Both the position numbers and the translations under genes were made by a program. From Escherichia phage 121Q, in sequence record NC_025447.1: a DNA stretch of 64,000 nucleotides; one strand, written 5' to 3'. The notes beneath the pieces are model-generated. The model saw nothing but the letters and a program-made list of their open reading frames with translations, was not told the origin of the DNA and did not search any database. The number at the start of each line of letters is the position of its first letter. Within the stretch, counting starts at the first letter, position 1. Shown in pieces: positions 1 to 64,000 of the stretch.

Positions 1-815
1 GTCATAAACAATGGAGAACTATTAGGCAAAGTACTTACAGGAACTGCACGGAATGTAGTCGTACCTGAACTAAGAAAGTTTGGAGTTTGACCACATACGA
101 AATATGATGTACCATTATAGTAATTGAATGCATTACCACCAATGGCTGCATCGATTACACCAGAACTACGCAATCCCCAAGTGTTAATTTGTGTTTGGTT
201 CCCCGTACCATGCTGTCCACTACTATTCCATCCAGAACTATATAGCTTATTATCTAATGTAAGATACATACTATCATTCGCATTGGTCATTACTTTACGA
301 ACGTTCGTAGCACATTGAGTTAATGTGTAAATTGATGAGGAACCAATACCCAAAGAACCACGATATCCATTATCTCCTGCACCATAGAGTACTGAATTAG
401 TGCTAAGTACAAATATTAAACCATTTGTACATACAATATTAGCAATTTCACTTACTGGTATAGCATTGGTAAACCAATTAGTCCTTTCAACTAATACAGT
501 ACTGTAAGAAGTAGTTGTAGAAGATGAGAACCAGTACGTTTGACCTGATGTCCATATCGTATTATCATTTTTAATAATAACAAGTGTACGATCACCCACG
601 AAAAAATTAGAAACATCTGCACTTACTAATATCCATGAAGATACCGTGTTGGTATTACCATTTCCAGATTCACCACCTTGATTTCTACCTATGTAATATA
701 AATCATGTGAATCAGTCAATAAGAATTGACCTTGTGTAGAAGCACCAACTTTAATTATATTTTTAGGACCAGGTACAATATTTCCGTACTTAACCATTCT
801 TGCAAAAGGTAACAT
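1..815 (-). CDS. RCC1-like repeat (beta-propeller) protein, paralog A; 3' end lies beyond window edge
   Basis: Reverse ORF with no stop inside window; start codon rc at 813-815; N-terminus MLPFARMVKYGN shared with the two paralogs; repeated [YW]xxGxNxxGQxGxG blades; SD GGAGGG (rc of 821-826). Confidence 0.65.
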   Translation of the reverse strand, partial: MLPFARMVKYGNIVPGPKNIIKVGASTQGQFLLTDSHDLYYIGRNQGGESGNGNTNTVSSWILVSADVSNFFVGDRTLVIIKNDNTIWTSGQTYWFSSSTTTSYSTVLVERTNWFTNAIPVSEIANIVCTNGLIFVLSTNSVLYGAGDNGYRGSLGIGSSSIYTLTQCATNVRKVMTNANDSMYLTLDNKLYSSGWNSSGQHGTGNQTQINTWGLRSSGVIDAAIGGNAFNYYNGTSYFVCGQTPNFLSSGTTTFRAVPVSTLPNSSPLFM

Positions 816-889
816 AATTCCCTCCTTTATTCATTATACTATATTTAATACAAAAAAGAAAAGCCAGTATCAAGTACTGGCATATTACA
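816..889. repeat. 74-bp intergenic repeat, copy 1 (identical to 2033-2106)
   Basis: Same sequence aattccctcctttattcattatactatatttaatacaaaaaagaaaagccagtatcaagtactggcatat at both loci; carries SD, -10-like TATAAT (minus strand) and terminator hairpin. Confidence 0.85.
852..881 (-). terminator. Rho-independent terminator (minus strand) after gene 890-2032
   Basis: Hairpin GCCAGTA-TCAAG-TACTGGC followed on the minus strand by a U-rich run (plus-strand caaaaaagaaaa). Confidence 0.6.
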
Positions 890-2032
890 TTATTTCCACG
901 GTAGAAGGGAATCGGGGACTCTGGTTGGAACTCTCACGGCTGGAACATTTCCAAGTTCAGCCAAACCACTCATATACAAATTGTTATTTTCATCAATTAT
1001 CATTGAATAGAAATTATCAATTACGAAGCCTGAAATTCGTCTTCCTTCTAATGCATCAAGAACCATTTCGGTGAAAGTTAATATATTTTCGGATGTTTGA
1101 TTAACACCACATGCACCATAGGTATTTCGACCACAAGTATATAACTTATTATTATTTTTAACAACACATCCATTCCCTTCGTTGTTGGATAAACCACCCA
1201 CCAACTCTATTTCACCTTGGAATGATAAATTGGGAATTAATGTACTCATTGGTACTGCTGATACTCTACCTACACCAGCTTGACCATATGCATTTGGTGA
1301 AGCAACCTTCACTGAACCATCATTAAGAAATATATATGAAGTACGGTATGTATTTACAGCTTGTATAGCATTGGTGATCGTATTGTCTTTTGTAAAACTT
1401 AATATATTTGATGTTGTTGTACTACCAGGAGCAACAGTATTTCCTGCATACCAATAGGAACCATCATCAAGAACTAACCCAGTACTGAGCAAAGAACAGC
1501 CATAACTTTTAACATTTTCTATAGTGCTGTATCTGAACGATGTGACATTAGCTGTTGACGCGTTACCAAATACACCACCCTCGCCAGCACCACAGTAGAA
1601 CCATTTTCCATTTTTCAAAAATACACGCAAATTCTGTCCAACAGCAATACCATCAATATCATCAGCACTGACACCAAAATCAGTGAAGTACTGGGTTACA
1701 TCAATCCAAACCCCATTTGTATTTGTTCCGATTTGTGGCATTACTATACTAGCACCTGTGAACCAAATAGTTCCATCATTCTTAATGGCAATGGAACCAA
1801 GAACACCACCCCAGTAACGTTCAATATTATTATTCACACGGGTCCATACGGTGGATGATTGTAATGAACCATTACCACCTTGTCCAAATGAAGATGAACC
1901 ATACCAGTACAAGTCACCATTAACATGCAAATAAAAACGAGTATTATAATTTGCTTGTAATCTATTTTTAAATAGAGGTTTTGGTTCTGGTGCTTCATTT
2001 CCGTACTTAACCATTCTTGCAAAAGGTAACAT
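890..2032 (-). CDS. RCC1-like repeat (beta-propeller) protein, paralog B; possible virion fibre or host-interaction protein
   Basis: 380-aa ORF; N-terminus MLPFARMVKYGN; Gly/Asn/Ser/Thr-rich blades such as YxxGxNxxGQxG; SD upstream. Confidence 0.75.
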   Translation of the reverse strand: MLPFARMVKYGNEAPEPKPLFKNRLQANYNTRFYLHVNGDLYWYGSSSFGQGGNGSLQSSTVWTRVNNNIERYWGGVLGSIAIKNDGTIWFTGASIVMPQIGTNTNGVWIDVTQYFTDFGVSADDIDGIAVGQNLRVFLKNGKWFYCGAGEGGVFGNASTANVTSFRYSTIENVKSYGCSLLSTGLVLDDGSYWYAGNTVAPGSTTTSNILSFTKDNTITNAIQAVNTYRTSYIFLNDGSVKVASPNAYGQAGVGRVSAVPMSTLIPNLSFQGEIELVGGLSNNEGNGCVVKNNNKLYTCGRNTYGACGVNQTSENILTFTEMVLDALEGRRISGFVIDNFYSMIIDENNNLYMSGLAELGNVPAVRVPTRVPDSLLPWK

Positions 2033-2106
2033 AATTCCCTCCTTTATTCATTATACTATATTTAATACAAAAAAGAAAAGCCAGTATCAAGTACTGGCAT
2101 ATCAAA
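2033..2106. repeat. 74-bp intergenic repeat, copy 2
   Basis: Identical to 816-889. Confidence 0.85.
2064..2098 (-). terminator. Rho-independent terminator (minus strand) after gene 2107-3255
   Basis: Same hairpin plus U-run as 852-881. Confidence 0.6.
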
Positions 2107-3255
2107 TCACTGCAAAAATGACATATCGACTTCGGTATAATTAAGAACGTTCTGTCCAGCAATACCTCCCATTACTACAATTGAAGCCCCACAATAATAT
2201 AACTTCGAAGTGTCAGTAAGTATAAGTGAACCAGATGGGGTGCGTACCAAATTACACGAAGTATTAAACGAAGTATATGAAGGGGTATAAGAGTACTGAT
2301 TAATATTATTACCAACACCTAATTGACCAGACGAGTTGCTTCCAGATGCATAAAGTACTTCATCACCTTTAACTATATGTGACGCCATGTTACCAACACA
2401 AGTATATAAACTATAAACTCCTGAACTCAATAATGTTGGAGTTTTGTATTGTATATCTGTAGATGAAGAAGTACCACCTGTGCCAAATTCGTTCCCGTAT
2501 TGTGCACCGAACTGTTTACCACAAGCGTACAAATTATTATCCGATTTAATAAAAAATGTACTCTGATAACTGACATTACAATCTATAACATCCGAAGAAA
2601 TCATCGTCACCCCAGTAATAGAAGTTTGATTGCCTGTACCTAACTGATAGTAATAGTTAAAACCACAACCCCATAAAGTATTATCTTCTTTTAGGTATAT
2701 GTTACCAACTGCCTTTTTAACCGAAGTTATAGTATCTACCCTTTTGAATGTGTTAAAAGAATTAATGTTTGTACCATCACCAAATGATGATAGGTTAGAG
2801 TTATTGTTAGCTCCACAACAATACAATGTACCATCGTTTGTTATCAAATTTACCTTCATATCATTAAAACTACTCATGTATTTTATATCAGAAACATTAA
2901 TACCACCTGATGTTATCCATGTAGTACAGTCCGTCCACAAAGTTTTTCTATCAGTTACACCAGTGAATGCCTTCGTGTTGCCAGTGATAAAAACTTTTCC
3001 CGTACCTTTCTCTTCGTACAATTGACAATCACTACTGTTATCTTCCAATAGAACTCGTTTAACATTCTCCGCACAAAGAATAAATTTACTCGATGCTACA
3101 CCTGTTCCAGTACCCCAATTCGTCGCAGAAGATGCATACAACTTATCAGTATAAGTATCATGAAGATACATGGAATCACTGGAATATATTTTAAAACGTC
3201 CATCATCACCAGGGGCAATATTCCCGTACTTAACCATTCTTGCAAAAGGTAACAT
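2107..3255 (-). CDS. RCC1-like repeat (beta-propeller) protein, paralog C
   Basis: ORF track gives 2107-3291; start trimmed to the Met of MLPFARMVKYGN (rc ATG 3253-3255), which has the same SD context as the paralogs; blades such as YASGSNSSGQLGVGN and WGCGFNYYYQLGTGN. Confidence 0.7.
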   Translation of the reverse strand: MLPFARMVKYGNIAPGDDGRFKIYSSDSMYLHDTYTDKLYASSATNWGTGTGVASSKFILCAENVKRVLLEDNSSDCQLYEEKGTGKVFITGNTKAFTGVTDRKTLWTDCTTWITSGGINVSDIKYMSSFNDMKVNLITNDGTLYCCGANNNSNLSSFGDGTNINSFNTFKRVDTITSVKKAVGNIYLKEDNTLWGCGFNYYYQLGTGNQTSITGVTMISSDVIDCNVSYQSTFFIKSDNNLYACGKQFGAQYGNEFGTGGTSSSTDIQYKTPTLLSSGVYSLYTCVGNMASHIVKGDEVLYASGSNSSGQLGVGNNINQYSYTPSYTSFNTSCNLVRTPSGSLILTDTSKLYYCGASIVVMGGIAGQNVLNYTEVDMSFLQ

Positions 3256-3303
3256 AATTCCCTCCTTATTCATTATATCATATTTACCCAATAAAGAAAA
3301 CCC

Positions 3304-3332
3304 TTGACATCCTTTCAGTACTGTTGTACTAT
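3304..3332 (+). promoter_or_regulatory. sigma70-like promoter for small-gene array 1
   Basis: TTGACA, 17-nt spacer containing CAGTACTG, TACTAT; divergent from the RCC1 genes. Confidence 0.55.
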
Positions 3333-3357
3333 AGAAGGAATATAAGGAGAACTACAC

Positions 3358-3585
3358 ATGACAAATACTCTTAAGTACTACCTCAATACTCTAAATGAAC
3401 TAGAGTACGGGGAGTTTCTCTCGGATAGTTCGTGGCTAATTGAGCTAAAAAATTATAATAGTCCAGGATGCACCCTTATGATGAACAATGCAATTGATAC
3501 CCTCATTGTGAGTATTTTACACAGCAACATCTGCGGGGATAGCAATAAACAATTATCAAAAATCTTAGTACTGCTATCTATATGA
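3358..3585 (+). CDS. family-1 small protein (~60-75 aa tandem paralog)
   Basis: SD AAGGAG; first gene of array. Confidence 0.6.
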   Translation: MTNTLKYYLNTLNELEYGEFLSDSSWLIELKNYNSPGCTLMMNNAIDTLIVSILHSNICGDSNKQLSKILVLLSI

Positions 3586-3785
3586 ATATCGAACAGTACT
3601 ACATCGATGCACTACCAACAAAAGGTCTACGAGAAAGCCTACTGTATACACAAAATACTATTATACACTACAAACGTTGTCCTAAACTCCTGAACTCGTA
3701 CAGGAATAATATCATAAGAAATGCTTTACAAGGGGCAGAAAGTATGCAATACTATTATATCCTTGCCCTTTTAATCGAGTACTAA
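3582..3785 (+). CDS. family-1 small protein
   Basis: ATGA stop/start overlap; C-terminus ...LALLIEY. Confidence 0.6.
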   Translation: MNIEQYYIDALPTKGLRESLLYTQNTIIHYKRCPKLLNSYRNNIIRNALQGAESMQYYYILALLIEY

Positions 3786-3786
3786 T

Positions 3787-3996
3787 ATGAATACTGAACA
3801 TAAAGAATTCTACACCAAATACCTTAGCAACGAAGAACAATTGTTTCTAAGGAGTGTATCACCTTTAAGTATAGATACACCACACGCCAGAGATTGCTTT
3901 AATAATTGTATACGTAGTACTCTAGAAGCAATCGAATGTAATAACAAAAATATTATGTACTCTGGTTTAATAGGACTAATATATTTCTATGAATAA
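3787..3996 (+). CDS. family-1 small protein
   Basis: N-terminus MNTEHKEFY; abuts previous stop. Confidence 0.6.
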   Translation: MNTEHKEFYTKYLSNEEQLFLRSVSPLSIDTPHARDCFNNCIRSTLEAIECNNKNIMYSGLIGLIYFYE

Positions 3997-4183
3997 TCAT
4001 AAAGATTTCTATTGTAGTAAACTACCCAAACAAGAACAGCTATCATTCTCTTTAGCACCACCTATGAGAAAGGATAATCTGTATTATAATTACGATTTCA
4101 GGATGGTGACACGTTATGCAATAGAACATACGTTCCCTGCAACTAAGTACCGCTCTATCCTGAACCTCATCTTTAAGTTCTAA
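3989..4183 (+). CDS. family-1 small protein
   Basis: N-terminus MNNHKDFY; overlaps previous gene end. Confidence 0.6.
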   Translation: MNNHKDFYCSKLPKQEQLSFSLAPPMRKDNLYYNYDFRMVTRYAIEHTFPATKYRSILNLIFKF

Positions 4184-4235
4184 AAGGTACACCAGGGACC
4201 GAGTACTTTAATATAGTAAGGCTAATTACATTATA

Positions 4236-4421
4236 ATGAATCATATAAGCTACTACTACCAACAACTATCCGACAGAGACAAGTACAGTCACAACTCCCA
4301 TGTGTGGTACTACAAACGCGGCAGTATAAGAGACAAACAACATTACTTCTGTATTTCTATTAAAGAAGCACTAACAACTAAGTACACGTACCGAGCAGTA
4401 CTTAAACTTATTGAAATGTAA
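4236..4421 (+). CDS. family-1 small protein
   Basis: Array member; C-terminus KLIEM. Confidence 0.55.
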   Translation: MNHISYYYQQLSDRDKYSHNSHVWYYKRGSIRDKQHYFCISIKEALTTKYTYRAVLKLIEM

Positions 4422-4429
4422 GGAAGAAA

Positions 4430-4612
4430 ATGAATATAGAATTCTATTTAACTAAACTACAACACGCCGAAAGATTCAACTTCAATAAGTTCAATATTTT
4501 CTACAATTGCGGGAACAAAAAAGATAAACACACCTTCCTATATGTCGTCACAAGAGATGCACAAAACGAAAAGTACACATACAGAGAAGTAATGAAACTA
4601 ATCGCTATTTAA
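4430..4612 (+). CDS. family-1 small protein
   Basis: Array member; C-terminus MKLIAI. Confidence 0.55.
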   Translation: MNIEFYLTKLQHAERFNFNKFNIFYNCGNKKDKHTFLYVVTRDAQNEKYTYREVMKLIAI

Positions 4613-4620
4613 GGAATACT

Positions 4621-4800
4621 ATGCAACAATTCTATATAGAACGTATAACCATAAAAGACCGTTTCATGTACGACACCTTCGTTGATTACTACAACCTAGG
4701 AACAAAAAGTACTAAAAATATTAATCTCAATAGCTGCATTTATGCTGTACTAACACAAGATAATCCCTACAGGGAAATCCTCGCACTGGCATCTATATAA
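4621..4800 (+). CDS. family-1 small protein (59 aa, below ORF-track cutoff)
   Basis: ATG 4621 after SD AAGGAA; translated by hand MQQFYIERITIKD...ILALASI; fills a gap in the array. Confidence 0.5.
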   Translation: MQQFYIERITIKDRFMYDTFVDYYNLGTKSTKNINLNSCIYAVLTQDNPYREILALASI

Positions 4801-4810
4801 AGGAAACCAA

Positions 4811-5482
4811 ATGAAACTTAATGCACACAGCAAACAATACCTTAAGCACTTTAAGTACCTCAATAGTATTCAGGCAGAATCCGTTACATCTGCATATACG
4901 TATCACCCGAATGTACTAAAGAAACGAAATAAAAAGGAAAAATCCAGTACAAATGGAGTTAACGTATCAAAGAACCTTGAATTGTACATGAAGAAAAATA
5001 ATATAGCTGTTCATTATATGAATATCTATAATACTGATTTAAAAGTATTGAGTACTAATACGAGCACGAAGGTACTAAAGAACGCATCCTTCATCATCAA
5101 TATGCAGTTGGATAATACCCCGTGCACTTTAATGCTATACTTCGGGAATACATACTTCTTCGGGAATTGTAACACCTCCCACGATGTCAATACAGCACAA
5201 TTCCAAATGGGTGGCATATACTCTACTGATGCAGAAAAAGTACACGAGAATATGCACTTCTGGCAAGCACAACGTACAGAAGAAACTAAATCAATTGTAG
5301 ATTTCCTCAAAGAACTAGAACACAAAGAACTACAGGAAGAAGAACTATTCATGTACAGTACTGTAATCGATAATCCAGTACTCTATAAAAACGCGTACAA
5401 TCTGACAAAACATGTACAGGAAATTATCAGTACTAATAAGAAAATGCATCACCTCATTACGTATATTACAAACTATGTATAA
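4811..5482 (+). CDS. hypothetical protein (223 aa) embedded in array 1
   Basis: Long ORF; SD AAGGAAACC; no family motif recognised. Confidence 0.55.
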   Translation: MKLNAHSKQYLKHFKYLNSIQAESVTSAYTYHPNVLKKRNKKEKSSTNGVNVSKNLELYMKKNNIAVHYMNIYNTDLKVLSTNTSTKVLKNASFIINMQLDNTPCTLMLYFGNTYFFGNCNTSHDVNTAQFQMGGIYSTDAEKVHENMHFWQAQRTEETKSIVDFLKELEHKELQEEELFMYSTVIDNPVLYKNAYNLTKHVQEIISTNKKMHHLITYITNYV

Positions 5483-5657
5483 AGAATACTATATCTCTAA
5501 ACTACCCGTGCAGCAAAAATACTTTGCTGCATACAAAGTTCTTCTCATAACTCGTGCCGCTCGATCTAACTACATGAATAGCGTAAAACGTGCTATAGAA
5601 AATGATGACGCAATGAACCAGTACTATAACATTTTACTACTAATATATAAGTACTAA
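5475..5657 (+). CDS. family-1 small protein
   Basis: Start trimmed from 5412 to MYKEYYISKLP, overlapping the stop of the previous gene. Confidence 0.55.
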   Translation: MYKEYYISKLPVQQKYFAAYKVLLITRAARSNYMNSVKRAIENDDAMNQYYNILLLIYKY

Positions 5658-5667
5658 AGAGAACAAC

Positions 5668-5850
5668 ATGCACAAAGAATACTACAGGGATAAAATACCT
5701 ATGCATCTCCAGCACCATATACCAACAGAACCAATAGGAATAAAAGATCACGCAAAGATAATGTTCCAACAATGTACTAAGTACACGCTCATATACGATG
5801 ATAATCCATATATGCTGTACTACGTAGTAATGCTAACATTCAGGTACTAA
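5668..5850 (+). CDS. family-1 small protein
   Basis: MHKEYY...MLTFRY. Confidence 0.6.
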   Translation: MHKEYYRDKIPMHLQHHIPTEPIGIKDHAKIMFQQCTKYTLIYDDNPYMLYYVVMLTFRY

Positions 5851-5851
5851 T

Positions 5852-6043
5852 ATGAATAACCACAAAGAATACTACATAGAGAAACTCCCAATGTATCTCC
5901 AACACCTTGTACCAACAGAACCATTGGGTATAGAAAAAAACTACGAAAAAGACTACTTCATTCAGTGCACTAAATCCTCGATATATATTGAAGACTATAA
6001 TCGAGTACTGTATCACATCCTTTTACTAATATATAAGTACTAA
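5852..6043 (+). CDS. family-1 small protein
   Basis: MNNHKEYY...LLLIYKY. Confidence 0.6.
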   Translation: MNNHKEYYIEKLPMYLQHLVPTEPLGIEKNYEKDYFIQCTKSSIYIEDYNRVLYHILLLIYKY

Positions 6044-6044
6044 T

Positions 6045-6227
6045 ATGCACAAAGAATACTACACACAATTTCTCCCCAGCATTTTTGAACACTACGCCAG
6101 ATATAAAGTCCCTCTGGATAACGATTTGGCAGTACTGGGATTCAATAACTGCATAGAACGAAGTATAGAAAATAGTAGTAGTTATGACCAGCTATATAAC
6201 ACTATCCTACTTATATTCAGGTACTAA
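6045..6227 (+). CDS. family-1 small protein
   Basis: MHKEYY...ILLIFRY. Confidence 0.6.
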   Translation: MHKEYYTQFLPSIFEHYARYKVPLDNDLAVLGFNNCIERSIENSSSYDQLYNTILLIFRY

Positions 6228-6228
6228 C

Positions 6229-6417
6229 ATGCATAAAGAATACTACACAAAATATTTCCCAATGTACCTCAGAACTAATCTATTAGATAAACCTCGCGGT
6301 ATCAATGCACAAAATGATAAAGTGTATTTTACTATGTGCACTAAAGCATGTATACTAGATTTTGACAGCTACCATCGAGTACTGTATCATACCCTGTACC
6401 TAGCTTTCGTATTCTAA
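6229..6417 (+). CDS. family-1 small protein
   Basis: Start trimmed from 6184 to MHKEYYTKYFP, immediately after previous stop. Confidence 0.6.
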   Translation: MHKEYYTKYFPMYLRTNLLDKPRGINAQNDKVYFTMCTKACILDFDSYHRVLYHTLYLAFVF

Positions 6418-6426
6418 GAGAACAAT

Positions 6427-6612
6427 ATGCATAAAGAATTCTACTTAAGCCATCTGGATCTAAACTCCCAAATGCTTATACCACTAATCCCAATAGATAT
6501 CAAGGATAAGAAAAATACCGAACAATTCATTTACCATACACAGTGTGCGATCACCCCAAATTACATTCCATATGAATTGTACTACATTCTCGCCCTAATA
6601 TATAGGTACTAA
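6427..6612 (+). CDS. family-1 small protein
   Basis: MHKEFY...LALIYRY. Confidence 0.6.
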   Translation: MHKEFYLSHLDLNSQMLIPLIPIDIKDKKNTEQFIYHTQCAITPNYIPYELYYILALIYRY

Positions 6613-6613
6613 T

Positions 6614-6799
6614 ATGCATAGAGAATACTACACACAATTTGTTAAAGGGAACTACAAACATGCCGTACCCAGAACCCCTTTAAATTCTCATGACCCAAGT
6701 ACTATATTCTTGTTTAATGACGCAATACGTACAGTACTCAATACTAAAGATGAAGATGTGCAGTACGTATTCTTACTATTACTTATATACAGACACTAA
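6614..6799 (+). CDS. family-1 small protein
   Basis: MHREYY...LLLIYRH. Confidence 0.6.
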   Translation: MHREYYTQFVKGNYKHAVPRTPLNSHDPSTIFLFNDAIRTVLNTKDEDVQYVFLLLLIYRH

Positions 6800-6804
6800 C
6801 TAAT

Positions 6805-6987
6805 ATGAATAAAGAACATAAAGAATTCTATATAAGAAAACTAACATTCGTCCCCGTAAGAATATATAAAGAATGCGACCCAAGATTATACCTATGGCAC
6901 TTCAATGAGTGCATAAAAGATTCTATATACCCTAAGAACTATAAAGAACAATTGTGCTCAGTACTAACACTAGTACTATCATATTAA
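6805..6987 (+). CDS. family-1 small protein
   Basis: MNKEHKEFY...TLVLSY. Confidence 0.6.
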   Translation: MNKEHKEFYIRKLTFVPVRIYKECDPRLYLWHFNECIKDSIYPKNYKEQLCSVLTLVLSY

Positions 6988-7002
6988 TTAATAGAGAATA
7001 CT

Positions 7003-7194
7003 ATGTATAAAAACTTCTATATAAGTAAACTAAAAGAAAATGAACAAGTATGGATTAGATCTATAATTCCACTGGCATTTAATAGATATGCATTTAACAG
7101 ATGTACCGAGATTGCTATAGACCCTTATAATATTAAAGAGAATGTACAGTATAATCAGTACTACTATATCTTAATGCTTATATATAGGAAGTAA
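7003..7194 (+). CDS. family-1 small protein (last of array)
   Basis: MYKNFYISKL...LMLIYRK. Confidence 0.6.
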   Translation: MYKNFYISKLKENEQVWIRSIIPLAFNRYAFNRCTEIAIDPYNIKENVQYNQYYYILMLIYRK

Positions 7195-7289
7195 TTAAAC
7201 ACAAGTAGACAGGGGAAGCTCCTAGTGAACAACCTTTATGTACAGGCGAATTGTTAAAATTCAGCCTGGACAAATGCGATCACTAGGAT

Positions 7290-7400
7290 TCTCCCCAGGC
7301 TAAACCCCGTAATCATAGGTAGTCATAAGTAATCATATATAAACATTTAAGTAATCATTTATAATCACTGTAGTGATCAGTAGTGATCAGTAGTGAGTAC
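7290..7400. repeat. Cluster of short direct repeats (GTAATCA x4; AGTAGTGA x3)
   Basis: cgtaatcatagg...agtaatcatatat...agtaatcattta...gtagtgatcagtagtgatcagtagtgagtact. Confidence 0.6.
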
Positions 7401-7821
7401 TAGAGTACAGGAATGTTCACGTTTAATCAAGAACGTAGCAGTACTGATATGCCACTAAGTAGGCAGAGGAAGTCTGCCGTACTTTGTAGTTTCCAAGCTC
7501 CTTTTCCATTTTGCAAATTACATCAAATGTAATCAAAAGTAATCACGCAATGATTAGTACTGAATTATTACTTTCACCTTAATTTCAATTACCCCTTTAC
7601 CCTTCGGGGTAAAATTCAATTACCCCTTGAGGCTCCAGCAAAAAGTTGGTTAGTACTCCATCCTAAATCTCGATCCTAAAAATTTTGGAGTACCTATGAA
7701 ATAAAAGTTGGATCTTCGAAAGTTGAAATTTACGTTGGGACATATAGGATTTGTGGGATATAATGAGTTTTGTAGCGATACAGATTATACGATTTCAGTA
7801 CTGAATAATGAAAGAAAGCTA

Positions 7822-7849
7822 TTGACATTATGATTCAGTACTGTATAAT
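7822..7849 (+). promoter_or_regulatory. sigma70-like promoter with no obvious downstream ORF (possible non-coding transcript)
   Basis: TTGACA, 16-nt spacer containing CAGTACTG, TATAAT; no SD plus ORF of useful length follows. Confidence 0.4.
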
Positions 7850-8033
7850 GTTCTACATAGAGAGATGAGTTGCTGCGAACAATTCATTTACTCTACCTCC
7901 TGTCGTGAGACAGTACAGAAAAGATAGTTCCTCCTGTGGTGGTACATCTTTTTGAACCTCATATGAAAATCGTAATAACAGTACTGATATTAACAGAATG
8001 GTGTCAGTACTGATTTTAATCTAAAGCATTATG

Positions 8034-8053
8034 CCACCAGCTTGTGCTGGTGG
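8034..8053. repeat. Perfect hairpin carrying Chi in both orientations
   Basis: CCACCAGC-TTGT-GCTGGTGG. Confidence 0.6.
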
Positions 8054-8209
8054 ATTCCCTCTAACAGTATTCAGTACTACATGATAGTCTTCATCCTCCT
8101 ACAGTAACAGTGAGGGCTATTGTGGCAGTACTGAATACTCCCTTTCAAAAGATAGATCTATGGTATAGTACTGACGGATTTTGGGCGTAGTAACCCTAGG
8201 TTGAATTTA

Positions 8210-8355
8210 GACGTAGAGATGTCTAGACCTCCAGATGGCTGGAAGTAAAGATGGCTATCCCTCTAGGCGGCTGGATGGCTAGATTTCTAGATGGCTGTAC
8301 TGCTAGACGTTTGGACGGCTAAACGGCTAGATGGTTACACGTCTGGATGTATAGA
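8210..8355. repeat. Iteron-like array of short degenerate repeats (approx. CTRGAYGGCT), followed by an A/T-rich tract
   Basis: agatggct x4, gacggct x2, ggctag x3, tctaga/gtctagac palindromes within ~140 bp; then aaatcaaaatttttattttatttttt. Confidence 0.55.
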
Positions 8356-8520
8356 CGGCTAAATCAAAATTTTTATTTTATTTTTTCCAATAGTTCCCCT
8401 ACCGCGTGGGGATGGTTTCCCCGCAGTATCTGGAGTTAGATTTTTCTGAATCTGGAATCATTATCCCCGTTTTCGCCTGGTATGTCAACCGTCTGGATGA
8501 ATAATTTTAAAAAATAATCT

Positions 8521-8580
8521 AGTACTGAATTTTGGGCGTAACTATGCACCCGGTGGGCTAGAGTCTTTCTCGACTTGATA
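8521..8580. repeat. ~60-bp direct repeat, copy 1 (partner 8739-8800)
   Basis: agtactgaattttgggcgtaactatgcacccggtgggctagagtctttctcg versus tactgaattttgggcgtaattccgcaccccctggggtatccgctttctcg; both contain a degenerate inverted CCCAC-GGGTGC box. Confidence 0.5.
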
Positions 8581-8738
8581 AAAATATTATAGCAGTACTG
8601 AATTATAAAAGCAATAGCCTGGATGTAAAAAGTTTTAATTAATTTGCTTGTCATCCTGGGGCGTACTATGGTACTATGATTCAGTACTGAGAAAGTGCTA
8701 TGACCTGCTAAGGTGCGGGAGTGTATCCTTTTTAAATT

Positions 8739-8800
8739 TACTGAATTTTGGGCGTAATTCCGCACCCCCTGGGGTATCCGCTTTCTCGCGTCTATGTAGT
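8739..8800. repeat. ~60-bp direct repeat, copy 2
   Basis: See 8521-8580. Confidence 0.5.
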
Positions 8801-8893
8801 AATTATACGCTTTTTTAGTACTGAGTCAATAGCTAAAAACAAAATAATTGAAAATAATTTAACGCGTTTAAACGGCCCGTAAAGCCCTGGTTA

Positions 8894-8901
8894 GCTGGTG
8901 G
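8894..8901 (+). other. Chi octamer GCTGGTGG
   Basis: Exact match, intergenic. Confidence 0.6.
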
Positions 8902-9076
8902 CGGTGCAAATGTATAGCTTAGGTGTATTAATGCGTTAGAATGCGATTGAGGACGTTTTACGGGGTATAGTACTGATTCAGTACTGAATAGTAGTACTGA
9001 AAGATTGTTCTCCCTGGATTGTTCCAGTACTCCTATATAGAAAGAAAACTATTTTAAAAGTATTTGTAGAAAGTAC

Positions 9077-9104
9077 TTGCAAAGTATTGGGAAAGGTGTA
9101 GAAT
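9077..9104 (+). promoter_or_regulatory. early-type sigma70 promoter with leader hairpin
   Basis: aAAGTACTTGCAA, 16-nt spacer, TAGAAT; hairpin ACGGGGG..CTCCCGT at ~9118-9137. Confidence 0.55.
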
Positions 9105-9160
9105 GTTTTACATCGAGACGGGGGAAACGCTCCCGTTGCACTTTAAAAGAGATTAAAACG

Positions 9161-9523
9161 ATGGCGACTCAAATCAATACTATCATGCTTAACCTGGTTT
9201 CTTTCCGTGAAGAGATGAAAGATCTTCCCGCTGAGACTGTACGGATTCACATTGCAGCTTATCGGGAATTGATTGCAATGCTGCCGCTTAAGCGTGAACA
9301 GTATGCCGCTACTGCTATGCTCGATGCAATGATCCATAAGATGATCCAGACTGATTTAACGATGGCTTATCAGTACATGGGCGAAATGTTTGCAGTGTAT
9401 AGCAAGCCAGTACCAGGAATGGAAAGTACAGAAGTATTGCACGGCTTAAACTTAAAACAAGATGCATGGGATAATATGCCTCGTTTCCTGGTATGGGCTG
9501 ACAGTGGCAAGATTTACGAATAA
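9161..9523 (+). CDS. hypothetical protein (120 aa)
   Basis: Start trimmed from 9077 to ATG 9161 (MATQINTIM), downstream of promoter and hairpin. Confidence 0.6.
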   Translation: MATQINTIMLNLVSFREEMKDLPAETVRIHIAAYRELIAMLPLKREQYAATAMLDAMIHKMIQTDLTMAYQYMGEMFAVYSKPVPGMESTEVLHGLNLKQDAWDNMPRFLVWADSGKIYE

Positions 9524-9537
9524 GTTTAATAAAGTAC

Positions 9538-9565
9538 TTGCAAACTAAGTTTAAAAGCGTATAAT
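9538..9565 (+). promoter_or_regulatory. early-type promoter with leader hairpin
   Basis: TTGCAA, 16-nt spacer, TATAAT; hairpin GTGGGGAA..TTCCCCAC 9578-9596. Confidence 0.6.
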
Positions 9566-9617
9566 GTTTTATATCAGGTGGGGAATAGTTCCCCACTATA
9601 ATAAAGAGGATTTAAAA

Positions 9618-9857
9618 ATGGCTAAATCAAAAATGTTCTTAGGACACAAAAACAAAACTCATTGGAATGTTTCCTTATGGATTAATAATGACGAATCATT
9701 ATACCGGTTGGCCCAGGACTTTATTGCCGCTAACACTAATCGTAATGATGCGGCCCGTCATATGATGCTATTTTTAGAACAGACTGGACAAGATAAAACT
9801 CCAGACGGCTTTAAGTATAGCACTACTGCGATCCGTGCGGCGATGGTTGGAATGTAA
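9618..9857 (+). CDS. hypothetical protein (79 aa)
   Basis: ATG 9618 after SD AAAGAGGA; MAKSKMF... Confidence 0.65.
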   Translation: MAKSKMFLGHKNKTHWNVSLWINNDESLYRLAQDFIAANTNRNDAARHMMLFLEQTGQDKTPDGFKYSTTAIRAAMVGM

Positions 9858-9875
9858 GAGAATAGATTAAAAGTA

Positions 9876-9903
9876 CTATTGCACGGTGATAGTACTTTAT
9901 AAT
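9876..9903 (+). promoter_or_regulatory. promoter-like element (deletion variant of the 21921 promoter)
   Basis: aaagtactattgcacggtgatagtactttataat; -35 degenerate. Confidence 0.35.
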
Positions 9904-9940
9904 AAAGTTCTTTTTGTACAACAACGATAGGGGTAACAGC

Positions 9941-10207
9941 ATGACTATTACATATTTTGCAACGCGTGAACTTGCTCGGATTGCCGCACGCCAGGACGGG
10001 GCGACGTTTAAAGATATGGGCGTACAATCTGAACGTGGTAAACGTTGGGCCGTAGTAAAGCAAAGTACAGCCCGATCAATTCAGTACTGGCGAGCGGCTT
10101 TAAAGCGTCCTGATAGTGTATCGCGTCGCGTGGTAGAAATAAAGCACGACCGCAAGGGCAATCGCGTTACCGTGTACCGTACTAAAAAGATTGCAGTACT
10201 TGAATAA
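9941..10207 (+). CDS. hypothetical protein; paralog of 21998-22393
   Basis: MTITYFATRELARIAAR...HDRKGNRVTVY shared with 21998 protein (MITKFFATREQARIVAR...HDRKGNRVTVY); start trimmed to ATG 9941. Confidence 0.65.
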   Translation: MTITYFATRELARIAARQDGATFKDMGVQSERGKRWAVVKQSTARSIQYWRAALKRPDSVSRRVVEIKHDRKGNRVTVYRTKKIAVLE

Positions 10208-10214
10208 AAAGTAC

Positions 10215-10242
10215 TTGCAAACTATGTTTAATGGCGTATAAT
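10215..10242 (+). promoter_or_regulatory. early-type promoter with leader hairpin
   Basis: TTGCAA, 16-nt spacer, TATAAT; hairpin GCGGGAA-CAC-TTCCCGC 10257-10273. Confidence 0.6.
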
Positions 10243-10294
10243 GTTTTACATCGAGAGCGGGAACACTTCCCGCCTATAACCTGGAGTAATAAAA

Positions 10295-10525
10295 ATGACT
10301 AATATGTATATGACTGAAGTTAAAACCGTAAAAGATACTACCACGAATAAAACTACTTACTTACAGCGGATCTGCGGTGTATGGCAACGTATCAGCAAAT
10401 CAAAGTACTTTAAATTAACATCATATGCCAATCGTTCGGATTCATTCAGTACTGAAATAAAAGGTAATAAAGTACACCAATACGGCACTTATTATTATTA
10501 TAGCCTGGACGCGATTGCAGTATAA
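10295..10525 (+). CDS. hypothetical protein (76 aa)
   Basis: SD CTGGAGT; ATG 10295. Confidence 0.65.
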   Translation: MTNMYMTEVKTVKDTTTNKTTYLQRICGVWQRISKSKYFKLTSYANRSDSFSTEIKGNKVHQYGTYYYYSLDAIAV

Positions 10526-10555
10526 GTAGTTTACAAATCTTTACAATTGCCAGTA

Positions 10556-10584
10556 TTGACTTATTTTGTCAGTACTGGCATAAT
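10556..10584 (+). promoter_or_regulatory. promoter (rightward) of convergent pair flanking box element
   Basis: TTGACT, 17-nt spacer containing CAGTACTGG, CATAAT. Confidence 0.5.
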
Positions 10585-10607
10585 GTATCTATTGAAACGA
10601 ACAATTT

Positions 10608-10683
10608 GGCCCACGGGGTGCGGGAGTGTATCTATAGAAAAAGTAGTTTATTACAGTTACAATTGTGCACCCGGTGGGTTAGC
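10608..10683. repeat. Inverted pair of the 'CCCACNGGGTGC' box (candidate small structured RNA)
   Basis: ggcccacggggtgcgggagtgtatctatag ... tgtgcacccggtgggttagc: ~12-bp imperfect arms around a ~45-nt loop. Confidence 0.45.
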
Positions 10684-10699
10684 TGTTGTCATGGGGTAT

Positions 10700-10728
10700 A
10701 TTATGCCAGTACTTGATAATGCTGTCAA
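10700..10728 (-). promoter_or_regulatory. promoter (leftward) of convergent pair
   Basis: Minus strand reads TTGACA, 17-nt spacer, CATAAT (plus strand attatg...tgtcaa). Confidence 0.5.
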
Positions 10729-10775
10729 TACTTTTTTTTTACTATTCAGTACTGAAAACTATTTTTAAAAAGTAC

Positions 10776-10803
10776 TTGCAAACTATGTTTAAAGGCGTAT
10801 AAT
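10776..10803 (+). promoter_or_regulatory. early-type promoter (first of tandem pair)
   Basis: TTGCAA, 16-nt spacer, TATAAT; followed by conserved ~85-nt leader also present at 20777-20862. Confidence 0.55.
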
Positions 10804-10893
10804 GTTTTACATCAGGACGGGGAATGAAATAAGTAACTCCCTGTTAAGTAGTCCAGGAGTAAGACATACGAAAACCTCCCCTGATAAAATAGT

Positions 10894-10921
10894 TTGACAA
10901 AGATTTATAAAAGCGTATAAT
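10894..10921 (+). promoter_or_regulatory. early-type promoter (second of tandem pair)
   Basis: TTGACA, 16-nt spacer, TATAAT. Confidence 0.55.
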
Positions 10922-10953
10922 ACTTACATCAACTACTGAATGAGGGTTACAAA

Positions 10954-11565
10954 ATGAAAACTATCACTACTACTACTTTCGTTATGGCTTTTTCTGAACT
11001 GAACGCAGAACAACAAACGGCGGCTATCGAACTGGTTCGGGATCGGGAACGTGCAAGTGAGGATAATTTCTTTGCTGAGTCAGTACTGGAATACTATAAA
11101 GAAACAGTACTACCAGAATACGGCATAGATGAAGCTGAATTGCAATACAGTGGTTTTTGGTCGCAAGGTGACGGTGCATCAATCAGTACTGACCACGTTG
11201 ACGCTGAGAAGTTTTTACGCAAGGTTAAGGCGTTAACGAAATATCGTTCCATCCGTCACCTGTTGAACGAAGATGATTTGGAAATGAGTGTAGAACGTTC
11301 CCAATCGCGTTATGCACACGAAAACACGGTAGGCGGTTGCGTTGATACTCGCTACACTGATTTAACTGTAAAACAGGCGGCGTTAGCTGAGGAACTGGAA
11401 AATTTACTGACTGACACGATCCGAGAATTATCTTGTAAGCTGTACCGTGATTTAGAAAATGCTTATGAAGACCAGTTTACTACTGAAAACATTGTAGGAC
11501 TGATTGAGGGTAACGAATATCAATTTAATGTTATCGATGGTGTAGTAGAATCTATCGCATATTAA
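10954..11565 (+). CDS. hypothetical acidic protein (203 aa)
   Basis: SD GAGGGT; long ORF with even codon structure; acidic composition. Confidence 0.7.
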   Translation: MKTITTTTFVMAFSELNAEQQTAAIELVRDRERASEDNFFAESVLEYYKETVLPEYGIDEAELQYSGFWSQGDGASISTDHVDAEKFLRKVKALTKYRSIRHLLNEDDLEMSVERSQSRYAHENTVGGCVDTRYTDLTVKQAALAEELENLLTDTIRELSCKLYRDLENAYEDQFTTENIVGLIEGNEYQFNVIDGVVESIAY

Positions 11566-11623
11566 TTCAGTACTGAATCACTGGCGGGGAATGGTTCCCG
11601 CCTATATCCCAGGAGTAAGAGAA

Positions 11624-11860
11624 ATGATCGAACAAATCAAAACTACAACGCCAAACGTAACGGGTACAGTATCACACTTCATTGGTGACGATTCGCGGGG
11701 CGTTCCTTATTGTGCAGTACATGTAAACAAAAATGGCGACTACTGGCTAACGGTTTACGGTTCTTATTCTTTCGGGCGTAGTGCACACCAAAAGATCCTG
11801 GATAAAGTACAACCAACGGGTAAAAATATCACCGCTGAGATGTTTTATAAAAAGCACTAA
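11624..11860 (+). CDS. hypothetical protein (78 aa)
   Basis: Start trimmed to ATG 11624 after SD CCAGGAGTAAGAG; preceded by hairpin GGCGGGGAATGGTTCCCGCC. Confidence 0.6.
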   Translation: MIEQIKTTTPNVTGTVSHFIGDDSRGVPYCAVHVNKNGDYWLTVYGSYSFGRSAHQKILDKVQPTGKNITAEMFYKKH

Positions 11861-11867
11861 AAAGTAC

Positions 11868-11895
11868 TTGCAAAGTAATTAGATTAACGTATAAT
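11868..11895 (+). promoter_or_regulatory. early-type promoter with leader hairpin
   Basis: TTGCAA, 16-nt spacer, TATAAT; hairpin 11910-11926. Confidence 0.6.
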
Positions 11896-11945
11896 ACTTT
11901 ATATCGAGAGCGGGAATAGTTCCCGCCTTTACTGAGGATTATCTA

Positions 11946-12230
11946 ATGGGTAAAGTAATTAACTATACAGTACTAAGCAAGTCATTATCTATTAGCCAGT
12001 GCACCGATGGTTTTTGGCTGTACGATGAAACGCGTGGCATGAATTTAGCTATGCAGGAGAAAACTACTGATGCGGCATATCTTAAAGCACTGGAATACTA
12101 CCAGAAGCGTTTAAAGGAAGTAGAAAACGATTATAATAACCTGAAAGCGAAAGTAGATCATTTCGTCGGTCAATTCATTGACGATGACGAGGACGGGCAC
12201 TACTGCGACCGTTGCGGATCTTACAATTGA
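11946..12230 (+). CDS. hypothetical protein (94 aa)
   Basis: SD CTGAGGAT; ATG 11946. Confidence 0.65.
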   Translation: MGKVINYTVLSKSLSISQCTDGFWLYDETRGMNLAMQEKTTDAAYLKALEYYQKRLKEVENDYNNLKAKVDHFVGQFIDDDEDGHYCDRCGSYN

Positions 12231-12247
12231 GTACTGAGGATTATCTA

Positions 12248-12451
12248 ATGAGTGATTTAATTAAACGTATCAAAGAGCTTGAAGAAAAAGAATTGCAGTT
12301 GATCGGGTTACGGAATAAAGTATTCCATGATTTAGGTGGCTTCATTAATGCCTGGGATAGTGGCGATCCTGATGCGTTACCTGCTAACCGCCAGGCGATG
12401 ATCAATGATGTGCGTGGTGTCTTTGATTATGTTTTAAAGCAATTAAATTAA
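12248..12451 (+). CDS. hypothetical protein (67 aa)
   Basis: Start trimmed to ATG 12248; duplicated SD context actgaggattatctaatg as at 11946. Confidence 0.6.
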   Translation: MSDLIKRIKELEEKELQLIGLRNKVFHDLGGFINAWDSGDPDALPANRQAMINDVRGVFDYVLKQLN

Positions 12452-12459
12452 AAAAGTAC

Positions 12460-12487
12460 TTGCAATTAGTTTTCAGTACTGTATAAT
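12460..12487 (+). promoter_or_regulatory. early-type promoter with leader hairpin
   Basis: TTGCAA, 16-nt spacer (ttagttttcagtactg), TATAAT; hairpin ~12500-12518. Confidence 0.6.
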
Positions 12488-12537
12488 AGTTTACATCAAG
12501 GGGGAAATGGTTCTCCCCACTAATAAGGAGTTTTACA

Positions 12538-12759
12538 ATGGCTAATATCACTACTCTTTCCCAGCTTGAAGCACTGGTTAAATCTATGCGGGAACATGCC
12601 GACAATATCGGCGTAGAAGATCCGGCTGTATGTTTTTGCGACGAAATAAATGATGATACGCTCGTCATTGCAGAAGTACAAGACGTTTCTAACTATTCAT
12701 CGCGTTACACTGGCGGCGTAGCAAAGAAAGGTGATTTTTGTTTATATCTTACTAAGTAA
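12538..12759 (+). CDS. hypothetical protein (73 aa)
   Basis: SD TAAGGAG; MANITTL... Confidence 0.65.
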   Translation: MANITTLSQLEALVKSMREHADNIGVEDPAVCFCDEINDDTLVIAEVQDVSNYSSRYTGGVAKKGDFCLYLTK

Positions 12760-12766
12760 TAACCAG

Positions 12767-12792
12767 GGGGATCAAACGATCCCCTTTATTTT
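12767..12792 (+). terminator. Rho-independent terminator
   Basis: GGGGATC-AAAC-GATCCCC followed by TTTATTTT. Confidence 0.6.
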
Positions 12793-12818
12793 GCAGTACT
12801 GAATCATTTAATAGACGG

Positions 12819-12850
12819 ATCTATGCACCCTGTGGGTTAGTGACTATCTC
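12819..12850 (-). repeat. 'CCCACAGGGTGCA' box element, minus orientation, downstream of minus-strand promoter
   Basis: Plus strand atctatgcaccctgtgggttagtgactatctc is the reverse complement of the box seen at 16977. Confidence 0.5.
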
Positions 12851-12864
12851 GTCTTTATGTAGGT

Positions 12865-12893
12865 ATTATGCCAGTACTGGATGCAGTTGTCAA
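12865..12893 (-). promoter_or_regulatory. minus-strand promoter driving the box element
   Basis: Minus strand TTGACA, 17-nt spacer, CATAAT; transcript would end at the 12767-12792 hairpin. Confidence 0.5.
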
Positions 12894-12927
12894 GACTTTT
12901 TTTTCAAATACTTTTATATTAAAGTAC

Positions 12928-12955
12928 TTGATAATAGTTTTTAAACGCGTATAAT
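12928..12955 (+). promoter_or_regulatory. early-type promoter
   Basis: TTGATA, 16-nt spacer, TATAAT. Confidence 0.5.
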
Positions 12956-13005
12956 GTTTTACATCTAATCGGGAATACTCCCTAGTACTAACAAAGGATA
13001 TACAA

Positions 13006-13305
13006 ATGAAAACTGCAATCATCGCCCTGGCTTTATCTGTTTCCTCTTTCGCTGTTAACGCTTCCGTTGATGTACAGAAAGAAAAATTCATTCAGTGCAC
13101 TGTTGCAATGACTAACGAGGAAACGGCTGAGATCGTTACCAAATCCCTGGAACTGGCCCCTGCAATGTTTGCTAATGGCCCGTACCATGAAGAAGATGAT
13201 CAGGGTAGCACGACCATCTATTACGATGCAAAAAGTAAACGCGGTTCTGTCACTGTAATGGATACAGAGAAAGTTACATTCACTGGCGTAATTAATTGTT
13301 TATAA
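13006..13305 (+). CDS. small secreted/periplasmic protein (99 aa)
   Basis: N-terminus MKTAIIALALSVSSFAVNA-S resembles a Sec signal peptide; SD AAAGGA. Confidence 0.6.
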   Translation: MKTAIIALALSVSSFAVNASVDVQKEKFIQCTVAMTNEETAEIVTKSLELAPAMFANGPYHEEDDQGSTTIYYDAKSKRGSVTVMDTEKVTFTGVINCL

Positions 13306-13323
13306 TATAGTACTGAATCACTA

Positions 13324-13352
13324 GCCCACTATAAGGAGTGGGCTTTTTTTAT
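13324..13352 (+). terminator. Rho-independent terminator
   Basis: AGCCCACT..AGTGGGCT followed by TTTTTTT. Confidence 0.7.
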
Positions 13353-13401
13353 TGTAGGATTGTAGTACTGGTATACTTTGAAAATAGTTTTAAAAAAGTA
13401 G

Positions 13402-13429
13402 TTGACATTACCAGGGAAAAGCGTAGAAT
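13402..13429 (+). promoter_or_regulatory. early-type promoter
   Basis: TTGACA, 16-nt spacer, TAGAAT. Confidence 0.55.
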
Positions 13430-13543
13430 GTATTACATCAAGACGGGGAACATTAAGTAGACCGCCAGTAAGTCGAATGAAAAACTGGACACGTCAAACA
13501 AACTTTGATAAACTAACTTAAACTTTAATTGAGGATTTATAAA

Positions 13544-14026
13544 ATGGCTAATGTAAAATCATTTCTGAAAGCACTGATTTCTAACGATACTGTCATTGCT
13601 GCTGAATTGCTGGCTGACCTGGATAATGATACCATGAAAGCAGTACGCAACAATTTTAACATTGCTTACAGTGAAGCGAAAGAACTACAAGCCAAAAAGG
13701 TAGCAGAACTGGAAGAACAGAAAAAAGCCCGTGAAGCAGAACTGCAAGCAACAATAGAAAGTATTCAGGCGGCGGTGTCTGGTTTAGATCTGGAAGTGGT
13801 TATTGAAATGGCACATAAAGCCCTGGCGGTTAAGTACGGTGAAGATAAGCCGGAATCTAAGCCTAAAAAATGGATTCAAGAACGTGTTACGGTTGTCCTT
13901 GATAACGGGGAAGAACATTTGATTCCTGTACGCGGTAACTGCATTGCGGTAGTACTGGATGCTATCAAAGAAAGCGGTATGACTCGCGAGGAATGGATCG
14001 AATCTCACCGCAAAATTGAAGCATAA
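13544..14026 (+). CDS. hypothetical protein (160 aa), coiled-coil-rich
   Basis: Start trimmed to ATG 13544 (MANVKSF) after SD GAGGAT. Confidence 0.65.
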   Translation: MANVKSFLKALISNDTVIAAELLADLDNDTMKAVRNNFNIAYSEAKELQAKKVAELEEQKKAREAELQATIESIQAAVSGLDLEVVIEMAHKALAVKYGEDKPESKPKKWIQERVTVVLDNGEEHLIPVRGNCIAVVLDAIKESGMTREEWIESHRKIEA

Positions 14027-14047
14027 CATTTAAAGTACTGAATCACT

Positions 14048-14074
14048 AGCCCACTTATACAGTGGGCTTTTTTG
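14048..14074 (+). terminator. Rho-independent terminator
   Basis: AGCCCACT-TATAC-AGTGGGCT followed by TTTTTTG. Confidence 0.7.
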
Positions 14075-14154
14075 TGTCTATAGTATTCCATGCCGTCAGC
14101 ACCTCATAGAATCGATTCTAACGCATTAAACTGATTATCTGATGCATCGCCCTA

Positions 14155-14162
14155 GCTGGTGG
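14155..14162 (+). other. Chi octamer GCTGGTGG
   Basis: Exact match, intergenic, next to repeated cgttagaatgcgattgag element. Confidence 0.6.
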
Positions 14163-14227
14163 AGTTAAGGCCGTTAGAATGCGATTGAGAGCGTTTAAAG
14201 TATTTTGCAAAAAGTAATAAAAAGTAC

Positions 14228-14255
14228 TTGCACGATTCAGAGATTAGCGTATAAT
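14228..14255 (+). promoter_or_regulatory. early-type promoter
   Basis: TTGCAC, 16-nt spacer, TATAAT. Confidence 0.55.
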
Positions 14256-14300
14256 GTTTTACATCAAGGCGAAACACCTTAACTAACTGAGGATATAAAG

Positions 14301-14453
14301 ATGAATACTTATGAACTGGATTGTTTCACGTTACAAGTAATGTCAGTATGCAGCAAGAAAGATTGGTCATCAAAGGAATTTAAAGCAGTTATTGCGTGTG
14401 CAAAACACGGCAAGACTATCAATGAAACGGCATCAATCATTGATAAACTTTAA
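14301..14453 (+). CDS. hypothetical small protein (50 aa; below ORF-track cutoff)
   Basis: SD CTGAGGAT then ATG 14301; MNTYELDCFTLQVMSV... Confidence 0.5.
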   Translation: MNTYELDCFTLQVMSVCSKKDWSSKEFKAVIACAKHGKTINETASIIDKL

Positions 14454-14461
14454 AAAATAGT

Positions 14462-14489
14462 TTGACAATAGTTTTAAGTACTGTATAAT
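14462..14489 (+). promoter_or_regulatory. early-type promoter
   Basis: TTGACA, 16-nt spacer (atagttttaagtactg), TATAAT. Confidence 0.6.
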
Positions 14490-14522
14490 ATTTTACATCA
14501 ACTACTGAGAAGGATTTAAAAA

Positions 14523-14750
14523 ATGGCTATCATCATCACTTACGTATCTGGCACTACTGGCACTTCTAGCACTGTTGCAGTACTGACCAACAAGAAAGGT
14601 GCGGAACTTCATTCTGCAATGAATACCTGGGCGGTGAATGAGTTCGGTCAGTGGGCTAGTGTAGAATACATTGAAACCTATCAAGTGCCGTCTATTAGCT
14701 TAACTGATTTAGGTGTAGATCGTATCCTTTGCCTGGATGAATTAAACTAA
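14523..14750 (+). CDS. hypothetical protein (75 aa)
   Basis: SD GAGAAGGA; MAIIITYVSG... Confidence 0.65.
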   Translation: MAIIITYVSGTTGTSSTVAVLTNKKGAELHSAMNTWAVNEFGQWASVEYIETYQVPSISLTDLGVDRILCLDELN

Positions 14751-14766
14751 AAAGTACTTGCAAAGT

Positions 14767-14794
14767 AAATCGGATAAAGTATAATACATTACAT
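14767..14794 (+). promoter_or_regulatory. early-type promoter with leader hairpin
   Basis: TTGCAA, 16-nt spacer, TATAAT; hairpin GGGGAGAA-ATGA-TTCTCCCC 14807-14826. Confidence 0.6.
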
Positions 14795-14835
14795 CAAGGG
14801 GAGAAATGATTCTCCCCACTAAGAGGAAACTAAAA

Positions 14836-14979
14836 ATGAAAACTTGTCAATGTGGTAAAAAATCTATCACTGGTTTGAAACGGGGCGTTGCTCTTTGTCA
14901 GTATCACTATAACGCTCAAGTATGGGGTAAAGAGTGGGCAGACCAGGTGGAAGCTGTAAAGAAAGCAAAAAGTAAGTAA
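14836..14979 (+). CDS. small Cys-containing protein (47 aa; possible zinc ribbon)
   Basis: SD AAGAGGAAA then ATG 14836; MKTCQCGKKSITGLKRGVALCQYHY; the ORF-track minus-strand ORF 14830-15039 is judged antisense noise. Confidence 0.5.
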   Translation: MKTCQCGKKSITGLKRGVALCQYHYNAQVWGKEWADQVEAVKKAKSK

Positions 14980-14998
14980 AATTATTATCACAGTACTA

Positions 14999-15027
14999 TT
15001 GACATAGTTTGATAGTACTGGCATAAT
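14999..15027 (+). promoter_or_regulatory. early-type promoter (variant 2)
   Basis: TTGACA, 17-nt spacer (tagtttgatagtactgg), CATAAT. Confidence 0.55.
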
Positions 15028-15060
15028 AGATTTTATCAAGACAACTAAGAGGAAACAATA

Positions 15061-15273
15061 ATGGCTATCATTACTAAAATCAAAGTTAACAAATCACTGG
15101 TTAAACTTGAACAAGTGAAAGCAGGTTATAAAGTATCGTGGTGCGGTATGTATCGGATGTTCACCGATATAGACAATGCAATCAAGTACTACACTGACAC
15201 CGTTGCCTCATTCGTTCGTTCTGATGTAGTACTGGCAGTACATGCACATAAAGCAGCGAAAGAAAGTAAGTAA
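15061..15273 (+). CDS. hypothetical protein (70 aa)
   Basis: SD TAAGAGGAAA; MAIITKIKVN. Confidence 0.65.
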   Translation: MAIITKIKVNKSLVKLEQVKAGYKVSWCGMYRMFTDIDNAIKYYTDTVASFVRSDVVLAVHAHKAAKESK

Positions 15274-15292
15274 AAATATTATCACAGTACTA

Positions 15293-15321
15293 TTGATATA
15301 GTTTGATAGTACTGGCATAAT
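15293..15321 (+). promoter_or_regulatory. early-type promoter (variant 2)
   Basis: TTGATA, 17-nt spacer, CATAAT. Confidence 0.5.
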
Positions 15322-15364
15322 AGATTTTATCAAGACAACACATATTAATTTAAGGAATACTAAA

Positions 15365-15688
15365 ATGGCTAAAACTATCATCAACACCGTTTCCCTGGCT
15401 GCAATCCGTGCAATCAATGTTGACGGTAAACGTTGGACTGATTCATATGGCAATACTTATCATTCTTGTCATGTAAGCGTCGAACTGGATAACGGTTTGA
15501 ATGATCTGGCGGTTGAATCATTTACTTATGGCTATGAAGATGCATATCAACAAACGGCGTTATCTCTCTTAAAGGAATCAGTAGACGGGCTTAATACTGA
15601 TGAAACCTCCCTTACTCGTTTGTGCAATGATCTTAATATCCCGTTGCATTGTACTGTACAGAATGTTAAACGCAAAAAAGATCTTTAA
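15365..15688 (+). CDS. hypothetical protein; paralog of 21575-21898
   Basis: Shared core RWTDSYGNTYHSCHVS...FTYGY...VKRKKD with the 21575 protein. Confidence 0.7.
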   Translation: MAKTIINTVSLAAIRAINVDGKRWTDSYGNTYHSCHVSVELDNGLNDLAVESFTYGYEDAYQQTALSLLKESVDGLNTDETSLTRLCNDLNIPLHCTVQNVKRKKDL

Positions 15689-15768
15689 TTAGCTTTACTT
15701 TATGCAGATACTTTTATATAGTGTCTGCATAGGGGAAAGAAATTAAATTAACTTAAGAGGATCGTATA

Positions 15769-16038
15769 ATGAAAAATATCAGTACTTTAATCGATGCAGG
15801 TACACATGTTCGTCGGTCAATGGTTGCAACCAGTACTACAAAACAAGTAGCAAGCGGTTATCTTGTATTTGTACACGAAGGAAAGCTATTGGAACGTTCA
15901 ATCAATTTTGATGTTAAAAACAATTGCCGTTTTATTATTTTTAAGCGTGAACAATATAAAATTGATTTGCCAGCAAAGCCCATAAGCGGGGCGTACAACG
16001 TGCAATCATTGTTTGAGCGTCAACCATACACCTATTAA
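15769..16038 (+). CDS. hypothetical protein (89 aa)
   Basis: SD AAGAGGAT; ATG 15769. Confidence 0.6.
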   Translation: MKNISTLIDAGTHVRRSMVATSTTKQVASGYLVFVHEGKLLERSINFDVKNNCRFIIFKREQYKIDLPAKPISGAYNVQSLFERQPYTY

Positions 16039-16089
16039 TCAAAACATCGTTAGCGGTCGATTTAGGCCGCTTATATTGGGGATTATACC

Positions 16090-16260
16090 ATGAACGTTAA
16101 TCAAGTACTGAATGAAGTTGAAAGCATCATTAAACCAATGAAACGTATTGATGCTGTTCCTACACCGGAAGAATGCCGCCTTTATGAGCGTTACAGTGTG
16201 GAACAAGCCCAGGAAATGGCCCGTATCCGTCCGGTTGCCAGTACTGATAAGGCGGCGTAA
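16090..16260 (+). CDS. hypothetical small protein (56 aa)
   Basis: ATG 16090 after GGGGATTA; stop abuts next start. Confidence 0.45.
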   Translation: MNVNQVLNEVESIIKPMKRIDAVPTPEECRLYERYSVEQAQEMARIRPVASTDKAA

Positions 16261-16261
16261 T

Positions 16262-16471
16262 ATGCTTACTGTACAGGATAAGATCGACATCTTAAAGGTT
16301 AATATGTATGTGATTGATGCAGATCCTGAAAAAGTATTTGCATACGATGATTCTAATCGTAGTCCTTTTTATTGTAGTCATGTAGTTGGATACGTGCCGT
16401 TAGGGTATGTTATCGAAAGAGTGGTTGATGAAGCATACAAACATTTTTTAGAAAATAATACTTGCAATTAG
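16262..16471 (+). CDS. hypothetical protein (69 aa)
   Basis: Start trimmed from 16148 to ATG 16262 (MLTVQDKIDIL), directly after the stop of the upstream ORF. Confidence 0.5.
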   Translation: MLTVQDKIDILKVNMYVIDADPEKVFAYDDSNRSPFYCSHVVGYVPLGYVIERVVDEAYKHFLENNTCN

Positions 16472-16489
16472 TTTTCAGTACTGTATAAT
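16462..16489 (+). promoter_or_regulatory. early-type promoter with leader hairpin
   Basis: TTGCAA, 16-nt spacer, TATAAT; hairpin GGGGGGAATGGTTCTCCCC 16502-16520. Confidence 0.6.
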
Positions 16490-16538
16490 TGTTTACATAG
16501 AGGGGGGAATGGTTCTCCCCGATACTAGGAGAATCAAA

Positions 16539-16691
16539 ATGAAACAATACAACGCTCGGTTTGATGTTACTATCGGCAACGGCAAAGGTCAATTTTCTTT
16601 CAGTACTCGTAGGAGTTATACAGAAAACTTCCTGCGTAATTGTGCACTGACCGCCGCACAAATTAAACATTACTTTCAGGCTAAAAAATGA
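16539..16691 (+). CDS. hypothetical small protein (50 aa)
   Basis: Start trimmed to ATG 16539 after SD TAGGAGAA. Confidence 0.6.
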   Translation: MKQYNARFDVTIGNGKGQFSFSTRRSYTENFLRNCALTAAQIKHYFQAKK

Positions 16692-16777
16692 AATCATTGG
16701 CTTATTACAGTTCGGCCCTGGTCGGTGCATTGATCGCGGCATTGTTAGTAACTTATCTATTCTTTATGGTGATTTAA
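16688..16777 (+). CDS. 29-aa hydrophobic peptide (single predicted TM helix)
   Basis: ATGA overlap with upstream stop; MKSLAYYSSALVGALIAALLVTYLFFMVI. Confidence 0.4.
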   Translation: MKSLAYYSSALVGALIAALLVTYLFFMVI

Positions 16778-16915
16778 ATGAATCCTAACGGTTTAATTTA
16801 CAGTACTCCTAAAACGAAAGCAGATAAAGCGAAAGCACGTAAAGCGAAAGTAAAGCAGTACATCAAGCAAGGCATGACACGCAAAGCGGCATTGCTTAAA
16901 GCTAAAAATAAATGA
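16778..16915 (+). CDS. 45-aa lysine-rich basic peptide
   Basis: TAAATG junction with upstream peptide; MNPNGLIYSTPKTKADKAKARKAKVKQYIKQG... Confidence 0.4.
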   Translation: MNPNGLIYSTPKTKADKAKARKAKVKQYIKQGMTRKAALLKAKNK

Positions 16916-16924
16916 AAAAAGTGG

Positions 16925-16953
16925 TTGACTTCGGTCAGCCATTTTGCTATTAT
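16925..16953 (+). promoter_or_regulatory. promoter with embedded inverted repeat, driving the box element
   Basis: TTGACT, 17-nt spacer (tcggtcagccattttgc), TATTAT. Confidence 0.5.
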
Positions 16954-16976
16954 ATATTCATTGAGAGATAGCTCAC

Positions 16977-17007
16977 TAGCCCACAGGGTGCAGGAGTGTA
17001 TCTATTG
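16977..17007 (+). repeat. 'CCCACAGGGTGCA...GTATCTAT' box element
   Basis: tagcccacagggtgcaggagtgtatctattg; family also at 10608, 12819(-), 18658, 20666, 23969, 25888. Confidence 0.55.
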
Positions 17008-17057
17008 TATAATGATTGAGTACTGAAAACTATTTTAAAGTATTTGATAAAAAGTAC

Positions 17058-17085
17058 TTGCAAACTATCTCAATGAGCGTATAAT
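17058..17085 (+). promoter_or_regulatory. early-type promoter with leader hairpin
   Basis: TTGCAA, 16-nt spacer, TATAAT; hairpin GGAAACGGTTTCC ~17102-17114. Confidence 0.6.
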
Positions 17086-17138
17086 GTTTTATATCGCAAG
17101 GGGAAACGGTTTCCTCTCCAAATAAAAGGAATACCAAA

Positions 17139-17477
17139 ATGATCTCTATCGCTCAATCTAACTTTGAAAACGAAATCATCGCTCAGGCACTGCGTTTAAA
17201 TGATGGTCGGGCCGAAATCAATTACGGTTTCAATAGTGGTGGATGTGAAAAATATCAGTACTTTGTAACGGCTGATGGCTGTGTCCTGGGTATCAATACA
17301 GTTATTGTAAACATTCAGAAAATTAATTTCAATGATCCAGACGATAGCCAGTTTTACATCACGGGCGTAGACGTGAACTATGAGGATGACTCACTAACTG
17401 ATGATCACACTGGCGAGAAGTTAGAAAGTGCATACGGTGAAGATGATTATCAGTCAGTACCAGAAGATTTTGAATAA
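17139..17477 (+). CDS. hypothetical acidic protein (112 aa)
   Basis: SD AAAAGGAAT; ATG 17139. Confidence 0.65.
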   Translation: MISIAQSNFENEIIAQALRLNDGRAEINYGFNSGGCEKYQYFVTADGCVLGINTVIVNIQKINFNDPDDSQFYITGVDVNYEDDSLTDDHTGEKLESAYGEDDYQSVPEDFE

Positions 17478-17491
17478 TATTAAAAAATAGT

Positions 17492-17519
17492 TTGACAATA
17501 GTTTTTAGTACTGTATAAT
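17492..17519 (+). promoter_or_regulatory. early-type promoter with leader hairpin
   Basis: TTGACA, 16-nt spacer, TATAAT; hairpin GGGGAGAATAGTTCTCCCC 17532-17550. Confidence 0.65.
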
Positions 17520-17572
17520 TAATTACATCAAGGGGAGAATAGTTCTCCCCACTAACAGAGAGAGAAAACAAA

Positions 17573-17785
17573 ATGGCTAATATCCGCACTGTACTGAAAA
17601 ATGCAAAACAAGTTTTATTTTCTGATCATGAAAATTTCAACAAGGATATCACTGGCGTTCGGAATATCAAAGATGTAAAAAATGTTATGGGTATCTATTG
17701 CAATATGAAACGTGTTGGCACGTTCGGCGATAAAGTACTATACCAGGCAGGGGATTACAATTTTACACTGACTATCATTAACTAA
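17573..17785 (+). CDS. hypothetical protein (70 aa)
   Basis: SD AGAGAGAGAAAA; MANIRTVLKN. Confidence 0.65.
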   Translation: MANIRTVLKNAKQVLFSDHENFNKDITGVRNIKDVKNVMGIYCNMKRVGTFGDKVLYQAGDYNFTLTIIN

Positions 17786-17804
17786 AAATATTATCACAGT
17801 ACTA

Positions 17805-17833
17805 TTGACAACGTTTGATAGTACTGGCATAAT
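17805..17833 (+). promoter_or_regulatory. early-type promoter (variant 2)
   Basis: TTGACA, 17-nt spacer, CATAAT. Confidence 0.55.
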
Positions 17834-17876
17834 AACTTTTATCAAGACAACGCATATTAATTTAAGGAATACTAAA

Positions 17877-18056
17877 ATGGCTATTATCGCAAAAACTGAA
17901 ATCATCGGCCTGGATTCTATCATCATGACGTTTGAAGATCAAAAAGGGATGTATGTAGTTTCCTATGGTGATTATGTTCGGGAGTATGAAACAGTAGACG
18001 AAGCCTTTGAAAGTTACATTCGCCAGGTTAATAAAGCATACGACGATTACCGCTAA
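17877..18056 (+). CDS. hypothetical protein (59 aa)
   Basis: Start trimmed from 17805 (which lies in the promoter) to ATG 17877 after SD TAAGGAAT; MAIIAKTEII. Confidence 0.6.
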   Translation: MAIIAKTEIIGLDSIIMTFEDQKGMYVVSYGDYVREYETVDEAFESYIRQVNKAYDDYR

Positions 18057-18083
18057 AATATATTACCAGTACTATTAAATCTA

Positions 18084-18111
18084 TTGACAATGTTTGATAG
18101 TACTGTATAAT
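18084..18111 (+). promoter_or_regulatory. early-type promoter
   Basis: TTGACA, 16-nt spacer, TATAAT. Confidence 0.55.
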
Positions 18112-18155
18112 AAGTTTTATAAACAGTAGTTAACTTAACCTAAGAGAGAAAAATC

Positions 18156-18299
18156 ATGACAGCATTAGATTCATTCATCGACGCAGTACTGGCAAAAACT
18201 GGCGAGGATCTGACCGCAGAACAATACGCGATGATCGAACAATGTCAGCAAGACGGTAAATCGGTGAAAGATACTGTTAAGATTATCCGCAAGATGTAA
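18156..18299 (+). CDS. hypothetical small protein (47 aa)
   Basis: SD TAAGAGAGAAAAA then ATG 18156; MTALDSFIDAVLAKTGEDL...; followed by terminator. Confidence 0.5.
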   Translation: MTALDSFIDAVLAKTGEDLTAEQYAMIEQCQQDGKSVKDTVKIIRKM

Positions 18300-18305
18300 G
18301 ATTAT

Positions 18306-18337
18306 AGCCCACTGGTTAACGCTGGTGGGCTTTAATC
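18306..18337 (+). terminator. terminator-like hairpin containing a Chi octamer
   Basis: AGCCCAC..GTGGGCT stem, then TTTAATC (weak U-tract). Confidence 0.45.
18321..18328 (+). other. Chi octamer GCTGGTGG
   Basis: Exact match inside hairpin loop/arm. Confidence 0.6.
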
Positions 18338-18404
18338 ATTTACCCTATACAATGCCAGTACTAAACCGTTTAACTCGTTAGAATGCGTTACAGGACGTTT
18401 AACA

Positions 18405-18602
18405 ATGATTAGCATGAAATCAGTACAAAAACAAATAGAAACATTATCAAAAATTAAACGTAAACAGTACTCATTAGAATATACAATCAATGGTAACTAT
18501 CATCTAATGAAAGAAAATAATTTTATAGTCATTGATGAATCATTGCAGATCATTAGTATAGTACTGAAAGCATTAATCAATGACAGAAAAAAGTTAAAAT
18601 AA
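18405..18602 (+). CDS. hypothetical protein (65 aa), uncertain
   Basis: ORF without convincing SD; preceded by repeated cgttagaatgcg element. Confidence 0.3.
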   Translation: MISMKSVQKQIETLSKIKRKQYSLEYTINGNYHLMKENNFIVIDESLQIISIVLKALINDRKKLK

Positions 18603-18606
18603 TCTA

Positions 18607-18635
18607 TTGACAATATTATCCAGTACTGGCATAAT
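18607..18635 (+). promoter_or_regulatory. early-type promoter (variant 2) in front of a ~290-nt leader
   Basis: TTGACA, 17-nt spacer, CATAAT; leader holds box element and GATC cluster. Confidence 0.5.
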
Positions 18636-18657
18636 ACTTACATCAAGACGAGAACGT

Positions 18658-18691
18658 CACTAACCCATAGGGTGCACAAATGTAACTATAT
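18658..18691 (+). repeat. 'CCCATAGGGTGCA' box element
   Basis: cactaacccatagggtgcacaaatgtaactatat. Confidence 0.5.
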
Positions 18692-18697
18692 AATATC

Positions 18698-18768
18698 GAT
18701 CAATAAATGATCAAAAAAGTACTGGATCAATTTAGCATAAGGCGTATAATTCTGATCAAATCTTGATC
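18698..18768. repeat. Cluster of five GATCAA repeats (Dam-type GATC sites)
   Basis: cgatcaat, tgatcaaa, ggatcaat, tgatcaaa, tgatcaaa within ~70 bp. Confidence 0.5.
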
Positions 18769-18931
18769 AAAGGCAATAAACGTAGTTGAAATTATATAGA
18801 AAGTACAAAGGCGTTACCATTCGTGGTAATGCTGGGGAATATGTAGTATCATACGGTTTGAATAAAATCAGTACTAGTAGTATTATTGTAGCATTACAGT
18901 ACTATAGTATTTTTATAATGAGGTTAAAATA

Positions 18932-19189
18932 ATGGCTGTTGGATTCGCGAAGGACGGGGCCGAGCAAGACGAGATTAACGCAGTGATTCAGGCCGCTGTA
19001 AACCACGCTAGAACGCAAATTAACGCACAAATAGAATCACTGATACATTGCCTCGACTGCGGCGATAAAATCCCTGAGAATCGCCGCCTGGCCGTTAAGG
19101 GGTGTAAGTACTGCATCACTTGCCAGGCTGATCATGATAGCATATTCAAACGCAATCCCCGTAATTGTTGGCATAGATCTATGAGATAA
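18932..19189 (+). CDS. TraR/DksA-family C4 zinc-finger protein (candidate RNA-polymerase-binding modulator)
   Basis: CLDCGDKIPENRRLAVKGCKYCITCQ matches the C-x2-C-x17-C-x2-C spacing and the CxxCGxxIPExRR...C..CQ pattern of TraR/DksA zinc fingers; SD TGAGGT. Confidence 0.55.
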   Translation: MAVGFAKDGAEQDEINAVIQAAVNHARTQINAQIESLIHCLDCGDKIPENRRLAVKGCKYCITCQADHDSIFKRNPRNCWHRSMR

Positions 19190-19195
19190 AAAGTA

Positions 19196-19223
19196 TTGAC
19201 AGTACTGTTAGTTAGTGTATAAT
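19196..19223 (+). promoter_or_regulatory. early-type promoter
   Basis: TTGACA, 16-nt spacer, TATAAT. Confidence 0.55.
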
Positions 19224-19252
19224 ATTTTATATCTTAACTGAGGATTGAAATC

Positions 19253-19609
19253 ATGGGTATACAACATATCACGCGTACTACAGACAATGGTGAGATCACT
19301 GGCTATCAAGTACAAGGCAAAGTAGCACAATTGCAGTACTGGTTTGTTAAACGTGGCATTGTTGCACCGGATCTTGATTATGATCGTGTAGCGTTTATTG
19401 ATTCTCTTTATGTTGATCCCGATAATCGCGGTAACGGTGAAGGTACTGAGTTAATGAATGCCTTTATTGATGCCGCCGATGATTCAGATTGTATCATCTT
19501 AGAATGCGATACTGGAGAAGATAACGAGTTTAATCTTAAAGAATGGTATGAAGGTTTTGGATTTGAAGTACTGATTAACTGCGAATATCCTATAATGATT
19601 TTATCCTAG
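19253..19609 (+). CDS. possible GNAT-family N-acetyltransferase (118 aa)
   Basis: LYVDPDNRGNGEGTELMNAF resembles GNAT motif A (R-G-x-G-x-G); SD CTGAGGAT. Confidence 0.4.
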   Translation: MGIQHITRTTDNGEITGYQVQGKVAQLQYWFVKRGIVAPDLDYDRVAFIDSLYVDPDNRGNGEGTELMNAFIDAADDSDCIILECDTGEDNEFNLKEWYEGFGFEVLINCEYPIMILS

Positions 19610-19611
19610 TA

Positions 19612-19639
19612 CTTGCAATTAGTTTTAAGTACTGTATAA
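19612..19639 (+). promoter_or_regulatory. early-type promoter with leader hairpin
   Basis: TTGCAA, 16-nt spacer, TATAAT; hairpin 19652-19670. Confidence 0.65.
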
Positions 19640-19688
19640 TAGTTTACATGAAGGGGAGAATAGTTCTCCCCACTACAAGGAAAGACAA

Positions 19689-19877
19689 ATGCAAAACTTA
19701 TCAAGTATTTTAGTACAAGATGATTTCGGTAATCCTGGAAGTGCTATCATCGTTCGGGGCAATAAGGCAACGTTTGTTATTGCTGGTGGACCTGTACAGC
19801 GTAGCATTAAAAACAATGCAGTTACAATCAATAATGTTCGCTATCGCTTAGATAAAGAATTGATTCATAAACTTTAA
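19689..19877 (+). CDS. hypothetical protein (62 aa)
   Basis: SD AAGGAAAGA; ATG 19689. Confidence 0.6.
   Translation: MQNLSSILVQDDFGNPGSAIIVRGNKATFVIAGGPVQRSIKNNAVTINNVRYRLDKELIHKL
19782..19789 (+). other. Chi octamer GCTGGTGG (inside CDS)
   Basis: Exact match, codes IAGG. Confidence 0.55.
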
Positions 19878-19885
19878 AAAAGTAT

Positions 19886-19913
19886 TTGACAAAGCATTGT
19901 AGTACTGTATAAT
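19886..19913 (+). promoter_or_regulatory. early-type promoter with leader hairpin
   Basis: TTGACA, 16-nt spacer, TATAAT; hairpin 19926-19945. Confidence 0.65.
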
Positions 19914-19962
19914 AGTTTACATGAAGGGGAGAAATGATTCTCCCCACTAAGAGGAAAGAAAC

Positions 19963-20175
19963 ATGCAAGGTCAACTAATCGTTCGTAAATGGTCTGATAC
20001 TAACGAAAAACCGTGGGATGTTCAATATATCGGACCGGACGGTGTTTCACGTTATCAACCTGGCGTAACGCATAGTACTGAGCAATATGCCGCCGCTCAC
20101 CGCGAACGCCTGTTAGAATCTATGAAACAGGGATTCTGTGAAAAATTCATTCAAGATCATTGGCTGAAAGATTAA
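19963..20175 (+). CDS. hypothetical protein (70 aa)
   Basis: SD AAGAGGAAAGAA; ATG 19963. Confidence 0.65.
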   Translation: MQGQLIVRKWSDTNEKPWDVQYIGPDGVSRYQPGVTHSTEQYAAAHRERLLESMKQGFCEKFIQDHWLKD

Positions 20176-20194
20176 TATATAAGGAGTACAGCTT

Positions 20195-20287
20195 ATGCAA
20201 ATGAATCCGATGATTGTTGTGTTAGCTGTACTTATGATCATTCATGCCATCGTAGAAGTACTAACACAATCAGGAGTAATACAATGA
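20195..20287 (+). CDS. 30-aa hydrophobic peptide
   Basis: SD AAGGAG then ATG 20195; MQMNPMIVVLAVLMIIHAIVEVL...; ATGA overlap with next ORF. Confidence 0.4.
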   Translation: MQMNPMIVVLAVLMIIHAIVEVLTQSGVIQ

Positions 20288-20454
20288 TCCAAGTAGAATT
20301 ATCAGTACTGAAAGATCTGTTTTATCGGTTAGGCACTACTGGCGAATACCCTAAAGGGGATACTGCTAAACTATACATTGCATTGGATGTATGGCAACGT
20401 AATGAACTGGCTAACGCCTGGCGTAAAGGTAAATCAGAGGGGATTGCAGCATGA
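20284..20454 (+). CDS. hypothetical small protein (56 aa)
   Basis: Coupled start; MIQVELSVLKDLFYRLG... Confidence 0.4.
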   Translation: MIQVELSVLKDLFYRLGTTGEYPKGDTAKLYIALDVWQRNELANAWRKGKSEGIAA

Positions 20455-20600
20455 AAGAATTTTTATTCGAAGTAGTGTTCCAGGGCGTAGGAAGTAACCA
20501 ACTGATTCGATCAAGTGGTTACAATGTTAACCAGGCATGGAATAACATTAAACAAATGTACCCGAACGCTATCACATATCGCAACCCAAAACAAGTTTAA
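20451..20600 (+). CDS. hypothetical small protein (49 aa)
   Basis: ATGA coupling; MKEFLFEVVFQGVGSNQLIRS... Confidence 0.4.
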   Translation: MKEFLFEVVFQGVGSNQLIRSSGYNVNQAWNNIKQMYPNAITYRNPKQV

Positions 20601-20618
20601 AAAGAATAAAAAAAGGGA

Positions 20619-20647
20619 TTGACTCCGGTCAGTCCCTTTGCTATTAT
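20619..20647 (+). promoter_or_regulatory. promoter with embedded inverted repeat, driving box element
   Basis: TTGACT, 17-nt spacer (ccggtcagtccctttgc), TATTAT. Confidence 0.5.
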
Positions 20648-20665
20648 ATACGCATAGACAAAAAC

Positions 20666-20696
20666 TAGCCCACAGGGTGCATAAATGTATCTATTA
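20666..20696 (+). repeat. 'CCCACAGGGTGCA' box element
   Basis: tagcccacagggtgcataaatgtatctattat. Confidence 0.55.
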
Positions 20697-20699
20697 TAT

Positions 20700-20707
20700 G
20701 CTGGTGG
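20700..20707 (+). other. Chi octamer GCTGGTGG
   Basis: Exact match, intergenic, directly 3' of box element. Confidence 0.6.
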
Positions 20708-20747
20708 CTAGTACTATCAAGTACTGAAAACTATTTTTAAAAAGTAC

Positions 20748-20775
20748 TTGCATTGTACTTAGAATCAAGTATAAT
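20748..20775 (+). promoter_or_regulatory. early-type promoter (first of tandem pair)
   Basis: TTGCAT, 16-nt spacer, TATAAT; followed by conserved ~85-nt leader. Confidence 0.55.
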
Positions 20776-20862
20776 GTTTTACATCAGGACGGGGAACGAA
20801 ACAAGTAACCCCGTTAAGTAGTCCAGGAGTAAGACATACGAAAACCTCCCCTGATAAAATAG

Positions 20863-20890
20863 TTTGACAATAGAAATTAAACAAGTATAA
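20863..20890 (+). promoter_or_regulatory. early-type promoter (second of tandem pair)
   Basis: TTGACA, 16-nt spacer, TATAAT. Confidence 0.55.
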
Positions 20891-20921
20891 TACTTACATC
20901 AACCACAAAGAGGAATACAAA

Positions 20922-21122
20922 ATGAAACATTTTACTTTCGGTGTAGTAGGCTTTACAGTATCCAGCGGCGTTTATAAATCAGAACGCGGTGCTAAAAATG
21001 CAGCAAGTCGGGCGTATGGTTCACAGCGTGACTTACAGGTCGGTTATATTAGTAACATTAATAACATGTTTATTCCTGTTTCACAGCGTAAAGCGGGTAA
21101 CATGAAATGGGAAACAATTTGA
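20922..21122 (+). CDS. hypothetical protein (66 aa)
   Basis: SD AAGAGGAAT; ATG 20922. Confidence 0.65.
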   Translation: MKHFTFGVVGFTVSSGVYKSERGAKNAASRAYGSQRDLQVGYISNINNMFIPVSQRKAGNMKWETI

Positions 21123-21131
21123 TAAAATAGT

Positions 21132-21159
21132 TTGACAATAGTTTTTAGTACTGTATAAT
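21132..21159 (+). promoter_or_regulatory. early-type promoter with leader hairpin
   Basis: TTGACA, 16-nt spacer, TATAAT; hairpin GTGGGGAATAGTTCCCCAC 21173-21190. Confidence 0.65.
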
Positions 21160-21211
21160 ATTTTACATCAAGTGGGGAATAGTTCCCCACCTAACAAAGA
21201 GAGAAATTAAA

Positions 21212-21487
21212 ATGCGGATTCTACTGACAGCTAACGAAATCGAGCAAGTACTGACTACTAACCTGGAAGACTGGAAACGTGATGCAGATATCCAGGCGGT
21301 GCAATGGCTCAATGATAAGTTAACGCCGGATGATTTAAGTAAGATTGTAGATCCACAATTCTATGAAGATATTCACGACACGGCTTTAAGCGTCGAGGAT
21401 GTACTTGATAAGCACTACATTGATATTGATTTGCAGGTTTACGGTCGTAAAAACTTTATCACTATTCACGACATTTATAATAATTAA
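21212..21487 (+). CDS. hypothetical protein (91 aa)
   Basis: SD AAAGAGAGAAA; ATG 21212. Confidence 0.65.
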   Translation: MRILLTANEIEQVLTTNLEDWKRDADIQAVQWLNDKLTPDDLSKIVDPQFYEDIHDTALSVEDVLDKHYIDIDLQVYGRKNFITIHDIYNN

Positions 21488-21489
21488 GT

Positions 21490-21517
21490 ATTGACAAAGT
21501 ATCTTAGTACTGTATAA
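21490..21517 (+). promoter_or_regulatory. early-type promoter with leader hairpin
   Basis: TTGACA, 16-nt spacer, TATAAT; hairpin AGGGGAATGGTTCCCCT 21534-21550. Confidence 0.65.
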
Positions 21518-21574
21518 TAGTTTACATCAAGGCAGGGGAATGGTTCCCCTCCTAACTAAAAGAGAGAAATTAAA

Positions 21575-21898
21575 ATGACTATGATCCTTACCCAGAAAGT
21601 AGAAATGAAAATTGTAACTTCCTTTGACATTAAAGTCAATCGGTGGACTGATAGCCACGGCAATACTTACCACTCATGCTACGTGTCTGCATTGATTGGT
21701 GACCGCTGGGAAGACCTGGGACATGAAACCTTTACTTACGGTTACGGTACACAAGGCGAATACACGGGCTTGGAGATCATTAAAGAAACTGTAATAGGTT
21801 TCAACCCGAAAGAGAAAGTACTACACAGAATTGAGGATGAGATCAACAAAGAAATTACAGTTCGTTACTACGATGTAAAACGTAAGAAAGATATGTAA
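21575..21898 (+). CDS. hypothetical protein; paralog of 15365-15688
   Basis: Shared core NRWTDSHGNTYHSCYVS...FTYGY...VKRKKD. Confidence 0.7.
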   Translation: MTMILTQKVEMKIVTSFDIKVNRWTDSHGNTYHSCYVSALIGDRWEDLGHETFTYGYGTQGEYTGLEIIKETVIGFNPKEKVLHRIEDEINKEITVRYYDVKRKKDM

Positions 21899-21920
21899 TA
21901 GAATCCATTTAAAGTACTAT

Positions 21921-21949
21921 TTGACATTGCCCAGATAGTACTTTATAAT
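21921..21949 (+). promoter_or_regulatory. early-type promoter
   Basis: TTGACA, 17-nt spacer, TATAAT. Confidence 0.55.
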
Positions 21950-21997
21950 AGACTCTAACTTGTAGTACTAATTAACTTAACTAATAGGATGTACACC

Positions 21998-22393
21998 ATG
22001 ATTACTAAATTCTTCGCTACCCGTGAACAAGCTCGCATCGTTGCCCGTGAAGAAGGTGAAACATTTAAAGACATGGGCAAAGATGCACCGAAAGGACAAC
22101 GCTGGGCGGTACAGTTCAAAGAGATCTCTGATATTGTGAATTCACCTGAGCCTGTACTTACAGCAGCAGAACTAAAGCAAGCTCAAGAACTGGCTGAAGT
22201 ACTGAACGCTCAAGATGACTTTTTGAAAGGTTCTGATATTGAAGTTACAGTTAACGCAAATGCATGGACTCACGCGGATCACCTGGCAAACCTTAAGCGT
22301 CCAAGTGAACTGATTCGTAACCAGAAAGAGATCCGTCATGACCGTAAAGGAAACCGTGTAACAGTATACAGTAAACGCCGCCAGGTTATCTAA
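21998..22393 (+). CDS. hypothetical protein; paralog of 9941-10207
   Basis: Start set to second ATG (21998), which has SD AGGA 9 nt upstream; N- and C-terminal similarity to the 9941 protein. Confidence 0.65.
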   Translation: MITKFFATREQARIVAREEGETFKDMGKDAPKGQRWAVQFKEISDIVNSPEPVLTAAELKQAQELAEVLNAQDDFLKGSDIEVTVNANAWTHADHLANLKRPSELIRNQKEIRHDRKGNRVTVYSKRRQVI

Positions 22394-22416
22394 TAACTTT
22401 GCAGTACTAACAACAC

Positions 22417-22442
22417 GGCGGGAATATTTCCCGCCTTTTTTA
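22417..22442 (+). terminator. Rho-independent terminator
   Basis: GGCGGGAA-TAT-TTCCCGCC followed by TTTTTTAT. Confidence 0.7.
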
Positions 22443-22455
22443 TAGGATAAACAAA

Positions 22456-22710
22456 ATGATTAAGGTTCAACTATCAAACGATAATGTATTACGGGTACAC
22501 TATAAAGCTCCACAGAGAATCATCACAAAGGCCGTACAGCTTGCTAATGAGTTTATTAATGGTAGTCTATTGCCTAGGAAGTTAAGCAACGGGAAACTAC
22601 GTGTAATCGACGTAGACACTAACAATAGAATAGTGATCGAGAGTACTGGAAAAATTAATCTATATGAACACCAACAATACAATAAAAAAATAAAACTAAT
22701 ATCACGTTGA
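22456..22710 (+). CDS. hypothetical protein (84 aa)
   Basis: SD TAGGAT; ATG 22456. Confidence 0.6.
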   Translation: MIKVQLSNDNVLRVHYKAPQRIITKAVQLANEFINGSLLPRKLSNGKLRVIDVDTNNRIVIESTGKINLYEHQQYNKKIKLISR

Positions 22711-22735
22711 CAGTACTCAAATGTTTTAGTATTAT
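22707..22735 (+). promoter_or_regulatory. promoter (duplicated module, copy 1)
   Basis: TTGACA, 17-nt spacer (gtactcaaatgttttag), TATTAT; near-identical module at 22983. Confidence 0.55.
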
Positions 22736-22763
22736 GTATCTATACCAACACAGGAGAAACAAA

Positions 22764-22982
22764 ATGAAATTATCTAAAATCGAAAAGAAAACTATTGATG
22801 AAGCAGTGAAGCACGGTTATACCTTTCGTAATGATTCACACTTCACCAGTTTTCAACAGGGAAACCGTACCATCAAAAAACTCATTGATAAAGGTTTACT
22901 CACTAAGGTTGATAACGGGAACGGTGTAGAATATCAACCGACAGAAGACGCATTATCACTAAAGAAATATTCTATTATCTAA
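22764..22982 (+). CDS. hypothetical protein (72 aa)
   Basis: Start trimmed from 22707 (in the promoter) to ATG 22764 after SD CAGGAGAAACAAA. Confidence 0.6.
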   Translation: MKLSKIEKKTIDEAVKHGYTFRNDSHFTSFQQGNRTIKKLIDKGLLTKVDNGNGVEYQPTEDALSLKKYSII

Positions 22983-23011
22983 TTGACAGTACTCAAATGT
23001 TTTAGTACTAT
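22983..23011 (+). promoter_or_regulatory. promoter (duplicated module, copy 2)
   Basis: TTGACA, 17-nt spacer, TACTAT. Confidence 0.55.
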
Positions 23012-23039
23012 GTACGCATACCAACACGGGGAAAACAAA

Positions 23040-23282
23040 ATGATTACTTTAGAAAAACGTATCAAAGAGACTACAACGCTGGTGGAACTGTTAACCGTTC
23101 TTAAATGCCGGGTAACTCCATTCAGTACACCGGACTTTATCAACATGGTGGACGTTAACGGTCGCTATCGTATTGCGGTCGAACAAGGTACGGCAAAAGT
23201 ATTCAGTACTAAAAATACGCGTGAAGTATTCCACGCAGTTCAAGTAAAAAAAGTAGTTGCCATTGATAGTAAAGTACTGTAA
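23040..23282 (+). CDS. hypothetical protein (80 aa)
   Basis: Start trimmed to ATG 23040 after SD CGGGGAAAACAAA; shares promoter/leader but not protein sequence with 22764. Confidence 0.6.
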   Translation: MITLEKRIKETTTLVELLTVLKCRVTPFSTPDFINMVDVNGRYRIAVEQGTAKVFSTKNTREVFHAVQVKKVVAIDSKVL

Positions 23283-23313
23283 TATAGTTTCATTAACTCA
23301 AGGAGTCAACACA

Positions 23314-23898
23314 ATGCGTAACTATACTAAATTCATCCGTTCACTTCATGCAATGGAAACCAACAAAGAGATCCTTTCAGCTTGTCGGTTAGCTGGACTG
23401 GAGATCGTCGGTGCGGGTTCTTCCCGTATTGTATTCGCTTTAAATGATCGGTTAGTGATTAAGGTCGCGAATTGTGATGCGGGTGTAGAACAAAATGAAA
23501 CTGAATGTAAGGTATGGAATTTTTTAGATTATGACCGTCCGCACCTTAAACAGTTCTTTGCCAAGGTGCATATGCATTTATGCGATCCTGATAATCTGCT
23601 TATTGTTATGGATCGTTTGAGTACTGCAAGCAAAGGCAGTGTAAAGCACGTAACCGCATGTAATGAGTTAAAGTACAATATTAAACGTAACACTATTGAA
23701 CGCCATCACCATTTCGCTGATGCTCTCAATCACGTTGATGATACATTATCCACACTAACGATAAGAGATATCAGAAAACAGAATATCGGCCAGGATCGCA
23801 ACGGCTTGATTAAAGTACTTGATTACGGTTTAACCCGCAATATCTGGAATCAGTACTATAAAAAACGTGATGTTAACGCGATAACTATAACACGATAA
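23314..23898 (+). CDS. putative protein-kinase-like protein (194 aa)
   Basis: Motif order resembles a kinase core: Gly-rich loop GAGSSRIVF, lysine in LVIKVAN, catalytic-loop-like RDIRKQNIG, DFG-like DYG; start trimmed to ATG 23314 after SD CAAGGAGT. Confidence 0.4.
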   Translation: MRNYTKFIRSLHAMETNKEILSACRLAGLEIVGAGSSRIVFALNDRLVIKVANCDAGVEQNETECKVWNFLDYDRPHLKQFFAKVHMHLCDPDNLLIVMDRLSTASKGSVKHVTACNELKYNIKRNTIERHHHFADALNHVDDTLSTLTIRDIRKQNIGQDRNGLIKVLDYGLTRNIWNQYYKKRDVNAITITR

Positions 23899-23916
23899 AA
23901 AAGATTAAAAAAGGGA

Positions 23917-23945
23917 TTGACTCCAGTCAGTCCCTTTGCTATTAT
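23917..23945 (+). promoter_or_regulatory. promoter with embedded inverted repeat, driving box element
   Basis: TTGACT, 17-nt spacer, TATTAT. Confidence 0.5.
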
Positions 23946-23968
23946 ATATTCATTGAGAGATAACTCAC

Positions 23969-24000
23969 TGACCCATAGGGTGCGGAAGTGTATCTATTAT
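23969..24000 (+). repeat. 'CCCATAGGGTGCG' box element
   Basis: tgacccatagggtgcggaagtgtatctattat. Confidence 0.55.
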
Positions 24001-24039
24001 ATAAGTATTCAGTACTGAAAACTATTTTATAAAAAGTAC

Positions 24040-24067
24040 TTGCAAACTATCTCAATGAGCGTATAAT
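24040..24067 (+). promoter_or_regulatory. early-type promoter with leader hairpin
   Basis: TTGCAA, 16-nt spacer, TATAAT; hairpin ~24078-24098; the 23917-24067 cassette is near-identical to 16925-17085. Confidence 0.6.
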
Positions 24068-24122
24068 GTTTTATATCGAGAGGGGGAAATGGTTCTCCCT
24101 GGTACTAAAAGGAATCAAGACG

Positions 24123-24344
24123 ATGGCTACTATGACCTGCGTTCACGCTTCAAATCTTCTGAATGATGCAGCATTTAAAGCAGGTGAAGAATATCAATGC
24201 TATCGGGATGAAAATAAAAAAGTTTTCGTCGTTGATGCTAACGGTTTCCATATTGAATTGCAATCCGGTTTCACTGGCATTGATGGTAAATCTGTATGGG
24301 GCGTCCAGGACGATAACGGCACATATCATTTTAAACGTAATTAA
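24123..24344 (+). CDS. hypothetical protein (73 aa)
   Basis: Start trimmed to ATG 24123 after SD AAAAGGAAT. Confidence 0.6.
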   Translation: MATMTCVHASNLLNDAAFKAGEEYQCYRDENKKVFVVDANGFHIELQSGFTGIDGKSVWGVQDDNGTYHFKRN

Positions 24345-24345
24345 G

Positions 24346-24373
24346 TATTGACAAAGTATATCAGTACTGTATA
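24346..24373 (+). promoter_or_regulatory. early-type promoter with leader hairpin
   Basis: TTGACA, 16-nt spacer, TATAAT; hairpin 24387-24405. Confidence 0.65.
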
Positions 24374-24428
24374 ATAGTTTACATCAAGGGGAGAATAGTT
24401 CTCCCCACCAATAAAAGGAAACAAAATT

Positions 24429-24701
24429 ATGTCCAGCTACTCCGCTACTATGATTATTAAAGATATGAACGGTAATCCTACTTCTGCTGGTGGATCATTT
24501 GGTAACATTAATTTAGATGGGCGGTTATCAATTGAATCAGCCATCAATGCAGCGAAAGAAGTTTTTAAGAATGAATGTACTGTAAGCAAGCTGGATTATA
24601 TGGGCTTCGCTATCGAGAAAACTAATCGTTTTGTGGACTACAAAAAACCACTGATGATTGATACTAACCTGAAAGCAAACGAAGTGGAATACTTATTATG
24701 A
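24429..24701 (+). CDS. hypothetical protein (90 aa)
   Basis: SD AAAAGGAAA; ATG 24429. Confidence 0.65.
   Translation: MSSYSATMIIKDMNGNPTSAGGSFGNINLDGRLSIESAINAAKEVFKNECTVSKLDYMGFAIEKTNRFVDYKKPLMIDTNLKANEVEYLL
24485..24492 (+). other. Chi octamer GCTGGTGG (inside CDS)
   Basis: Exact match, codes SAGG. Confidence 0.55.
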
Positions 24702-24889
24702 CAGTAGAAGAAGTTAAAAAAGTACTGGCAGTACTACGCTATCATAATCATTGTAAGGTGAAGAATGATCCTGATTATCTTGATTCATCGCTGGAAGAGG
24801 ATACACTACAAGCAATAAGCCATATGCAAAAAATGCTTAAGCGTATGACCGAAAAGAACAGGCCGGACTATATCGGAAATAAAATTTAA
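24698..24889 (+). CDS. hypothetical protein (63 aa)
   Basis: ATGA coupling to upstream gene. Confidence 0.55.
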   Translation: MTVEEVKKVLAVLRYHNHCKVKNDPDYLDSSLEEDTLQAISHMQKMLKRMTEKNRPDYIGNKI

Positions 24890-24895
24890 AAAGTA

Positions 24896-24923
24896 CTTGC
24901 ATTGTAAGTAAAACAAAGTATAA
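24896..24923 (+). promoter_or_regulatory. early-type promoter with leader hairpin
   Basis: TTGCAT, 16-nt spacer, TATAAT; hairpin GGGGGAGATATCCTCCCCC 24934-24952. Confidence 0.6.
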
Positions 24924-24972
24924 TGTTTTACATAGGGGGAGATATCCTCCCCCACTAATAAGGAGTACTAAA

Positions 24973-25197
24973 ATGGCTAACTTTGATGAACTGATGCGGG
25001 AAGTAGCTACCCTGGCAGAAGAGAAGAAATCATTTGATTCTATCTATAACACCGCTTACAGTGATTCAGTACTGGCATGTACTCAGGATCAAAAAGATGA
25101 ACTGATCGCCACCTATCATGAAGCATGGAAGTATTACCGCCAATGGGAGAAAGAAGAAAGCGAGTCTACCATCAACGGCATCAATAATCTAATCTAA
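24973..25197 (+). CDS. hypothetical protein (74 aa)
   Basis: SD TAAGGAGT; MANFDELMREV. Confidence 0.65.
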   Translation: MANFDELMREVATLAEEKKSFDSIYNTAYSDSVLACTQDQKDELIATYHEAWKYYRQWEKEESESTINGINNLI

Positions 25198-25215
25198 AGT
25201 TTTATTTCAGTACTA

Positions 25216-25244
25216 TTGACAATGCGTGATAGTACTGATGTGAT
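25216..25244 (+). promoter_or_regulatory. promoter-like element (weak -10)
   Basis: TTGACA, ~17-nt spacer, TGTGAT. Confidence 0.35.
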
Positions 25245-25271
25245 AACTTTACTAACTAAAGGGGAAACATA

Positions 25272-25529
25272 ATGGAACAGTTCACACAATATCGGGTAAA
25301 TCCTCAAGCTATGGCCTACGTAGAAGACCATAAAACGTTACCAGTACTAACACCAATTAAAGGCCATATCTATCGTGCTATGCAGTGGAATAACGCCTAT
25401 AATGGCTATAAAGCGGTATCCGCTGCAATGTACTTAGGGGATGGCGAATGGTTTGATCCAAATAATCCTGGTGCACTCGATAGTACTGAAAAAATGACAT
25501 GGGCCGACTATATCGAAGATATCTCATAA
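25272..25529 (+). CDS. hypothetical protein (85 aa)
   Basis: SD AAAGGGGAAA; ATG 25272. Confidence 0.6.
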   Translation: MEQFTQYRVNPQAMAYVEDHKTLPVLTPIKGHIYRAMQWNNAYNGYKAVSAAMYLGDGEWFDPNNPGALDSTEKMTWADYIEDIS

Positions 25530-25536
25530 AAACTAT

Positions 25537-25564
25537 TTGACAGTACTACAAGATAATGTATAAT
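25537..25564 (+). promoter_or_regulatory. early-type promoter with leader hairpin
   Basis: TTGACA, 16-nt spacer, TATAAT; hairpin GCGGGGGAATAGTTCTCCCGC 25577-25597. Confidence 0.6.
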
Positions 25565-25617
25565 GTTTTACATAGAGCGGGGGAATAGTTCTCCCGCACC
25601 TTTAGGAGTAAAACATT

Positions 25618-25818
25618 ATGTCAATCGCTAACGAATTGGTTGCAGTACTGAATGAAGCAAAAGCCAACTGCATCGATGTACAGATCAAAGAGCTTGGCAA
25701 TGGCTTGATCGGCTGTACTTGTACAGTGCAAACGGCTACCGATTATCGGGAAGTGGAATCACTCGAATCACTGGTACGGTATATTAAAATCCTGGTAGAA
25801 GATTGGAGAATCATCTAA
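25618..25818 (+). CDS. hypothetical protein (66 aa)
   Basis: SD TTAGGAGT; ATG 25618. Confidence 0.65.
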   Translation: MSIANELVAVLNEAKANCIDVQIKELGNGLIGCTCTVQTATDYREVESLESLVRYIKILVEDWRII

Positions 25819-25840
25819 CAAAAAAGAATAAAAAAAGGGA

Positions 25841-25869
25841 TTGACTCCGGTCAGTCCCTTTGCTATTAT
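25841..25869 (+). promoter_or_regulatory. promoter with embedded inverted repeat, driving box element
   Basis: TTGACT, 17-nt spacer, TATTAT. Confidence 0.5.
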
Positions 25870-25887
25870 ATACGCATAGACAAAAAC

Positions 25888-25918
25888 TAGCCCACTGGGT
25901 GCAGAGAAGTATCTGTAA
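25888..25918 (+). repeat. 'CCCACTGGGTGCA' box element
   Basis: tagcccactgggtgcagagaagtatctgtaag. Confidence 0.5.
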
Positions 25919-25946
25919 GATAGTTAATAACGGTGAGTAACTATCT

Positions 25947-25954
25947 GCTGGTGG
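25947..25954 (+). other. Chi octamer GCTGGTGG
   Basis: Exact match, intergenic. Confidence 0.6.
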
Positions 25955-25991
25955 ATGTAATTCCAGTACTCAAAACTATTTCAAAAAAGTA

Positions 25992-26020
25992 TTGACAAAG
26001 TATAGCAGTACTGAGATAAT
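25992..26020 (+). promoter_or_regulatory. promoter-like element
   Basis: TTGACA, 16-nt spacer (aagtatagcagtactg), AGATAA/GATAAT. Confidence 0.45.
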
Positions 26021-26074
26021 GTATCTCGTAGGGCGGCAATAGTGCAGCCCACCTCCAAAAGAGCGAGATATAAA

Positions 26075-26290
26075 ATGGCGTTAACCAAACAAGAAATTAT
26101 CGACCGTATCAAAGAGTCAACTGGCTGGTATGTTGGGGACCGTTTAATTGTTAAAGTTCTCGATTATTCAAATAATCCTCTTGCACCGGAACCAGTGGCA
26201 TACAAATTATCCTGGATATCTGCGTTTAGCGGTAAGCGTGAAAGATGTGTGTACTATCCGAACACCGTCGGGCTACAGTTCTGTAAATAA
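26075..26290 (+). CDS. hypothetical protein (71 aa)
   Basis: Start trimmed to ATG 26075 after SD AAAAGAGCGAGA. Confidence 0.6.
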   Translation: MALTKQEIIDRIKESTGWYVGDRLIVKVLDYSNNPLAPEPVAYKLSWISAFSGKRERCVYYPNTVGLQFCK

Positions 26291-26308
26291 ATTTTAATAG
26301 AAAAAGTA

Positions 26309-26337
26309 TTGACAAAGTATATCAGTACTGCAATAAT
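26309..26337 (+). promoter_or_regulatory. promoter-like element
   Basis: TTGACA, 16-nt spacer, CAATAA; same architecture as 25992. Confidence 0.45.
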
Positions 26338-26390
26338 GTATCTCGTAGGGCGGCAATGGTGCGACGGCCCACAAAGTTAGGAGATTCAAA

Positions 26391-26717
26391 ATGAGTACTT
26401 CAATCGCTATCGTTAAAGCTTTCATCCGTACCAATTTCGACCGCATTACTGTTGATGGTAATGATCGGGAAGTAGAATACTCTTTCATTGTTGCACAAAC
26501 CGCAAACGGTGCACGCTATATCTTAAATGACAGTGAAGCTAACCACTACTTCTATAATAAAGGATTACACTACATCCCTAGCGAAGTAGTCTACACTAAG
26601 ATGAATAAGCTGGTAGACAAGATTAACGCTAAAGGTACTATCGATTTACAGTACTGGAGCGAAACCGAACCAGAATACGGATCACATCGTTACCTGAATC
26701 CAGGAATTAAAATGTAA
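26391..26717 (+). CDS. hypothetical protein (108 aa)
   Basis: SD TTAGGAGAT; ATG 26391. Confidence 0.65.
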   Translation: MSTSIAIVKAFIRTNFDRITVDGNDREVEYSFIVAQTANGARYILNDSEANHYFYNKGLHYIPSEVVYTKMNKLVDKINAKGTIDLQYWSETEPEYGSHRYLNPGIKM

Positions 26718-26724
26718 AAAGTAC

Positions 26725-26752
26725 TTGCATTGTACTTAGAATCAAGTATAAT
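26725..26752 (+). promoter_or_regulatory. early-type promoter with leader hairpin
   Basis: TTGCAT, 16-nt spacer, TATAAT; hairpin 26766-26786. Confidence 0.6.
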
Positions 26753-26806
26753 GTTTTACATAGAGAGGGGGAAATGGTTCTCCCTCCTAAATTAAGGAGT
26801 TTTATC

Positions 26807-27208
26807 ATGACCTTCTCAATCACTTCCTTCGCTGACGTTTTAGTACTGGCTCGGACTTTTGGTAAAGATGCACTGGAGTACGCTGTAAGTAATGGCACTC
26901 TCCAACCGGAACAATGCCGCATCATTGGAAACTGTAAACGTTGGGCGGTATCCAATACTATTGCACTAGAAAACTTCAACGATGGTAACAATGAGTATTC
27001 AGTTGATGCAGTATTCGAAGCCGTTGATCTTGGCGGTATCTATAACACTAACCTAAATGATGTGCGTATCGTTCGCACGGGGTTCGGTGCTTATGATGTA
27101 TCTATCCGTGAAGCTATGAACACCGGATACATTAGTAAGGACTTACTTGCTCACATCATGCAGCTATGGACGGAACGTAACGAAGCACGCACTATCTTAG
27201 GACTATAA
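26807..27208 (+). CDS. hypothetical protein (133 aa)
   Basis: Start trimmed to ATG 26807 after SD TTAAGGAGT. Confidence 0.65.
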   Translation: MTFSITSFADVLVLARTFGKDALEYAVSNGTLQPEQCRIIGNCKRWAVSNTIALENFNDGNNEYSVDAVFEAVDLGGIYNTNLNDVRIVRTGFGAYDVSIREAMNTGYISKDLLAHIMQLWTERNEARTILGL

Positions 27209-27276
27209 GCATTACACATCACCAAACATCATAGGCCGCTCTCTAGCGGCCTTAACTATATCAGGAGTACATACAT

Positions 27277-27486
27277 ATGTTCTATACAGTATACAGCGTT
27301 CTAGGTACTATTGCTGGCGTACATGATAACGTCGCTGATGCTATGCGTACAGTACTAACACAAGTCCCCCTCAAGCCTAAGACTGTTAAGCAGATGACAG
27401 CTAGACTTACCAGGGCTGGCGATGGCGTGGAAGTATGGCAGGACTACGGGGATACACAGATAATCGTTAGCGTAACGAAGGATTAA
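27277..27486 (+). CDS. hypothetical protein (69 aa)
   Basis: SD CAGGAGTA; preceded by hairpin GGCCGCTCTCTAGCGGCC. Confidence 0.6.
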   Translation: MFYTVYSVLGTIAGVHDNVADAMRTVLTQVPLKPKTVKQMTARLTRAGDGVEVWQDYGDTQIIVSVTKD

Positions 27487-27514
27487 TGCGTAAAGGGATC
27501 TAGTACTGATTCAG

Positions 27515-27580
27515 AAAAAAGTCAAGGCGTTTTTAAAATTATGCGTTAAAAAAATGCATAGGTAATCCCTTGACTTTTTT
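27515..27580. repeat. Long inverted repeat at the boundary between early region and array 2 (possible bidirectional terminator)
   Basis: aaaaaagtcaagg ...~40 nt... ccttgactttttt. Confidence 0.5.
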
Positions 27581-27677
27581 GAAATAAAAGGGATTGGACT
27601 ATGGCAAAATGCGTGGGGGGCTAAAGTGCGGGTAACCTTAGCGACTTCGATAAAGGGGTATTACGAATAAAATGTTA

Positions 27678-27707
27678 TTGACTTTTTATACAATTCATAT
27701 ATTATAT
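27678..27707 (+). promoter_or_regulatory. promoter-like element upstream of array 2
   Basis: TTGACT, 17-nt spacer, ATTATA. Confidence 0.4.
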
Positions 27708-27735
27708 GATTGATATTATTTTCAAGGGAGTCCCT

Positions 27736-27933
27736 ATGCGTATTTTAACTCAAGCAGAACACCACGAAAGACTTATCAATAACATGGCTATGATAATGTA
27801 TAAGTCACATGAACGTGGTATTGCCTATAAGCGTGAATTAATTATGGCACTATTCATTGGAACTAACTTTCAGGAAAGGTATGTCAAGGATTGGATTTGG
27901 TATTTAATTGAAGATGTAACGAGTAAACTATGA
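27736..27933 (+). CDS. family-2 small protein (~70 aa)
   Basis: Start trimmed to ATG 27736 after SD AGGGAG; core FIGTNFQERYV. Confidence 0.6.
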   Translation: MRILTQAEHHERLINNMAMIMYKSHERGIAYKRELIMALFIGTNFQERYVKDWIWYLIEDVTSKL

Positions 27934-28130
27934 AAATGCGTAAATTAACCGAAAAAGAATATCAAGCACTGTTACGTAAAAACTTCACAAAGATTTATAA
28001 TACAGACTCACACGTAGAACGAATGGAGTTATACCTTTTGATTACATTGGGAACTAACTATCAGGATGCATGGGTAACGAAATATGTGGATACATTGAAA
28101 AATGAAATTTTGTCCACGAGGAAACAATGA
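27930..28130 (+). CDS. family-2 small protein
   Basis: ATGA coupling; core LGTNYQDAWV. Confidence 0.65.
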   Translation: MKMRKLTEKEYQALLRKNFTKIYNTDSHVERMELYLLITLGTNYQDAWVTKYVDTLKNEILSTRKQ

Positions 28131-28336
28131 AAACTATAACACGAACCCAATCATTCGGACTTATCTTGTAATACATGGACTTAATGGTGGATATCAGCAA
28201 AGACCTGCCTAAAACTGCAATTGAAGTTGCAAGAGCAGAGATCCGCATGTTGGCTGTACTGAACACAAACCATCAGGAAGAGTATGTTGACGATTGGATT
28301 CGATTTTTAATAGAAGATATTAAGAGTAAACTATGA
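28127..28336 (+). pseudogene. family-2 member interrupted by in-frame TAA
   Basis: Family-like frame starts at ATG 28127 (MKTITRTQSFGLIL), hits TAA at 28169-28171, then continues in the same frame to a family C-terminus (...MLAVLNTNHQEEYVDDWIRFLIEDIKSKL). Confidence 0.45.
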
Positions 28337-28545
28337 TTATATTAACACCTGAAGAATATAAGAAACGTTTTAAATCTGTCCAGGCTGAAATATTACTTAT
28401 ATACCTTTCAAATGCAGATCTTAACTTATCAAGGGTAATGGAGAAGGATTTACTTATGGGTGCATTTTTGGATACAGACTTTCAGGAGTATTATGTAGGG
28501 GAATACTTTATTGCACTTCAGAACCACATTAAGAGTAAACTATGA
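28333..28545 (+). CDS. family-2 small protein
   Basis: ATGA coupling; core FLDTDFQEYYV. Confidence 0.65.
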   Translation: MIILTPEEYKKRFKSVQAEILLIYLSNADLNLSRVMEKDLLMGAFLDTDFQEYYVGEYFIALQNHIKSKL

Positions 28546-28757
28546 TTATTCTAGAAAAATCATATCAATATACTGAACGCATCGCTGCCAGACAACTTGA
28601 AATCCTCATAATATACGAAGATACTTCTGATTTAAACTTAGCTGAGGTATTGGAAAATGAAATACTTTTGGGTGCATTCTTGGGAACAGACTATCAGGAG
28701 TATTATGAGGAAAAGTATTTGTCATCTCTTGAGAAATACATCAGGAGCAAATTATGA
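28542..28757 (+). CDS. family-2 small protein
   Basis: Coupled; core FLGTDYQEYY. Confidence 0.65.
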   Translation: MIILEKSYQYTERIAARQLEILIIYEDTSDLNLAEVLENEILLGAFLGTDYQEYYEEKYLSSLEKYIRSKL

Positions 28758-28990
28758 AAGTCATTACTGACTTTGAATATAAGGCTCGCTCAGTGAGTGC
28801 AGCGAAGAAAGAGAACACCATCTACCTCACGATGCAAGACATAGAATGGGATAAAATTGAAGAGATGGTTGCTGAAGTATGGCTTGACGCGTTCATGGAT
28901 ACACAGTATCAAAATACGTTCATAGGTAAGTATCTAAATGTTATTATGAAGCACATAGAAAGGAAATCAGCAAATGCGTCACTTAAATGA
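28754..28990 (+). CDS. family-2 small protein
   Basis: Coupled; core FMDTQYQNTF. Confidence 0.6.
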   Translation: MKVITDFEYKARSVSAAKKENTIYLTMQDIEWDKIEEMVAEVWLDAFMDTQYQNTFIGKYLNVIMKHIERKSANASLK

Positions 28991-29231
28991 TGATGAATAT
29001 TCAAAAAGAGTCAAAAAACTTACTCCGAATGCAAGACTAATCTACGATGACGGTGAACTTTCATGGAACGAGATGAAAGTGAAAGTTCATGAGCTATGGT
29101 TGCTGTACTTTATTGGGACTCAATATCAAGAGAAATATTGCACAGACTTCATAGAACAACTAATGGAACTTATACAGGAAAAAGTAAATGAAAGCATCAT
29201 CGCAAAATATAAAAACTTTATCAAGCACTGA
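28974..29231 (+). CDS. family-2 small protein
   Basis: Core FIGTQYQEKY. Confidence 0.6.
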   Translation: MRHLNDDEYSKRVKKLTPNARLIYDDGELSWNEMKVKVHELWLLYFIGTQYQEKYCTDFIEQLMELIQEKVNESIIAKYKNFIKH

Positions 29232-29460
29232 GTATCAAACTGCCCTCTTCTCCCTTCTAAACACTCTCCGCACGAACAATAAACTTTATAATTCCCGTGA
29301 AGCTGATATCGTCAACGGTGATGTGTTTCTTATGAAATTTATAGGAACGAACTATCAAGAAATGTTTGTTCTACGATACATCTCTGCACTGAGAAATCAA
29401 GTTCAAGAAAAAACCCGCCAAGCCCAAAGAGAATGGAAGAGACAATGCAACAAAGACTAA
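29188..29460 (+). CDS. family-2 small protein (start uncertain)
   Basis: Core FIGTNYQEMFV; the 44-nt overlap with the upstream gene suggests a later start. Confidence 0.5.
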   Translation: MKASSQNIKTLSSTEYQTALFSLLNTLRTNNKLYNSREADIVNGDVFLMKFIGTNYQEMFVLRYISALRNQVQEKTRQAQREWKRQCNKD

Positions 29461-29696
29461 ATCACAAAATGTATTTTAAACTATTACAGAATCTGGGACA
29501 AAAACACTATGATACAGTATCTGAAATATTACCCTATGATATCATGCGTTTAATTCATAGTGAGGCAGAGATGCTTGTACTGATGACAGGCACTGATAAA
29601 ACAGCAATTACCAAATCTATAGATATGTTCATCGATGCACACTGCCAACACATTAGAACCGAGATATGGAGACGTGAGAATGAAAATCCTGACTGA
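29433..29696 (+). CDS. family-2 small protein (divergent)
   Basis: Core MTGTDKTAITK; array position. Confidence 0.5.
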   Translation: MEETMQQRLNHKMYFKLLQNLGQKHYDTVSEILPYDIMRLIHSEAEMLVLMTGTDKTAITKSIDMFIDAHCQHIRTEIWRRENENPD

Positions 29697-29895
29697 GCAT
29701 GAGTATTACAATAGGTTAAGAACTATACAAGGAAAAGTCTCGTGGACTTTTTTAGATAATTCTATTGCAGAAGCGGACCGATGTGTTATAATAGCTGAAA
29801 TGAAGCTATTACTCTTCATTGGGACAAACTATCAAAGTATCTACATAGACGCATGGTTAAGCAGCTTACGTCTGAAGTCGGTGAGTTTAAAATGA
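29680..29895 (+). CDS. family-2 small protein
   Basis: Start trimmed to ATG 29680 (MKILTEHEY); core FIGTNYQSIY. Confidence 0.6.
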   Translation: MKILTEHEYYNRLRTIQGKVSWTFLDNSIAEADRCVIIAEMKLLLFIGTNYQSIYIDAWLSSLRLKSVSLK

Positions 29896-30110
29896 GAAAA
29901 TTAATAGGTTTCGAATATGTTAAGCTTCTACAAACCTGTGGAATCAGAAGGAGAATGATTCAAAAGGATAAAAGAATTGCCGAAGAACGAAAGTATATAA
30001 TGATAACTGAACTTTATGTCTTAACACTCTTAGGCACAAACTATCAACACACTTATGTAGACCTATGGATCGATGCACTACAGAAAGAGGTTAAAAGTAA
30101 ATGCAAATGA
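29892..30110 (+). CDS. family-2 small protein
   Basis: Start trimmed to ATG 29892 (MRKLIGFEY); core LLGTNYQHTYV. Confidence 0.6.
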   Translation: MRKLIGFEYVKLLQTCGIRRRMIQKDKRIAEERKYIMITELYVLTLLGTNYQHTYVDLWIDALQKEVKSKCK

Positions 30111-30331
30111 TTATTTTAACTTACATTGAATATCAAAAACGTTTAAATGCATCCAGAGACATAAGGATTCAAATATTCAATAACAAAAGATTGAAGCCTG
30201 ATATCAGGAAAATCAAAATCATAGAAGCAGAGTTGTGCAACTTTCTAGGGACGAACTATCAGGCAGGTAAGGTAGAAAACTATCTTATAGAACTCATGAA
30301 TAGTATTGAAAATAAATGTAAGGGTAATTAA
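30101..30331 (+). CDS. family-2 small protein
   Basis: Core FLGTNYQAGKV. Confidence 0.6.
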   Translation: MQMIILTYIEYQKRLNASRDIRIQIFNNKRLKPDIRKIKIIEAELCNFLGTNYQAGKVENYLIELMNSIENKCKGN

Positions 30332-30332
30332 C

Positions 30333-30599
30333 ATGAAAATGATCAATTTAAGTAAAGATGAATATAACGAGCGACGTGCAAAAATCTCAACTAAACGCAC
30401 CGAAATCTATTACAGCGAAGAAATCAAACACGACAAGAAGATGATTATGATACGTGAGTTGATAATGGGTGCTATGCTAGGAACTAACTATCAAGAACAA
30501 GAGGTACAACTCGTATTAAATGAATTACTAATGGAAATCAGAGGTAAGCTGTACTTTCATCAAATGACCCGCCCACTAAGGTGTACTAGGAATGATTAA
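30333..30599 (+). CDS. family-2 small protein
   Basis: Start trimmed to ATG 30333; core MLGTNYQEQEV. Confidence 0.6.
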   Translation: MKMINLSKDEYNERRAKISTKRTEIYYSEEIKHDKKMIMIRELIMGAMLGTNYQEQEVQLVLNELLMEIRGKLYFHQMTRPLRCTRND

Positions 30600-30807
30600 C
30601 ATCACATTACAAGAAAGGTTCATACGCATCAACTATGCAATTTCCAAATTAGATGCTACAATAGGATTTCAAAGTCTACCATTCAAAACAAGAATGATAT
30701 TAGAGTGTGAAGCCAAGTTAGGTGTACTGTTAGGGACGCAACACCAACAACGATATGTGGAAATCTGGATTGACCTTTTAACCCAAAATATATATGAGAG
30801 AATGTAA
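30592..30807 (+). CDS. family-2 small protein
   Basis: Core LLGTQHQQRYV. Confidence 0.6.
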   Translation: MINITLQERFIRINYAISKLDATIGFQSLPFKTRMILECEAKLGVLLGTQHQQRYVEIWIDLLTQNIYERM

Positions 30808-31044
30808 ATGCAAAATGAAATGATATACTTAACACCTGCTGAGTTAACAGAAAGACTAGTTAAATCCAGAAGATATACAAATCAACTTCCTCACAACCCA
30901 AACCAGACCCCAGCCGAAAGGAGTGCAGAAGTTTTATTCCAATCACTACCATACCTTCTTGGAACTAATAGACAAGAGTATCATATCGAACGTATAATTA
31001 AATATCTTAAAATTACTATTAAGGAAAAAGTAAATGCAAAATGA
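30808..31044 (+). CDS. family-2 small protein (recent duplicate of 31034-31279)
   Basis: MQNEMIYLT...LPYLLGTNRQEYHIERIIKYLKITIKEK, near-identical to next gene. Confidence 0.65.
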   Translation: MQNEMIYLTPAELTERLVKSRRYTNQLPHNPNQTPAERSAEVLFQSLPYLLGTNRQEYHIERIIKYLKITIKEKVNAK

Positions 31045-31279
31045 AATGATATACTTAACATATAATGAATACGTCGAGAGATTAGTTAGTGCCAAGAGAT
31101 ATGCCAATCAACTTCCTAATGATCCAAACCAAACCCCAGAGGAAAAGAATGCGGAAGCTCTATTCCAAGCACTACCATACCTTCTTGGAACTGATAGGCA
31201 GGAGTATCACGTTGAACGTATAATTAAATCTCTTAAAATCACTATTAAGGAAAAGATACATGAAACACTTGACAGATGA
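31034..31279 (+). CDS. family-2 small protein (recent duplicate of 30808-31044)
   Basis: MQNEMIYLT...LPYLLGTDRQEYHVERIIKSLKITIKEK. Confidence 0.65.
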   Translation: MQNEMIYLTYNEYVERLVSAKRYANQLPNDPNQTPEEKNAEALFQALPYLLGTDRQEYHVERIIKSLKITIKEKIHETLDR

Positions 31280-31490
31280 TGAACATGGGCTTATAGTAAT
31301 GGATGTAATCAACATCGAATACAAAAAGTTGATACGCTACCGTTGTTATGAAGATAAGCAACTAGTTCTAGCAGAACAGAAGTTGTTTCGACTCTTAAAC
31401 ACAAACTACCAAGCACAATACGAAGAATCGTATATGTACCTTTTGGCGAGGAAAGCAAAAAGAGATTATGAAAATTTTAAGCAAAGGTGA
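31260..31490 (+). CDS. family-2 small protein
   Basis: Core LLNTNYQAQY. Confidence 0.6.
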   Translation: MKHLTDDEHGLIVMDVINIEYKKLIRYRCYEDKQLVLAEQKLFRLLNTNYQAQYEESYMYLLARKAKRDYENFKQR

Positions 31491-31689
31491 TTCAGTAATA
31501 TTACTTATAGAGAGTTCAAGTAAATTCTTAAACATAACACTGTCTGATATAGATGAAGATGATAAAGAAGTACTGAGAGCAGATTTAAGAGTACTGTTAC
31601 ATCTCGGAACAAACCTACAAGAAGAATATGTAGAGTGCTACATCAATGAACTTAAAGAATCAGTACTGAGAAGATGCAAATGCAAATGA
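31468..31689 (+). CDS. family-2 small protein
   Basis: Core HLGTNLQEEYV. Confidence 0.6.
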   Translation: MKILSKGDSVILLIESSSKFLNITLSDIDEDDKEVLRADLRVLLHLGTNLQEEYVECYINELKESVLRRCKCK

Positions 31690-31907
31690 AAATGATTACC
31701 GACGAAGAATACCTAACAATTATAAATGGATTGTTTTTGAAGTTGTTTGTTATTAACACATCAGATATACCAGATATGGATAAAATTATTAAGAGAAATG
31801 AAATCTATGTTCTAGCTACCCTGGGAACTAACTATCAAGAATACGATATTAATGATTATATTAATACACTTAAACGAGCGATTGAACTAAAATGCCAAAA
31901 CCACTAG
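31674..31907 (+). CDS. family-2 small protein
   Basis: Core TLGTNYQEYDI. Confidence 0.6.
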   Translation: MQMQMKMITDEEYLTIINGLFLKLFVINTSDIPDMDKIIKRNEIYVLATLGTNYQEYDINDYINTLKRAIELKCQNH

Positions 31908-32107
31908 GAACAGCAGAATACATTGAACTCATGGGATTACACTTCTCATCCTTTCAGAAACTTATGCGAGAATCAAAGAATGATTTAGAATATACCATCA
32001 GAGGTTCAGATTTAAGAATGCTTCTCACCCTAGACACAGATTCCCAAGAGCGTTTTGTCAATGAGCACATTAGAGCACTTTTAATGGAAATTCAAAGTAA
32101 ACTATGA
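31892..32107 (+). CDS. family-2 small protein
   Basis: Core TLDTDSQERFV. Confidence 0.6.
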   Translation: MPKPLGTAEYIELMGLHFSSFQKLMRESKNDLEYTIRGSDLRMLLTLDTDSQERFVNEHIRALLMEIQSKL

Positions 32108-32319
32108 AGGTAATATCAAACCAAGAGTACTTGGCACTATTCAGGAAGAATAATCACAAATATATGGCACTTGATTCAAGAACTGATATAAGTGAACTTG
32201 AAAAAAATCTTTTGCGTTCAGAGATGATAGTACTGACACTCTTAGGAACACAGCATCAAGAAAGAACTGTTAATTCACACATAGAAATACTTAAGAAGCT
32301 TATACAGGAAAAGTTATGA
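32104..32319 (+). CDS. family-2 small protein
   Basis: Core LLGTQHQERTV. Confidence 0.6.
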   Translation: MKVISNQEYLALFRKNNHKYMALDSRTDISELEKNLLRSEMIVLTLLGTQHQERTVNSHIEILKKLIQEKL

Positions 32320-32537
32320 GAATCATAACACAACAAGATATTCTTAAGTTCACAAGGGTTCATGCATCTGAATTTGATGCTATATTATCAAAAAGTTACA
32401 ACAACCCTTATACAGAAGATGTACACTACAATGAATTATGGGTGTATATACTTTTAGGTACAGATCATCAAGAGCAAGCCGTACAGAGGTATTTGAGTGC
32501 TTTAAGTACTGCTACTGCTAATGGAGTATGTGTTTAA
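32316..32537 (+). CDS. family-2 small protein
   Basis: Core LLGTDHQEQAV. Confidence 0.6.
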   Translation: MRIITQQDILKFTRVHASEFDAILSKSYNNPYTEDVHYNELWVYILLGTDHQEQAVQRYLSALSTATANGVCV

Positions 32538-32538
32538 T

Positions 32539-32781
32539 ATGAAAGTACTATCTGAATTAGAAATGCATAATAGATTATACAAGTACTACCATTTACTTAA
32601 ACCTATACAGAGGATTAAGTGTCCCTTTGAAGTGAAACAGGTTTTAATTTATGAGCATAAGTTCTTTGTATCATTAGGTACGAACCATCAAGAGTACTTT
32701 TTGAAGTTGTACTTGATTACATTAATAGATTTAATTCACTATAAAACCAAACAAGCTAATAAAGAGAAATATGAAAACTAA
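32539..32781 (+). CDS. family-2 small protein
   Basis: Start trimmed to ATG 32539; core SLGTNHQEYFL. Confidence 0.6.
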   Translation: MKVLSELEMHNRLYKYYHLLKPIQRIKCPFEVKQVLIYEHKFFVSLGTNHQEYFLKLYLITLIDLIHYKTKQANKEKYEN

Positions 32782-33112
32782 AATTCAACTCAGGGTATAC
32801 ATATCGTATGAAAATATATACGTTAAAAGTAGTCTATGTAAAGATGTAATGGACTACAAAGGTAAACCATTCACAGTTACTTACAGTTTAACAGGAGGTT
32901 TATATATCTCTTTTGCTAATTACGAAAATAATATGTACGAACACATTGACATTGAAGATTTAAGTACTTTATCACCAGAGGAATACTTTCAGGAATCATT
33001 AGTATGGGATTTAGAGTTTCCTATGCCATTAGTACATAAGATGATAGTACTAATGAAAGAATCTAAACAGGAGCCTAATGGTGATTATGAAGAACACATT
33101 ATTGAGTATTAA
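32771..33112 (+). CDS. family-3 protein (EExYFQxS core)
   Basis: Core LSPEEYFQESLVWD. Confidence 0.6.
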   Translation: MKTKIQLRVYISYENIYVKSSLCKDVMDYKGKPFTVTYSLTGGLYISFANYENNMYEHIDIEDLSTLSPEEYFQESLVWDLEFPMPLVHKMIVLMKESKQEPNGDYEEHIIEY

Positions 33113-33144
33113 GAGTTCTGATAGTACTGATAGTACAAATGTTC

Positions 33145-33173
33145 TTGACAGTACTTTTCATTACTGATATAGT
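33145..33173 (+). promoter_or_regulatory. sigma70-like promoter inside array 3
   Basis: TTGACA, 17-nt spacer, TATAGT. Confidence 0.5.
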
Positions 33174-33202
33174 GCACCAACGTTAATCATAGGGTACAGA
33201 TT

Positions 33203-33448
33203 ATGTTAAAATTTTTAAATTTCCTTATCGTCTTGTGTATTGTTCTTGGAATTGCACCGTTTGTATTAGCGTATCTGGATTCAGATGAAATGCAGAAGAT
33301 GAATTGCACAAAGACAGGACAGAGTAGAGAAGAGACGGTTATGATGCCTGTAACGGTTATTGTGAATAACATACCAATTACGAACATGATTCCTACCCTA
33401 ACGACAACGTACCAGTACTCTTGTACAGATGGAGAGAGGTGGAGATGA
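33203..33448 (+). CDS. small membrane protein (81 aa)
   Basis: SD AGGGTACAGATT; hydrophobic N-terminus MLKFLNFLIVLCIVLGIAPFVLAYL. Confidence 0.5.
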   Translation: MLKFLNFLIVLCIVLGIAPFVLAYLDSDEMQKMNCTKTGQSREETVMMPVTVIVNNIPITNMIPTLTTTYQYSCTDGERWR

Positions 33449-33765
33449 AATTTAATATAGCAAAAACATCGAATGTATGTATATTTGGTTATGCAGATGA
33501 GTTAGGTGATATTGACATTCTTTTGTACAAAAAGGATGGTGTTATGCATTTCAAGTACCAGGATGAAGAGGCAGACAATTATCCTTTACCTAATTTAGTA
33601 CAAATGCAGGAAGAGGAATTATTCCAGTACAGCTTAGTATATGACATTGATATTTGCACGATGCCAGTACTAATTAATATTCAAAAAGTGATGCTCGATG
33701 TGTTTGATAGGCTAATACAAGGCACACAAGGAAGAACCATATATGTCAATGTACAAGACAATTAA
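33445..33765 (+). CDS. family-3 protein
   Basis: Start trimmed to ATG 33445 after SD GGAGAGGTGGAG; core QEEELFQYSLVYD. Confidence 0.6.
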   Translation: MKFNIAKTSNVCIFGYADELGDIDILLYKKDGVMHFKYQDEEADNYPLPNLVQMQEEELFQYSLVYDIDICTMPVLINIQKVMLDVFDRLIQGTQGRTIYVNVQDN

Positions 33766-33958
33766 TCAAGAATGGAAGACCCAAAAGTACAGGGAATTCA
33801 GTACTAGTTTAACAAAAGATGCATTGAATTTAAAAAGAACAGAGTTTGATATGTTTATTTTTCTTGGAACACGTTCACAGGAACAATACATTCATTATTA
33901 TATAAGTTCATTGCGAACGGAGATCGTATGCAAAACACAGGGTATTATAAAAAAGTAA
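33743..33958 (+). CDS. family-2-like small protein (outlier copy inside array 3)
   Basis: Core FLGTRSQEQYI. Confidence 0.55.
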   Translation: MSMYKTINQEWKTQKYREFSTSLTKDALNLKRTEFDMFIFLGTRSQEQYIHYYISSLRTEIVCKTQGIIKK

Positions 33959-34194
33959 ACCAATATTTGTACGCTACAAAGTACAGGGATTTTTGTTTAA
34001 AGGGTGGTGATGAAGATTTTTCTTTGCGATTATCAGAATTTAATCTGTTATTTTATCTTGGTACATCGGAACAAGAAGAAATGGCACAGAAATTTATCAA
34101 GCACCTTGAACAAAAAATTCATATGCAAATTTTGATGCTTAAGGTACATAATGAGATAAACAAATATGAACCCAACAATAGTACAGGATCTTAA
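33928..34194 (+). CDS. family-2-like small protein
   Basis: Core YLGTSEQEEMA. Confidence 0.55.
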   Translation: MQNTGYYKKVNQYLYATKYRDFCLKGGDEDFSLRLSEFNLLFYLGTSEQEEMAQKFIKHLEQKIHMQILMLKVHNEINKYEPNNSTGS

Positions 34195-34552
34195 ACAAGT
34201 AATATTCCTTTTGAATACAAGAAGTGAATTGTATACAGAGTTAGAAGAGATTAATGCATTTTATCAGAATTTTGTAATTCAAGAGTTCAGTGATTTAATT
34301 ACAGATGCATTATTTGAATTCTCGGAGAAATACAAAGGAACAGAGTTCAGTGTTAAGAATGTTATTCGTCCAATTACAAGGAAAATTATATTATCACATT
34401 TTACATTTGACAATAAAGATTTATTCAGTCATAATCCAAGTACAGCTTTATATTTTATTCCTGATTCAGACAAAAATCATCCTATTCATTACGGATGGAT
34501 TTTGTCGTACATAGTACAAGGAAAGGAGTATCCTATTAAATGGAACGATTAG
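34166..34552 (+). CDS. hypothetical protein (128 aa)
   Basis: ORF in array; family motif not evident. Confidence 0.5.
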   Translation: MNPTIVQDLKQVIFLLNTRSELYTELEEINAFYQNFVIQEFSDLITDALFEFSEKYKGTEFSVKNVIRPITRKIILSHFTFDNKDLFSHNPSTALYFIPDSDKNHPIHYGWILSYIVQGKEYPIKWND

Positions 34553-34700
34553 GGCGATTAGATTATTACACAATTAATACAAATTATTTGTTGCGTAATA
34601 TAAAATCCGATTACAAAATATGGATAAAGAACAGAGATAGTATGTGTTATGAATTTTATTTAGATTATGCCATCAAACGCTTTTTAAGAGAAGAACATTA

Positions 34701-34892
34701 ATGCACACCACGCACACAGAGCACAAAAATACAAAAACGATAAATGTTTTAAATGATTCTTTATTGGTGAGTATAAATTTATATTATAAAATTCATTTAA
34801 ATGGTGGTATTGAAAATTTTAGTTATTATTTGAGTACAATATCGCAAGAGCATTTAATATACCAAGATCATTTATTGCACCCGAATCCATAA
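34701..34892 (+). CDS. hypothetical protein (63 aa), uncertain
   Basis: ORF in a 350-bp gap; no clear SD. Confidence 0.3.
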   Translation: MHTTHTEHKNTKTINVLNDSLLVSINLYYKIHLNGGIENFSYYLSTISQEHLIYQDHLLHPNP

Positions 34893-34900
34893 GGCAAATT

Positions 34901-35446
34901 ATGAATGATATAGAATTATTAGCACACAAGATTAGTACAATAATGCTTATCCTCAATAACAACCATCCTATATCGAAGATAGATGGAATCCTGAGTCAGA
35001 GGACAGGTGGTAGTTTATATTTGACATTAACAGAGGTTATCGCAAGGAATTACATTGATATTGAAATCGAGAACAGTGATGCATCAGGAAAGGTTGATGT
35101 AGGTGCATTAATCAGTTCAAATCCAGTATCAGCATCCCCATTGACCAAAGGTGTTAGTACAGGATTCGAAGGGTATTTGTGGTACAATACCAATGATGAT
35201 TATTTTATATATCAGCATTCCAATACAAATTATGATGAAGACAAATTTCAGTTCATAGACCCTTATGATGAAGCTGAAGTATTTCAAAAATCATTAATCA
35301 CAAAACCGCATGAGATGATGTATCTAATGTTATTCAGTACAATGCATTTGAATCCATTAATTAAAGGTTTAAAATTTTATATTCAATTGAATTTAGTCCA
35401 TGTAGTTTATGATTTATTAATGCAAGGATATAGTTATGAAGTATAA
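34901..35446 (+). CDS. family-3 protein
   Basis: Core EAEVFQKSLI. Confidence 0.6.
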   Translation: MNDIELLAHKISTIMLILNNNHPISKIDGILSQRTGGSLYLTLTEVIARNYIDIEIENSDASGKVDVGALISSNPVSASPLTKGVSTGFEGYLWYNTNDDYFIYQHSNTNYDEDKFQFIDPYDEAEVFQKSLITKPHEMMYLMLFSTMHLNPLIKGLKFYIQLNLVHVVYDLLMQGYSYEV

Positions 35447-35753
35447 AATGCTTAATACAGTATCAGGGGTATATGTAGAATTAGAATCCGATTATTCAGA
35501 TGGATGGAATTTTATTAAACGACACGATAGAAATACATGGTACATGGCACATTTGGATAATGACGTAATAATAGATAATTTTGTCGATTTTAATACATTA
35601 TCAGAAGAAGAATTTTTCCAAATGCAATTTGTGCTTGATACAAATGGATTTGATTTGCTATTATTAAGGAATATTCAGAAAGCGGTTAATGAATTCATAA
35701 TCCAAAATAATTCAGGTAAAATGGGGATGTTCCATGATCTGGAAGTACAATGA
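35436..35753 (+). CDS. family-3 protein
   Basis: Core SEEEFFQMQFVLD. Confidence 0.6.
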   Translation: MKYKMLNTVSGVYVELESDYSDGWNFIKRHDRNTWYMAHLDNDVIIDNFVDFNTLSEEEFFQMQFVLDTNGFDLLLLRNIQKAVNEFIIQNNSGKMGMFHDLEVQ

Positions 35754-36291
35754 AATTCAGTACACCTACGCTAATGCAATCCTTATGGGACAAAAGTTAG
35801 CTTGTATTGTTGCAGCCTTATATAATGCCCAGAAATATCACAAGCGTCATTTCCACAAATGTATTGGTATTATTCCATCGAAGTACAATACATATATTGC
35901 GTGCACGAGTCATTTTGATAAACGATTCAATACACCTGATACCCCAAATGCCAGTAGTGTTATTGGTCTTTTGGATTTCGCACCTGGTGCTGTTATTGGA
36001 AAGAATGATTTAGAGTACACATGGTATAATAAAAATGCCCCGTTAGTAATGGTAAAATATGATACAGAAACGAATAAAACAATAGAGTACAATACATATA
36101 AATCAGAGGAAGAATTTTTCCAAGGTTCATTGCTTGTGCCAGTGCGTTTGTTGTTTTATAATGTCCTTATTAGTACAGTACACAATAGTCCATTACACAA
36201 GAATCACAAAATTAATTTCAATTTTTGTGCTTATGCGATTGATGGTGTGTATGAGTGTTTAATGGAGGTATTGAGTTATGAAGCTGAATAA
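35734..36291 (+). CDS. family-3 protein
   Basis: Core SEEEFFQGSLLV. Confidence 0.6.
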   Translation: MIWKYNEIQYTYANAILMGQKLACIVAALYNAQKYHKRHFHKCIGIIPSKYNTYIACTSHFDKRFNTPDTPNASSVIGLLDFAPGAVIGKNDLEYTWYNKNAPLVMVKYDTETNKTIEYNTYKSEEEFFQGSLLVPVRLLFYNVLISTVHNSPLHKNHKINFNFCAYAIDGVYECLMEVLSYEAE

Positions 36292-36619
36292 TACATTTGA
36301 TATTAATAAGTTAAGAGAATGGTTTTATAGTATTGAAATTGAAGCCATCCCGTATCATAGATATGAACAATATAATTTAACCAGTATTGATATCAGTGAG
36401 TTGTACGCGTATTATCAAAGTGCATTAGAGATGCATAAGTTATTTTTGAGTACAGATTTTGTTCTAAATTACAATTTTGAGGAATTTAATAATTATAATT
36501 TAGTACAGAAATATGTAGTAGCAAAGTATATGTACCTTCAAGGAATTACAAGTAATTTGGAATTCAATACAGTCCTTGCTTTAGTTGAGGTAATTTTATG
36601 CAGTACATGTATGATTTAG
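36278..36619 (+). CDS. family-3-like protein (degenerate core)
   Basis: ELYAYYQSALEM. Confidence 0.5.
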   Translation: MKLNNTFDINKLREWFYSIEIEAIPYHRYEQYNLTSIDISELYAYYQSALEMHKLFLSTDFVLNYNFEEFNNYNLVQKYVVAKYMYLQGITSNLEFNTVLALVEVILCSTCMI

Positions 36620-37104
36620 AGTTCAGCTTAGATGCTGCATTTAAATATGTTCACAAGATAGAAACAATATACAGTACATTATGTGCAATACAATCAGTAT
36701 CATCTGAGTTTGATGTTGGTGAAAAATATCAGGTATGGAATAATACATTTCTAAACAAAGAACGTTGCTCTACGGGGTTTAATATTTTAACATTTAATCC
36801 CAGCAATTGTTACCCAGAGAAGCATGAACGTTATCCGAATGACGACATGTGGTTTGATTACACAAAAGATGGTGATATGTCATCCCTTGTAGTTCCTGAT
36901 GATTTTAATGCCGAAGATTTAACGGAAGAGTGGTGGTTTCAACAGAATTTAGTACACGATGATATTGATTTATTTTTTTATGTAGTATTTAAAATGCTTT
37001 ACCACAACAATATATTAAAAGATAGTGTGTTTTTTTCATGTCTATATATTGATGATTTGTACAATGAAATCCAAATCAACATTCCCAGCACGCCTGTATC
37101 GTAA
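36598..37104 (+). CDS. family-3 protein
   Basis: Core TEEWWFQQNLVHDD. Confidence 0.6.
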   Translation: MQYMYDLEFSLDAAFKYVHKIETIYSTLCAIQSVSSEFDVGEKYQVWNNTFLNKERCSTGFNILTFNPSNCYPEKHERYPNDDMWFDYTKDGDMSSLVVPDDFNAEDLTEEWWFQQNLVHDDIDLFFYVVFKMLYHNNILKDSVFFSCLYIDDLYNEIQINIPSTPVS

Positions 37105-37129
37105 GATATGGGCTTTTTTCGTTTTGGTA

Positions 37130-37158
37130 TTGACAAAGAAGTGCAAAGCTGTTATCAT
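37130..37158 (+). promoter_or_regulatory. internal sigma70-like promoter in array 3
   Basis: TTGACA, 17-nt spacer, TATCAT; followed by SD AAGGAGAACAT. Confidence 0.5.
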
Positions 37159-37186
37159 GTGTAATCATTTTAAAGGAGAACATATA

Positions 37187-37687
37187 GTGAGTTTCATAAT
37201 CCCAAGTACATACGAAGATGCATCAAGTGCAGTTCATAAGATTCATTATATTTTTAATTTAATTATTAGATCTGCAAAAATTAAAATGTATGCACCTCTT
37301 GTGACAAATAATCGAAATGAAGAAATTTTTATTAGCACAGACAAAATTATTTTTCCATATTTCAATGAAGATAGATTGTGGTTCATACATTTAGCTGCAT
37401 TACAAAAATATAAGATGTCAATTCGTAATAATTTGGTTATACCGTTATATCATCCCGATATTGGAGAGGATGAGTATTTTCAGTACAGCACAGTACACCA
37501 CCATGAAGATATCTTTGCTGCTATGCTTATTGCTAAATTGAACACCGTTGATTTGGAGCAGTACAAATACAATAATAAATCATGTAAGATCATAATCCCT
37601 GCATTCATAGCTCTTTATGATTATGTGGTGCATAACAAAAAAGATGATACATATGCTTTCAATGAAGAGTATTTGAATTTTTTTTAA
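37187..37687 (+). CDS. family-3 protein (probable GTG start)
   Basis: ORF track gives 37025; start moved to GTG 37187 after SD AAGGAG (the next gene uses the same SD with ATG); core GEDEYFQYSTVHH. Confidence 0.5.
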   Translation: MSFIIPSTYEDASSAVHKIHYIFNLIIRSAKIKMYAPLVTNNRNEEIFISTDKIIFPYFNEDRLWFIHLAALQKYKMSIRNNLVIPLYHPDIGEDEYFQYSTVHHHEDIFAAMLIAKLNTVDLEQYKYNNKSCKIIIPAFIALYDYVVHNKKDDTYAFNEEYLNFF

Positions 37688-37696
37688 GGAGAACAT

Positions 37697-38224
37697 ATGA
37701 GCAGTGACGTGCAGAAATCAATGACATTCAATGAAATTGGTGCATTTAAAGATAAGATCATTGATTGTCTTGAATACATGATTTGTAGTAATATCGAAAG
37801 TATCGAGATATTTAACAAGACAAATCGCTCTTACCATATGATGTACATTGCAAACAATAATGGTATCATTCCATTTATTTCGGATAGTACAATATGGTAC
37901 GCATGTGATACGAAAAAAACCACAATAGGTTTACATTTATTTGAGACACATTATGATCTAATTATTCCTGAACATTGTATGCAAGAAGAAGAATATTTTC
38001 AAATGCAATGTATACATTCACCATTAGTGTTGTTTAGTTTATATATTATACCTTATATCACCAAATGTGTTCATGAGAATAAAGCTCCGTGGAATCATGA
38101 ATTTGTATCGTTGAAGTTATTGTATAATGTATTAGTAGAATATTATGATTACAGGCACAATGGTACAATCAGTGATGTATGGGATTTTGAATCGCTAAGG
38201 GTGAAAACATACACAGGTGAATGA
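37697..38224 (+). CDS. family-3 protein
   Basis: SD AAGGAGAACAT; core QEEEYFQMQCIH. Confidence 0.65.
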   Translation: MSSDVQKSMTFNEIGAFKDKIIDCLEYMICSNIESIEIFNKTNRSYHMMYIANNNGIIPFISDSTIWYACDTKKTTIGLHLFETHYDLIIPEHCMQEEEYFQMQCIHSPLVLFSLYIIPYITKCVHENKAPWNHEFVSLKLLYNVLVEYYDYRHNGTISDVWDFESLRVKTYTGE

Positions 38225-38840
38225 TATGACCAGAATTAAAATGTATGATTTGATGCAGTACAGTAAAATTGCCATTCCAGTGCTTAATAAAGTGCTGGAT
38301 GCATTCATTGCCAAATACCCTGAGAATTCAGTGTTATGTATTCCATTTAGTGTTCCAGATAAAGATGATATATTCCAAGTGAATGTCAGTACACGTGGTA
38401 TTACATTGCAGCAGAAATACATGGATACGGAATATTATGGAATAAAGTTGGATTCAGTACAGGGTTCAAAATCAGCCTATGATTTTTTTGTTCCTAATAA
38501 TATAGAGTCATGGGAAACAAACATTTCAAAGAAAGATGAAAATGATGTTCCTATTAGTGGTGTGTTCAACAATAAAGTTTTTTATTATTACGAAACCGAC
38601 AAATTCCCTGAAGAGTTATATTACAATTCAGAAATGAGTGAGGATATAGATGCATTCATGTTTCAATTATCTTTAGTACATGATATCATTGATGTTCAAG
38701 AGTTAAGAGCAGAAATCAATTTAGCTAAAGAGTTATCGGACATGCTGCCACCGTTTAGTATGCTTTTTTGTGAAGGAGGTTATTTTTCAAAAGAAGTGTT
38801 TGAACATTTCGTAGATGTTGTAAAAGGGTTGGATATATAG
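38217..38840 (+). CDS. family-3 protein
   Basis: Core DIDAFMFQLSLVHD. Confidence 0.6.
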   Translation: MNDMTRIKMYDLMQYSKIAIPVLNKVLDAFIAKYPENSVLCIPFSVPDKDDIFQVNVSTRGITLQQKYMDTEYYGIKLDSVQGSKSAYDFFVPNNIESWETNISKKDENDVPISGVFNNKVFYYYETDKFPEELYYNSEMSEDIDAFMFQLSLVHDIIDVQELRAEINLAKELSDMLPPFSMLFCEGGYFSKEVFEHFVDVVKGLDI

Positions 38841-38841
38841 T

Positions 38842-39036
38842 ATGCTTATAATTGATATTAAACAAAAATACCGTAAGTTTGATTGGTTCACCGATAGTTT
38901 CCAGCTTGAATTATTACATATGAATATCAGTGAAACATTATGTGCAGAAACACAAGATGAATTTGATGATAGAGTGATGAACATAGTAATGCTTTCTTGC
39001 TTTAAACATTTTGGTTATTTTTTCGGACAGAATTGA
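38842..39036 (+). CDS. hypothetical small protein (64 aa)
   Basis: Array position; weak core. Confidence 0.45.
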   Translation: MLIIDIKQKYRKFDWFTDSFQLELLHMNISETLCAETQDEFDDRVMNIVMLSCFKHFGYFFGQN

Positions 39037-39045
39037 GGTAAAAAA

Positions 39046-39561
39046 ATGCATCAACACAAGCATCATTCATATGATTTTGCAATTAACATTATGAAGTTCA
39101 TTCGAGCGTTGGAGGATGGGAAGCTTAGTCATAAGTACAGGAAAGAGGGTAACAATTGGTTCAGAAATGATTCCGAGTTCAGTTGTCATAAAATCGTGTA
39201 TAGTAATCAGTACAGTGCCAATTACCTACAAGATGTAGTGATGTGTTTTGAATACGTGTTGCAGTTCAGGGGTTCAATCCAAGATGAGTTGATGGAGAAC
39301 ATGTACATCCGATACCTTCCAATGCTCAAAGATGAAAATGTATTATTAAATTCAATATACCAACGAGTTCGTGAAATTGAGTGCAGGGATATATTAGATA
39401 CAGAAGAATCGTATTTCCAGCATTCCCTGATTTATTCACCTGATTTATTACAGGTACATAATTTGTTTAATACATTACGTCAGAACATCAGTACAGACAT
39501 ATTTTTGTCATTATCGGATTATGATACATTTGTCAAAGATTTAGAGGAAATAGGTTTATGA
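39046..39561 (+). CDS. family-3 protein
   Basis: Core TEESYFQHSLIY. Confidence 0.6.
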   Translation: MHQHKHHSYDFAINIMKFIRALEDGKLSHKYRKEGNNWFRNDSEFSCHKIVYSNQYSANYLQDVVMCFEYVLQFRGSIQDELMENMYIRYLPMLKDENVLLNSIYQRVREIECRDILDTEESYFQHSLIYSPDLLQVHNLFNTLRQNISTDIFLSLSDYDTFVKDLEEIGL

Positions 39562-39899
39562 GTCGATTTTCGGTTTGTGTGGTAAACATAAAAAGTGATG
39601 GTAGTTTAATTGAATTAGATGTATATGATGATGATAATGCATATGGTATTAAAGTACAGGACAATGATGTGCAGTTCAGTTCAAGAACAAATTTTGAAAA
39701 TCCAGTCCAAGTTCCTAATTTCATAGAAGATGAAGCAGCACGTTTCCAATACGAAACGGCATATGACAATGTACATATGCATATTATTATGCAACAAAGT
39801 TTAGTTCAATTAGTTCCTTTGTTCAGACAAAATATATATGTACATGAATTGTCGATCAATGACGTTCGCAGTTCCGTATTGTTCGATACAAATATGTAA
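39558..39899 (+). CDS. family-3 protein
   Basis: Core DEAARFQYETAYD. Confidence 0.55.
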   Translation: MSRFSVCVVNIKSDGSLIELDVYDDDNAYGIKVQDNDVQFSSRTNFENPVQVPNFIEDEAARFQYETAYDNVHMHIIMQQSLVQLVPLFRQNIYVHELSINDVRSSVLFDTNM

Positions 39900-39909
39900 G
39901 GAAAGTACA

Positions 39910-40461
39910 ATGAGTTCAATGAGTTTATTAGATACATTAGAAAAAGACAGAAGTGCAATTAAGCGTTTAAAAGAGCAAGTACAAAAGATTGTATACAACG
40001 TTGATAAGTTTGAAGTCCCAGGAAGATTTGGTGATATTTCCCATACGGAGATCAAATCCCTTAAGTCAGATTTGTTGATTAAAAATAAAAATGGGTTGAT
40101 TTTAGTTTTGAGTTCAGATATGATGGGGGCAACACATAGTTATAATGCAGTATCGGTGCGTTCCGAGTGTGAAGGTATATATCTATCACAGGGTTTCAAT
40201 AGCGAGACACAGGTTTGTTTTTGTGATGCAGTACATGATCCTATGAAGTTCACGAGAAGTGAAGCCCAAGCGTTATTAGAGCTATCAGACGAGAGTTTGT
40301 TTCAGTACAGTACAATGTATGACAATGATAAGCTTCGTTGTATGTACGCTGTAAAGCATTATACACAGGAGTTTTCTGGATTTGCATACCTTTTAGTTAG
40401 AACCAATACCAGATATATTGATATGTTAGAAGATTACATCGATAAAGTTGTTAATGTATGA
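39910..40461 (+). CDS. family-3 protein
   Basis: Start trimmed to ATG 39910 after SD AAGGAAAG; core DESLFQYSTMYD. Confidence 0.6.
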   Translation: MSSMSLLDTLEKDRSAIKRLKEQVQKIVYNVDKFEVPGRFGDISHTEIKSLKSDLLIKNKNGLILVLSSDMMGATHSYNAVSVRSECEGIYLSQGFNSETQVCFCDAVHDPMKFTRSEAQALLELSDESLFQYSTMYDNDKLRCMYAVKHYTQEFSGFAYLLVRTNTRYIDMLEDYIDKVVNV

Positions 40462-40482
40462 TTTTGTGATGGGATGATGCTA

Positions 40483-40653
40483 ATGAAAGAGTTATTTGAA
40501 GATCAGTTCAATACATATGTGGATAATATTCTTTATTCCAGTCGTGCCAGTCAACGAGGAAATCGTGCTTACAATATTGATTACCTATTGGTGGTGCTGA
40601 GTTCACAGTACACCAATGCGGTACAAAGGGTTTATTATGAAAAGTGCAAGTAA
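40483..40653 (+). CDS. hypothetical small protein (56 aa; below ORF-track cutoff)
   Basis: Hand-translated MKELFEDQFNTYVDNILYSS...; fills gap. Confidence 0.4.
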   Translation: MKELFEDQFNTYVDNILYSSRASQRGNRAYNIDYLLVVLSSQYTNAVQRVYYEKCK

Positions 40654-40846
40654 TAGTGATATTGCAAAGGAGAAGTTTAAGTGCAGTTTAGATTACGGTT
40701 TAAATGATTTTCTTACATGCACAATGTACAGGAATGATGATTATGAGCAATCCGTAATTTCGTTGCACAGATATTTCGAAATAATTTACGCAAGATATCT
40801 TAGAAGGTTAGAGGGAATAGGGGATTGGAATTATGATTACGTTTGA
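40637..40846 (+). CDS. hypothetical protein (69 aa)
   Basis: Start trimmed to ATG 40637. Confidence 0.45.
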   Translation: MKSASNSDIAKEKFKCSLDYGLNDFLTCTMYRNDDYEQSVISLHRYFEIIYARYLRRLEGIGDWNYDYV

Positions 40847-41069
40847 AGAACCAGAAACAATGAGTCCATATACGATGAAAGGTTTTGAATTCATGATGGA
40901 TTCGATTTTGAAGAATTCGTGTTTAGTACACAATCCTGAGCGTGCAACAGTGAGGGAATATCAGGACAATGCATTACAGCGTGTAATGAATATGTACAGG
41001 AATACGAGTCGCAAGCTTTGTGCGTTGAAAAGGATTGAAGAAATCAAGGTTTCTAGGCTGAATAAATAG
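40833..41069 (+). CDS. hypothetical protein (78 aa)
   Basis: Coupled ORF. Confidence 0.5.
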   Translation: MITFEEPETMSPYTMKGFEFMMDSILKNSCLVHNPERATVREYQDNALQRVMNMYRNTSRKLCALKRIEEIKVSRLNK

Positions 41070-41268
41070 AGACGTTTCATTTTGACAGGCCGCAGGGGGG
41101 GTCAAAAAAATTTCCGCTGAAAAACATGCTAAGGTATATGTTTAATATAAAGTTTTATATTGTGTTTTTCAGAGTACAGTTCATGTTTCCTGAAACAAAA
41201 AAAATACCCCGCCACCGAACGTGCTCTTTATATTGGAGTTTACCTTATTAATTATAGTAGAGATTAAG

Positions 41269-41646
41269 ATGGAAATAAAATATAATGAATTTTGTGCAAG
41301 GACATGGATGTACACTGGTGAGTTAGTTACGCACTCTAACTTATACAAGGGTGATTTAAACTACGCCAGGGACAAGATTTTAAAGTACTGGAATGCTGAC
41401 TTTTATTTGATGGATTTTAGTACTGGGTTTAGGGGTAAAGCAACCGAGATGTTGGACTATACAGTACTTGATGATGCTGCACTGTTTCAGGAGGCATTAG
41501 TATTTGATAAGAAGTACATCTGTACATTAGAAGAGATGATTGAATTACAGCGTAGAATTAAATGTATTCACAGGGAATGTATAGATATCTGGTGCAGTAC
41601 TGGTGAAGATAATTTTTGTAATCATTTCAATCTAGGGGAAGTGTGA
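41269..41646 (+). CDS. family-3 protein
   Basis: Start trimmed to ATG 41269; core DDAALFQEALVFDKKYICT. Confidence 0.6.
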   Translation: MEIKYNEFCARTWMYTGELVTHSNLYKGDLNYARDKILKYWNADFYLMDFSTGFRGKATEMLDYTVLDDAALFQEALVFDKKYICTLEEMIELQRRIKCIHRECIDIWCSTGEDNFCNHFNLGEV

Positions 41647-41870
41647 TGGAATTTGATTTTTTAATATCAGTACATACGGTCAAGGGTGCACCTCAGTACC
41701 TTTGTAATTTAAACAAAGGTGATTTGATTATGGATACAGATACAGAGGTTGTATACAGTTCTAATGTTCTGTGCAAGGAATTTCAGAATTCGAAAATGCT
41801 TGAGTTATTGTGCATTGCTGATTGTAATATTCTGTACAAATTCAGTACTAATCTGAAGGAGATTTTATGA
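41643..41870 (+). CDS. hypothetical protein (75 aa); N-terminus paralogous to 42235
   Basis: MEFDFLISVHTVKG...CNLNKGDL as in the 42235 protein. Confidence 0.55.
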   Translation: MMEFDFLISVHTVKGAPQYLCNLNKGDLIMDTDTEVVYSSNVLCKEFQNSKMLELLCIADCNILYKFSTNLKEIL

Positions 41871-42235
41871 AAAAAGAAATTAGAATCCAATTCGGTATGA
41901 GGAAAAAAGAGGTCATCTGTACACTGAATCATGCGGACGTGGAAATGGGTGGTGCATTACAAAAATTCTCACATTTTGTTCTTGTACTATATGAAAATGG
42001 GTCTTTTAAAATCTTCACATATGATGATTCAAAAAATTACCGTAATGATTTTGTAAATCTTACAGTACTGTCAGAAGAGGAATTCTTTCAGGAAAGTACT
42101 GTCTGGAATTTACAAGGAGCACCAATTGAATACGTCCGTGCTACACAGGTAGAGATGATCAAAACAATGCAGAACTATCCAGAAGATTATATGACTAAGT
42201 TTCATGAATCTTTTAATGTAGAGGTTGAGTACTGA
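41867..42235 (+). CDS. family-3 protein
   Basis: Core SEEEFFQESTVWN. Confidence 0.6.
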   Translation: MKKEIRIQFGMRKKEVICTLNHADVEMGGALQKFSHFVLVLYENGSFKIFTYDDSKNYRNDFVNLTVLSEEEFFQESTVWNLQGAPIEYVRATQVEMIKTMQNYPEDYMTKFHESFNVEVEY

Positions 42236-42591
42236 TGGAATTTGATTTTTTAATATCAGTACATTCTTTTAAGCACAGTTTTCAGTACTTTTGTAATTTA
42301 AACAAAGGTGATTTAATGCACAGTGCGAATGAGTATATTCATTTTACTGATGGTAAATTCTCATTTATTGATTACAGTTCATTAGATTTTCCATACACTG
42401 ATATGCCGGACTATACATTGATGGATGCTGGTGAACTATTTCAAGCTGCATTAGTATTTGACAAGAAGTACATCTGTACATTTGAAGAAGTAATTACTAT
42501 ACAAAATGAAATGAAGGTGTATGCATCGTTGAATAAACCTAATGAATGTATTAATCAAGAATACAAATTCAATATAGGAATTCCAAAATGA
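42235..42591 (+). CDS. family-3 protein
   Basis: Core DAGELFQAALVFDKKYICTFEE. Confidence 0.6.
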   Translation: MEFDFLISVHSFKHSFQYFCNLNKGDLMHSANEYIHFTDGKFSFIDYSSLDFPYTDMPDYTLMDAGELFQAALVFDKKYICTFEEVITIQNEMKVYASLNKPNECINQEYKFNIGIPK

Positions 42592-42947
42592 CATATGATT
42601 ATTCTATGTACTATTATAAGTTACCTAAAGGATGGGACTTGTGCTGTAATCTTATTAAGGGAGACTCGGAACATGAGTTGAGTTTATATATGCACTACAA
42701 AGATTCTTGTTTTAAATTTATTCATGTATTACATGATGGCTATGACTATGAATCTGAGAGTCTTATAGATTATACAGTACTGGACGATGGTGAACTATTT
42801 CAGGAAGCATTAGTGTTTGATAAGAATAAGTACTCCTGTACATTTGAAGAAATGGTTTCTTTGCAAAATGAAATGAAGAGATTTGAAAAAGAAAACGTAT
42901 TTAATCCATCCCCATCAAGAACGAATAATTATTATTTCAATATATGA
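42588..42947 (+). CDS. family-3 protein
   Basis: Core DDGELFQEALVFDKNKYSCTFEE. Confidence 0.6.
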   Translation: MTYDYSMYYYKLPKGWDLCCNLIKGDSEHELSLYMHYKDSCFKFIHVLHDGYDYESESLIDYTVLDDGELFQEALVFDKNKYSCTFEEMVSLQNEMKRFEKENVFNPSPSRTNNYYFNI

Positions 42948-42956
42948 GATTATAAA

Positions 42957-43451
42957 ATGACATTACAGAGTTCATTGGAAAAAGCAAAGAAGATTCATGA
43001 GTACATGAATATGGTAAAAGAAGGTTCAGTTTACGGTGTTTTCAAAGACACAAGTACTCAATATTATGTGCCAGATAACCTCCTTTATAATGACTGCTCA
43101 GATACAGAAACGTGCGTACTGGATACAGAAACGTGTGTACTGGATACCGACCCTAATGATTATGAATGTTTCATTGATATGCATAATGAGTACATGGTCT
43201 ATATTAATGATGCAGATATTACCATATACAGTACTGACTGCGATTCCGATGACATTATAATTCCGAGTGAAGTACTAGAAGGTCAGTGGGATAGTGAAGA
43301 GTATTACTTCCAACAAAGTACTGTTTACGATGATGAAGTACTTGATGTTATTATAATTATGTGGTACTTTAAAAGTATTGGTTCTGGGAACTTCTATTTC
43401 GATTACAAATACGTAAAGAAAACTGTAGATAACGGTATTAACAGGTGTTGA
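42957..43451 (+). CDS. family-3 protein (subfamily SEEYYFQQSTVYDDEVLD)
   Basis: Core plus internal 21-bp tandem duplication (DTETCVL x2). Confidence 0.65.
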   Translation: MTLQSSLEKAKKIHEYMNMVKEGSVYGVFKDTSTQYYVPDNLLYNDCSDTETCVLDTETCVLDTDPNDYECFIDMHNEYMVYINDADITIYSTDCDSDDIIIPSEVLEGQWDSEEYYFQQSTVYDDEVLDVIIIMWYFKSIGSGNFYFDYKYVKKTVDNGINRC

Positions 43452-43452
43452 A

Positions 43453-43923
43453 ATGAGTTTAGAAAGAGCATTAGAGATTGCGAAGTTAATTGATTTATGC
43501 AGCAAAGAAATTGTATCAAATTGTCTCAATGGATATCTATTCAAGGAAGGTAAATCATATTGTCGAATGATATACGATGACAGTAGTGAATATATCCATA
43601 TGTATGAAGAAAACTTAGATTCTTCTGAAACAACACTCAATGGGTGTGATGTTAATTTGGAAGATAATTACATGTACTTCTGTCGTGATGCTGATATTTT
43701 AATACAAGATTCTGACATTCTAACTGGTGGTGAAGAGAAACATCTTCCGTATTCAGTACTGGATAATAACTGGGGTAGTGAAGATTACTATTTCCAGCAG
43801 AGTACTATATATAATGAAGATATACTTGACAAACTTGTTATTTCTTGGTACTTTCATAACACGGATTATAGTAGCTTCTACATAGACTTGGATCTACTAA
43901 GAGTACTTAAAGAGGATATATGA
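43453..43923 (+). CDS. family-3 protein (same subfamily)
   Basis: Core SEDYYFQQSTIYNEDILD. Confidence 0.65.
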   Translation: MSLERALEIAKLIDLCSKEIVSNCLNGYLFKEGKSYCRMIYDDSSEYIHMYEENLDSSETTLNGCDVNLEDNYMYFCRDADILIQDSDILTGGEEKHLPYSVLDNNWGSEDYYFQQSTIYNEDILDKLVISWYFHNTDYSSFYIDLDLLRVLKEDI

Positions 43924-44360
43924 GTTTAGAAAAAGCACTAGAACTAGCCAACAAAATACATCAGTACCATGATAAAATAAAAAGTGGGTTCTATGCTGAT
44001 AAAGTACATGCATATGGGAATGAATATTACCTCACTGGAGTAAAGAGATACTCTAATGATATTTTACTTATGGGTCATGATAAAGACAATAATATACAGT
44101 ACTCTTCATGTAGTCAATATACTAGTTTTATGGTATATATTCCTGGTACTAAGATTACTTTTGACACATCAAATACACCTGTTGACTTCGAGGTACTTGA
44201 TGGCCCGTGGGGTACTGAAGAGTATTACTTCCAACAGAGTCTCATTTTTAACCAAGAAATGCTTGATTCCTTGGTTGTGTTGTGGTACTTTAAGGAATTG
44301 AATTTTGAACCATTCTTTCTTGACTGGGGATCATGTGAGTATTTAATTTCAGGGGAATAA
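43920..44360 (+). CDS. family-3 protein (same subfamily)
   Basis: Core TEEYYFQQSLIFNQEMLD. Confidence 0.65.
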   Translation: MSLEKALELANKIHQYHDKIKSGFYADKVHAYGNEYYLTGVKRYSNDILLMGHDKDNNIQYSSCSQYTSFMVYIPGTKITFDTSNTPVDFEVLDGPWGTEEYYFQQSLIFNQEMLDSLVVLWYFKELNFEPFFLDWGSCEYLISGE

Positions 44361-44362
44361 TA

Positions 44363-44851
44363 ATGTCATTACAAAGTGCGTTGAAAGAAGCAAAGAAGAT
44401 TCATGAGTACATGATTATGGTACAGGAAGGTTCAGTACCAGGTGTATACAAAACATCAGATACGGAATTCTTCGTTAAGGATAGAGATGATTATGACGAT
44501 TCAGAGGTATGTGCAGAAACATTAGTACTGCACACTGATACTGGTGACAGTGATAACTGTGAATATCATATGTACAATCAGTACATTAGTTATTGCCGTA
44601 ATGAAGATATTACCATCTACAACACAGATAGTGATGCTGATGACACTATCATTCCTTATTCAGTTCTGGAAGGTCAGTGGGATAGTGAAGAATATTACTT
44701 CCAGAATAGTACTATCTACAATGAAGAAGAACTGGATGTTATTGTGATTATGTGGTATTTCAAAAGTATTGACTCCAGTAGTTTCTATTTTGATTATGAA
44801 TATGTAGAGAATACAGTAGGAGAAGGTAATGTCATTACAAAGTGCTCTTGA
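44363..44851 (+). CDS. family-3 protein (same subfamily)
   Basis: Core SEEYYFQNSTIYNEEELD. Confidence 0.65.
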   Translation: MSLQSALKEAKKIHEYMIMVQEGSVPGVYKTSDTEFFVKDRDDYDDSEVCAETLVLHTDTGDSDNCEYHMYNQYISYCRNEDITIYNTDSDADDTIIPYSVLEGQWDSEEYYFQNSTIYNEEELDVIVIMWYFKSIDSSSFYFDYEYVENTVGEGNVITKCS

Positions 44852-45281
44852 AAAAGCAAAAGAACTACATGGATACTTTGAAGATATAAAGGCCGGAAAG
44901 TTCAAAGAAGTGTACAAAGCCGAGAACGGTAACTACTACAAAGATGAAATGTATAATAACTCCGTTGGTGTAAGGGTTATTCTTGGGTTGAATTCCAATA
45001 GCCCAGTGTCGTATTCGGAATACAATAGAGATGCAGAATTCATTAGTTATGTTGAAAATGGTAGCATTCGTTTTATTAATAGACAAAAACCATTAACATT
45101 GAATTGTGAAGTACTGAATGGTCCGTGGAATAGTGAAGAGTATTACTTCCAAAACAGTACTGTATATGATGATGAAGTACTTGAAGCATTAGTTATTATG
45201 TGGTACTTCAAGAGTGTTAGCTGTCCTCGATTTTATTTGGATTTCGAAGATCTTCGTAAAGTACCAGAAGGTATAGAATGA
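44829..45281 (+). CDS. family-3 protein (same subfamily)
   Basis: Core SEEYYFQNSTVYDDEVLE. Confidence 0.65.
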   Translation: MSLQSALEKAKELHGYFEDIKAGKFKEVYKAENGNYYKDEMYNNSVGVRVILGLNSNSPVSYSEYNRDAEFISYVENGSIRFINRQKPLTLNCEVLNGPWNSEEYYFQNSTVYDDEVLEALVIMWYFKSVSCPRFYLDFEDLRKVPEGIE

Positions 45282-45592
45282 AAAACTTATTCAGTGTTCA
45301 GTACGTTCCTGGTGAAATTGGTTTATTGTATCTATTTGACCATGATAATTCATTATTACTAGTAGTGAAGAAATGCCAAGCTAGTTCGTTTGTTGAATAC
45401 ATTCACGATAGTGAATACATTCCTGATTTCCTAGAGTGTGATTATCACGATGAACATGAATCATTTATTTTTCAGGAATCACTCGTATGGGATAAATCGA
45501 TCAACTTCTTTACGTTAATTGAATTACAAAAGCAGGTGAAGTATTATTGGGATTACTTAATTACACAGGATTACATTGAGATTGAAACATAA
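45278..45592 (+). CDS. family-3 protein
   Basis: Core HESFIFQESLVWD. Confidence 0.6.
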   Translation: MKNLFSVQYVPGEIGLLYLFDHDNSLLLVVKKCQASSFVEYIHDSEYIPDFLECDYHDEHESFIFQESLVWDKSINFFTLIELQKQVKYYWDYLITQDYIEIET

Positions 45593-45900
45593 TGACAAAA
45601 AATGAATTTGATTCACTTTGTACGGTTTATAATTCATTGACAGAAATACCTGACTTTATTAATTACATTTCAGCTTTAAATCAAATTATGAATAGTTTTG
45701 AACAATCGTTTGAAGAGAAATATGCAGGTAGAAAAGTTCTATGTCATATGTCAATGTACTTGGGAGATGGTGAGCCTTACACTACCAGTACTACATGTGA
45801 AATAAAAAAATATAATATATTATTGGGCACAATAGAATTCACAGTATCCAATGGTGGTAGTTATATGTACTTTAGAGATGGAGTGGTTGAATTATTATGA
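45592..45900 (+). CDS. hypothetical protein (102 aa)
   Basis: Coupled ORF; no family core. Confidence 0.5.
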   Translation: MTKNEFDSLCTVYNSLTEIPDFINYISALNQIMNSFEQSFEEKYAGRKVLCHMSMYLGDGEPYTTSTTCEIKKYNILLGTIEFTVSNGGSYMYFRDGVVELL

Positions 45901-46346
45901 GTTACGAAAGTGCAATCAAGAAAGCAAATGATATTCTAAAAGTTGTTCAGTTCTTCAAAGAAAATCCTGAATACTTAGCTGATGAAAACCATGATCACGA
46001 TGAGAGATTGAGACGAAAAATTGTCGCTTTATTTGACACTAATGCGGATAATTATAGTCTAATTGAGTTAGCATACGATTATATTTCATTGAACCGAAAC
46101 GGACATTTAGTTAATATAGAAAGACATGCGAGTGAAGAATCTTTTAAAATTTCAGACATTTTATCCCTGAGTACTGAAGAAGGGTACTTCCAGGGTAGTA
46201 CTGTTTATGAACAAGGAACACTTGACAATCTATGCACATTCAGTGTAATATATCAGAAATCAGTACTGGATGTATTTTATCTTGACACTGCTGAACTGGA
46301 TACACTAATCAATTTTGTTACTACTGAAGAGGCCACATTTGAGTGA
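45897..46346 (+). CDS. family-3 protein
   Basis: Core TEEGYFQGSTVYE. Confidence 0.6.
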   Translation: MSYESAIKKANDILKVVQFFKENPEYLADENHDHDERLRRKIVALFDTNADNYSLIELAYDYISLNRNGHLVNIERHASEESFKISDILSLSTEEGYFQGSTVYEQGTLDNLCTFSVIYQKSVLDVFYLDTAELDTLINFVTTEEATFE

Positions 46347-46879
46347 TGAAAGTTAACATCAATGACTTTGATGCATTACAAGATTTATCAAAAAAGATTC
46401 GCATAATCGTACCAGTACTCAAAAAATGCAGTACTGGTTTAATTGATCCTAGTACTGTTGTTAATGAGAAGTACAATTTTCATCGTGTATTACAGGGTAC
46501 AGGTGCATTTCAGAAGTGTGATGTACGTGAGAAACACGTAATTGATACATCATTGTTTTCTATTGGTGCACCTGTGTCGAATAATTCTATTTTCCTGGAT
46601 AACGCAGGAAATATTCAACAATTAACATTTAAGAAAAGGAAAAAGAACAATAACATTGGTGTGTACGCGATGAAGTGGGGTCAACCTGATTTGAAGCGTG
46701 AAATTCACATCCCTAAGTACAATTACAATGCATTTGACGAACAGTGTTTTCAACTATCGTGTACTGACCCTGACTATGCAATCATTCAGTTCTATATGGA
46801 ATTGCAGATAGCATTTAACAGTAATTTATATATTAACTTGTTGGCAATGAACATCGATGAAGTATTCAAAAACATTTAA
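46343..46879 (+). CDS. family-3 protein
   Basis: Core DEQCFQLSCTD. Confidence 0.55.
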   Translation: MMKVNINDFDALQDLSKKIRIIVPVLKKCSTGLIDPSTVVNEKYNFHRVLQGTGAFQKCDVREKHVIDTSLFSIGAPVSNNSIFLDNAGNIQQLTFKKRKKNNNIGVYAMKWGQPDLKREIHIPKYNYNAFDEQCFQLSCTDPDYAIIQFYMELQIAFNSNLYINLLAMNIDEVFKNI

Positions 46880-47075
46880 TCGAATTGAATACATGAGAAC
46901 TGTGAGTGCAGTGTGGGACATATGGTTCACTACTAAACCAAAAATGGATTACCATGACTTTAAGCTCTTGTTCTTCGTTGGCTCTAACAAACAGGATGTT
47001 GCAATGAAGGGTTATATTCAGCACTTACAGGAACTAATACAGAAGAGGGTTAATGAAAATAATAGACCAAGATGA
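46857..47075 (+). CDS. family-2-like small protein (outlier copy)
   Basis: Core FVGSNKQDVAMKGYIQHLQ. Confidence 0.55.
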   Translation: MKYSKTFNRIEYMRTVSAVWDIWFTTKPKMDYHDFKLLFFVGSNKQDVAMKGYIQHLQELIQKRVNENNRPR

Positions 47076-47244
47076 TATTGCTAAACTATTCAATATATAT
47101 TCTACTAGAATGATGCAAACAGACTCATATAGTACTGAATTCAAAGAGTTGAAAGTACTGATGTACTTGGGAACCCAATATCAGGAACAAGTTATTTTGG
47201 AATATATTAATTCGTTGAAGAAGGATATCCGTTATGTACGATGA
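47053..47244 (+). CDS. family-2-like small protein
   Basis: Core YLGTQYQEQVI. Confidence 0.55.
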   Translation: MKIIDQDDIAKLFNIYSTRMMQTDSYSTEFKELKVLMYLGTQYQEQVILEYINSLKKDIRYVR

Positions 47245-47794
47245 TTTAGATCTTGCGTTTGAACGTATGGTAATTTTAATGCAATGTGCAGAAATGCATG
47301 AAACAATCCGTCGCACCAAAGGGATTGAATATACAAGTAAACTATTCTCATACGAAAGTCGTCGAGGGATGGATCATTTTTACTGCACTGATTGTTCAAA
47401 GTTTTCAGTACTGAAATATTATCATCCTACTGTTTCCAATAATAGTTTAATATCCACATATGACGGTGATCTGTTTAGTGTAATGTATGACACATTACAT
47501 CCATCAATTTCAATCTATAAAGATTGCGATAGTAGTTTATCGTATATAATTGAAGATTACTTATCTCCTAATACTGAAGAGAATATTTTTCAGAACAGTG
47601 TGTTGCATGATGAATTAAGTATAAAATGCATCTATATGTTCAATAAGTTAAAAGAGTACGCCGATAATAATTACTTCATTGATGATTTAGCGGTATTGTC
47701 TGTTTCCGTTTTTAATACAAATGATATTGATATGAAATACTATAATGAGATTTGTAAAGTACATCATATGTATAAGGAACTATTATGTCAATAA
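47234..47794 (+). CDS. family-3 protein
   Basis: Core TEENIFQNSVLHD. Confidence 0.6.
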   Translation: MYDDLDLAFERMVILMQCAEMHETIRRTKGIEYTSKLFSYESRRGMDHFYCTDCSKFSVLKYYHPTVSNNSLISTYDGDLFSVMYDTLHPSISIYKDCDSSLSYIIEDYLSPNTEENIFQNSVLHDELSIKCIYMFNKLKEYADNNYFIDDLAVLSVSVFNTNDIDMKYYNEICKVHHMYKELLCQ

Positions 47795-48387
47795 ATGCAA
47801 ATAAATGTTGTAGTGCAGATGTGCATTTGTTTTTTAAGAAATTAGCAAATGATATTATATATATGCAGGAAATGATTTATCACAAACGAGCGGATTTAGA
47901 AAAAGCATTAGTACAGTTCTCATTTATGCTTGATGGTGATATATTTCTAGAGAGTGATGCATTGCAAATAGTATTAGACAAAAATGCTAAAAGATTTTTA
48001 TTTCATATAGATAATAAATTATGTTCCTCCGTATGTCGTACTTTTTATAATCGTGATTCGGACTTATATCAATTCCTTTATTCTAAAGGTGCAGTAGAAG
48101 CATCATATGGTGATGGTTATGCCCTAGGAAAGAGTATTCCATTTATGAAATCATTTAAAATAGAACACATCAGTACTGATGAAGATGCAATGTTCACAAA
48201 TGATATAACTATGGGACGTGAAGATGCAATGCGATATATTACAAATTCTATGCATACATTCTTTCAACGAACAGAATTTGATAATGTATATATATCAAAT
48301 GTAAATATTTTCAATGACCTGTGTCAGTACTTGAGAAGTGTTTGTAATTTCGATGAAAGCTATTGTAAGCTATATACTGAGGTATAA
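47785..48387 (+). CDS. hypothetical protein (200 aa)
   Basis: Coupled ORF; core degenerate. Confidence 0.5.
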   Translation: MSINANKCCSADVHLFFKKLANDIIYMQEMIYHKRADLEKALVQFSFMLDGDIFLESDALQIVLDKNAKRFLFHIDNKLCSSVCRTFYNRDSDLYQFLYSKGAVEASYGDGYALGKSIPFMKSFKIEHISTDEDAMFTNDITMGREDAMRYITNSMHTFFQRTEFDNVYISNVNIFNDLCQYLRSVCNFDESYCKLYTEV

Positions 48388-48392
48388 AACAA

Positions 48393-48755
48393 ATGAACAC
48401 ATTAAGTATTACATACTATACAACTAAAAAATTAGTTACTTGTTTAATATCTTTGAAGACAAACCATGATGATATGTTTGATATGGCTGCATATGAATTA
48501 GAATTATCAGAAGATGGCTTCAAGAGCTATGAAGTATATAGCTATGTCCGTGAAGATGTAATTGACACTACACTAATGCAAGAGGATGAGTTATTCCAAG
48601 AAAGTTTAGTATGGGATAATAAGTACGATTGTAACTTTGATTTCTTATGTTTAATCCAGAAAGAAATGAAAAGAATCTTTGATAATTATCCAATCAAACG
48701 TTTCAGTACTGCACCTGAGCAATATAAAAGGATTATATTCACCTATGAAGATTGA
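48393..48755 (+). CDS. family-3 protein
   Basis: Core QEDELFQESLVWDNKYDC. Confidence 0.6.
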   Translation: MNTLSITYYTTKKLVTCLISLKTNHDDMFDMAAYELELSEDGFKSYEVYSYVREDVIDTTLMQEDELFQESLVWDNKYDCNFDFLCLIQKEMKRIFDNYPIKRFSTAPEQYKRIIFTYED

Positions 48756-49122
48756 ATTTGAAGTTATTACATATAGTATAGGTGATGGTATCCGTTGCTA
48801 TGTACAAGCAAGGCATATGGTTCCTGATGATAAACTGTCACCCAAAAGCTTCTGTATCACACAAGATCTCTTAGATATCAACGGAGAGTACAAGTACATA
48901 TATTATCTTACTAAGGGTTATTGTAGTACACGTGGTTTTAATATTGTAGCTGTTTCTAGAGATGAAATTGATGATTTAACTGAGTACGGGGAAGAAGAGA
49001 TGTTCCAGTACAGTACTGTTTTTAATGAACTGGATGTGTTTCTGTTACGAAAAATACAACACATTATGCAAGAATGTTTGCATCATAAGAGAGGTATGGT
49101 ATGCGACGTGAATCTGAATTAG
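48745..49122 (+). CDS. family-3 protein
   Basis: Start trimmed to ATG 48745; core GEEEMFQYSTVFN. Confidence 0.6.
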   Translation: MKIEFEVITYSIGDGIRCYVQARHMVPDDKLSPKSFCITQDLLDINGEYKYIYYLTKGYCSTRGFNIVAVSRDEIDDLTEYGEEEMFQYSTVFNELDVFLLRKIQHIMQECLHHKRGMVCDVNLN

Positions 49123-49442
49123 TTAAAGTAATGTACGCTACTCATATTAAACTACTACTTGTTAAATTTGATTATAATAAAAAACATAATGATTTCTATA
49201 CTTTAATTCGTGATGAAAATACATTCTCCTTGCGATGCAACAATATACCCTTGAAGATAAATGATTTTACTTCACTTGACGAGGGGGAATTATTTCAAGA
49301 ATCATTAGTTTTTAATAGTAATATAAAAATTGATATAGAAGTTATTAAAAAATACCAGATTCTATTGAACAAAATTATGAATTGTTATCCATGTGAAATA
49401 GGTGGTCATATGCAGTTCAAATCAAAAATGTATGAATTATGA
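49101..49442 (+). CDS. family-3 protein
   Basis: Core DEGELFQESLVFN. Confidence 0.6.
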   Translation: MRRESELVKVMYATHIKLLLVKFDYNKKHNDFYTLIRDENTFSLRCNNIPLKINDFTSLDEGELFQESLVFNSNIKIDIEVIKKYQILLNKIMNCYPCEIGGHMQFKSKMYEL

Positions 49443-49449
49443 GGTTTAT

Positions 49450-49986
49450 ATGTTAGATAAAAAAATGAACTCTGGAACCCAATATAATCATCTTAAGTTG
49501 GATACATTCGAATCAGCTATCAGTACAGCACAAGATATAATTGATATTATCAAGTTCATTAAAGAAGATAAGTTCAAATGTTTGAAAATACTAAATCGTT
49601 CAATGTACCGTGATAAAAATATTCATGTATCAGTACGTAGACCGAAAGATCAAGAAAGTGGGAGAGATTTCTATAACAACAGTGAGCAGTTCGAATGTGA
49701 ATATGATCCAGAATTTAGAGGTGGTTTCATGTGTTACTGTATGAAGGATACCTCACACATTGAGATACGTTCATCGAAAGGTGGCATACGTACATTAGAG
49801 TTTATTGATATAGTTTTAAATCAGGAATACTACTTTCAACTATCATTATTGTTTCCTGCATACGATTTAGGAGTTCTATTCATGTATAAGTACTTTCATG
49901 AGCACTGGAATGAAGACTTCTATCTGGACTTAGAAGATTACCAATTAGTTTGGAAAGAAATGGTAGAACTTCGCAACCCATCTTGA
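49450..49986 (+). CDS. family-3 protein
   Basis: Start trimmed to ATG 49450; core NQEYYFQLSLLF. Confidence 0.6.
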   Translation: MLDKKMNSGTQYNHLKLDTFESAISTAQDIIDIIKFIKEDKFKCLKILNRSMYRDKNIHVSVRRPKDQESGRDFYNNSEQFECEYDPEFRGGFMCYCMKDTSHIEIRSSKGGIRTLEFIDIVLNQEYYFQLSLLFPAYDLGVLFMYKYFHEHWNEDFYLDLEDYQLVWKEMVELRNPS

Positions 49987-50012
49987 CACCCTCCGATTCT
50001 TTGTGATATAAT
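49983..50012 (+). promoter_or_regulatory. internal promoter with extended -10
   Basis: TTGACA, 18-nt spacer, TGaTATAAT. Confidence 0.5.
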
Positions 50013-50045
50013 CTCTTTATATTAATTGTAAAGGGTTATATCACA

Positions 50046-50522
50046 ATGTCCAAAGACCTATCATTTAGCAATGCACAAAAAATAGCAAAAGACATTATCA
50101 GGGTTTATAAATTCCTTACAAATGTTACTGAAGATTTTTCCGTGGGCAAACATACAGTCAAAAAACGAAATGGATACCTTTCCTTTATGGATGGGTTACT
50201 CTATAGTTCAGATGAATCAACTTGTAGTATTAGAGTGCTTGATGAAGTACCAAGTGGTGATTTTATTTCATACCATTTCCCAAGTTCAGATAATTTCAAA
50301 TACTACAATCATCATCTTATAAATGAAGGATTTGATACGGCTGAAATTAACACTGAAGAAGAGTTCTTCCAGTACAGTACTGTGTATCCAGAGAGGATTG
50401 TTTTCAGTTCAGTGATTTACACTGCCCTTAAAAATGAACTAAATTCAGATAGTGATCATTTCTACTTGGACCTGAACAATCTCGATTGTATTATTGAGTA
50501 CCTGGAGAAAAATGGTTTATGA
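50046..50522 (+). CDS. family-3 protein
   Basis: Core TEEEFFQYSTVYP. Confidence 0.65.
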   Translation: MSKDLSFSNAQKIAKDIIRVYKFLTNVTEDFSVGKHTVKKRNGYLSFMDGLLYSSDESTCSIRVLDEVPSGDFISYHFPSSDNFKYYNHHLINEGFDTAEINTEEEFFQYSTVYPERIVFSSVIYTALKNELNSDSDHFYLDLNNLDCIIEYLEKNGL

Positions 50523-51013
50523 TTACTACAGAATATGATTACGATGGTGTTTTAGAATTTGCAGACAATATCTATCGCATTGCAAAGGAGTTCAGAAGTC
50601 CTGACCCATTTGGTGGTATGTTCGAATACGATGAGTTTAGTTCATCCAAAGGAAGACTTGCGTTTACTAATGAAAGAGGTAATCAAATCTATGCCGAGTA
50701 CTTTGATGACAATGACTTTCATTACAAAGCCGGATACATTTCATATTGCCCTGGGTCTGATTTGAAGATTAATATTGACAATTATAGAGAAGCAGTATTT
50801 GTTAAGTATGATGATTTAGTGTTCATGTCAGAGGAAATGTACTTTCAGGGTTCTTGTATTCATGATGTAAAAGTACTTAATGCTATGTTATTTTATGGTG
50901 CACTACTTCATCATTACAAATACAAACAACGATTCTTTTTAGATTTAGTAGTATACTATAAATGCGTGGATTATTTGAATGCAAAATACGACAACAATTC
51001 AGTACATGACTGA
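50519..51013 (+). CDS. family-3 protein
   Basis: Core SEEMYFQGSCIHD. Confidence 0.6.
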   Translation: MITTEYDYDGVLEFADNIYRIAKEFRSPDPFGGMFEYDEFSSSKGRLAFTNERGNQIYAEYFDDNDFHYKAGYISYCPGSDLKINIDNYREAVFVKYDDLVFMSEEMYFQGSCIHDVKVLNAMLFYGALLHHYKYKQRFFLDLVVYYKCVDYLNAKYDNNSVHD

Positions 51014-51341
51014 TGGTACTGAATACTTTGTTTCAAGATATGTAATCAGACACAATCATTATGTAACCTATATTCCAGAATACAATCAATTTTATATCCA
51101 GATTTATCAAGACAATGGAAAGATAAATGATATATATTCAGAAATAAAAATCCCTGATTATAGTACTTTATCAGAAGAGGAATTGTTTCAGCAGAGCACT
51201 ATCAGTACTGAAGATGTGTACAAAATAATGGAATACCAGAAGGTACTTAAATATTTTCATGAAGTACAGGATATACAAATAGATATTCTTACTGCGTGGA
51301 GTTATATCACACACGAGGTAAATTATGTTCGAAATGATTAA
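51006..51341 (+). CDS. family-3 protein
   Basis: Start trimmed from 50979; core SEEELFQQSTIS. Confidence 0.55.
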   Translation: MTDGTEYFVSRYVIRHNHYVTYIPEYNQFYIQIYQDNGKINDIYSEIKIPDYSTLSEEELFQQSTISTEDVYKIMEYQKVLKYFHEVQDIQIDILTAWSYITHEVNYVRND

Positions 51342-51738
51342 AATTATGCAACGATGTGTTGTTGACCAACACGGGATATATGGATATCGTTTAAGTGCTC
51401 CTATTGACAAAAATAAAACAACCTATGTAAGCTATAATGCTGTACAAGGATTTGATATATTCATTAGTACTAATTATCAAATCAATCAAGCTAAAGATGT
51501 GTCTATAATGACCCCTGATGAGTTATTTCAGTACAGCTTAGTCTTTCCTTCATGTATCGATTTACAACGTCTAGGAGCGATACAGAAGGTTTTACGCGAA
51601 CATAAAGTACAACCCAATAAAGTCACACACATTCCAGAAACAATCTTCAAAACCATAGAAGTAGAAACTCCTGATTATATGTTAAGTGATGATGAGTACT
51701 ACGAGAAACACTTCCCTGGTAAAGTTTGGAGAGATTGA
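51325..51738 (+). CDS. family-3 protein
   Basis: Core TPDELFQYSLVF. Confidence 0.6.
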   Translation: MFEMIKIMQRCVVDQHGIYGYRLSAPIDKNKTTYVSYNAVQGFDIFISTNYQINQAKDVSIMTPDELFQYSLVFPSCIDLQRLGAIQKVLREHKVQPNKVTHIPETIFKTIEVETPDYMLSDDEYYEKHFPGKVWRD

Positions 51739-52229
51739 TGAACCGAAAGTACAGAGAAACTATGAAGTTCGCTAGGGAGTGTTTAGAAGTGTTTGAGTTC
51801 ATCAATGCTCATAAAGATTTACTCCATAGATACATTGCAATCAGTGAGACAGATGACCATAGGTACATATGTTCTCGAATTCAAGATAAGATATATAAGA
51901 TTGTGTTCTCGGAAACATACACAGATACATCTAATTCACTATATGATTTTGCACGTACTGATTACGTTTCATACAAATCTTGGTCTGATAGTATTAAAAT
52001 TGTGCACAAGCAAAATACATTTTATTCTTTTCTTACGGACATTTCCGAAGAAAGTTACTTTCAAAACAGTTTAATTTATACAGAAAAAGAACTCAAAATG
52101 TTATATATTATGTCGTACTTTAAAAAGTACTGCAAATTTAATACATTATCTTTTGAGATTTCTGCAATGAAAGTATTCATTAAAAATGTAAAAGAACTAA
52201 AGAGGGCTTTTAATGTACATAGAAAATGA
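51726..52229 (+). CDS. family-3 protein
   Basis: Core SEESYFQNSLIY. Confidence 0.6.
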   Translation: MERLMNRKYRETMKFARECLEVFEFINAHKDLLHRYIAISETDDHRYICSRIQDKIYKIVFSETYTDTSNSLYDFARTDYVSYKSWSDSIKIVHKQNTFYSFLTDISEESYFQNSLIYTEKELKMLYIMSYFKKYCKFNTLSFEISAMKVFIKNVKELKRAFNVHRK

Positions 52230-52755
52230 GAATGTAAAATGCATTACTGAAATTTGTATAAAATTAATGAAAATTTTCATTAACCCAAAATACAAAAAAC
52301 GTTCATTACATCATAATATTGATGAGCATTGTACCATTAATATACTAGGTAGTATTCTTGATGTAAAATATGATGGTAGAATGTTATTTGGCATAAGAGA
52401 AGAGAAAATAGATGATGCATTCTTTTCCTGTAAAGATAAATTTGAACCTTCTGATTATAAAGTAATTATTCGTGATGATAGCATCTACATTAGTAGTGAT
52501 TATTCAAATTACTTCGATAAAATATACAATGAAAACGTTGACTACCATTATGAAATGATAGATTTACCAGTAACAGACATTGATATGGAGAGAATCAAAT
52601 TTTCATTATCAGATAATGAGTACTTAGGTATACAAACATATTATTCACTACAAGGAAAGATTCCACCTGCTATGTATATAAGGATTGAGATTGGTAATGT
52701 ATTCAATGATAAGGTTATATCTATTGCTGATAAAATATTGAGGGTTGAATTATGA
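52213..52755 (+). CDS. hypothetical protein (180 aa)
   Basis: Coupled ORF; core degenerate. Confidence 0.5.
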   Translation: MYIENENVKCITEICIKLMKIFINPKYKKRSLHHNIDEHCTINILGSILDVKYDGRMLFGIREEKIDDAFFSCKDKFEPSDYKVIIRDDSIYISSDYSNYFDKIYNENVDYHYEMIDLPVTDIDMERIKFSLSDNEYLGIQTYYSLQGKIPPAMYIRIEIGNVFNDKVISIADKILRVEL

Positions 52756-53315
52756 ATATCAATGATTACCAATTTCATAGGCTTGAATTTCGTCATTGTG
52801 TTGCATTTGCAAAAACATTGATGTGCATCATTGACACTCTTTCATCCAAACAATTTCGTAAGGATAATGATTTATTTCTGAAAAAAGGTCGTGTAACATC
52901 AACCGATATCGGTATTGAACTATTTGTTGATATCAGTGTTGATACCGGAGACAGTACAAGGGTTGGTTGTATAGGTCATATTGGTACACATTGCTTCACA
53001 TGGAATCCAAATACAAGTCAAGTACGAGTTGATTATAGAAATTCACGTTGGGTTGATCTTAGTACTGAATCAGATTTAGAATCAGCTATGTTCCAGCTAA
53101 GTTTAATTCACAATCCTAATGAACTTCTTTACATTATTACTTTCAGTTATCTGTTACAAAACTACGATAATCCATCAGGATTTTTCATAGAATCAGATAT
53201 AGATGAAATTATGGAAGAGATTCCCAGTTTAAAGAATATTCTCGAAGAAAAAGATTTCTATGAAGACTTCAGAGATTTATACGACATGCACTTGGAGTTA
53301 TTTAAGAATGGATAA
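52752..53315 (+). CDS. family-3 protein
   Basis: Core LESAMFQLSLIHN. Confidence 0.6.
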   Translation: MNINDYQFHRLEFRHCVAFAKTLMCIIDTLSSKQFRKDNDLFLKKGRVTSTDIGIELFVDISVDTGDSTRVGCIGHIGTHCFTWNPNTSQVRVDYRNSRWVDLSTESDLESAMFQLSLIHNPNELLYIITFSYLLQNYDNPSGFFIESDIDEIMEEIPSLKNILEEKDFYEDFRDLYDMHLELFKNG

Positions 53316-53826
53316 AGATGATATTCTAATTAGACTAATTAATAGTTTAATAAAGTTCTCAAATAATGATGTCGATACATACAAAGTGGGGGATATTGAA
53401 TTTAAATCATTTGGTATGTACGGTGAGGATAAAACATATTATGCGTCAATGAAATTTCAAGATTTTCACGAGATGTTAATATCGTTATCATATGAAGATG
53501 TTGATCCAAGATGGAGTTCCAGTATTTCACTATCGAGAATGGTAATTCGTAGTAAGCATCGTTATATTTCGTCAAAGAATACTCCTAACTTGATTAATAT
53601 TGTGTTGAATGAAAATACAAATCCCCTATCTAAACATGATATCGTACCGTTAACCGATGAAGTTCTTTTTCAATTGAGTACCATTTGTGATGAAGATGTG
53701 ATATCATGTATGAAAATTTATGAGAAGGTTGGGAGTGATATTCCCATGAACTATTACCTAACTATAGATGGAACGTACCTTCGAGATGAGGTTCTAGCGT
53801 ACATTGACAGTGTTTTACCAAAATAA
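53308..53826 (+). CDS. family-3 protein
   Basis: Start trimmed to ATG 53308; core TDEVLFQLSTICD. Confidence 0.55.
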   Translation: MDKDDILIRLINSLIKFSNNDVDTYKVGDIEFKSFGMYGEDKTYYASMKFQDFHEMLISLSYEDVDPRWSSSISLSRMVIRSKHRYISSKNTPNLINIVLNENTNPLSKHDIVPLTDEVLFQLSTICDEDVISCMKIYEKVGSDIPMNYYLTIDGTYLRDEVLAYIDSVLPK

Positions 53827-53847
53827 AGACCCGTATGGGTCTTTTTG
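53827..53847 (+). terminator. Rho-independent terminator
   Basis: AGACCC-GTAT-GGGTCT followed by TTTTTG. Confidence 0.65.
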
Positions 53848-53858
53848 TGTTTATGGCT

Positions 53859-53886
53859 TTACAAGAGCATTCAGGTGTGTTATACT
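53859..53886 (+). promoter_or_regulatory. promoter-like element
   Basis: TTACAA, 16-nt spacer, TATACT. Confidence 0.4.
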
Positions 53887-53913
53887 TGATTTTAACTAGA
53901 GTTGGAGGAATCT

Positions 53914-54480
53914 ATGAGTACTGAATTAATTAAAGAAGTCACATTACTTCTGAAGCATTGTTTTAAGTTCATTCCTGATACTGGCTCACGCCAGTACATT
54001 AAAGTTAATGAGAAATATAACATCAATATCCTTGTATCTGAAACTGCGAGCAGTTATGCTAACATTGAGTTGGATTCTGAAGAAAAATATACAGTATTAC
54101 AAATCATAGCAGATGTACAACGTAAACAAGATTATCGTTCTTCATTTTACAACGATTATCTGTGCGTTTGCTCAAACTTCAGTGAGAATAAAATTGTGTA
54201 TAAGAATTTATACACACATGAAGTGATTGATACATATAATTATAAAATTTCATCTGATGAATACAATGTTCTAATGTTCAACGCAAACCTTTTGTATGAT
54301 GCCAGTACTGTACGCTGTTTAGAGTTAGCATATAAAATTCCAAAGATCATGGAAAGAAAAGATTTGATTCACTTTAAAACAATTTTAAAATACAGTACAA
54401 AAGAATTAGAGGATTTAGTACAGGCTCTTAAGAATTTCATTAATGAACATGTACCTGTTAAATTCGAGGATGCACAATGA
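53914..54480 (+). CDS. hypothetical protein (188 aa), family-3-like
   Basis: Start trimmed to ATG 53914 after SD GGAGGAAT. Confidence 0.55.
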   Translation: MSTELIKEVTLLLKHCFKFIPDTGSRQYIKVNEKYNINILVSETASSYANIELDSEEKYTVLQIIADVQRKQDYRSSFYNDYLCVCSNFSENKIVYKNLYTHEVIDTYNYKISSDEYNVLMFNANLLYDASTVRCLELAYKIPKIMERKDLIHFKTILKYSTKELEDLVQALKNFINEHVPVKFEDAQ

Positions 54481-55061
54481 ACCATATCAGAACTAAAATT
54501 TTGAGACTCATGCATGACATTGCAGAACTTTCAGAGATTCATGACATTACGGAAATTGTTGAATTTGATAATTATCGACTGAAAATTGAAAACAAATCCA
54601 AACATCGTTTTGGTTCAGTTCAGTTGGATGTATATAAAACTTATGAATTTTCTAAAAAAATTAAAAGTTCATGGGATACGATTACTATGTACATTCGCAC
54701 ATCCAGAAATCGTGAACGTATTGGTTCTATTTCTTCTAATATGGTATTTGCGAATGCATTACATGAAAAAATGAATAAAATTGTAGAATCTGATTTCAGT
54801 GAAGATGATGGTTTTATTGGGTTGGATGTTCCACCAGAATTAGACCAAAGTGAAGATATTCGAGATGCATTCATTTTCCAGAAATCATTGTTGGACAATT
54901 ACAAAGAATTCGAGTACTTAATGCTTTGTTACGATACTGCAAAAATTCTTGATTGTGGTGAACTAGTTATGTACAATGATTTTATCAATTGCAAGACTGA
55001 TGTTCTGAATACACTACTTCAAAATATAGAATCTGTTAAGGAAAAATATGAACGCTTATAG
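54477..55061 (+). CDS. family-3 protein
   Basis: Core RDAFIFQKSLLDN. Confidence 0.6.
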   Translation: MNHIRTKILRLMHDIAELSEIHDITEIVEFDNYRLKIENKSKHRFGSVQLDVYKTYEFSKKIKSSWDTITMYIRTSRNRERIGSISSNMVFANALHEKMNKIVESDFSEDDGFIGLDVPPELDQSEDIRDAFIFQKSLLDNYKEFEYLMLCYDTAKILDCGELVMYNDFINCKTDVLNTLLQNIESVKEKYERL

Positions 55062-55629
55062 TTATATGACAGAACGCCATCAGTTATTATATGATATCAG
55101 TAAAAAAATGCTATCAATTGTTGGTAGTGCGAAAGAAATTGAAAAACAATATCTCATCCGTGATGTAGCAATTTCATCTAAATGTTGGTCAAATGAATAT
55201 TACGACCACGGTATTCTTACTATTTCTGGGGCTAGAAATATTTGTATTGTAAAAAATAAAAGTAAAAGTAATGAAGAGTGTGAGATTAGAACCGATATAC
55301 AAATTAAGGATGATGGAAGTTTTTCACACCACCCATTCCATATTAGTACTATTGGTGTTTTATATAATATTAAAGTACTATTCGGTGATGAAGAGTATGT
55401 GTTAAAAGCTATCAATCCAGATTCAAGTACAGTTGAAGAAGAACTGTTCCAGATGAGCACTGTTATACCTGAAGAGGTTCTTAGTACTGTTGTTTTTTGT
55501 AGTTTAATTTATCATACATACAAAAAGAACCAATTCGATTTCCACATTTTAGGAACGTACATCTTCAATACTTTGAATGTTGATCGTTTAAAAGCATTAA
55601 ATGCAGCAATGGATAAGGTGCTACAATGA
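55048..55629 (+). CDS. family-3 protein
   Basis: Core VEEELFQMSTVIP. Confidence 0.6.
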   Translation: MNAYSYMTERHQLLYDISKKMLSIVGSAKEIEKQYLIRDVAISSKCWSNEYYDHGILTISGARNICIVKNKSKSNEECEIRTDIQIKDDGSFSHHPFHISTIGVLYNIKVLFGDEEYVLKAINPDSSTVEEELFQMSTVIPEEVLSTVVFCSLIYHTYKKNQFDFHILGTYIFNTLNVDRLKALNAAMDKVLQ

Positions 55630-56054
55630 CAAGAGATGATTGTTTGTACATATGGGATATAATTGAAACTACACTTTCAAATCCAGAAAATTATAAAACA
55701 AAAAAAAGACAACGACACAAAATATGGATAGATTTGTTCGTTGAGGGCATACACGCAGTGACTATTTGGGATTCACCGAGGGCATCAGCATCTACTCTAT
55801 TGGACAATGAATGCATTGATTGCATTAATTCCACTTTTCATCTCTACGGTACTACATTTTTCGGTACATTTCTGGATATTGAAAGTAAAGATGATATTGA
55901 TTCACTTGCGTTACAATACCAAGTACTGTATAATACTAAATTAATTTACGATTTAGTACTAGCTTCTTATGTGTATAAATTAATGATGAAATATAATCAT
56001 ATTTCTGTTTCAGTTTATACTAAGGATATTCTTTCATTAAGAGACAAAACATGA
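55626..56054 (+). CDS. hypothetical protein (142 aa)
   Basis: Coupled ORF; core degenerate. Confidence 0.5.
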   Translation: MTRDDCLYIWDIIETTLSNPENYKTKKRQRHKIWIDLFVEGIHAVTIWDSPRASASTLLDNECIDCINSTFHLYGTTFFGTFLDIESKDDIDSLALQYQVLYNTKLIYDLVLASYVYKLMMKYNHISVSVYTKDILSLRDKT

Positions 56055-56560
56055 GTTTATTAAATGCACGCGAATTAGTTGAGATGTATGAGATTTTGTC
56101 TTCATATAAAAATTCTCATGGAGATGTGATTCTCGACAAAAAGTTCCATGTCAGTGTTGAACATATATCAAATATAGATATGATTTCTTTGGTGGAAAGT
56201 AATAAGTCAGGTCTTGAACGCGATATCATGCGTTTGATTTATATTCCCAAACCATCATATACTAATGATAGTTCAATTAGTAATGAGACATTCATGTATA
56301 GTCCTGGTACGGATTCTACTATAGTATCGCTGTCCAATAAATCAATGGGTACTTTCCAATTCATCTATACCAGTACTGATAACATTGAAGAAATTGAATT
56401 TCAAAACAATACATTAAGTCCATGTAGTAGTGTTATAACCTTTATGTCATATCTATGGTCAACTAAAACAAGTGCTGTTGTATATAGTTCAAATTATACA
56501 CAAGATAGTATTGTTGAATCATATAAAGTTCTAAAGGAATACTATGAAAATAACAAATGA
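56051..56560 (+). CDS. family-3 protein
   Basis: Core IEEIEFQNNTLS. Confidence 0.55.
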   Translation: MSLLNARELVEMYEILSSYKNSHGDVILDKKFHVSVEHISNIDMISLVESNKSGLERDIMRLIYIPKPSYTNDSSISNETFMYSPGTDSTIVSLSNKSMGTFQFIYTSTDNIEEIEFQNNTLSPCSSVITFMSYLWSTKTSAVVYSSNYTQDSIVESYKVLKEYYENNK

Positions 56561-57125
56561 TTTTATTAAAAGTGTAGTACACCCTATGCTTAGTATTATG
56601 AAAAAAATACAGAATCTACCGGAAGATAACGATTACAAGTTTAATCGTTTTGATTCAGATGTGTTTTGTATTGAAATTGAAATTAATAACAATCGCAATT
56701 TACATTTAAAATTCAAAGAATCGTCAAGTCCGTACTACAACTTTGATATGAATTTTAAAATAGATACTGACATTGAAGAAAACGTAATATCAAATCATAC
56801 TAGCAAAAATGGTTTTATGCATAGAACTACTATGTACAATAATAAAAATAGTATTATATCTAAATGGAATCATCAATTCACTAAAATTTGTGAAATTGAA
56901 TATAGTGATTTTGGTGAAGAGAATTACTTTCAGTTAAGTACAATTCATGAACTTCCACCGTATGATTATGTTAAAACATGGTTTGATATTCATAATATAA
57001 TTGATGATGCAATCAAACTTCCTTTTGGTGTGTCAATATCATATACTGCTCCTAAAACATTTGTTTTTACTGAAGATATGATTATGAAAAAGATATGGGC
57101 AATTATCCCACTTATGATGGATTAA
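56544..57125 (+). CDS. family-3 protein
   Basis: Core GEENYFQLSTIHE. Confidence 0.6.
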   Translation: MKITNDFIKSVVHPMLSIMKKIQNLPEDNDYKFNRFDSDVFCIEIEINNNRNLHLKFKESSSPYYNFDMNFKIDTDIEENVISNHTSKNGFMHRTTMYNNKNSIISKWNHQFTKICEIEYSDFGEENYFQLSTIHELPPYDYVKTWFDIHNIIDDAIKLPFGVSISYTAPKTFVFTEDMIMKKIWAIIPLMMD

Positions 57126-57130
57126 ATTCG

Positions 57131-57157
57131 TACCAGGGGTTGACTCTGGTATTTTTG
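57131..57157 (+). terminator. terminator-like hairpin
   Basis: TACCAG..CTGGTA followed by TTTTTG. Confidence 0.45.
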
Positions 57158-57186
57158 TATGATACATTGTCCTAAAGGAGAATTTT

Positions 57187-57738
57187 ATGAACTACAATCA
57201 TGATCTTTTTACATTATGTGCATCCAAATGTGTTGATGGATGGACAGATAAAATCAATACCATAATTCATCGATATCTGGTCTTTAGTTCTCGTGCACGA
57301 AGTGAGGGGGCTATGGATTTCAAATATACACTATCTATTGATGGTGTAACTATCCATGCAGACGAAGAACGTCTGAGCATTAATTTGTATGATTCATGTG
57401 TATTTGCTATTCACCAAAAGATGGGGAAAGGATGGGGTTGTAATAACATTAACTCAAAAGCTATCTTTTGGGTTGGTCACCACCAGACAGTACTTGATCC
57501 TTCAATCAAATCTAATCTTTTATCCGATAATATGGTTTATGATTTATTGTACTCCGAAGAACAACATTTTCAGTTAAGTACATTACATGATCTGGCACAG
57601 TACGAGGATTGTTACAAAACATTAGAACTATGCCATTCCCTTGAACTTAAAGATAAATTGATACAAGTTTACCCTTCATTCTTTCATGAAGAAGTACAAA
57701 GTACACTAGATCATATTTTATATGGATACGATAAATGA
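57187..57738 (+). CDS. family-3 protein
   Basis: SD AAAGGAGAAT; core SEEQHFQLSTLHD. Confidence 0.65.
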   Translation: MNYNHDLFTLCASKCVDGWTDKINTIIHRYLVFSSRARSEGAMDFKYTLSIDGVTIHADEERLSINLYDSCVFAIHQKMGKGWGCNNINSKAIFWVGHHQTVLDPSIKSNLLSDNMVYDLLYSEEQHFQLSTLHDLAQYEDCYKTLELCHSLELKDKLIQVYPSFFHEEVQSTLDHILYGYDK

Positions 57739-58337
57739 GAAAAAGTTATCAAGAAGCTATTGACTTAATTCGTGAAGTTATCAAGGTGGCTCCTGCTGCT
57801 ATTGAGTTCAAGAAGTCCATATACAAGAAGTATGGTTCAATGTCGAGTATGTGCTTTCAAAAGAAACGTAGAGCATTCACTACCCAGTACTGGAATGATT
57901 CTATCATCCTGAGCAATGAGACTCAGCGTATTTTAACACTAGAATCTGAACCTAATGAGTACGGGGAAGGGAACATTTGTGTACCTGATTATGATGAAAT
58001 TAACTTCAACTGCGGTGATTTTGAAACAACATTATTACTTCATGAGGGTTATCCAGAAGGTGATGTATTAGCTGAGTACAATCCAAAAACTAAAATTCTC
58101 AAAAGAGGAATCCAGTTCACTATTAATAACAAAGATGATGTTCAAGCAGCACTGATGCAACTGAGTACAAGTGAACCTATCACTATTAGTGTAGAAGAGT
58201 TATGGGGAATTATTTCAGTACTCAATGAGTGCTACAAAGTAAAATCATTGCGTAAACACAGCATTATATTACATACCAATATGGCAAATATAAAATGTAA
58301 GCACATTCAAGAAATGGTGGTTCCAGATGGACTTTAA
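57735..58337 (+). CDS. family-3 protein
   Basis: Core QAALMQLSTSEP. Confidence 0.55.
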   Translation: MRKSYQEAIDLIREVIKVAPAAIEFKKSIYKKYGSMSSMCFQKKRRAFTTQYWNDSIILSNETQRILTLESEPNEYGEGNICVPDYDEINFNCGDFETTLLLHEGYPEGDVLAEYNPKTKILKRGIQFTINNKDDVQAALMQLSTSEPITISVEELWGIISVLNECYKVKSLRKHSIILHTNMANIKCKHIQEMVVPDGL

Positions 58338-58911
58338 AGAAATTGAAAGTAAATTAAAGTACTTCAAAGATATCAAACTTCTTTGGAAAAAGTATAAAGT
58401 TGATTACAATTTCAGTGATGATGAGACAATAAAATACATTGAGATTAATATCAAAATCAAGTTCAAGAATAATAATTATGGTGAAGTAACCTTAAATCAT
58501 ACTGGTATATCACTCAAGGACTATGATGGTACAACACTCGCATATTTTGACTTCACACCAGAACCAGGTGAAACACTACTTAGTGAGATAAATTCCTATG
58601 ACATGGAAGTGTTCGGCGGGAATCCGTTACTGTTCCGACTTTCTGAAGAGTGGAGTGAAGAGTACTACACTTACAAAGATGGTGTAGTACTTGACATTCA
58701 TGGAGAAGTTGTGAATGACTTGGAAGAACGTTTGTTCCAAGAATTGTGTGTTTCAAATACTTCATATGCATACAATCATATCCTTGACATGTTTGATTTA
58801 TATAGTAAAATAGATGCTGAAATGAAGGCACATGGTATTCATTACCTTACAATTAACGACTATGCTCAACTCGAAACCGCTGTGAAAGCATTGACTAAAG
58901 TACTGAAATAG
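58327..58911 (+). CDS. family-3 protein
   Basis: Core LEERLFQELCVSN. Confidence 0.55.
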   Translation: MDFKEIESKLKYFKDIKLLWKKYKVDYNFSDDETIKYIEINIKIKFKNNNYGEVTLNHTGISLKDYDGTTLAYFDFTPEPGETLLSEINSYDMEVFGGNPLLFRLSEEWSEEYYTYKDGVVLDIHGEVVNDLEERLFQELCVSNTSYAYNHILDMFDLYSKIDAEMKAHGIHYLTINDYAQLETAVKALTKVLK

Positions 58912-58920
58912 GAATGAAAT

Positions 58921-59334
58921 ATGAAACTGTATCATGCGAGTACTGTAAAAATTGATAACTTTTATATCCCGTATGGTGGTCTTCATATGGGAGGTAAACA
59001 CAGTGCTTTGGAAGCTGCATTACGCAAGCTGAGAAGCCCACTGAACGTAGTAGACGCATGTACAGTATACTTGCATACCTTAGAAGTTGATGTTGATAAC
59101 GTGCTTCTGTGTGAAGATTTAGGCAGTGATGATGAGTGGCGTTCACTTATTGAGAATTGCACTGCTCAAGGTTATGATGCTGTTCAGTACAAAAATGATT
59201 ACGAGCCAGACAATGTTCCTAGCTTTATGATTTGGGATGCATCTAAAGTTCGCATCATTGAAGTTGATGCTATGCATATGGATGAAGCTGAAATGATTAT
59301 CGAAGATTTTCTTGATGAATATGAAGGTGTATAA
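58921..59334 (+). CDS. hypothetical protein (137 aa), not family 3
   Basis: SD AATAGGAATGAAAT; ATG 58921. Confidence 0.6.
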   Translation: MKLYHASTVKIDNFYIPYGGLHMGGKHSALEAALRKLRSPLNVVDACTVYLHTLEVDVDNVLLCEDLGSDDEWRSLIENCTAQGYDAVQYKNDYEPDNVPSFMIWDASKVRIIEVDAMHMDEAEMIIEDFLDEYEGV

Positions 59335-59870
59335 TGTCTGACCCGATGGTAGCACTGGCACGTACAAAATTACTATTAAAGATTGGTGAGATTTTTACGG
59401 TTCTTCTGTCCAATAATATTGATATCACTGAGCTAGATATTAAGCAACCGTGGGAAGTGACTATGTTCTCGGCGTTCCACCGATTGTCATATAAAGGTGA
59501 AAGTGTTCTTGATTTTAACCCTAAAGCAAAATTCATAGATTATGCTGCGTTGTACAGAGAGTTGCACCGAAATATTTATTCCGGTTGTATAACCAATAAC
59601 TTCAAAGAAATTAAAGTTCAAACTGCATCACATGAGTTCAATGATTTACTTTATCCAGAATTTAATCTAACGGAAGAATTACTCTTTCAGTACTCGTTAA
59701 TTCTCACAAATCTCGAAACGCTAGAGTACTACAAAGAGTTAGTAGATATTTTTATGAATACACGACTTTCAAAAGATATTGTGATATTCTGGTATACAGA
59801 GCATGTTACGGAGGAATTGCTTACTGAATTTCTTCTAAATATGACAGCTATAAAGGAGAAGTTATGTTAG
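59334..59870 (+). CDS. family-3 protein
   Basis: Core TEELLFQYSLIL. Confidence 0.6.
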   Translation: MSDPMVALARTKLLLKIGEIFTVLLSNNIDITELDIKQPWEVTMFSAFHRLSYKGESVLDFNPKAKFIDYAALYRELHRNIYSGCITNNFKEIKVQTASHEFNDLLYPEFNLTEELLFQYSLILTNLETLEYYKELVDIFMNTRLSKDIVIFWYTEHVTEELLTEFLLNMTAIKEKLC

Positions 59871-60337
59871 ATATTTTAGGAAACATCGATACTGCAAATT
59901 ATTTTATCCAGGACGCACTGTTCAATACAGTTCAACAAGGATTAGAAGTTCGTCATAACGTTTACCAAGGTGATGGTTATTTCGTTGATATTGTTGAGGC
60001 ACGAAAGAATACGTTTAATGTTAACATTACAACACTGGGTAGACAGAACATTGCACGAATTTTAGTAAGTAAAGATGAAATTGTATTGAGATACAGTGCT
60101 AAGTTTATGTTGACTTATAAGAAAAAAACTGATATGTTCAGTACTAATTTATTTGATGAACCATTTGACCTTGAAGATATTGAAGCTACTTTCTTTACTC
60201 AAAGTACTATGGTAAAATACACTGATGTTCAATTTTCTGCTGATGTAATGTCAGAAACATTACAAATGATCAAGGTATTATTTTATGCATTTGAGCAATT
60301 TAGAGAAGAAAGAAACAAGGTTAACAACCACAGATGA
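59864..60337 (+). CDS. family-3 protein
   Basis: Core EATFFTQSTMV. Confidence 0.55.
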   Translation: MLDILGNIDTANYFIQDALFNTVQQGLEVRHNVYQGDGYFVDIVEARKNTFNVNITTLGRQNIARILVSKDEIVLRYSAKFMLTYKKKTDMFSTNLFDEPFDLEDIEATFFTQSTMVKYTDVQFSADVMSETLQMIKVLFYAFEQFREERNKVNNHR

Positions 60338-60698
60338 ACTAATAGAGGCGATCACTAAGGAGTCAAAATACCACAAAGGGATTCGTCTATATTTTATAGA
60401 TATTGGTTCAATGGAAGGCATATACATTTATGGTTCACAATCTTTATCTTATGATGTAATGCCAAAAAAACATGTAAAAATCTTTTTAGGTTCAAATAAA
60501 AAAACTTTCTTGACAATTAATGATAAAAACGTTATTATGAATTCGTTGGGTCATGATAAGGTGGAAATTGATCTAAACACGCTTGAGGATATTGATTTTT
60601 TTCAATACGAGTGTTTAGGTGTTGACTTACATGGCATTAGTAGCGATAAGATAAAATCATTAATCAAATATTTCGAAGGTGTTCATAAATGTATCTAA
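60285..60698 (+). CDS. family-3 protein (start uncertain)
   Basis: Core EDIDFFQYECLGVD; the 53-nt overlap with the upstream gene suggests a later start. Confidence 0.5.
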   Translation: MHLSNLEKKETRLTTTDELIEAITKESKYHKGIRLYFIDIGSMEGIYIYGSQSLSYDVMPKKHVKIFLGSNKKTFLTINDKNVIMNSLGHDKVEIDLNTLEDIDFFQYECLGVDLHGISSDKIKSLIKYFEGVHKCI

Positions 60699-61186
60699 CT
60701 AAATCAATGAAAAATTCATTTGATAAAATCAAGAGTTGTCTTGATGGGGAAAATATTACAAGTGTTACACAAACTGCTGACCAAATTCAAAGCAGTTCAA
60801 ATGATTGTACTGTTATTTTAGGTTTACATAGTCTACGTTTATCAATAGTAAATAATATTGACAACACTGCTATTGTAATCACACCATGCCATATTCAAAA
60901 TGAGAATGGTGTATATCTTCATCACATGGGAACAGTATTTCATATTTTCAATACAAACGAAAACATTGTTAAGGAATACAAATCTCTTAATATTGATTCA
61001 GGTGAATTATTTCAAATGAGTACTTTGTACTCATGTAATTTTACAGATACTTCATGTATTTTGCCATTTTTCTTGGAAATTATTAAGAAAATGGAAAATT
61101 TAAAACGTGAATACAATAAAGAAATGGTTCCTGAAGCTATATTAAATATTACTAATGCTATAGAGAAGTATAATGCAGTGACTTAA
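60689..61186 (+). CDS. family-3 protein
   Basis: Core DSGELFQMSTLYS. Confidence 0.6.
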   Translation: MYLTKSMKNSFDKIKSCLDGENITSVTQTADQIQSSSNDCTVILGLHSLRLSIVNNIDNTAIVITPCHIQNENGVYLHHMGTVFHIFNTNENIVKEYKSLNIDSGELFQMSTLYSCNFTDTSCILPFFLEIIKKMENLKREYNKEMVPEAILNITNAIEKYNAVT

Positions 61187-61228
61187 TAAAAACGCACATG
61201 GAGTGCATTAGAAGATCAAGGATAGATC

Positions 61229-61702
61229 ATGGAGATTAAAACTGTTGAAAATGGGAAAATTGATGACATTTTAGAGTTGGACGCATTCAAAGTTCATGAT
61301 ATAATGTTTAATGTGAAGGACATTATTCAATGTCTATTTTTGTGTAGCAAGACAATGCATGATTTTTTTCACAACCCAAATACTAACGTTTTTATACTAA
61401 CAATCAGTACTGAAAACTCGTTTATCATGGGTATGCCTATGAGTACAAATGAACAATATATTGATTGTGTTATTCGTAATAACGATAGTATTACGCCACA
61501 ATCTGAAGTACGTAAAAAGAAAAACACCTACACAATCAAAGATGATAAAATTATGATGTGCTGTAGTAAAGGGTTTATATTAGATAATTTTATCGTCAAA
61601 GACAGTTATCATGACTTTAAAGTGTCTGAAAATCAATCCAATGTAGTTCTTTATGCGAGTGACATAGAAAGTCTAACAGTTAAAGACCCCAGTTTGGAGT
61701 AA
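61229..61702 (+). CDS. hypothetical protein (157 aa)
   Basis: ORF after short gap; no family core. Confidence 0.55.
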   Translation: MEIKTVENGKIDDILELDAFKVHDIMFNVKDIIQCLFLCSKTMHDFFHNPNTNVFILTISTENSFIMGMPMSTNEQYIDCVIRNNDSITPQSEVRKKKNTYTIKDDKIMMCCSKGFILDNFIVKDSYHDFKVSENQSNVVLYASDIESLTVKDPSLE

Positions 61703-61705
61703 GTA

Positions 61706-61837
61706 TGGCTAAGAAAGTAAACAATTTCGTACAGAAACACATGAATGAGTTTAACAAGCCTCAGACACATGTGGATCGTAAAAAAGAAATGAAAAATGGT
61801 AAAGTAAAACACAAGTCGAGATTTATTCTCGACTAAT
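61706..61837 (+). CDS. small basic protein (43 aa; below ORF-track cutoff)
   Basis: SD GGAGTAAGT then ATG 61706; MAKKVNNFVQKHMNEFNKPQTHVDRKKEMKNGKVKHK... Confidence 0.45.
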
Positions 61838-61859
61838 TTTTTGTCTAAATTTATGAGGA

Positions 61860-62714
61860 TTGTATATGTTAGACATTTCAGATTTTCTTAATTTTAAAAA
61901 ATATTCAGTACTTGAACATATCAACGAATTTCTGAATTCTACTACACCATTTGGTATCAGTACATCAGATGCATACGATGGATATACAATCTTCCCATAC
62001 AATGACTTTCAAATTTCCGTCAAAAAAGGTTTTACAAAAGAAGTTGCAATTCGTGATGTAGTAATGTATAGCGATTCTTCTATTTCTTACTGTCATGACG
62101 TGAACAAGTTTGAATCTCTTTCAACACCTAATTGTTCATACTACAAATCCCATGACACGATGATGTATAAAGAACAACATATTAATGGTGTTTCGTTCTA
62201 TAAAACTAGCAGTGATAAATCATATACATCTAGAGATGATTTTGGAAAATACACATGTACTATGCACACGGATAATGAAAAAACAAATTACACTCATTCA
62301 TTCGAGTCCAAATTCCAAGAGAGTGAAGTTTCAAATATCACTATACAAGAACAGGTTTCAGAAGGCATTGTATATCGTAGTACTGCATTCTTTCGCATGA
62401 AAGATATTGCCACAGGCAGACCAATGATGTACAATATTGACATATACATGAAAGGTGATATATCCGAAGTAGTGATTAGTACTGGTTATCGTGAAAAATA
62501 TACAGTTACAATGGAATCACCAGATGCATCATTAGTTCACCTCTTTAACAATTTATATACATTCCAATTCGAACTTAGTTTCGATCCAAATGAATATCAA
62601 ATATTTGATATATTAAAAAGTAATATTATTAATAAGTTAGAATATTACTACAAGTTAGGTGGTAAGATGTGCATAGTTAATACTATGTTACATAACATAA
62701 AAGAAACATTATAA
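61860..62714 (+). CDS. hypothetical protein (284 aa)
   Basis: SD TGAGGATT; long ORF. Confidence 0.65.
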   Translation: MYMLDISDFLNFKKYSVLEHINEFLNSTTPFGISTSDAYDGYTIFPYNDFQISVKKGFTKEVAIRDVVMYSDSSISYCHDVNKFESLSTPNCSYYKSHDTMMYKEQHINGVSFYKTSSDKSYTSRDDFGKYTCTMHTDNEKTNYTHSFESKFQESEVSNITIQEQVSEGIVYRSTAFFRMKDIATGRPMMYNIDIYMKGDISEVVISTGYREKYTVTMESPDASLVHLFNNLYTFQFELSFDPNEYQIFDILKSNIINKLEYYYKLGGKMCIVNTMLHNIKETL

Positions 62715-62730
62715 ATCTGGAGGATTTGGT

Positions 62731-63027
62731 ATGGATACTAAATTCAAAATTATTTTTAAAACTAAGCCGTATATTCCACATACAGCAGAACGTTTTATAC
62801 CACATGGTGCTGAGGAAATTATTCACCAAGATGGTACTAAGTTATACCTTGTTCCTTGTTCTTATGAACGTGCAGTAGAAATGTTACTAATGAATGCTAG
62901 ACTATGCAAAAACAAGTACATTAGTTACCTATACAATGAACATATTTTAGATTTCAATGATGAAAATATGTTCATTCTAGCAATTGAGGATTTTGATAAC
63001 TGGTACAATATTATTAAAATCCAATGA
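62731..63027 (+). CDS. hypothetical protein (98 aa)
   Basis: SD TGGAGGATT; ATG 62731. Confidence 0.6.
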   Translation: MDTKFKIIFKTKPYIPHTAERFIPHGAEEIIHQDGTKLYLVPCSYERAVEMLLMNARLCKNKYISYLYNEHILDFNDENMFILAIEDFDNWYNIIKIQ

Positions 63028-63034
63028 AAATAAT

Positions 63035-63063
63035 GTGAACATATTAGATTCTTGTGATATAAT
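63035..63063 (+). promoter_or_regulatory. promoter with extended -10, overlapping a hairpin
   Basis: TGaTATAAT at 63055-63063; inverted repeat TGTGAACAT..ATGTTCACA plus T8 could also act as terminator for the upstream gene. Confidence 0.45.
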
Positions 63064-63096
63064 GTTCACATCTTTTTTTTGATAACGGAGATATAG

Positions 63097-63483
63097 ATGA
63101 ATACAAGTTCAGTCCTAAAAGCAATTGGTGGTGTTTTACTCATTGAAGTAAAAGGTGAGCCAAAGCTATGCTGTTTAGAAGATATGAAGAATACAAAACA
63201 CTTCAGTACTGGTCAGATTTTCAATGCCATTCGTATTCTAAATGACAAATCCATTGCTGATTATGGAAAAGTTTGGCCTGTATATCAAAATGCTGATGGT
63301 GATATCAGTACTGATTGGAAAACAATTGAGGCGGTACGACAAAGTTGTGAGAGTGATTGGGACTTCATTGTTGAAGTTTGTGATCAACTACAAGAAGATG
63401 TTCCAGAAATTGTTGAACGAAAAGAAGTTCTAGCACGACTTGAAAAATTCCGTCACGGAACACTACAGTATGACACAATCTAA
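63097..63483 (+). CDS. hypothetical protein (128 aa)
   Basis: SD AACGGAGATATAG; ATG 63097. Confidence 0.65.
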   Translation: MNTSSVLKAIGGVLLIEVKGEPKLCCLEDMKNTKHFSTGQIFNAIRILNDKSIADYGKVWPVYQNADGDISTDWKTIEAVRQSCESDWDFIVEVCDQLQEDVPEIVERKEVLARLEKFRHGTLQYDTI

Positions 63484-63532
63484 TCTGCTTATTAAAAATA
63501 TCTAATTAACATTATATAAAAGGAATTTAAAA

Positions 63533-63838
63533 ATGGAAGACAATGGAATGAAATTTGATATGTTTGAAGGTGTACCAGAGTTCGATTTCAACAAACTTGA
63601 AGAAGGTGAGGAATCAGAACTAGTTAGTGTTACGCTTAAAGCAGATTCTAAAAAGAAATATTCATCATCAGTACGTTCACGTTCACAAGAAGAATACGAA
63701 ACATTTATTGAAAGTATTCATTATGAAACATTCCATCACGCAGATGGAACTCCATATGAAGTACGTGTAACAGTACTGAAGCCTGAAGTAAATCCAATGG
63801 AAAATCTACGTCCTGTTTACTGCTGGGCAAGTCACTAA
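63533..63838 (+). CDS. hypothetical acidic protein (101 aa)
   Basis: SD AAAGGAAT; ATG 63533. Confidence 0.65.
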   Translation: MEDNGMKFDMFEGVPEFDFNKLEEGEESELVSVTLKADSKKKYSSSVRSRSQEEYETFIESIHYETFHHADGTPYEVRVTVLKPEVNPMENLRPVYCWASH

Positions 63839-63846
63839 TAAACCAA

Positions 63847-63878
63847 AGGACGGGATTTGTTATCTCGTCCTTTTTTTG
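63847..63878 (+). terminator. Rho-independent terminator
   Basis: AGGACGGGA..TCGTCCT followed by TTTTTTTG. Confidence 0.6.
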
Positions 63879-63889
63879 TCTGGAGATGT

Positions 63890-64000
63890 ATGAAACTTTA
63901 TCTAATCGTTGACTACAATAAGGATTATGCTGGTAACTTCACCGAAGATTCGGATGGATATTGCACATCGACTAATGTCAATGTACGTAGCAGTAGTGCT
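63890..64000 (+). CDS. hypothetical protein, 5' fragment (runs off window end)
   Basis: SD GGAG then ATG 63890; open frame to position 64000 (MKLYLIVDYNKDYAGNFTEDSDGYC...). Confidence 0.5.
   Translation, partial: MKLYLIVDYNKDYAGNFTEDSDGYCTSTNVNVRSSSA

Follow-up and report, generated by a model that had tools for sequence, protein, structure and literature searches.

Candidate early gene cassettes with promoter-proximal leader hairpins in the inferred terminal repeat of Escherichia phage 121Q

In the 64,000-nt stretch that we analysed here (sequence record NC_025447.1; hereafter the window), ~50 tiny, unrelated early genes lie in the terminal repeat of a giant E. coli phage, Escherichia phage 121Q. 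Nearly each of them would be a self-contained expression cassette: an upstream tract rich in A/T leads into a host sigma-70 promoter close to consensus, which is followed by a short leader, the Shine-Dalgarno (SD) sequence and the start codon. Roughly half of the cassettes have a leader that opens with a G/C-rich hairpin of 7–9 bp, predicted to start 3–8 nt past the transcription start. Together, this suggests an early (‘host-takeover’) gene array inside the direct terminal repeat (DTR, ~21 kb) of an Asteriusvirus jumbo coliphage. The hairpin would act as RNA, giving every monocistronic early mRNA a generic structural element at its 5′ end, and module homology would allow cassettes to recombine. 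We assign this explanation as a whole a probability of roughly 55%.

Between positions 9000 and 27000, 35 sites on the + strand match a strict sigma-70 pattern, as compared to three on the − strand and 0.81±0.80 (maximum 3) in dinucleotide shuffles, and all 12 perfect 12/12 sites (TTGACA-N16/17-TATAAT) are on the + strand. The dense, one-directional array of the original prediction is thus borne out, and its −35 variants TTGCAA and TTGACA, the AGTACTG spacer, the GTTTTACATC start region and the hairpins GGGGAGAA-loop-TTCTCCCC, GCGGGAA and GTGGGGAA were all found. More than 30 genes had been placed behind almost the same module; this holds for the promoter, which 37 of the 51 small genes possess, but not for the full module, which is canonical at 17 genes and has an imperfect or atypical hairpin at eight more (Table 1). 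A promoter with an unstructured leader precedes 12 genes and a hairpin without promoter six, while seven have neither, and −35 type and hairpin type occur in all four combinations. The modules at 22707 and 22983, taken to be identical, are only ~88% alike and both lack the hairpin. The cargo is indeed unrelated: the 51 array proteins contain only two paralogous pairs, and the 50 proteins scanned match 48 PHROG families (only two families being matched by two proteins each). Paralogues were said to sit behind different module variants, which applies to one of the two pairs (15365/21575). The earlier observation is partly confirmed, that is, real but overstated.

Table 1. Elements of the promoter array, in window coordinates
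Feature	Position	Strand	Details
Inferred DTR	7458..27643	.	encloses whole promoter array
Promoter+hairpin+SD module	9077..9160	+	TTGCAA-16-TAGAAT; hairpin 9117-9137 GACGGGGGaaacgCTCCCGTT
Promoter+hairpin+SD module	9538..9617	+	hairpin 9577-9597 GGTGGGGAAtagTTCCCCACT; folding −14.2 kcal/mol
Promoter+hairpin+SD module	10215..10294	+	hairpin 10257-10273 GCGGGAAcacTTCCCGC
Promoter+hairpin+SD module	11868..11945	+	hairpin 11910-11926 GCGGGAAtagTTCCCGC
Promoter+hairpin+SD module	12460..12537	+	hairpin 12500-12517 GGGGGAAatggTTCTCCC, one G.U pair
Promoter+hairpin+SD module	14758..14835	+	hairpin 14798-14817 GGGGAGAAatgaTTCTCCCC
Promoter+hairpin+SD module	16462..16538	+	hairpin 16502-16520 GGGGGGAAtggTTCTCCCC, G.U
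Promoter+hairpin+SD module	17492..17572	+	hairpin 17532-17550 GGGGAGAAtagTTCTCCCC
Promoter+hairpin+SD module	19613..19688	+	hairpin 19653-19671
Promoter+hairpin+SD module	19886..19962	+	hairpin 19926-19945
Promoter+hairpin+SD module	21132..21211	+	hairpin 21172-21190 GTGGGGAAtagTTCCCCAC
Promoter+hairpin+SD module	21491..21574	+	hairpin 21534-21550 AGGGGAAtggTTCCCCT
Promoter+hairpin+SD module	24040..24122	+	hairpin 24081-24100, G.U
Promoter+hairpin+SD module	24348..24428	+	hairpin 24388-24406
Promoter+hairpin+SD module	24897..24972	+	hairpin 24935-24953 GGGGGAGatatcCTCCCCC, only 10 nt past −10
Promoter+hairpin+SD module	25537..25617	+	hairpin 25577-25597, G.U
Promoter+hairpin+SD module	26725..26806	+	hairpin 26765-26786, G.U
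Promoter, imperfect leader hairpin	17058..17138	+	hairpin 17099-17117 AGGGGAAAcggTTTCCTCT; stem perfect in orthologues
Promoter, weak leader hairpin	12928..13005	+	hairpin 12970-12983
Promoter, weak leader hairpin	14228..14300	+	hairpin 14266-14280
Promoter, different imperfect leader hairpin	25992..26074	+	TTGACA-17-GATAAT; hairpin 26031-26050
Promoter, different imperfect leader hairpin	26309..26390	+	TTGACA-17-AATAAT; hairpin 26348-26370
Tandem unit	10776..10953	+	promoter, ~85-nt conserved structured leader (hairpin 10817-10844 at usual offset), then hairpin-less promoter (10894)
Tandem unit, second copy	20748..20921	+	structured leader, hairpin 20789-20814; second promoter 20864
Promoter, 114-nt leader	13402..13543	+	leader 5′ end related to structured leader of tandem units
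Promoter-only module	14462..14522	+	33-nt unstructured leader, 0 kcal/mol
Promoter-only module	14999..15060	+	TTGACA-17-CATAAT class, extended −10; unstructured leader
Promoter-only module	15293..15364	+	near-duplicate of 14999; 14999/15293 pair flanks unit indel
Promoter-only module	17805..17876	+	CATAAT class
Promoter-only module	18084..18155	+	
Promoter-only module	19196..19252	+	serves GNAT acetyltransferase gene
Promoter-only module	21921..21997	+	
Promoter-only module	22707..22763	+	TTGACA-17-TATTAT; 22707/22983 pair flanks unit indel
Promoter-only module	22983..23039	+	~88% identical to 22707; unrelated gene behind
Weaker promoter-like site	23257..23313	+	TTGCCA-17-TAATAT, ahead of kinase-like gene
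Module-type hairpin without promoter	11583..11602	+	ATG at 11624, 21 nt on
Module-type hairpin without promoter	22417..22435	+	GGCGGGAAtatTTCCCGCC, T6 tract; ATG at 22456, 20 nt on
Promoterless intercistronic hairpin	16052..16071	+	ATG 18 nt on
Promoterless intercistronic hairpin	27233..27252	+	ATG 24 nt on
PeSL-like composite	16918..16953	+	terminator hairpin overlaps −35 of TTGACT-17-TATTAT promoter
PeSL-like composite terminator/promoter	20612..20647	+	AAAGGGATTGACtccgGTCAGTCCCTTT-gc-TATTAT
PeSL-like composite terminator/promoter	23910..23945	+	
PeSL-like composite terminator/promoter	25834..25869	+	
Canonical intrinsic terminator	12765..12786	+	closes a cassette group
Canonical intrinsic terminator	13323..13344	+	
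Canonical intrinsic terminator	14048..14068	+	

The boundaries of the terminal repeat come from alignment. Position 1 of both the fEgEco12 and ELP-22 records aligns with window position 7458. The fEgEco12 DTR spans 20,993 bp according to PhageTerm and restriction mapping (PMC13070987), and the alignment offset places its position 20993 at ~27643 of the window. By this projection, the promoter array coincides with the ~21-kb DTR of an Asteriusvirus jumbo coliphage. The DTR of Klebsiella phage Muenster (1-20030) is organised alike.

Hairpins with at least 6 bp, at least four of them G-C, are present in 17 of 42 leaders, as compared to 0.24 after shuffling of the leaders and to 0.2% of 60-nt segments drawn at random from the rest of the window. 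Leaders with hairpins have predicted folding energies of −12 to −16 kcal/mol with SD and AUG unpaired, against 0 kcal/mol for hairpin-less leaders; the hairpin would thus fold alone and leave the ribosome-binding site free. Across 135 modules from nine loci, it starts 12.5±1.6 nt past the −10 element and ends 20.3±2.9 nt ahead of the ATG. Structure is kept without sequence: we counted 83 distinct hairpins with 62 distinct stems, and Klebsiella and Erwinia jumbo phages carry unrelated stems (GGAGATTCCA, GGGATAC, GGGAATGAA, GGGGCAA, GGGAAGAG) at the equivalent place. Arms pair to 94% within their own hairpin versus 67±1.6% (maximum 71.5%) after permutation of the 3′ arms, and each of the six loop-nearest pairs occurs as all four Watson-Crick types. 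Loops vary freely on one and the same stem, as exemplified by GGGGAGAA with seven different loops. Internal stem mismatches, read in the sense orientation, comprise 14 G.T versus five A.C/C.A, an excess that goes back to few independent events. The many compensated stem variants, together with the prevalence of G·U among mismatches on the sense strand, favour a structure that forms in the 5′-leader RNA. G.T pairs are tolerated in single-stranded DNA hairpins, too.

What might this structure do? Our best guess is a 5′ stabiliser or insulator, wherein the hairpin would cap or insulate the mRNA 5′ end and may slow decay; it could also serve as a 3′-end barrier on read-through transcripts from the upstream cassette. 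The stabilising role, already raised in the original prediction, is still conceivable but weakened by the predicted single-stranded 5′ tail, mostly 5–6 nt long with a range of 3–8 nt. Classic 5′-terminal stabilisers must sit ~2–4 nt or less from the 5′ end. RNase E that scans from the 5′ end has little trouble getting past a simple stem-loop (PMC9943677). Twelve equally strong promoters have no hairpin and six module-type hairpins have no promoter, with the ATG distance unchanged; the hairpin may thus belong with the ribosome-binding site, or with a place between cistrons, and not with the 5′ end. Our literature search found no transcript data for this phage group, and a term search of those of its genome papers that were checked returned no mention of promoters or hairpins.

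The hairpin might instead act on transcripts of the upstream cassette, as an attenuator, weak terminator or 3′-exonuclease barrier that defines and stabilises their 3′ end. It would then be, in function, a PeSL stem-loop moved a few bases downstream, and PeSL stem-loops of like make-up cut read-through in a lacZ assay in the manner of a strong terminator (PMC2839356). Promoterless module-type hairpins at gene ends (11583, 16052, 27233) fit this possible, albeit unlikely, role, as does the hairpin at 22417, a true, textbook intrinsic terminator because of its T6 tract, and the annotators of phage G17 obtained an ARNOLD terminator call at the orthologue of the 11868 module, directly before the gene start. 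However, a U-tract follows none of the 17 canonical hairpins, and the region has separate canonical terminators every 2–6 cassettes. Besides, a terminator past the start would also hit the cassette's own transcripts, and could not stop occlusion of the promoter it follows. Alternatively, a trans-acting factor timing early expression might recognise the RNA, be it a RegB-like endoribonuclease, a translational repressor or a nut/put-like element modifying RNA polymerase. The promoter-proximal location at fixed distance from start site and ribosome-binding site, the confinement to the early array, the apical GAA/UUC and basal G-run common within Asteriusvirus, and the GGAG in the most frequent stem all speak for such a target; yet GGAG is missing from many stems and base-paired where present, loops are not conserved among the hairpins compared, and stems differ wholly between genera. 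Neither a boxA in the region nor an Rfam match nor a candidate binding protein was found, and there is no terminator run for an antiterminator to overcome. We consider a trans-acting factor quite improbable; of the suggestions of the original prediction, antitermination finds no support, and GGAG is not conserved across the stems. The hairpin looks like neither a sequence-specific protein site nor a terminator.

Could the palindrome act as DNA, either as the operator of a dimeric repressor or roadblock past the start, or by forming a cruciform or single-strand hairpin at which replication stalls, thereby promoting template switching and cassette recombination? Its centre at about +20 is typical of roadblock operators, one PeSL mini-circle crossover was mapped within the stem-loop's loop (PMC2839356), several module swaps stop where the hairpin ends on its 3′ side (as at the gene at 17573 in phage A4), and phage ph0011 has a 29-bp insertion at the position of the 17532-17550 hairpin. 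This appears very unlikely nonetheless: hairpin length (17–28 nt) and stems vary inside one genome, a misfit to a dimeric site of fixed geometry, mismatches are biased to G.T on the sense strand, and homology of whole modules already accounts for recombination without a palindrome. That the hairpin is a mere passenger in a repeat family homogenised by gene conversion is hardly credible, despite the great similarity of modules within a genome and the twelve strong promoters that do without it, since the same position is occupied in different genera by hairpins unrelated in sequence, orthologous genes retain one through module replacement and stems vary by compensated changes.

A 5′-leader RNA hairpin is the reading we prefer, and the modules that contain it appear to be swappable units. 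Comparison of the window with five relatives yielded 25 distinct indel junctions, 14 of which have both ends in modules and nine of which are unit indels, that is, whole module-plus-gene units, flanked by module repeats. Orthologous genes (90–99% identical) stand behind different promoter/hairpin variants: phage A4 has the gene at 17573 with 99.3% identity, yet behind hairpin GGGAAGTAccagTACTTCCC, and for the gene at 21212 a hairpin module in the window contrasts with a hairpin-less promoter in five relatives. At least seven cassettes recur in other order, at 73–94% nucleotide identity, in A73 (Vequintavirinae), muut (Justusliebigvirus) or both, phages unrelated to Asteriusvirus. These comparisons support that cassettes have been gained, lost and re-paired, in agreement with the modular shuffling envisaged by the original prediction. 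An association of cassettes with indel boundaries, proposed there as a check, finds backing in the flanked unit indels, but not in breakpoint statistics: 35 of 50 breakpoint ends fall in modules, which make up 30% of the sequence (P~5e-9 against random sequence), whereas against any gene junction the enrichment vanishes because ~75% of junctions carry a module. BLAST extends alignments through any conserved module. As near-identical repeats in one orientation, modules of ~80–100 bp would supply the homology for recombination, which could delete, duplicate, insert or re-pair cassettes among members of the genus as well as in exchange with unrelated virulent coliphages using the same module. Overall, the original interpretation is partly supported.

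Among known systems, the PeSL of T4-type phages comes closest, and this analogy, also drawn in the original prediction, fits as far as the cassette is concerned. In anatomy the two differ: PeSL stem-loops precede the transcription start and serve as terminators (PMC2839356), whereas the main hairpin described here lies inside the predicted transcribed leader and lacks a U-tract. Both share the same make-up, a G-run followed by a C-run.

The promoter/hairpin array on the + strand of the window is real, and the statistics in its favour are overwhelming. Strict promoters were defined by a -35 element with at most one mismatch to TTGACA or TTGCAA, a spacer of 16–17 nt and a -10 element with at most one mismatch to TATAAT in which A2 and T6 were kept, with a further limit of at most one mismatch over both hexamers together. 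Between 9000 and 27000, 35 such sites lie on the + strand and 3 on the – strand, compared to 0.81±0.80 (max 3) in dinucleotide shuffles, and the 37 kb downstream of the array hold 7 on the + strand; a separate promoter scan recovered twelve perfect 12/12 sites, on the + strand only. In a curated set of 51 + strand genes (9.1–27.5 kb), 17 are preceded by a promoter, a canonical hairpin and an SD sequence, 8 by a promoter and a hairpin that is imperfect or atypical (among them two conserved ~85-nt structured leaders, each followed by a second promoter), and 12 by a promoter with an unstructured leader. Six further genes have a hairpin without a promoter, and 7, translationally coupled or abutting, have neither. 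The original prediction of almost the same module in front of more than 30 genes thus holds for the promoter, but not for the full module. Canonical terminators are separate elements, each closing a group of 2–6 cassettes. That the cargo genes are unrelated was borne out: there are 2 paralogous pairs among the 51 proteins, and the 50 proteins scanned fall into 48 PHROG families, only two of which were matched by two proteins. Pfam matches were confined to a few array proteins (DksA/TraR zinc finger, GNAT acetyltransferase, ParE-like domain, kinase).

Two sequence biases accompany the array. According to the gene-start listing, 13 of the 51 cassette genes (about a quarter) begin with Met-Ala, mostly as ATGGCT and often as ATGGCTA, which could reflect either a selective advantage of this second codon or homology between modules that extends into the ORF. 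The commonest hexamer of the whole window is AGTACT, a ScaI site, with 265 copies in 64 kb compared to 21.5 expected from base composition. It is found in coding and non-coding DNA alike, including promoter spacers (cAGTACTg-TATAAT) and the tract 5′ of the -35 element (AAAGTACTTGCAA); in the Klebsiella phage, leader hairpins have it at their apex. For the Rak2-like phage CBB, RpoD-like promoters with UP elements have been reported in the early region and the terminal repeat, with no mention of the leader hairpin (PMC5259590). A term search of the fEgEco12 and Sharanji genome papers found neither promoters nor hairpins mentioned, and our literature search returned no Asteriusvirus transcriptome and no published description of a leader hairpin or of cassette exchange in Rak2-like phages.

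The leader hairpin is kept in place while its sequence varies. Of 42 leaders, 17 contain a hairpin that passes a strict test (6 bp or more, of which 4 or more are G–C pairs, starting 7–22 nt after the -10 element), compared to 0.24 (max 2) in shuffled leaders, and 0.2% of random windows in 28–64 kb pass the same criterion. Folding yields a stem-loop that forms on its own (-12 to -16 kcal/mol) and leaves SD and AUG unpaired, and 0 kcal/mol for the leaders of hairpin-less promoters. Across 135 modules with promoter and hairpin, drawn from the window and from eight related loci, the stem starts 12.5±1.6 nt (range 9–20) after the -10 element and leaves 20.3±2.9 nt between its end and the ATG, with a hairpin length of 19.6±1.8 nt. 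E. coli RNA polymerase initiates 6–9 nt after the -10 element and prefers a purine following a pyrimidine. Since the stem begins past this σ70 start region, the hairpin must be transcribed; for a start 7–8 nt after the -10 element, a single-stranded 5′ tail of mostly 5–6 nt (range 3–8) is predicted.

As for sequence, the hairpins come in 83 versions and the stems in 62. The stems that occupy this position in Klebsiella phage Muenster and Erwinia phage Hallingskeid are unrelated (GGAGATTCCA, GGGATAC, GGGAATGAA, GGGGCAA, GGGAAGAG), and a single stem tolerates varied loops (at least 10 different loops overall). Arm pairing reaches 94%, compared to 67±1.6% for 3′ arms reassigned by permutation to other hairpins (max 71.5% over 1000 trials), a figure that is partly circular because the hairpins had been selected for pairing; non-circular support comes from positional enrichment and cross-genus retention. 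All four Watson–Crick types are present at each of the six loop-proximal pairs, and internal mismatches (14 G·T versus 5 A·C/C·A) lean the way expected for pairing in the sense-strand RNA, with few independent events behind this bias. On this evidence, selection acts on the pairing of the stem and not on its sequence. These comparisons come from a loop-anchored Python analysis, which replaced a MAFFT alignment of 18 modules with RNAalifold in which the stems were misaligned and only 5 pairs were found. An exact-pattern IMG/VR scan with the commonest module returned only one Asteriusvirus contig and no added diversity. The idea that strong hairpins are missing after true terminators was a weak trend by eye and was dropped; several such promoters have imperfect hairpins.

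What is the role of this hairpin? Rho-independent termination was rejected: a U-tract follows none of the 17 canonical leader hairpins (0/17), which argues against classical intrinsic termination, and a terminator scan flagged none of them while picking up other sites, among them composites in which a terminator hairpin overlaps the -35 element. Nut/put-like antitermination, suggested in the original prediction, has in its favour that lambda nut (boxA+boxB) and HK022 put are likewise promoter-proximal RNA hairpins of early transcripts. The array, however, lacks a boxA, its hairpin loops are not conserved and the two-stem fold of put is missing, its hairpins stand at more than 17 promoters whereas nut and put occur once per operon, and Rfam searches at gathering and permissive thresholds returned nothing relevant (nor were tRNAs found); the hairpin is thus not a nut site, and nut/put-like antitermination is not supported. 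Neither did GGAG, noted earlier as a feature of the hairpin and, where accessible, the sequence cleaved by the phage-encoded endoribonuclease RegB of T4, prove to be conserved: it occurs in only some stems, where it is base-paired, and is missing from GCGGGAA, GTGGGGAA and the Klebsiella-phage stems. A fixed-geometry DNA operator was rejected because hairpin length and sequence vary within a single genome, and σ70-dependent pausing at a -10-like TACATC element, seen by eye, was discarded because the critical final T is missing.

We favour a generic structural role for the RNA, which it would play at the 5′ terminus of every early mRNA. The hairpin could act as a stabiliser and/or insulator that holds the RBS context constant, and the same structure may double as a 3′ barrier on read-through transcripts. 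Stem-loops that stabilise mRNA from the 5′ terminus are known from the E. coli ompA 5′ UTR and the leaders of T7 gene 10 and T4 gene 32 (the last cited in PMC8948821), and that of T7 gene 10 opens with a GGGAGA...UUUCCC stem. Classically, the hairpin of such stabilisers lies within about 2–4 nt of the 5′ end and lengthens the half-life of the mRNA in dependence on RNase E/RppH. The likeness to the window is a stable hairpin near the 5′ end with an unstructured RBS about 20 nt further on; the difference is that the ompA, T7 gene 10 and T4 gene 32 hairpins are 0–4 nt from the 5′ end, compared to a predicted tail of 3–8 nt here. RNase E, when scanning, bypasses simple stem-loops (PMC9943677). Moreover, promoterless hairpins in the array lie at the same distance from the ATG as promoter-linked ones. 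Since tail length, RNase E bypass and the promoterless hairpins weigh against a simple stabiliser, the function of the hairpin is something we infer, and we would give the specific stabiliser mechanism roughly one chance in three. Fixed in place and free in sequence, the leader hairpin offers a clean, testable structural 5′-UTR element on host-polymerase early transcripts.

Where in the genome does the array lie? Megablast of window 9,000–20,000 matched solely Asteriusvirus jumbo coliphages (ELP-22, fEgEco12, slurp01, phAPEC6, G17 and others), at 86–90% identity and patchily (coverage of 40–77% in 7–16 pieces, with no record reaching 80%). By alignment, base 1 of the fEgEco12 and ELP-22 records corresponds to window position 7458. 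The direct terminal repeats of fEgEco12 measure 20,993 bp, with experimental support (PMC13070987), and because this length can be carried over via the alignment offset, we place the terminal repeat at window ~7458–27643. The promoter array would then be essentially its whole content. Klebsiella phage Muenster (Alcyoneusvirus) has an annotated terminal repeat of 20,030 bp with a layout like that of the array. If so placed, the array enters the cell before the rest of the phage DNA, which narrows the search for host-takeover and anti-defence genes.

The ~1.6 kb from the inferred physical left end to the first cassette (7458–9076) have no convincing gene and carry – strand promoters, box units and a module-type hairpin. 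About 0.8 kb inside this end, a non-coding stretch holds six GAYGGCT repeats spaced by 16/24/16/24/40 bp; the motif occurs 15 times in the whole window compared to 5.4 expected, and the iteron-like repeats could be a candidate origin, packaging or injection signal. Just past the terminal repeat (27700–28500), genes of ~65–85 aa with overlapping stop and start codons are almost promoterless, a layout change with a counterpart at ~21.1–24.6 kb of two comparison loci (L002 and L003).

Comparative genomics supported the proposed modular shuffling, revealing whole-unit indels flanked by module repeats and orthologues behind different modules. Colinear BLAST chains against five relatives place 25 distinct junctions inside the array, 14 of them with both ends in modules; 9 of the 25 correspond to a whole module-plus-gene unit present in one genome and missing from the other. 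At these unit indels, the alignments overlap by 43–103 bp on the single-copy side, as would be the footprint of exchange between two in-register module copies. Modules receive 35 of the 50 junction ends while making up 30% of the sequence (P~5e-9), which is significant against random sequence. Modules are present, though, at about 75% of gene junctions, so that 35/50 is not enriched over any intergenic junction and is non-significant under a gene-junction null; we therefore do not rely on this P value. The case for shuffling is instead built on the in-register, repeat-flanked indels and on module swaps, which we take to be the stronger evidence. Gene 17573 is 99.3% identical in phage A4, yet stands there behind GGGAAGTAccagTACTTCCC, with homology restarting just past the hairpin; gene 10295 has three different hairpins across relatives; gene 21212 has a hairpin module in the window and a hairpin-less promoter in five relatives; and -35 context and hairpin type occur in all four possible pairings. 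Separately, in the relative ph0011 (L007) a 29-bp insertion (matching 17533) lies where the window has the 17532–17550 leader hairpin, and the orthologous module reads ...cttccctataGGGAGAAtagTTCTCCC. One junction at the layout change beyond the terminal repeat is a unit indel too.

Sharing extends across phage families. Modules about 80–97% identical to window modules occur in A73 (Vequintavirinae) and in muut (Justusliebigvirus, Stephanstirmvirinae), and at least 7 window cassettes recur in A73, muut or both, with 73–94% nucleotide identity and in a different order. We tentatively propose, at a probability of about 0.3 for the process and the families named taken jointly, that the module is a shared 'adapter' of unrelated large virulent enterobacterial phages (Asteriusvirus and other Rak2-like jumbo phages, Vequintavirinae, Stephanstirmvirinae) by which early host-takeover genes move through plain homologous recombination. 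Cassettes would pass between families during co-infection, and the leader hairpin would be retained as it makes expression context-independent wherever a cassette lands. If true, this amounts to an integrase-free, integron-like cassette pool carrying its own expression signals. Such exchange would help explain the recruitment and turnover of hundreds of tiny orphan early genes, and the modules represent ready-made strong, compact expression parts for E. coli.

Two further elements recur in the window. The invariant box CCCAnnGGGTGC is present in ten copies compared to 0.59 expected, each ~27 nt downstream of its own σ70 promoter and with no ORF after it; two copies form a convergent pair. In the jumbo phages Muenster (Klebsiella) and Hallingskeid (Erwinia), the box likewise comes after the composite terminator/promoters. 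It may mark a short RNA gene or serve as a binding site for a protein. The ~85-nt structured leader combines a closing stem (AUCAGG/CCUGAU), a hairpin (ACGGGG/CCCCGU) and a GGAG paired with CUCC, and occurs as well in A73 and muut, both from unrelated phage families. It may act as a small RNA or as a leader with a regulatory role. A U/C–A/G association within it was rejected as covariation, not being independent evidence because it separates the two paralogous copies.

Window coordinates of recurrent and flanking features
Feature	Position	Strand	Remark
Invariant box CCCAnnGGGTGC	8546, 8762, 10667, 12825	–	
Invariant box CCCAnnGGGTGC	10610, 16980, 18664, 20669, 23972, 25891	+	
Convergent pair of boxes	10556–10740		
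Conserved ~85-nt structured leader	10804–10893, 20776–20863		between tandem promoters
PeSL-like composites	16918, 20612, 23910, 25834		stem-loop overlaps -35
Other terminator-scan hits	22417, 12765, 13323, 14048		
Met-Ala-starting cassette genes (examples)	12538, 13544, 14523, 15061, 15365, 17573, 17877, 24973		
GAYGGCT repeats	8234–8360	+	six copies
Module-type hairpin left of the array	8406–8424		

How do these cassettes relate to known systems? The terminal repeat of phage T5 holds pre-early genes. The host-takeover module of SPO1 is described as lying in the terminal redundancy of that phage (PMC6873191). Like these, the array comprises many small early genes with strong host-type promoters and RBSs that fill a direct terminal repeat and would be expressed first; hosts and lineages differ. 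Neither a conserved leader hairpin nor shuffling between cassette repeats is known to us from the SPO1 or T5 modules.

Closer still are the promoter-early stem-loop (PeSL) cassettes known from the T4-type phages RB49/phi1, T4/PST and KVP40/nt-1 (PMC2839356, PMC4122927). Common to both is a conserved intergenic composite of ~100 bp, consisting of an A/T-rich tract, a consensus σ70 early promoter, a stable G-run/C-run stem-loop and, at its end, SD and ATG, which is repeated before small unrelated ORFans clustered in hyperplastic regions, with chimeric motifs and with indels between relatives bounded by the motif. Each of the five PeSL subclasses has its stem-loop upstream of the transcription start (in, between or just around -35 and -10), and this stem-loop is interpreted as a terminator (PMC2839356, PMC4122927), whereas the main hairpin of the window is part of the transcribed leader, with a fixed offset and without a U-tract; only the four composites listed in the table share the upstream placement and are PeSL-like in the strict sense. 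PeSL cassettes are also known to form mini-circles. Furthermore, the genome concerned belongs to an Asteriusvirus jumbo phage and not to a T4-type one, the direct terminal repeat is taken up by the array, and cassettes are shared with Vequintavirinae and Stephanstirmvirinae. The PeSL comparison drawn at the outset thus stands for cassette logic and comparative footprints, and fails for the position of the hairpin and its lack of terminator features. PeSLs are the closest known system, and the cassettes of the window are PeSL-like rather than a new category. The PeSL idea of regulatory repeats doubling as recombination sites for gene cassettes now reaches past T4-type phages, to the terminal repeats of jumbo phages and to exchange between phage families.

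Follow-up and report, generated by a model that had tools for sequence, protein, structure and literature searches.

The locus at positions 10556–10728 of the window (the whole 64,000-nt stretch analysed, from Escherichia phage 121Q, NC_025447.1) was shown to be non-coding and to consist of two paralogous box-leader units in convergent orientation, each with a strong sigma-70 promoter that is followed directly by a transcribed module of ~50 nt. The real subject is the element that the original prediction had called the box, a structured RNA module with copies all over the terminal repeat. The best explanation overall, which was rated somewhat above even, is that of paired box-leader units with a module that, as we infer, functions as a protein-recognised 5' RNA signal. 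Coordinates of the locus and of the other family members are collected in Table 1.

Table 1: Features of the convergent pair, its surroundings and the other family members (window positions; strand left empty where none applies).
Feature	Position	Strand	Details
Rightward sigma-70-type promoter, P(+)	10556–10584	+	TTGACT-17-CATAAT, TG extended –10, 10/12 matches
Leftward sigma-70-type promoter, P(–)	10700–10728	–	TTGACA-17-CATAAT, TG extended –10, 11/12 matches
Plus-strand module copy of the pair	10590–10639	+	covariance-model match 27.5 bits, E 5e-5
Minus-strand module copy of the pair	10649–10688	–	covariance-model match 28.9 bits, E 1.8e-5
Box of the plus unit	10610–10621	+	CCCACGGGGTGC; pattern search
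Hairpin-forming inverted repeat inside P(+)	10548–10580		TGCCAGTATTGAC / GTCAGTACTGGCA, 13-nt arms, 92% complementary
Predicted intrinsic terminator of the rightward RNA	10705–10740	+	hairpin AGUACUUGAU...GUCAAUACU + U9; in MFE and centroid structures
Mechanical 73-aa ORF, not a gene	10547–10768	+	in-frame stops in 8/8 orthologues
Direct terminal repeat (DTR), approximate	7458–27640		alignment to vB_Ec-M-J (annotated DTR 1–21525); holds every family member
Single leftward unit, close to the left DTR end	8528–8577	–	36.1 bits
Second convergent pair of the window	8682–8794		plus unit 8682–8734 (25.1 bits) facing minus unit 8744–8794 (26.5 bits)
Leftward unit, ~95 nt	12807–12857	–	ends at bidirectional terminator 12765–12786
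Family member	16959–17009	+	promoter embedded in terminator-like hairpin 16918–16945
Family member	18644–18693	+	covariance model
Family member	20653–20698	+	terminator–promoter composite 20612–20647; then Chi site at 20700
Family member, top-scoring copy	23951–24001	+	66.1 bits; terminator–promoter composite 23910–23945
Family member	25875–25920	+	terminator–promoter composite 25834–25869; then Chi site at 25947

Every feature that had been described for the locus was found at its place. The two facing promoters were recovered with the matches given in Table 1, and their predicted starts (A at ~10591 on the plus strand; ~10692–10693 on the minus strand) would face each other at a distance of ~102 bp. 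P(+) is of the same promoter class as the other box-leader units; its –35 and –10 hexamers and the rightward box are unchanged across nine Asteriusvirus orthologues, P(–) and the leftward box are intact in eight of the nine, and P(–) is degenerate in CMSTMSU. The stretch as such matches 49 records of the Asteriusvirus group with 80–99% identity (best places 91.8–95.8%) and belongs to an Asteriusvirus-like jumbo coliphage; the site of the pair falls within annotated terminal repeats. The promoter regions 10552–10587 and 10697–10732 form an inverted repeat of 36 nt with 75% complementarity. The T9 run, likewise as described, lies at 10732–10740; it is the A-tract immediately upstream of the leftward –35 and varies between T5 and T9 among the orthologues.

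Read leftward, the predicted terminator at 10705–10740 is the –35 region of P(–) together with its upstream A-tract. By the folding models, the rightward RNA would have a U-tailed intrinsic terminator, as have terminator-ended (Hfq-type) small RNAs, and the leftward hairpin would be without a U tract. The inverted repeat at 10548–10580 folds in minus-strand RNA, beyond the leftward RNA, and because no U tract follows, it would be at most a weak terminator for the latter. The most likely products, as far as the sequence allows prediction, are two complementary early non-coding RNAs of ~100–150 nt; a complementary overlap of ~100 nt, provided that both promoters fire, is a fair prediction.

The box and its inverted copy, for which arms of ~12 bp and a loop of ~45 nt had been given, were found as CCCACGGGGTGC and GCACCCGGTGGG (10667–10678), complementary at 11 of 12 positions and 45 nt apart. 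As judged by sequence comparison, this inverted repeat is a by-product of two paralogous units lying in opposite orientation, each arm having a closer relative elsewhere: the nearest paralogue is 16959+ for the plus arm (10590+) and 18644+ for the minus arm (10649–), and the identity is 22/34 between the arms and 28/34 to other units. That the pair arose by a recent inverted duplication was rejected for this low mutual identity and because each arm is closer to another unit. On the same comparison the repeat is not a selected hairpin: each arm is the conserved core of a different paralogue within a family of 11 copies, and the central two positions of the box change independently in the two arms when orthologues are compared. 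The box pattern (up to two mismatches) occurs 11 times in the window vs 0.38 expected, a count reached by none of 100 shuffles; complements of the box within the window were found only in family units of the opposite strand. In Muenster, direct repeats of TTTACAAATCTTTACAA lie on the flanks of the pair.

The 73-aa ORF had been regarded as non-coding, and this view was upheld by the in-frame stops (Table 1) and by indels of 4, 5 and 7 nt which, along with the length of the T run, distinguish the orthologues. A Shine–Dalgarno sequence is absent, as predicted; the start, a TTG, lies 9 nt upstream of the –35 hexamer and not inside it as had been supposed. The region is unannotated in UE-S1 and PBECO4; in WPEC3 and SD-2_S15, CDSs are annotated across the pair. 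No conserved ORF was found on either strand under or beside the overlap of the pair. A hydrophobic 38-aa ORF (10686–10802), considered as a small toxic peptide, was rejected because it spans the length-variable T run, and a 76-aa ORF upstream of the pair, considered as a conserved partner protein, was found not to be homologous to the Muenster gene at the same position. No conservation between genera was seen for the small proteins on the flanks; a Pfam scan of six nearby small proteins gave nothing informative (sole match DUF7249).

In cis-antisense pairs (ColE1 RNA I/RNA II; 3'-overlapping type I toxin–antitoxin systems) facing promoters give complementary short transcripts. The locus had been read as such a layout, and here the facing promoters are present, as predicted promoters with predicted transcripts; like the known systems, the pair would yield overlapping complementary RNAs, one with a terminator drawn from the promoter region of its partner. 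This part of the claim is plausible. Its extension to a self-contained controller, in which the two short RNAs would control each other or a local gene through complementarity, is improbable. The conserved convergent promoters, with ~100 bp between them and a terminator on one flank, do agree with it, and convergent pairs recur 13 times, so that the arrangement itself looks selected. However, unlike in ColE1 or the type I systems, no primer, conserved toxin ORF or other target lies in or beside the overlap, the 73-aa ORF being broken and the 38-aa ORF crossing the T run; both partners carry the same 5' module, which is also present in many unpaired copies. About three quarters of the family units are unpaired, which argues for a role of the module without a partner in cis, and the complementarity of the boxes follows from family conservation, their central positions not being co-adjusted between the arms.

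The module, to which the preferred reading assigns the recognition by a protein, has three parts: an A-rich 5' leader, which in about two thirds of the copies forms a small hairpin with a purine-rich loop (hairpin 1); a nearly invariant box mini-hairpin RCCC-(3–4 nt)-GGGU (typically RCCC-Ann-GGGU), followed by GC; and a conserved tail RRARR-U-N4-CUAU. The plus copy of the pair has the leader AUUG-AAACGAA-CAAU (10591–10605), the box G-CCC-ACG-GGG-U (10609–10619), GC and then GGGAGUGUAUCUAU; the minus copy has the leader CAUGACAACAGCUAA without the first hairpin, the box CCCACCGGGTGC at 10678–10667 and then ACAAUUGUAACUGU. The first loops are purine-rich (GAGAAA, GCGAAA, AGAUAA). Among orthologues of the pair hairpin 1 is swapped, gained or lost; a 10-nt core is retained across genera amid diverging flanks.

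Pairing statistics: hairpin 1 – 4/4 pairs covary with 3–5 standard pair types each, 91.8% of cells paired; box hairpin – 99.7% paired, four C–G to U–A double changes, outer pair A–U in 52 sequences and G–U in 40; these counts take in non-independent orthologous and paralogous copies in an alignment (A4) fitted to the model, and the box stem, being nearly invariant, shows little covariation of its own. In the control with the 3' partners slid, 7–49% of the whole two-hairpin structure was paired. About 56 of the pairs counted are G–U wobbles; because these would be A–C mismatches on the opposite strand, the structure is strand-specific. RNAalifold applied to the raw MAFFT alignment gave the box hairpin only, hairpin 1 being misaligned by indels; it was recovered with a register-matched seed and a covariance model (model R1). 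A third hairpin in the tail (columns 59–63 with 68–72) was rejected at 56.8% of cells paired, no better than the slid controls, and a pseudoknot that would pair the AGAUA loop of hairpin 1 with a downstream UAUCU was rejected by inspection, as it fails for the loops GAGAAC and AGAACAA. The whole window gave no Rfam 15 family at gathering thresholds and no tRNA or tmRNA; at E up to 10 nothing significant was found in 10500–10960, and no likeness to boxA/boxB, put or ops. Mimicry of a host sequence was considered as well, but the 53-nt module consensus had no match in 5,426 E. coli genomes, in a search that is insensitive under ~20 nt.

The covariance model found 11 copies in the window, every one within 8528–25920 and within the DTR. 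In 270 kb of terminal-repeat sequence, which represents no fewer than five Rak2-like lineages and five host genera and includes phages of E. coli, Klebsiella and Yersinia and the fENko-Kae01 type, it found 99. No copy was found in 872 kb of unrelated viral loci, which had been drawn from viral contigs by chance matches to the loose pattern TTGAC N43–56 CCCANNGGGTGC; among the matches listed for this pattern most are due to chance, and a stricter 19-base pattern matched in Rak2-like genomes only among the viral contigs. The restriction to the DTR is that observed in the window (64 kb), at three ends of 30 kb each and in scans with exact patterns. Across 38 units, which come from four DTRs, the promoters have 9–12 of 12 matches and the box lies 21–29 nt past the –10 (in the unit at 8557– of the window, ~28 nt). 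Convergent pairs account for 26 of the 99 units; the 13 pairs, at several loci and in different genera, have a 5'-to-5' span of 99–135 nt. The plus unit 8682–8734 of the second pair in the window has a variant box, CCTGCTAAGGTGC, and a weak promoter. In two phages the module leads directly into a Shine–Dalgarno sequence and ATG. Search of the literature on Rak2-like phages, PeSLs and jumbo-phage transcriptomes gave no description of the box element, and no transcriptome of any Rak2-like phage was found in it.

PeSLs (promoter-early stem-loops) are composite terminator/promoter cassettes of T4-like phages (Arbiol 2010, PMC2839356; Comeau 2014, PMC4122927). PeSLs and box-leader units alike combine a sigma-70 early promoter close to consensus with a stem-loop or terminator, occur in repeated copies, and cluster in a hyperplastic region of a T4-related myovirus that holds small ORFans; the nt-1 type of PeSL (A3–4 G3-loop-C3 T3–4) looks like AAAGGGATTGACTCCGGTCAGTCCCTTT of the box-leader units, and both promoters of the pair contain embedded hairpins, the combination of promoter and stem-loop that marks a PeSL. 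It may be asked whether the family acts at the DNA level, the RNA being incidental: as PeSL-like cassettes that insulate transcription units and offer homology for gene shuffling, with the pair as a strong bidirectional transcription barrier between adjacent genes. In four of the five stand-alone rightward units of the window, at the head of gene blocks, a terminator-like hairpin overlaps the –35, which is exactly the PeSL layout (PMC4122927); leftward units adjoin bidirectional terminators, the first hairpin is exchanged or lost between orthologues, and the pair of Muenster is flanked by the direct repeats mentioned above. This explanation is nevertheless unlikely, since it accounts neither for covarying transcribed hairpins that tolerate G–U on one strand only nor for the 10-nt core kept across genera, and the unit positions are syntenic between the window and vB_Ec-M-J, and partly with Muenster, rather than polymorphic. 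PeSLs as described are without a conserved transcribed module, whereas box-leader units are defined by a two-hairpin RNA of ~50 nt past the start; unlike PeSLs, they are often gene-less, lie on both strands, form convergent pairs and are found in the terminal repeat only.

The pair lies ~3.1 kb inside the DTR of ~20 kb; terminal repeats of this length in this phage group were confirmed by restriction digests (PMC13070987). The repeat is hyperplastic, has 13 perfect 12/12 promoters in 20 kb, and its units lie near iteron-like repeats and one-orientation Chi sites. Because it is packed with host-type promoters and small genes, it looks like an early, host-takeover region. T5 (pre-early region) and SPO1 carry host-takeover modules in long terminal repeats, and the box-leader DTR is like these repeats in its dense packing with very strong host-type promoters and small early genes; we know of no repeated structured leader RNA family described in either. 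Strong promoters followed by AT-rich sequence, confined to the terminal repeat near the iteron-like repeats and Chi sites, would also suit transcription-activated DNA sites, i.e., R-loop origins (as T4 oriF/oriG) or recombination hot spots at which the short RNA primes or opens the DNA. We regard this as very improbable: a repeat with ten or more origins would be unusual, the units lie in both orientations, and known R-loop origins feature neither covarying RNA hairpins nor a sequence-specific box.

Lambda nut (boxA/boxB), HK022 put and ops/RfaH are promoter-proximal antitermination signals. Like these, the module is short and structured, is transcribed right after an early promoter, has small hairpins with purine-rich loops and is repeated at the heads of early units; unlike them, it has neither sequence nor Rfam similarity to the known elements, is much smaller than put, and many copies have nothing downstream to antiterminate. 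An elongation control of this type, in which the module would load a factor on its polymerase or modify the latter and so alter termination, Rho sensitivity or pausing, with pairs and terminator-backed units as switches that release late antisense read-through, is quite unlikely. The module does begin within a few nt of the predicted start, was never found away from a promoter, has the two-hairpin layout with a purine-rich first loop, and heads multi-gene blocks and two mRNAs; ops contains AGCGUG, and the 3' half of the box, AGGGUG, resembles it, which is a lead only. Against this stand the lack of a match to any Rfam family, the 3.7-kb block after 16959+, in which the scan found no strong intrinsic terminator and which so has no evident need for antitermination, and the half of the units that face a terminator or a partner with no genes beyond. 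The promoter-proximal position at the head of an operon holds for the rightward single units; it does not for the pair or the terminator-backed leftward units.

For the paired box-leader units with a protein-recognised module, the following course is proposed. Host RNA polymerase would fire from P(+) and P(–) immediately after infection. The rightward RNA, started at ~10591, would cross its own module and then the reverse complement of that of the partner, and would stop at ~10740 after roughly 150 nt, at the hairpin and U9 that are the –35 region and A-tract of the partner read backwards; the leftward RNA, started at ~10692, would mirror this course, but would meet only the hairpin that has no U tract. 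Head-on collision within ~100 bp would also be inevitable for polymerases that start at the two promoters, which would favour short products. The module would act as a structured 5' RNA signal, recognised by the polymerase that transcribes it, by an elongation factor, or by an RNA-binding protein of host or phage, and would have two uses: it would head rightward gene blocks as their leader, and it would make up the body of stand-alone RNAs that are short. Each RNA of the pair would in addition carry an "anti-module" able to pair with the partner and, over ~28 of 34 positions, with other leaders (10649– vs 18644+; 10590+ vs 16959+).

Three observations touch on the mode of action. Full-length complementary RNAs would mask each other's modules, which fits poorly with binding by a protein; the stand-alone units with a strong terminator at their end speak against a purely cis-acting elongation signal, and rightward units without a terminator against a purely trans-acting small RNA.

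A bolder version, tentative and rather doubtful as a whole, regards the box module as a structured phage RNA of a new class, made in the first minutes of infection from 20–25 promoters per genome (10–13 per terminal repeat), which might reprogram the host elongation complex in the manner of put, nut or ops, without similarity to them, or titrate a host RNA-binding protein; the convergent pairs might then be antisense "off switches" or generators of dsRNA for the family.

Rak2-like jumbo phages (PBECO4, RaK2, GAP32, CBB and others) are under development for therapy, and the annotation of their 20-kb terminal repeats lists nothing but small hypothetical genes, dozens of them. The terminal repeat is shown here to carry a conserved multi-copy structured RNA element with near-consensus host promoters, and the spurious small-ORF annotations at the pair sites of WPEC3 and SD-2_S15 are corrected. 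A 12-nt hairpin, 99 aligned examples and a covariance model provide a handle for studies of immediate-early control, RNA–protein interaction or antisense action. Should the module prove to bind polymerase or a factor of the host, this would represent a new mechanism of phage takeover; if not, the PeSL concept would be extended from promoter and terminator to promoter, terminator and leader RNA.

The 901 bases around the site were matched by 49 phage records in a similarity search, the best matches being the Asteriusvirus jumbo coliphages PBECO4, G17, UE-S1, JNE01 and others (91.8–95.8% identity). The 425 bp between the 76-aa gene (10295–10525) and the 203-aa gene (10954–11565) are unannotated in UE-S1 and PBECO4; in WPEC3 and SD-2_S15 small CDSs were placed across them by annotation pipelines calling every ORF. 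The two promoters, the box (a conserved mini-hairpin core) with its inverted copy, the T run and the ORF of the original prediction are all present, and the arrangement of facing promoters and inverted box is real and significant. Together the promoter regions form a 36-nt imperfect inverted repeat with an internal hairpin in each; the rightward hexamers and box do not vary in nine Asteriusvirus orthologues, and eight of the nine also keep the leftward promoter and box intact, the leftward arm being degenerate only in CMSTMSU (unverified record).

Features of the convergent locus and box-leader units of the window
Feature	Position	Strand	Basis or remark
Rightward promoter TTGACT-17-CATAAT	10556–10584	+	10/12, TG extended −10
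Leftward promoter TTGACA-17-CATAAT	10728–10700	−	11/12, TG
Box CCCACGGGGTGC	10610–10621	+	pattern scan
Inverted box GCACCCGGTGGG	10667–10678	−	pattern scan
T9 run	10732–10740	+	sequence
TTG-initiated 73-aa ORF	10547–10768	+	ORF track
Unit	8528–8577	−	covariance model
Unit, second pair	8682–8734	+	covariance model
Unit, second pair	8744–8794	−	covariance model
Unit, studied pair	10590–10639	+	covariance model
Unit, studied pair	10649–10688	−	covariance model
Unit	12807–12857	−	covariance model
Unit	16959–17009	+	covariance model
Unit	18644–18693	+	covariance model
Unit	20653–20698	+	covariance model
Unit	23951–24001	+	covariance model
Unit	25875–25920	+	covariance model

The ORF was excluded as a gene: in 8/8 orthologues an in-frame stop is reached by codon 21 from the homologous TTG (codon 6 in ph0011), indels of 4, 5 and 7 nt occur across it and the T run varies from 5 to 9, which supports the non-coding function first proposed. 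TTTACAAATCTTTACAA (two TTTACAA, one helical turn apart) was found at 10530–10546, ~10 bp upstream of the rightward −35; it is kept in Klebsiella phage Muenster (locus L005: 1037, 1410, 2305, 2539, 10325), where two direct copies flank the orthologous pair, and may be an upstream promoter or regulator site or the remnant of a cassette insertion. Directly after the pair stands an early promoter of standard type (10776–10803) with a structured leader and a Shine–Dalgarno-like GGAG, followed by ACATACG in place of the expected ATG; the 203-aa gene is preceded by a perfect consensus promoter (10894–10921), and 10776–10953 resembles a decayed gene or a further non-coding early RNA.

With up to 2 mismatches tolerated, 11 matches to the box pattern were counted in the window where chance predicts 0.38. 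A strong promoter precedes ten of them at a constant spacing; the match at 27074 (2 mismatches) has none and was rejected as a family member. In 38 units of four DTRs (direct terminal repeats, ~20 kb), 21–29 nt separate the box from the preceding −10, and the promoters score 9–12 of 12; in window unit 8557− of this set, read at the corrected −10, the spacing is also ~28 nt. The units have in common TTGAC, a 17-bp spacer, TATTAT/CATAAT/TATAAT and a "CAT" start region, and their transcribed part consists of an A-rich leader, then CUA(A/G)-CCC-Ann-GGG-UGC, then RRARR-U-(GUA/CCG)-UCUAU. A strict 19-base pattern, run against 2.9 million viral contigs, matched only genomes of 345–378 kb and one 109-kb fragment, each time in one cluster of ≤20 kb (in one genome, in both terminal copies). 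A covariance model built from 17 register-matched units found 99 copies in 270 kb of DTR loci of Rak2-like phages (the jumbo group including Asteriusvirus); unrelated viral contigs totalling 872 kb, each with a chance TTGAC...CCCAnnGGGTGC, gave none. All 11 units of the window fall between 8528 and 25920 and thus inside its DTR, which was placed at ~7458–27640, the site ~3.1 kb from its left end, by alignment of the vB_Ec-M-J genome end. By a more sensitive search the annotated DTRs of vB_Ec-M-J (21,525 bp; orthologous element at 3448–3692), Muenster and fENko-Kae01 contain the site; ~20-kb DTRs in the genus are confirmed by restriction digestion (PMC13070987).

Other features were noted in this region. 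Thirteen perfect 12/12 sigma-70 consensus promoters (TTGACA-16/17-TATAAT) stand in the ~20 kb at 7458–27400, almost one for each small gene, a very dense arrangement of the host-takeover type. Ten Chi sites lie at 8034–25947, all within the presumed terminal repeat, with none in the other 44 kb (less than one expected, by rough estimate); the + strand carries nine of them as GCTGGTGG (8046, 8894, 14155, 18321, 19782, 20700, 23078, 24486, 25947), the − strand a single one (8034). Those at 20700 and 25947 are 20–45 nt downstream of a unit's box, and in other phages Chi lies inside promoter spacers of units; the orientation bias would shield a right-hand DNA end from RecBCD. In the whole window 61 copies of the palindrome CAGTACTG were counted (0.78 expected; densest at 0–28 kb), and ~265 of AGTACT. 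Copies stand within promoter spacers (CAGTACTGGCATAAT) and immediately before the −35 of the common early promoters (AAAAAGTACTTGCAA), and most box modules have one 15–25 nt downstream; it could be a binding or modification site of some factor. The left end of the repeat is gene-free with iteron-like arrays (8210–8340, 7313–7400, 7523–7545), one of (A/T)GATGGCT(G/A) at 8–16 nt spacing, into which a leftward 11/12 promoter (8488–8460) is directed, another of GTAATCA/GTAGTGATCA repeats on both sides of the inferred boundary (~7458); they are candidate packaging, end-recognition or origin sites. The left genome end predicted by PhageTerm for Muenster has a box CCCACTGGGTGC 16 nt away (L005 17–29, −) that lacks a good promoter; no counterpart was seen at the window's inferred boundary.

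The module is a conserved, strand-specific, two-hairpin element immediately downstream of near-consensus host-type promoters. In the seed, 97.8% of the cells of two helices are paired, against 9–43% in slid controls. Pairing was counted over 93 distinct sequences, which as paralogues and orthologues are non-independent, in an alignment (A4) fitted to the model itself: hairpin 1 (about two thirds of units) covaries in 4/4 pairs with 3–5 standard pair types each, its stems including GAG/CUC, GAC/GUC, CGC/GCG, GGC/GCC, GCA/UGC, CCA/UGG and GCCG/CGGC, with purine-rich loops (GAGAAA, GCGAAA, AGAUAA, AGAACAA); the box hairpin (loop 3 or 4 nt) is 99.7% paired with four C-G to U-A double changes, its outer pair being A-U in 52 and G-U in 40 sequences. 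Read from the other strand, about 56 G-U pairs would turn into A-C mismatches; selection therefore acts on one strand, most simply on the transcript. A third hairpin was examined and rejected; no match to Rfam, tRNA or tmRNA was obtained.

The module is also multi-copy and confined to the DTR, and its copies often form convergent pairs. Thirteen such pairs comprise 26/99 units over all loci (5'-to-5' span 99–135 nt), in the window 10590+/10649− and 8682+/8744−; since different genera have them, and at several distinct loci, the arrangement is recurrent and no accident of this genome. A recent inverted duplication was rejected: the arms are 22/34 identical over the conserved core, and each is 28/34 identical to another unit (10590+ to 16959+, 10649− to 18644+). 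Among orthologues the two central box positions vary independently between the arms; hairpin 1 is replaced in the window's rightward arm, and in WPEC3 and EJP2 the leftward arm has gained one. What was read as an inverted repeat (12-bp arms, 45-nt loop) is therefore simply a facing pair of family cores. At the centre of each pair of Klebsiella-type and other Rak2-like phages (L006 ~1030–1060, ~7300–7330; L005 ~1375–1395, 2410–2445; L101, L015, L134) a strong Fur-box-like palindrome was seen (e.g., GCGAATGATAATCATTCGC, GAGAATGATAATCATTTAC), matching the Fur-box consensus GATAATGATAATCATTATC at 15–16/19 positions by manual alignment; it could be a Fur roadblock, a Fur titration site or a shared central hairpin. 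The Asteriusvirus pairs of the window are without it.

The predicted rightward RNA (~10591 to ~10740, ~150 nt) folds into a long imperfect hairpin of module against anti-module, then a second hairpin with U9 (z = −3.3), this terminator coinciding, on the other strand, with the −35 region of the leftward promoter and the A-tract upstream of it; the predicted leftward RNA (start ~10692) mirrors the fold (z = −6.1), its terminal hairpin having no U tract. The overlap would be ~102 bp, within which head-on collision of polymerases is unavoidable if both promoters are active. The original reading is right in part, the locus being non-coding and probably giving overlapping RNAs, but it did not recognise the locus as a member of an RNA-leader family spread across the lineage; a stand-alone cis-antisense pair has the expected layout but no target under the overlap, and is improbable.

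Four of five stand-alone rightward units (16959, 20653, 23951, 25875) have the −35 inside a terminator-like hairpin AAAGGGATTGACTCCGGTCAGTCCCTTT and head blocks of several genes, each with promoters inside the block as well; over the 3.7 kb beyond 16945 no strong terminator was found by scan. A Shine–Dalgarno sequence and ATG follow the module without a break in two other phages, where it can thus serve as the 5' leader of an mRNA, and leftward single units stop after ~95 nt at GC-rich bidirectional terminators shared with the converging gene. The module is accordingly used both as leader and as body of short gene-less RNAs. The nearest described system is PeSL, the composite terminator/promoter cassette of T4-like phages (PMC2839356, PMC4122927); its promoter and stem-loop are the same kind of object, whereas the units, unlike PeSL as described, have a transcribed two-hairpin module, gene-less and convergent copies and DTR confinement, and PeSL-like cassettes for DNA-level punctuation or recombination are an unlikely reading. 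An elongation signal of the nut/put/ops type, to which the module is alike in position and general shape only, is quite unlikely, and service of the units as R-loop origins is very improbable. No paper describing the element was found in a literature search.

We favour, with moderate confidence, a 5' RNA signal to which some factor binds, whether a polymerase, an elongation factor or an RNA-binding protein; confidence is only moderate since no partner was found and the unit contexts point different ways. Host polymerase would make the module RNA as soon as phage DNA enters, and the near-invariant box stem, free loop and conserved tail suggest that it is recognised by a protein rather than through a base-paired seed. 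Units in convergent pairs would in addition have the potential to act as antisense RNAs, on each other and on the whole family.
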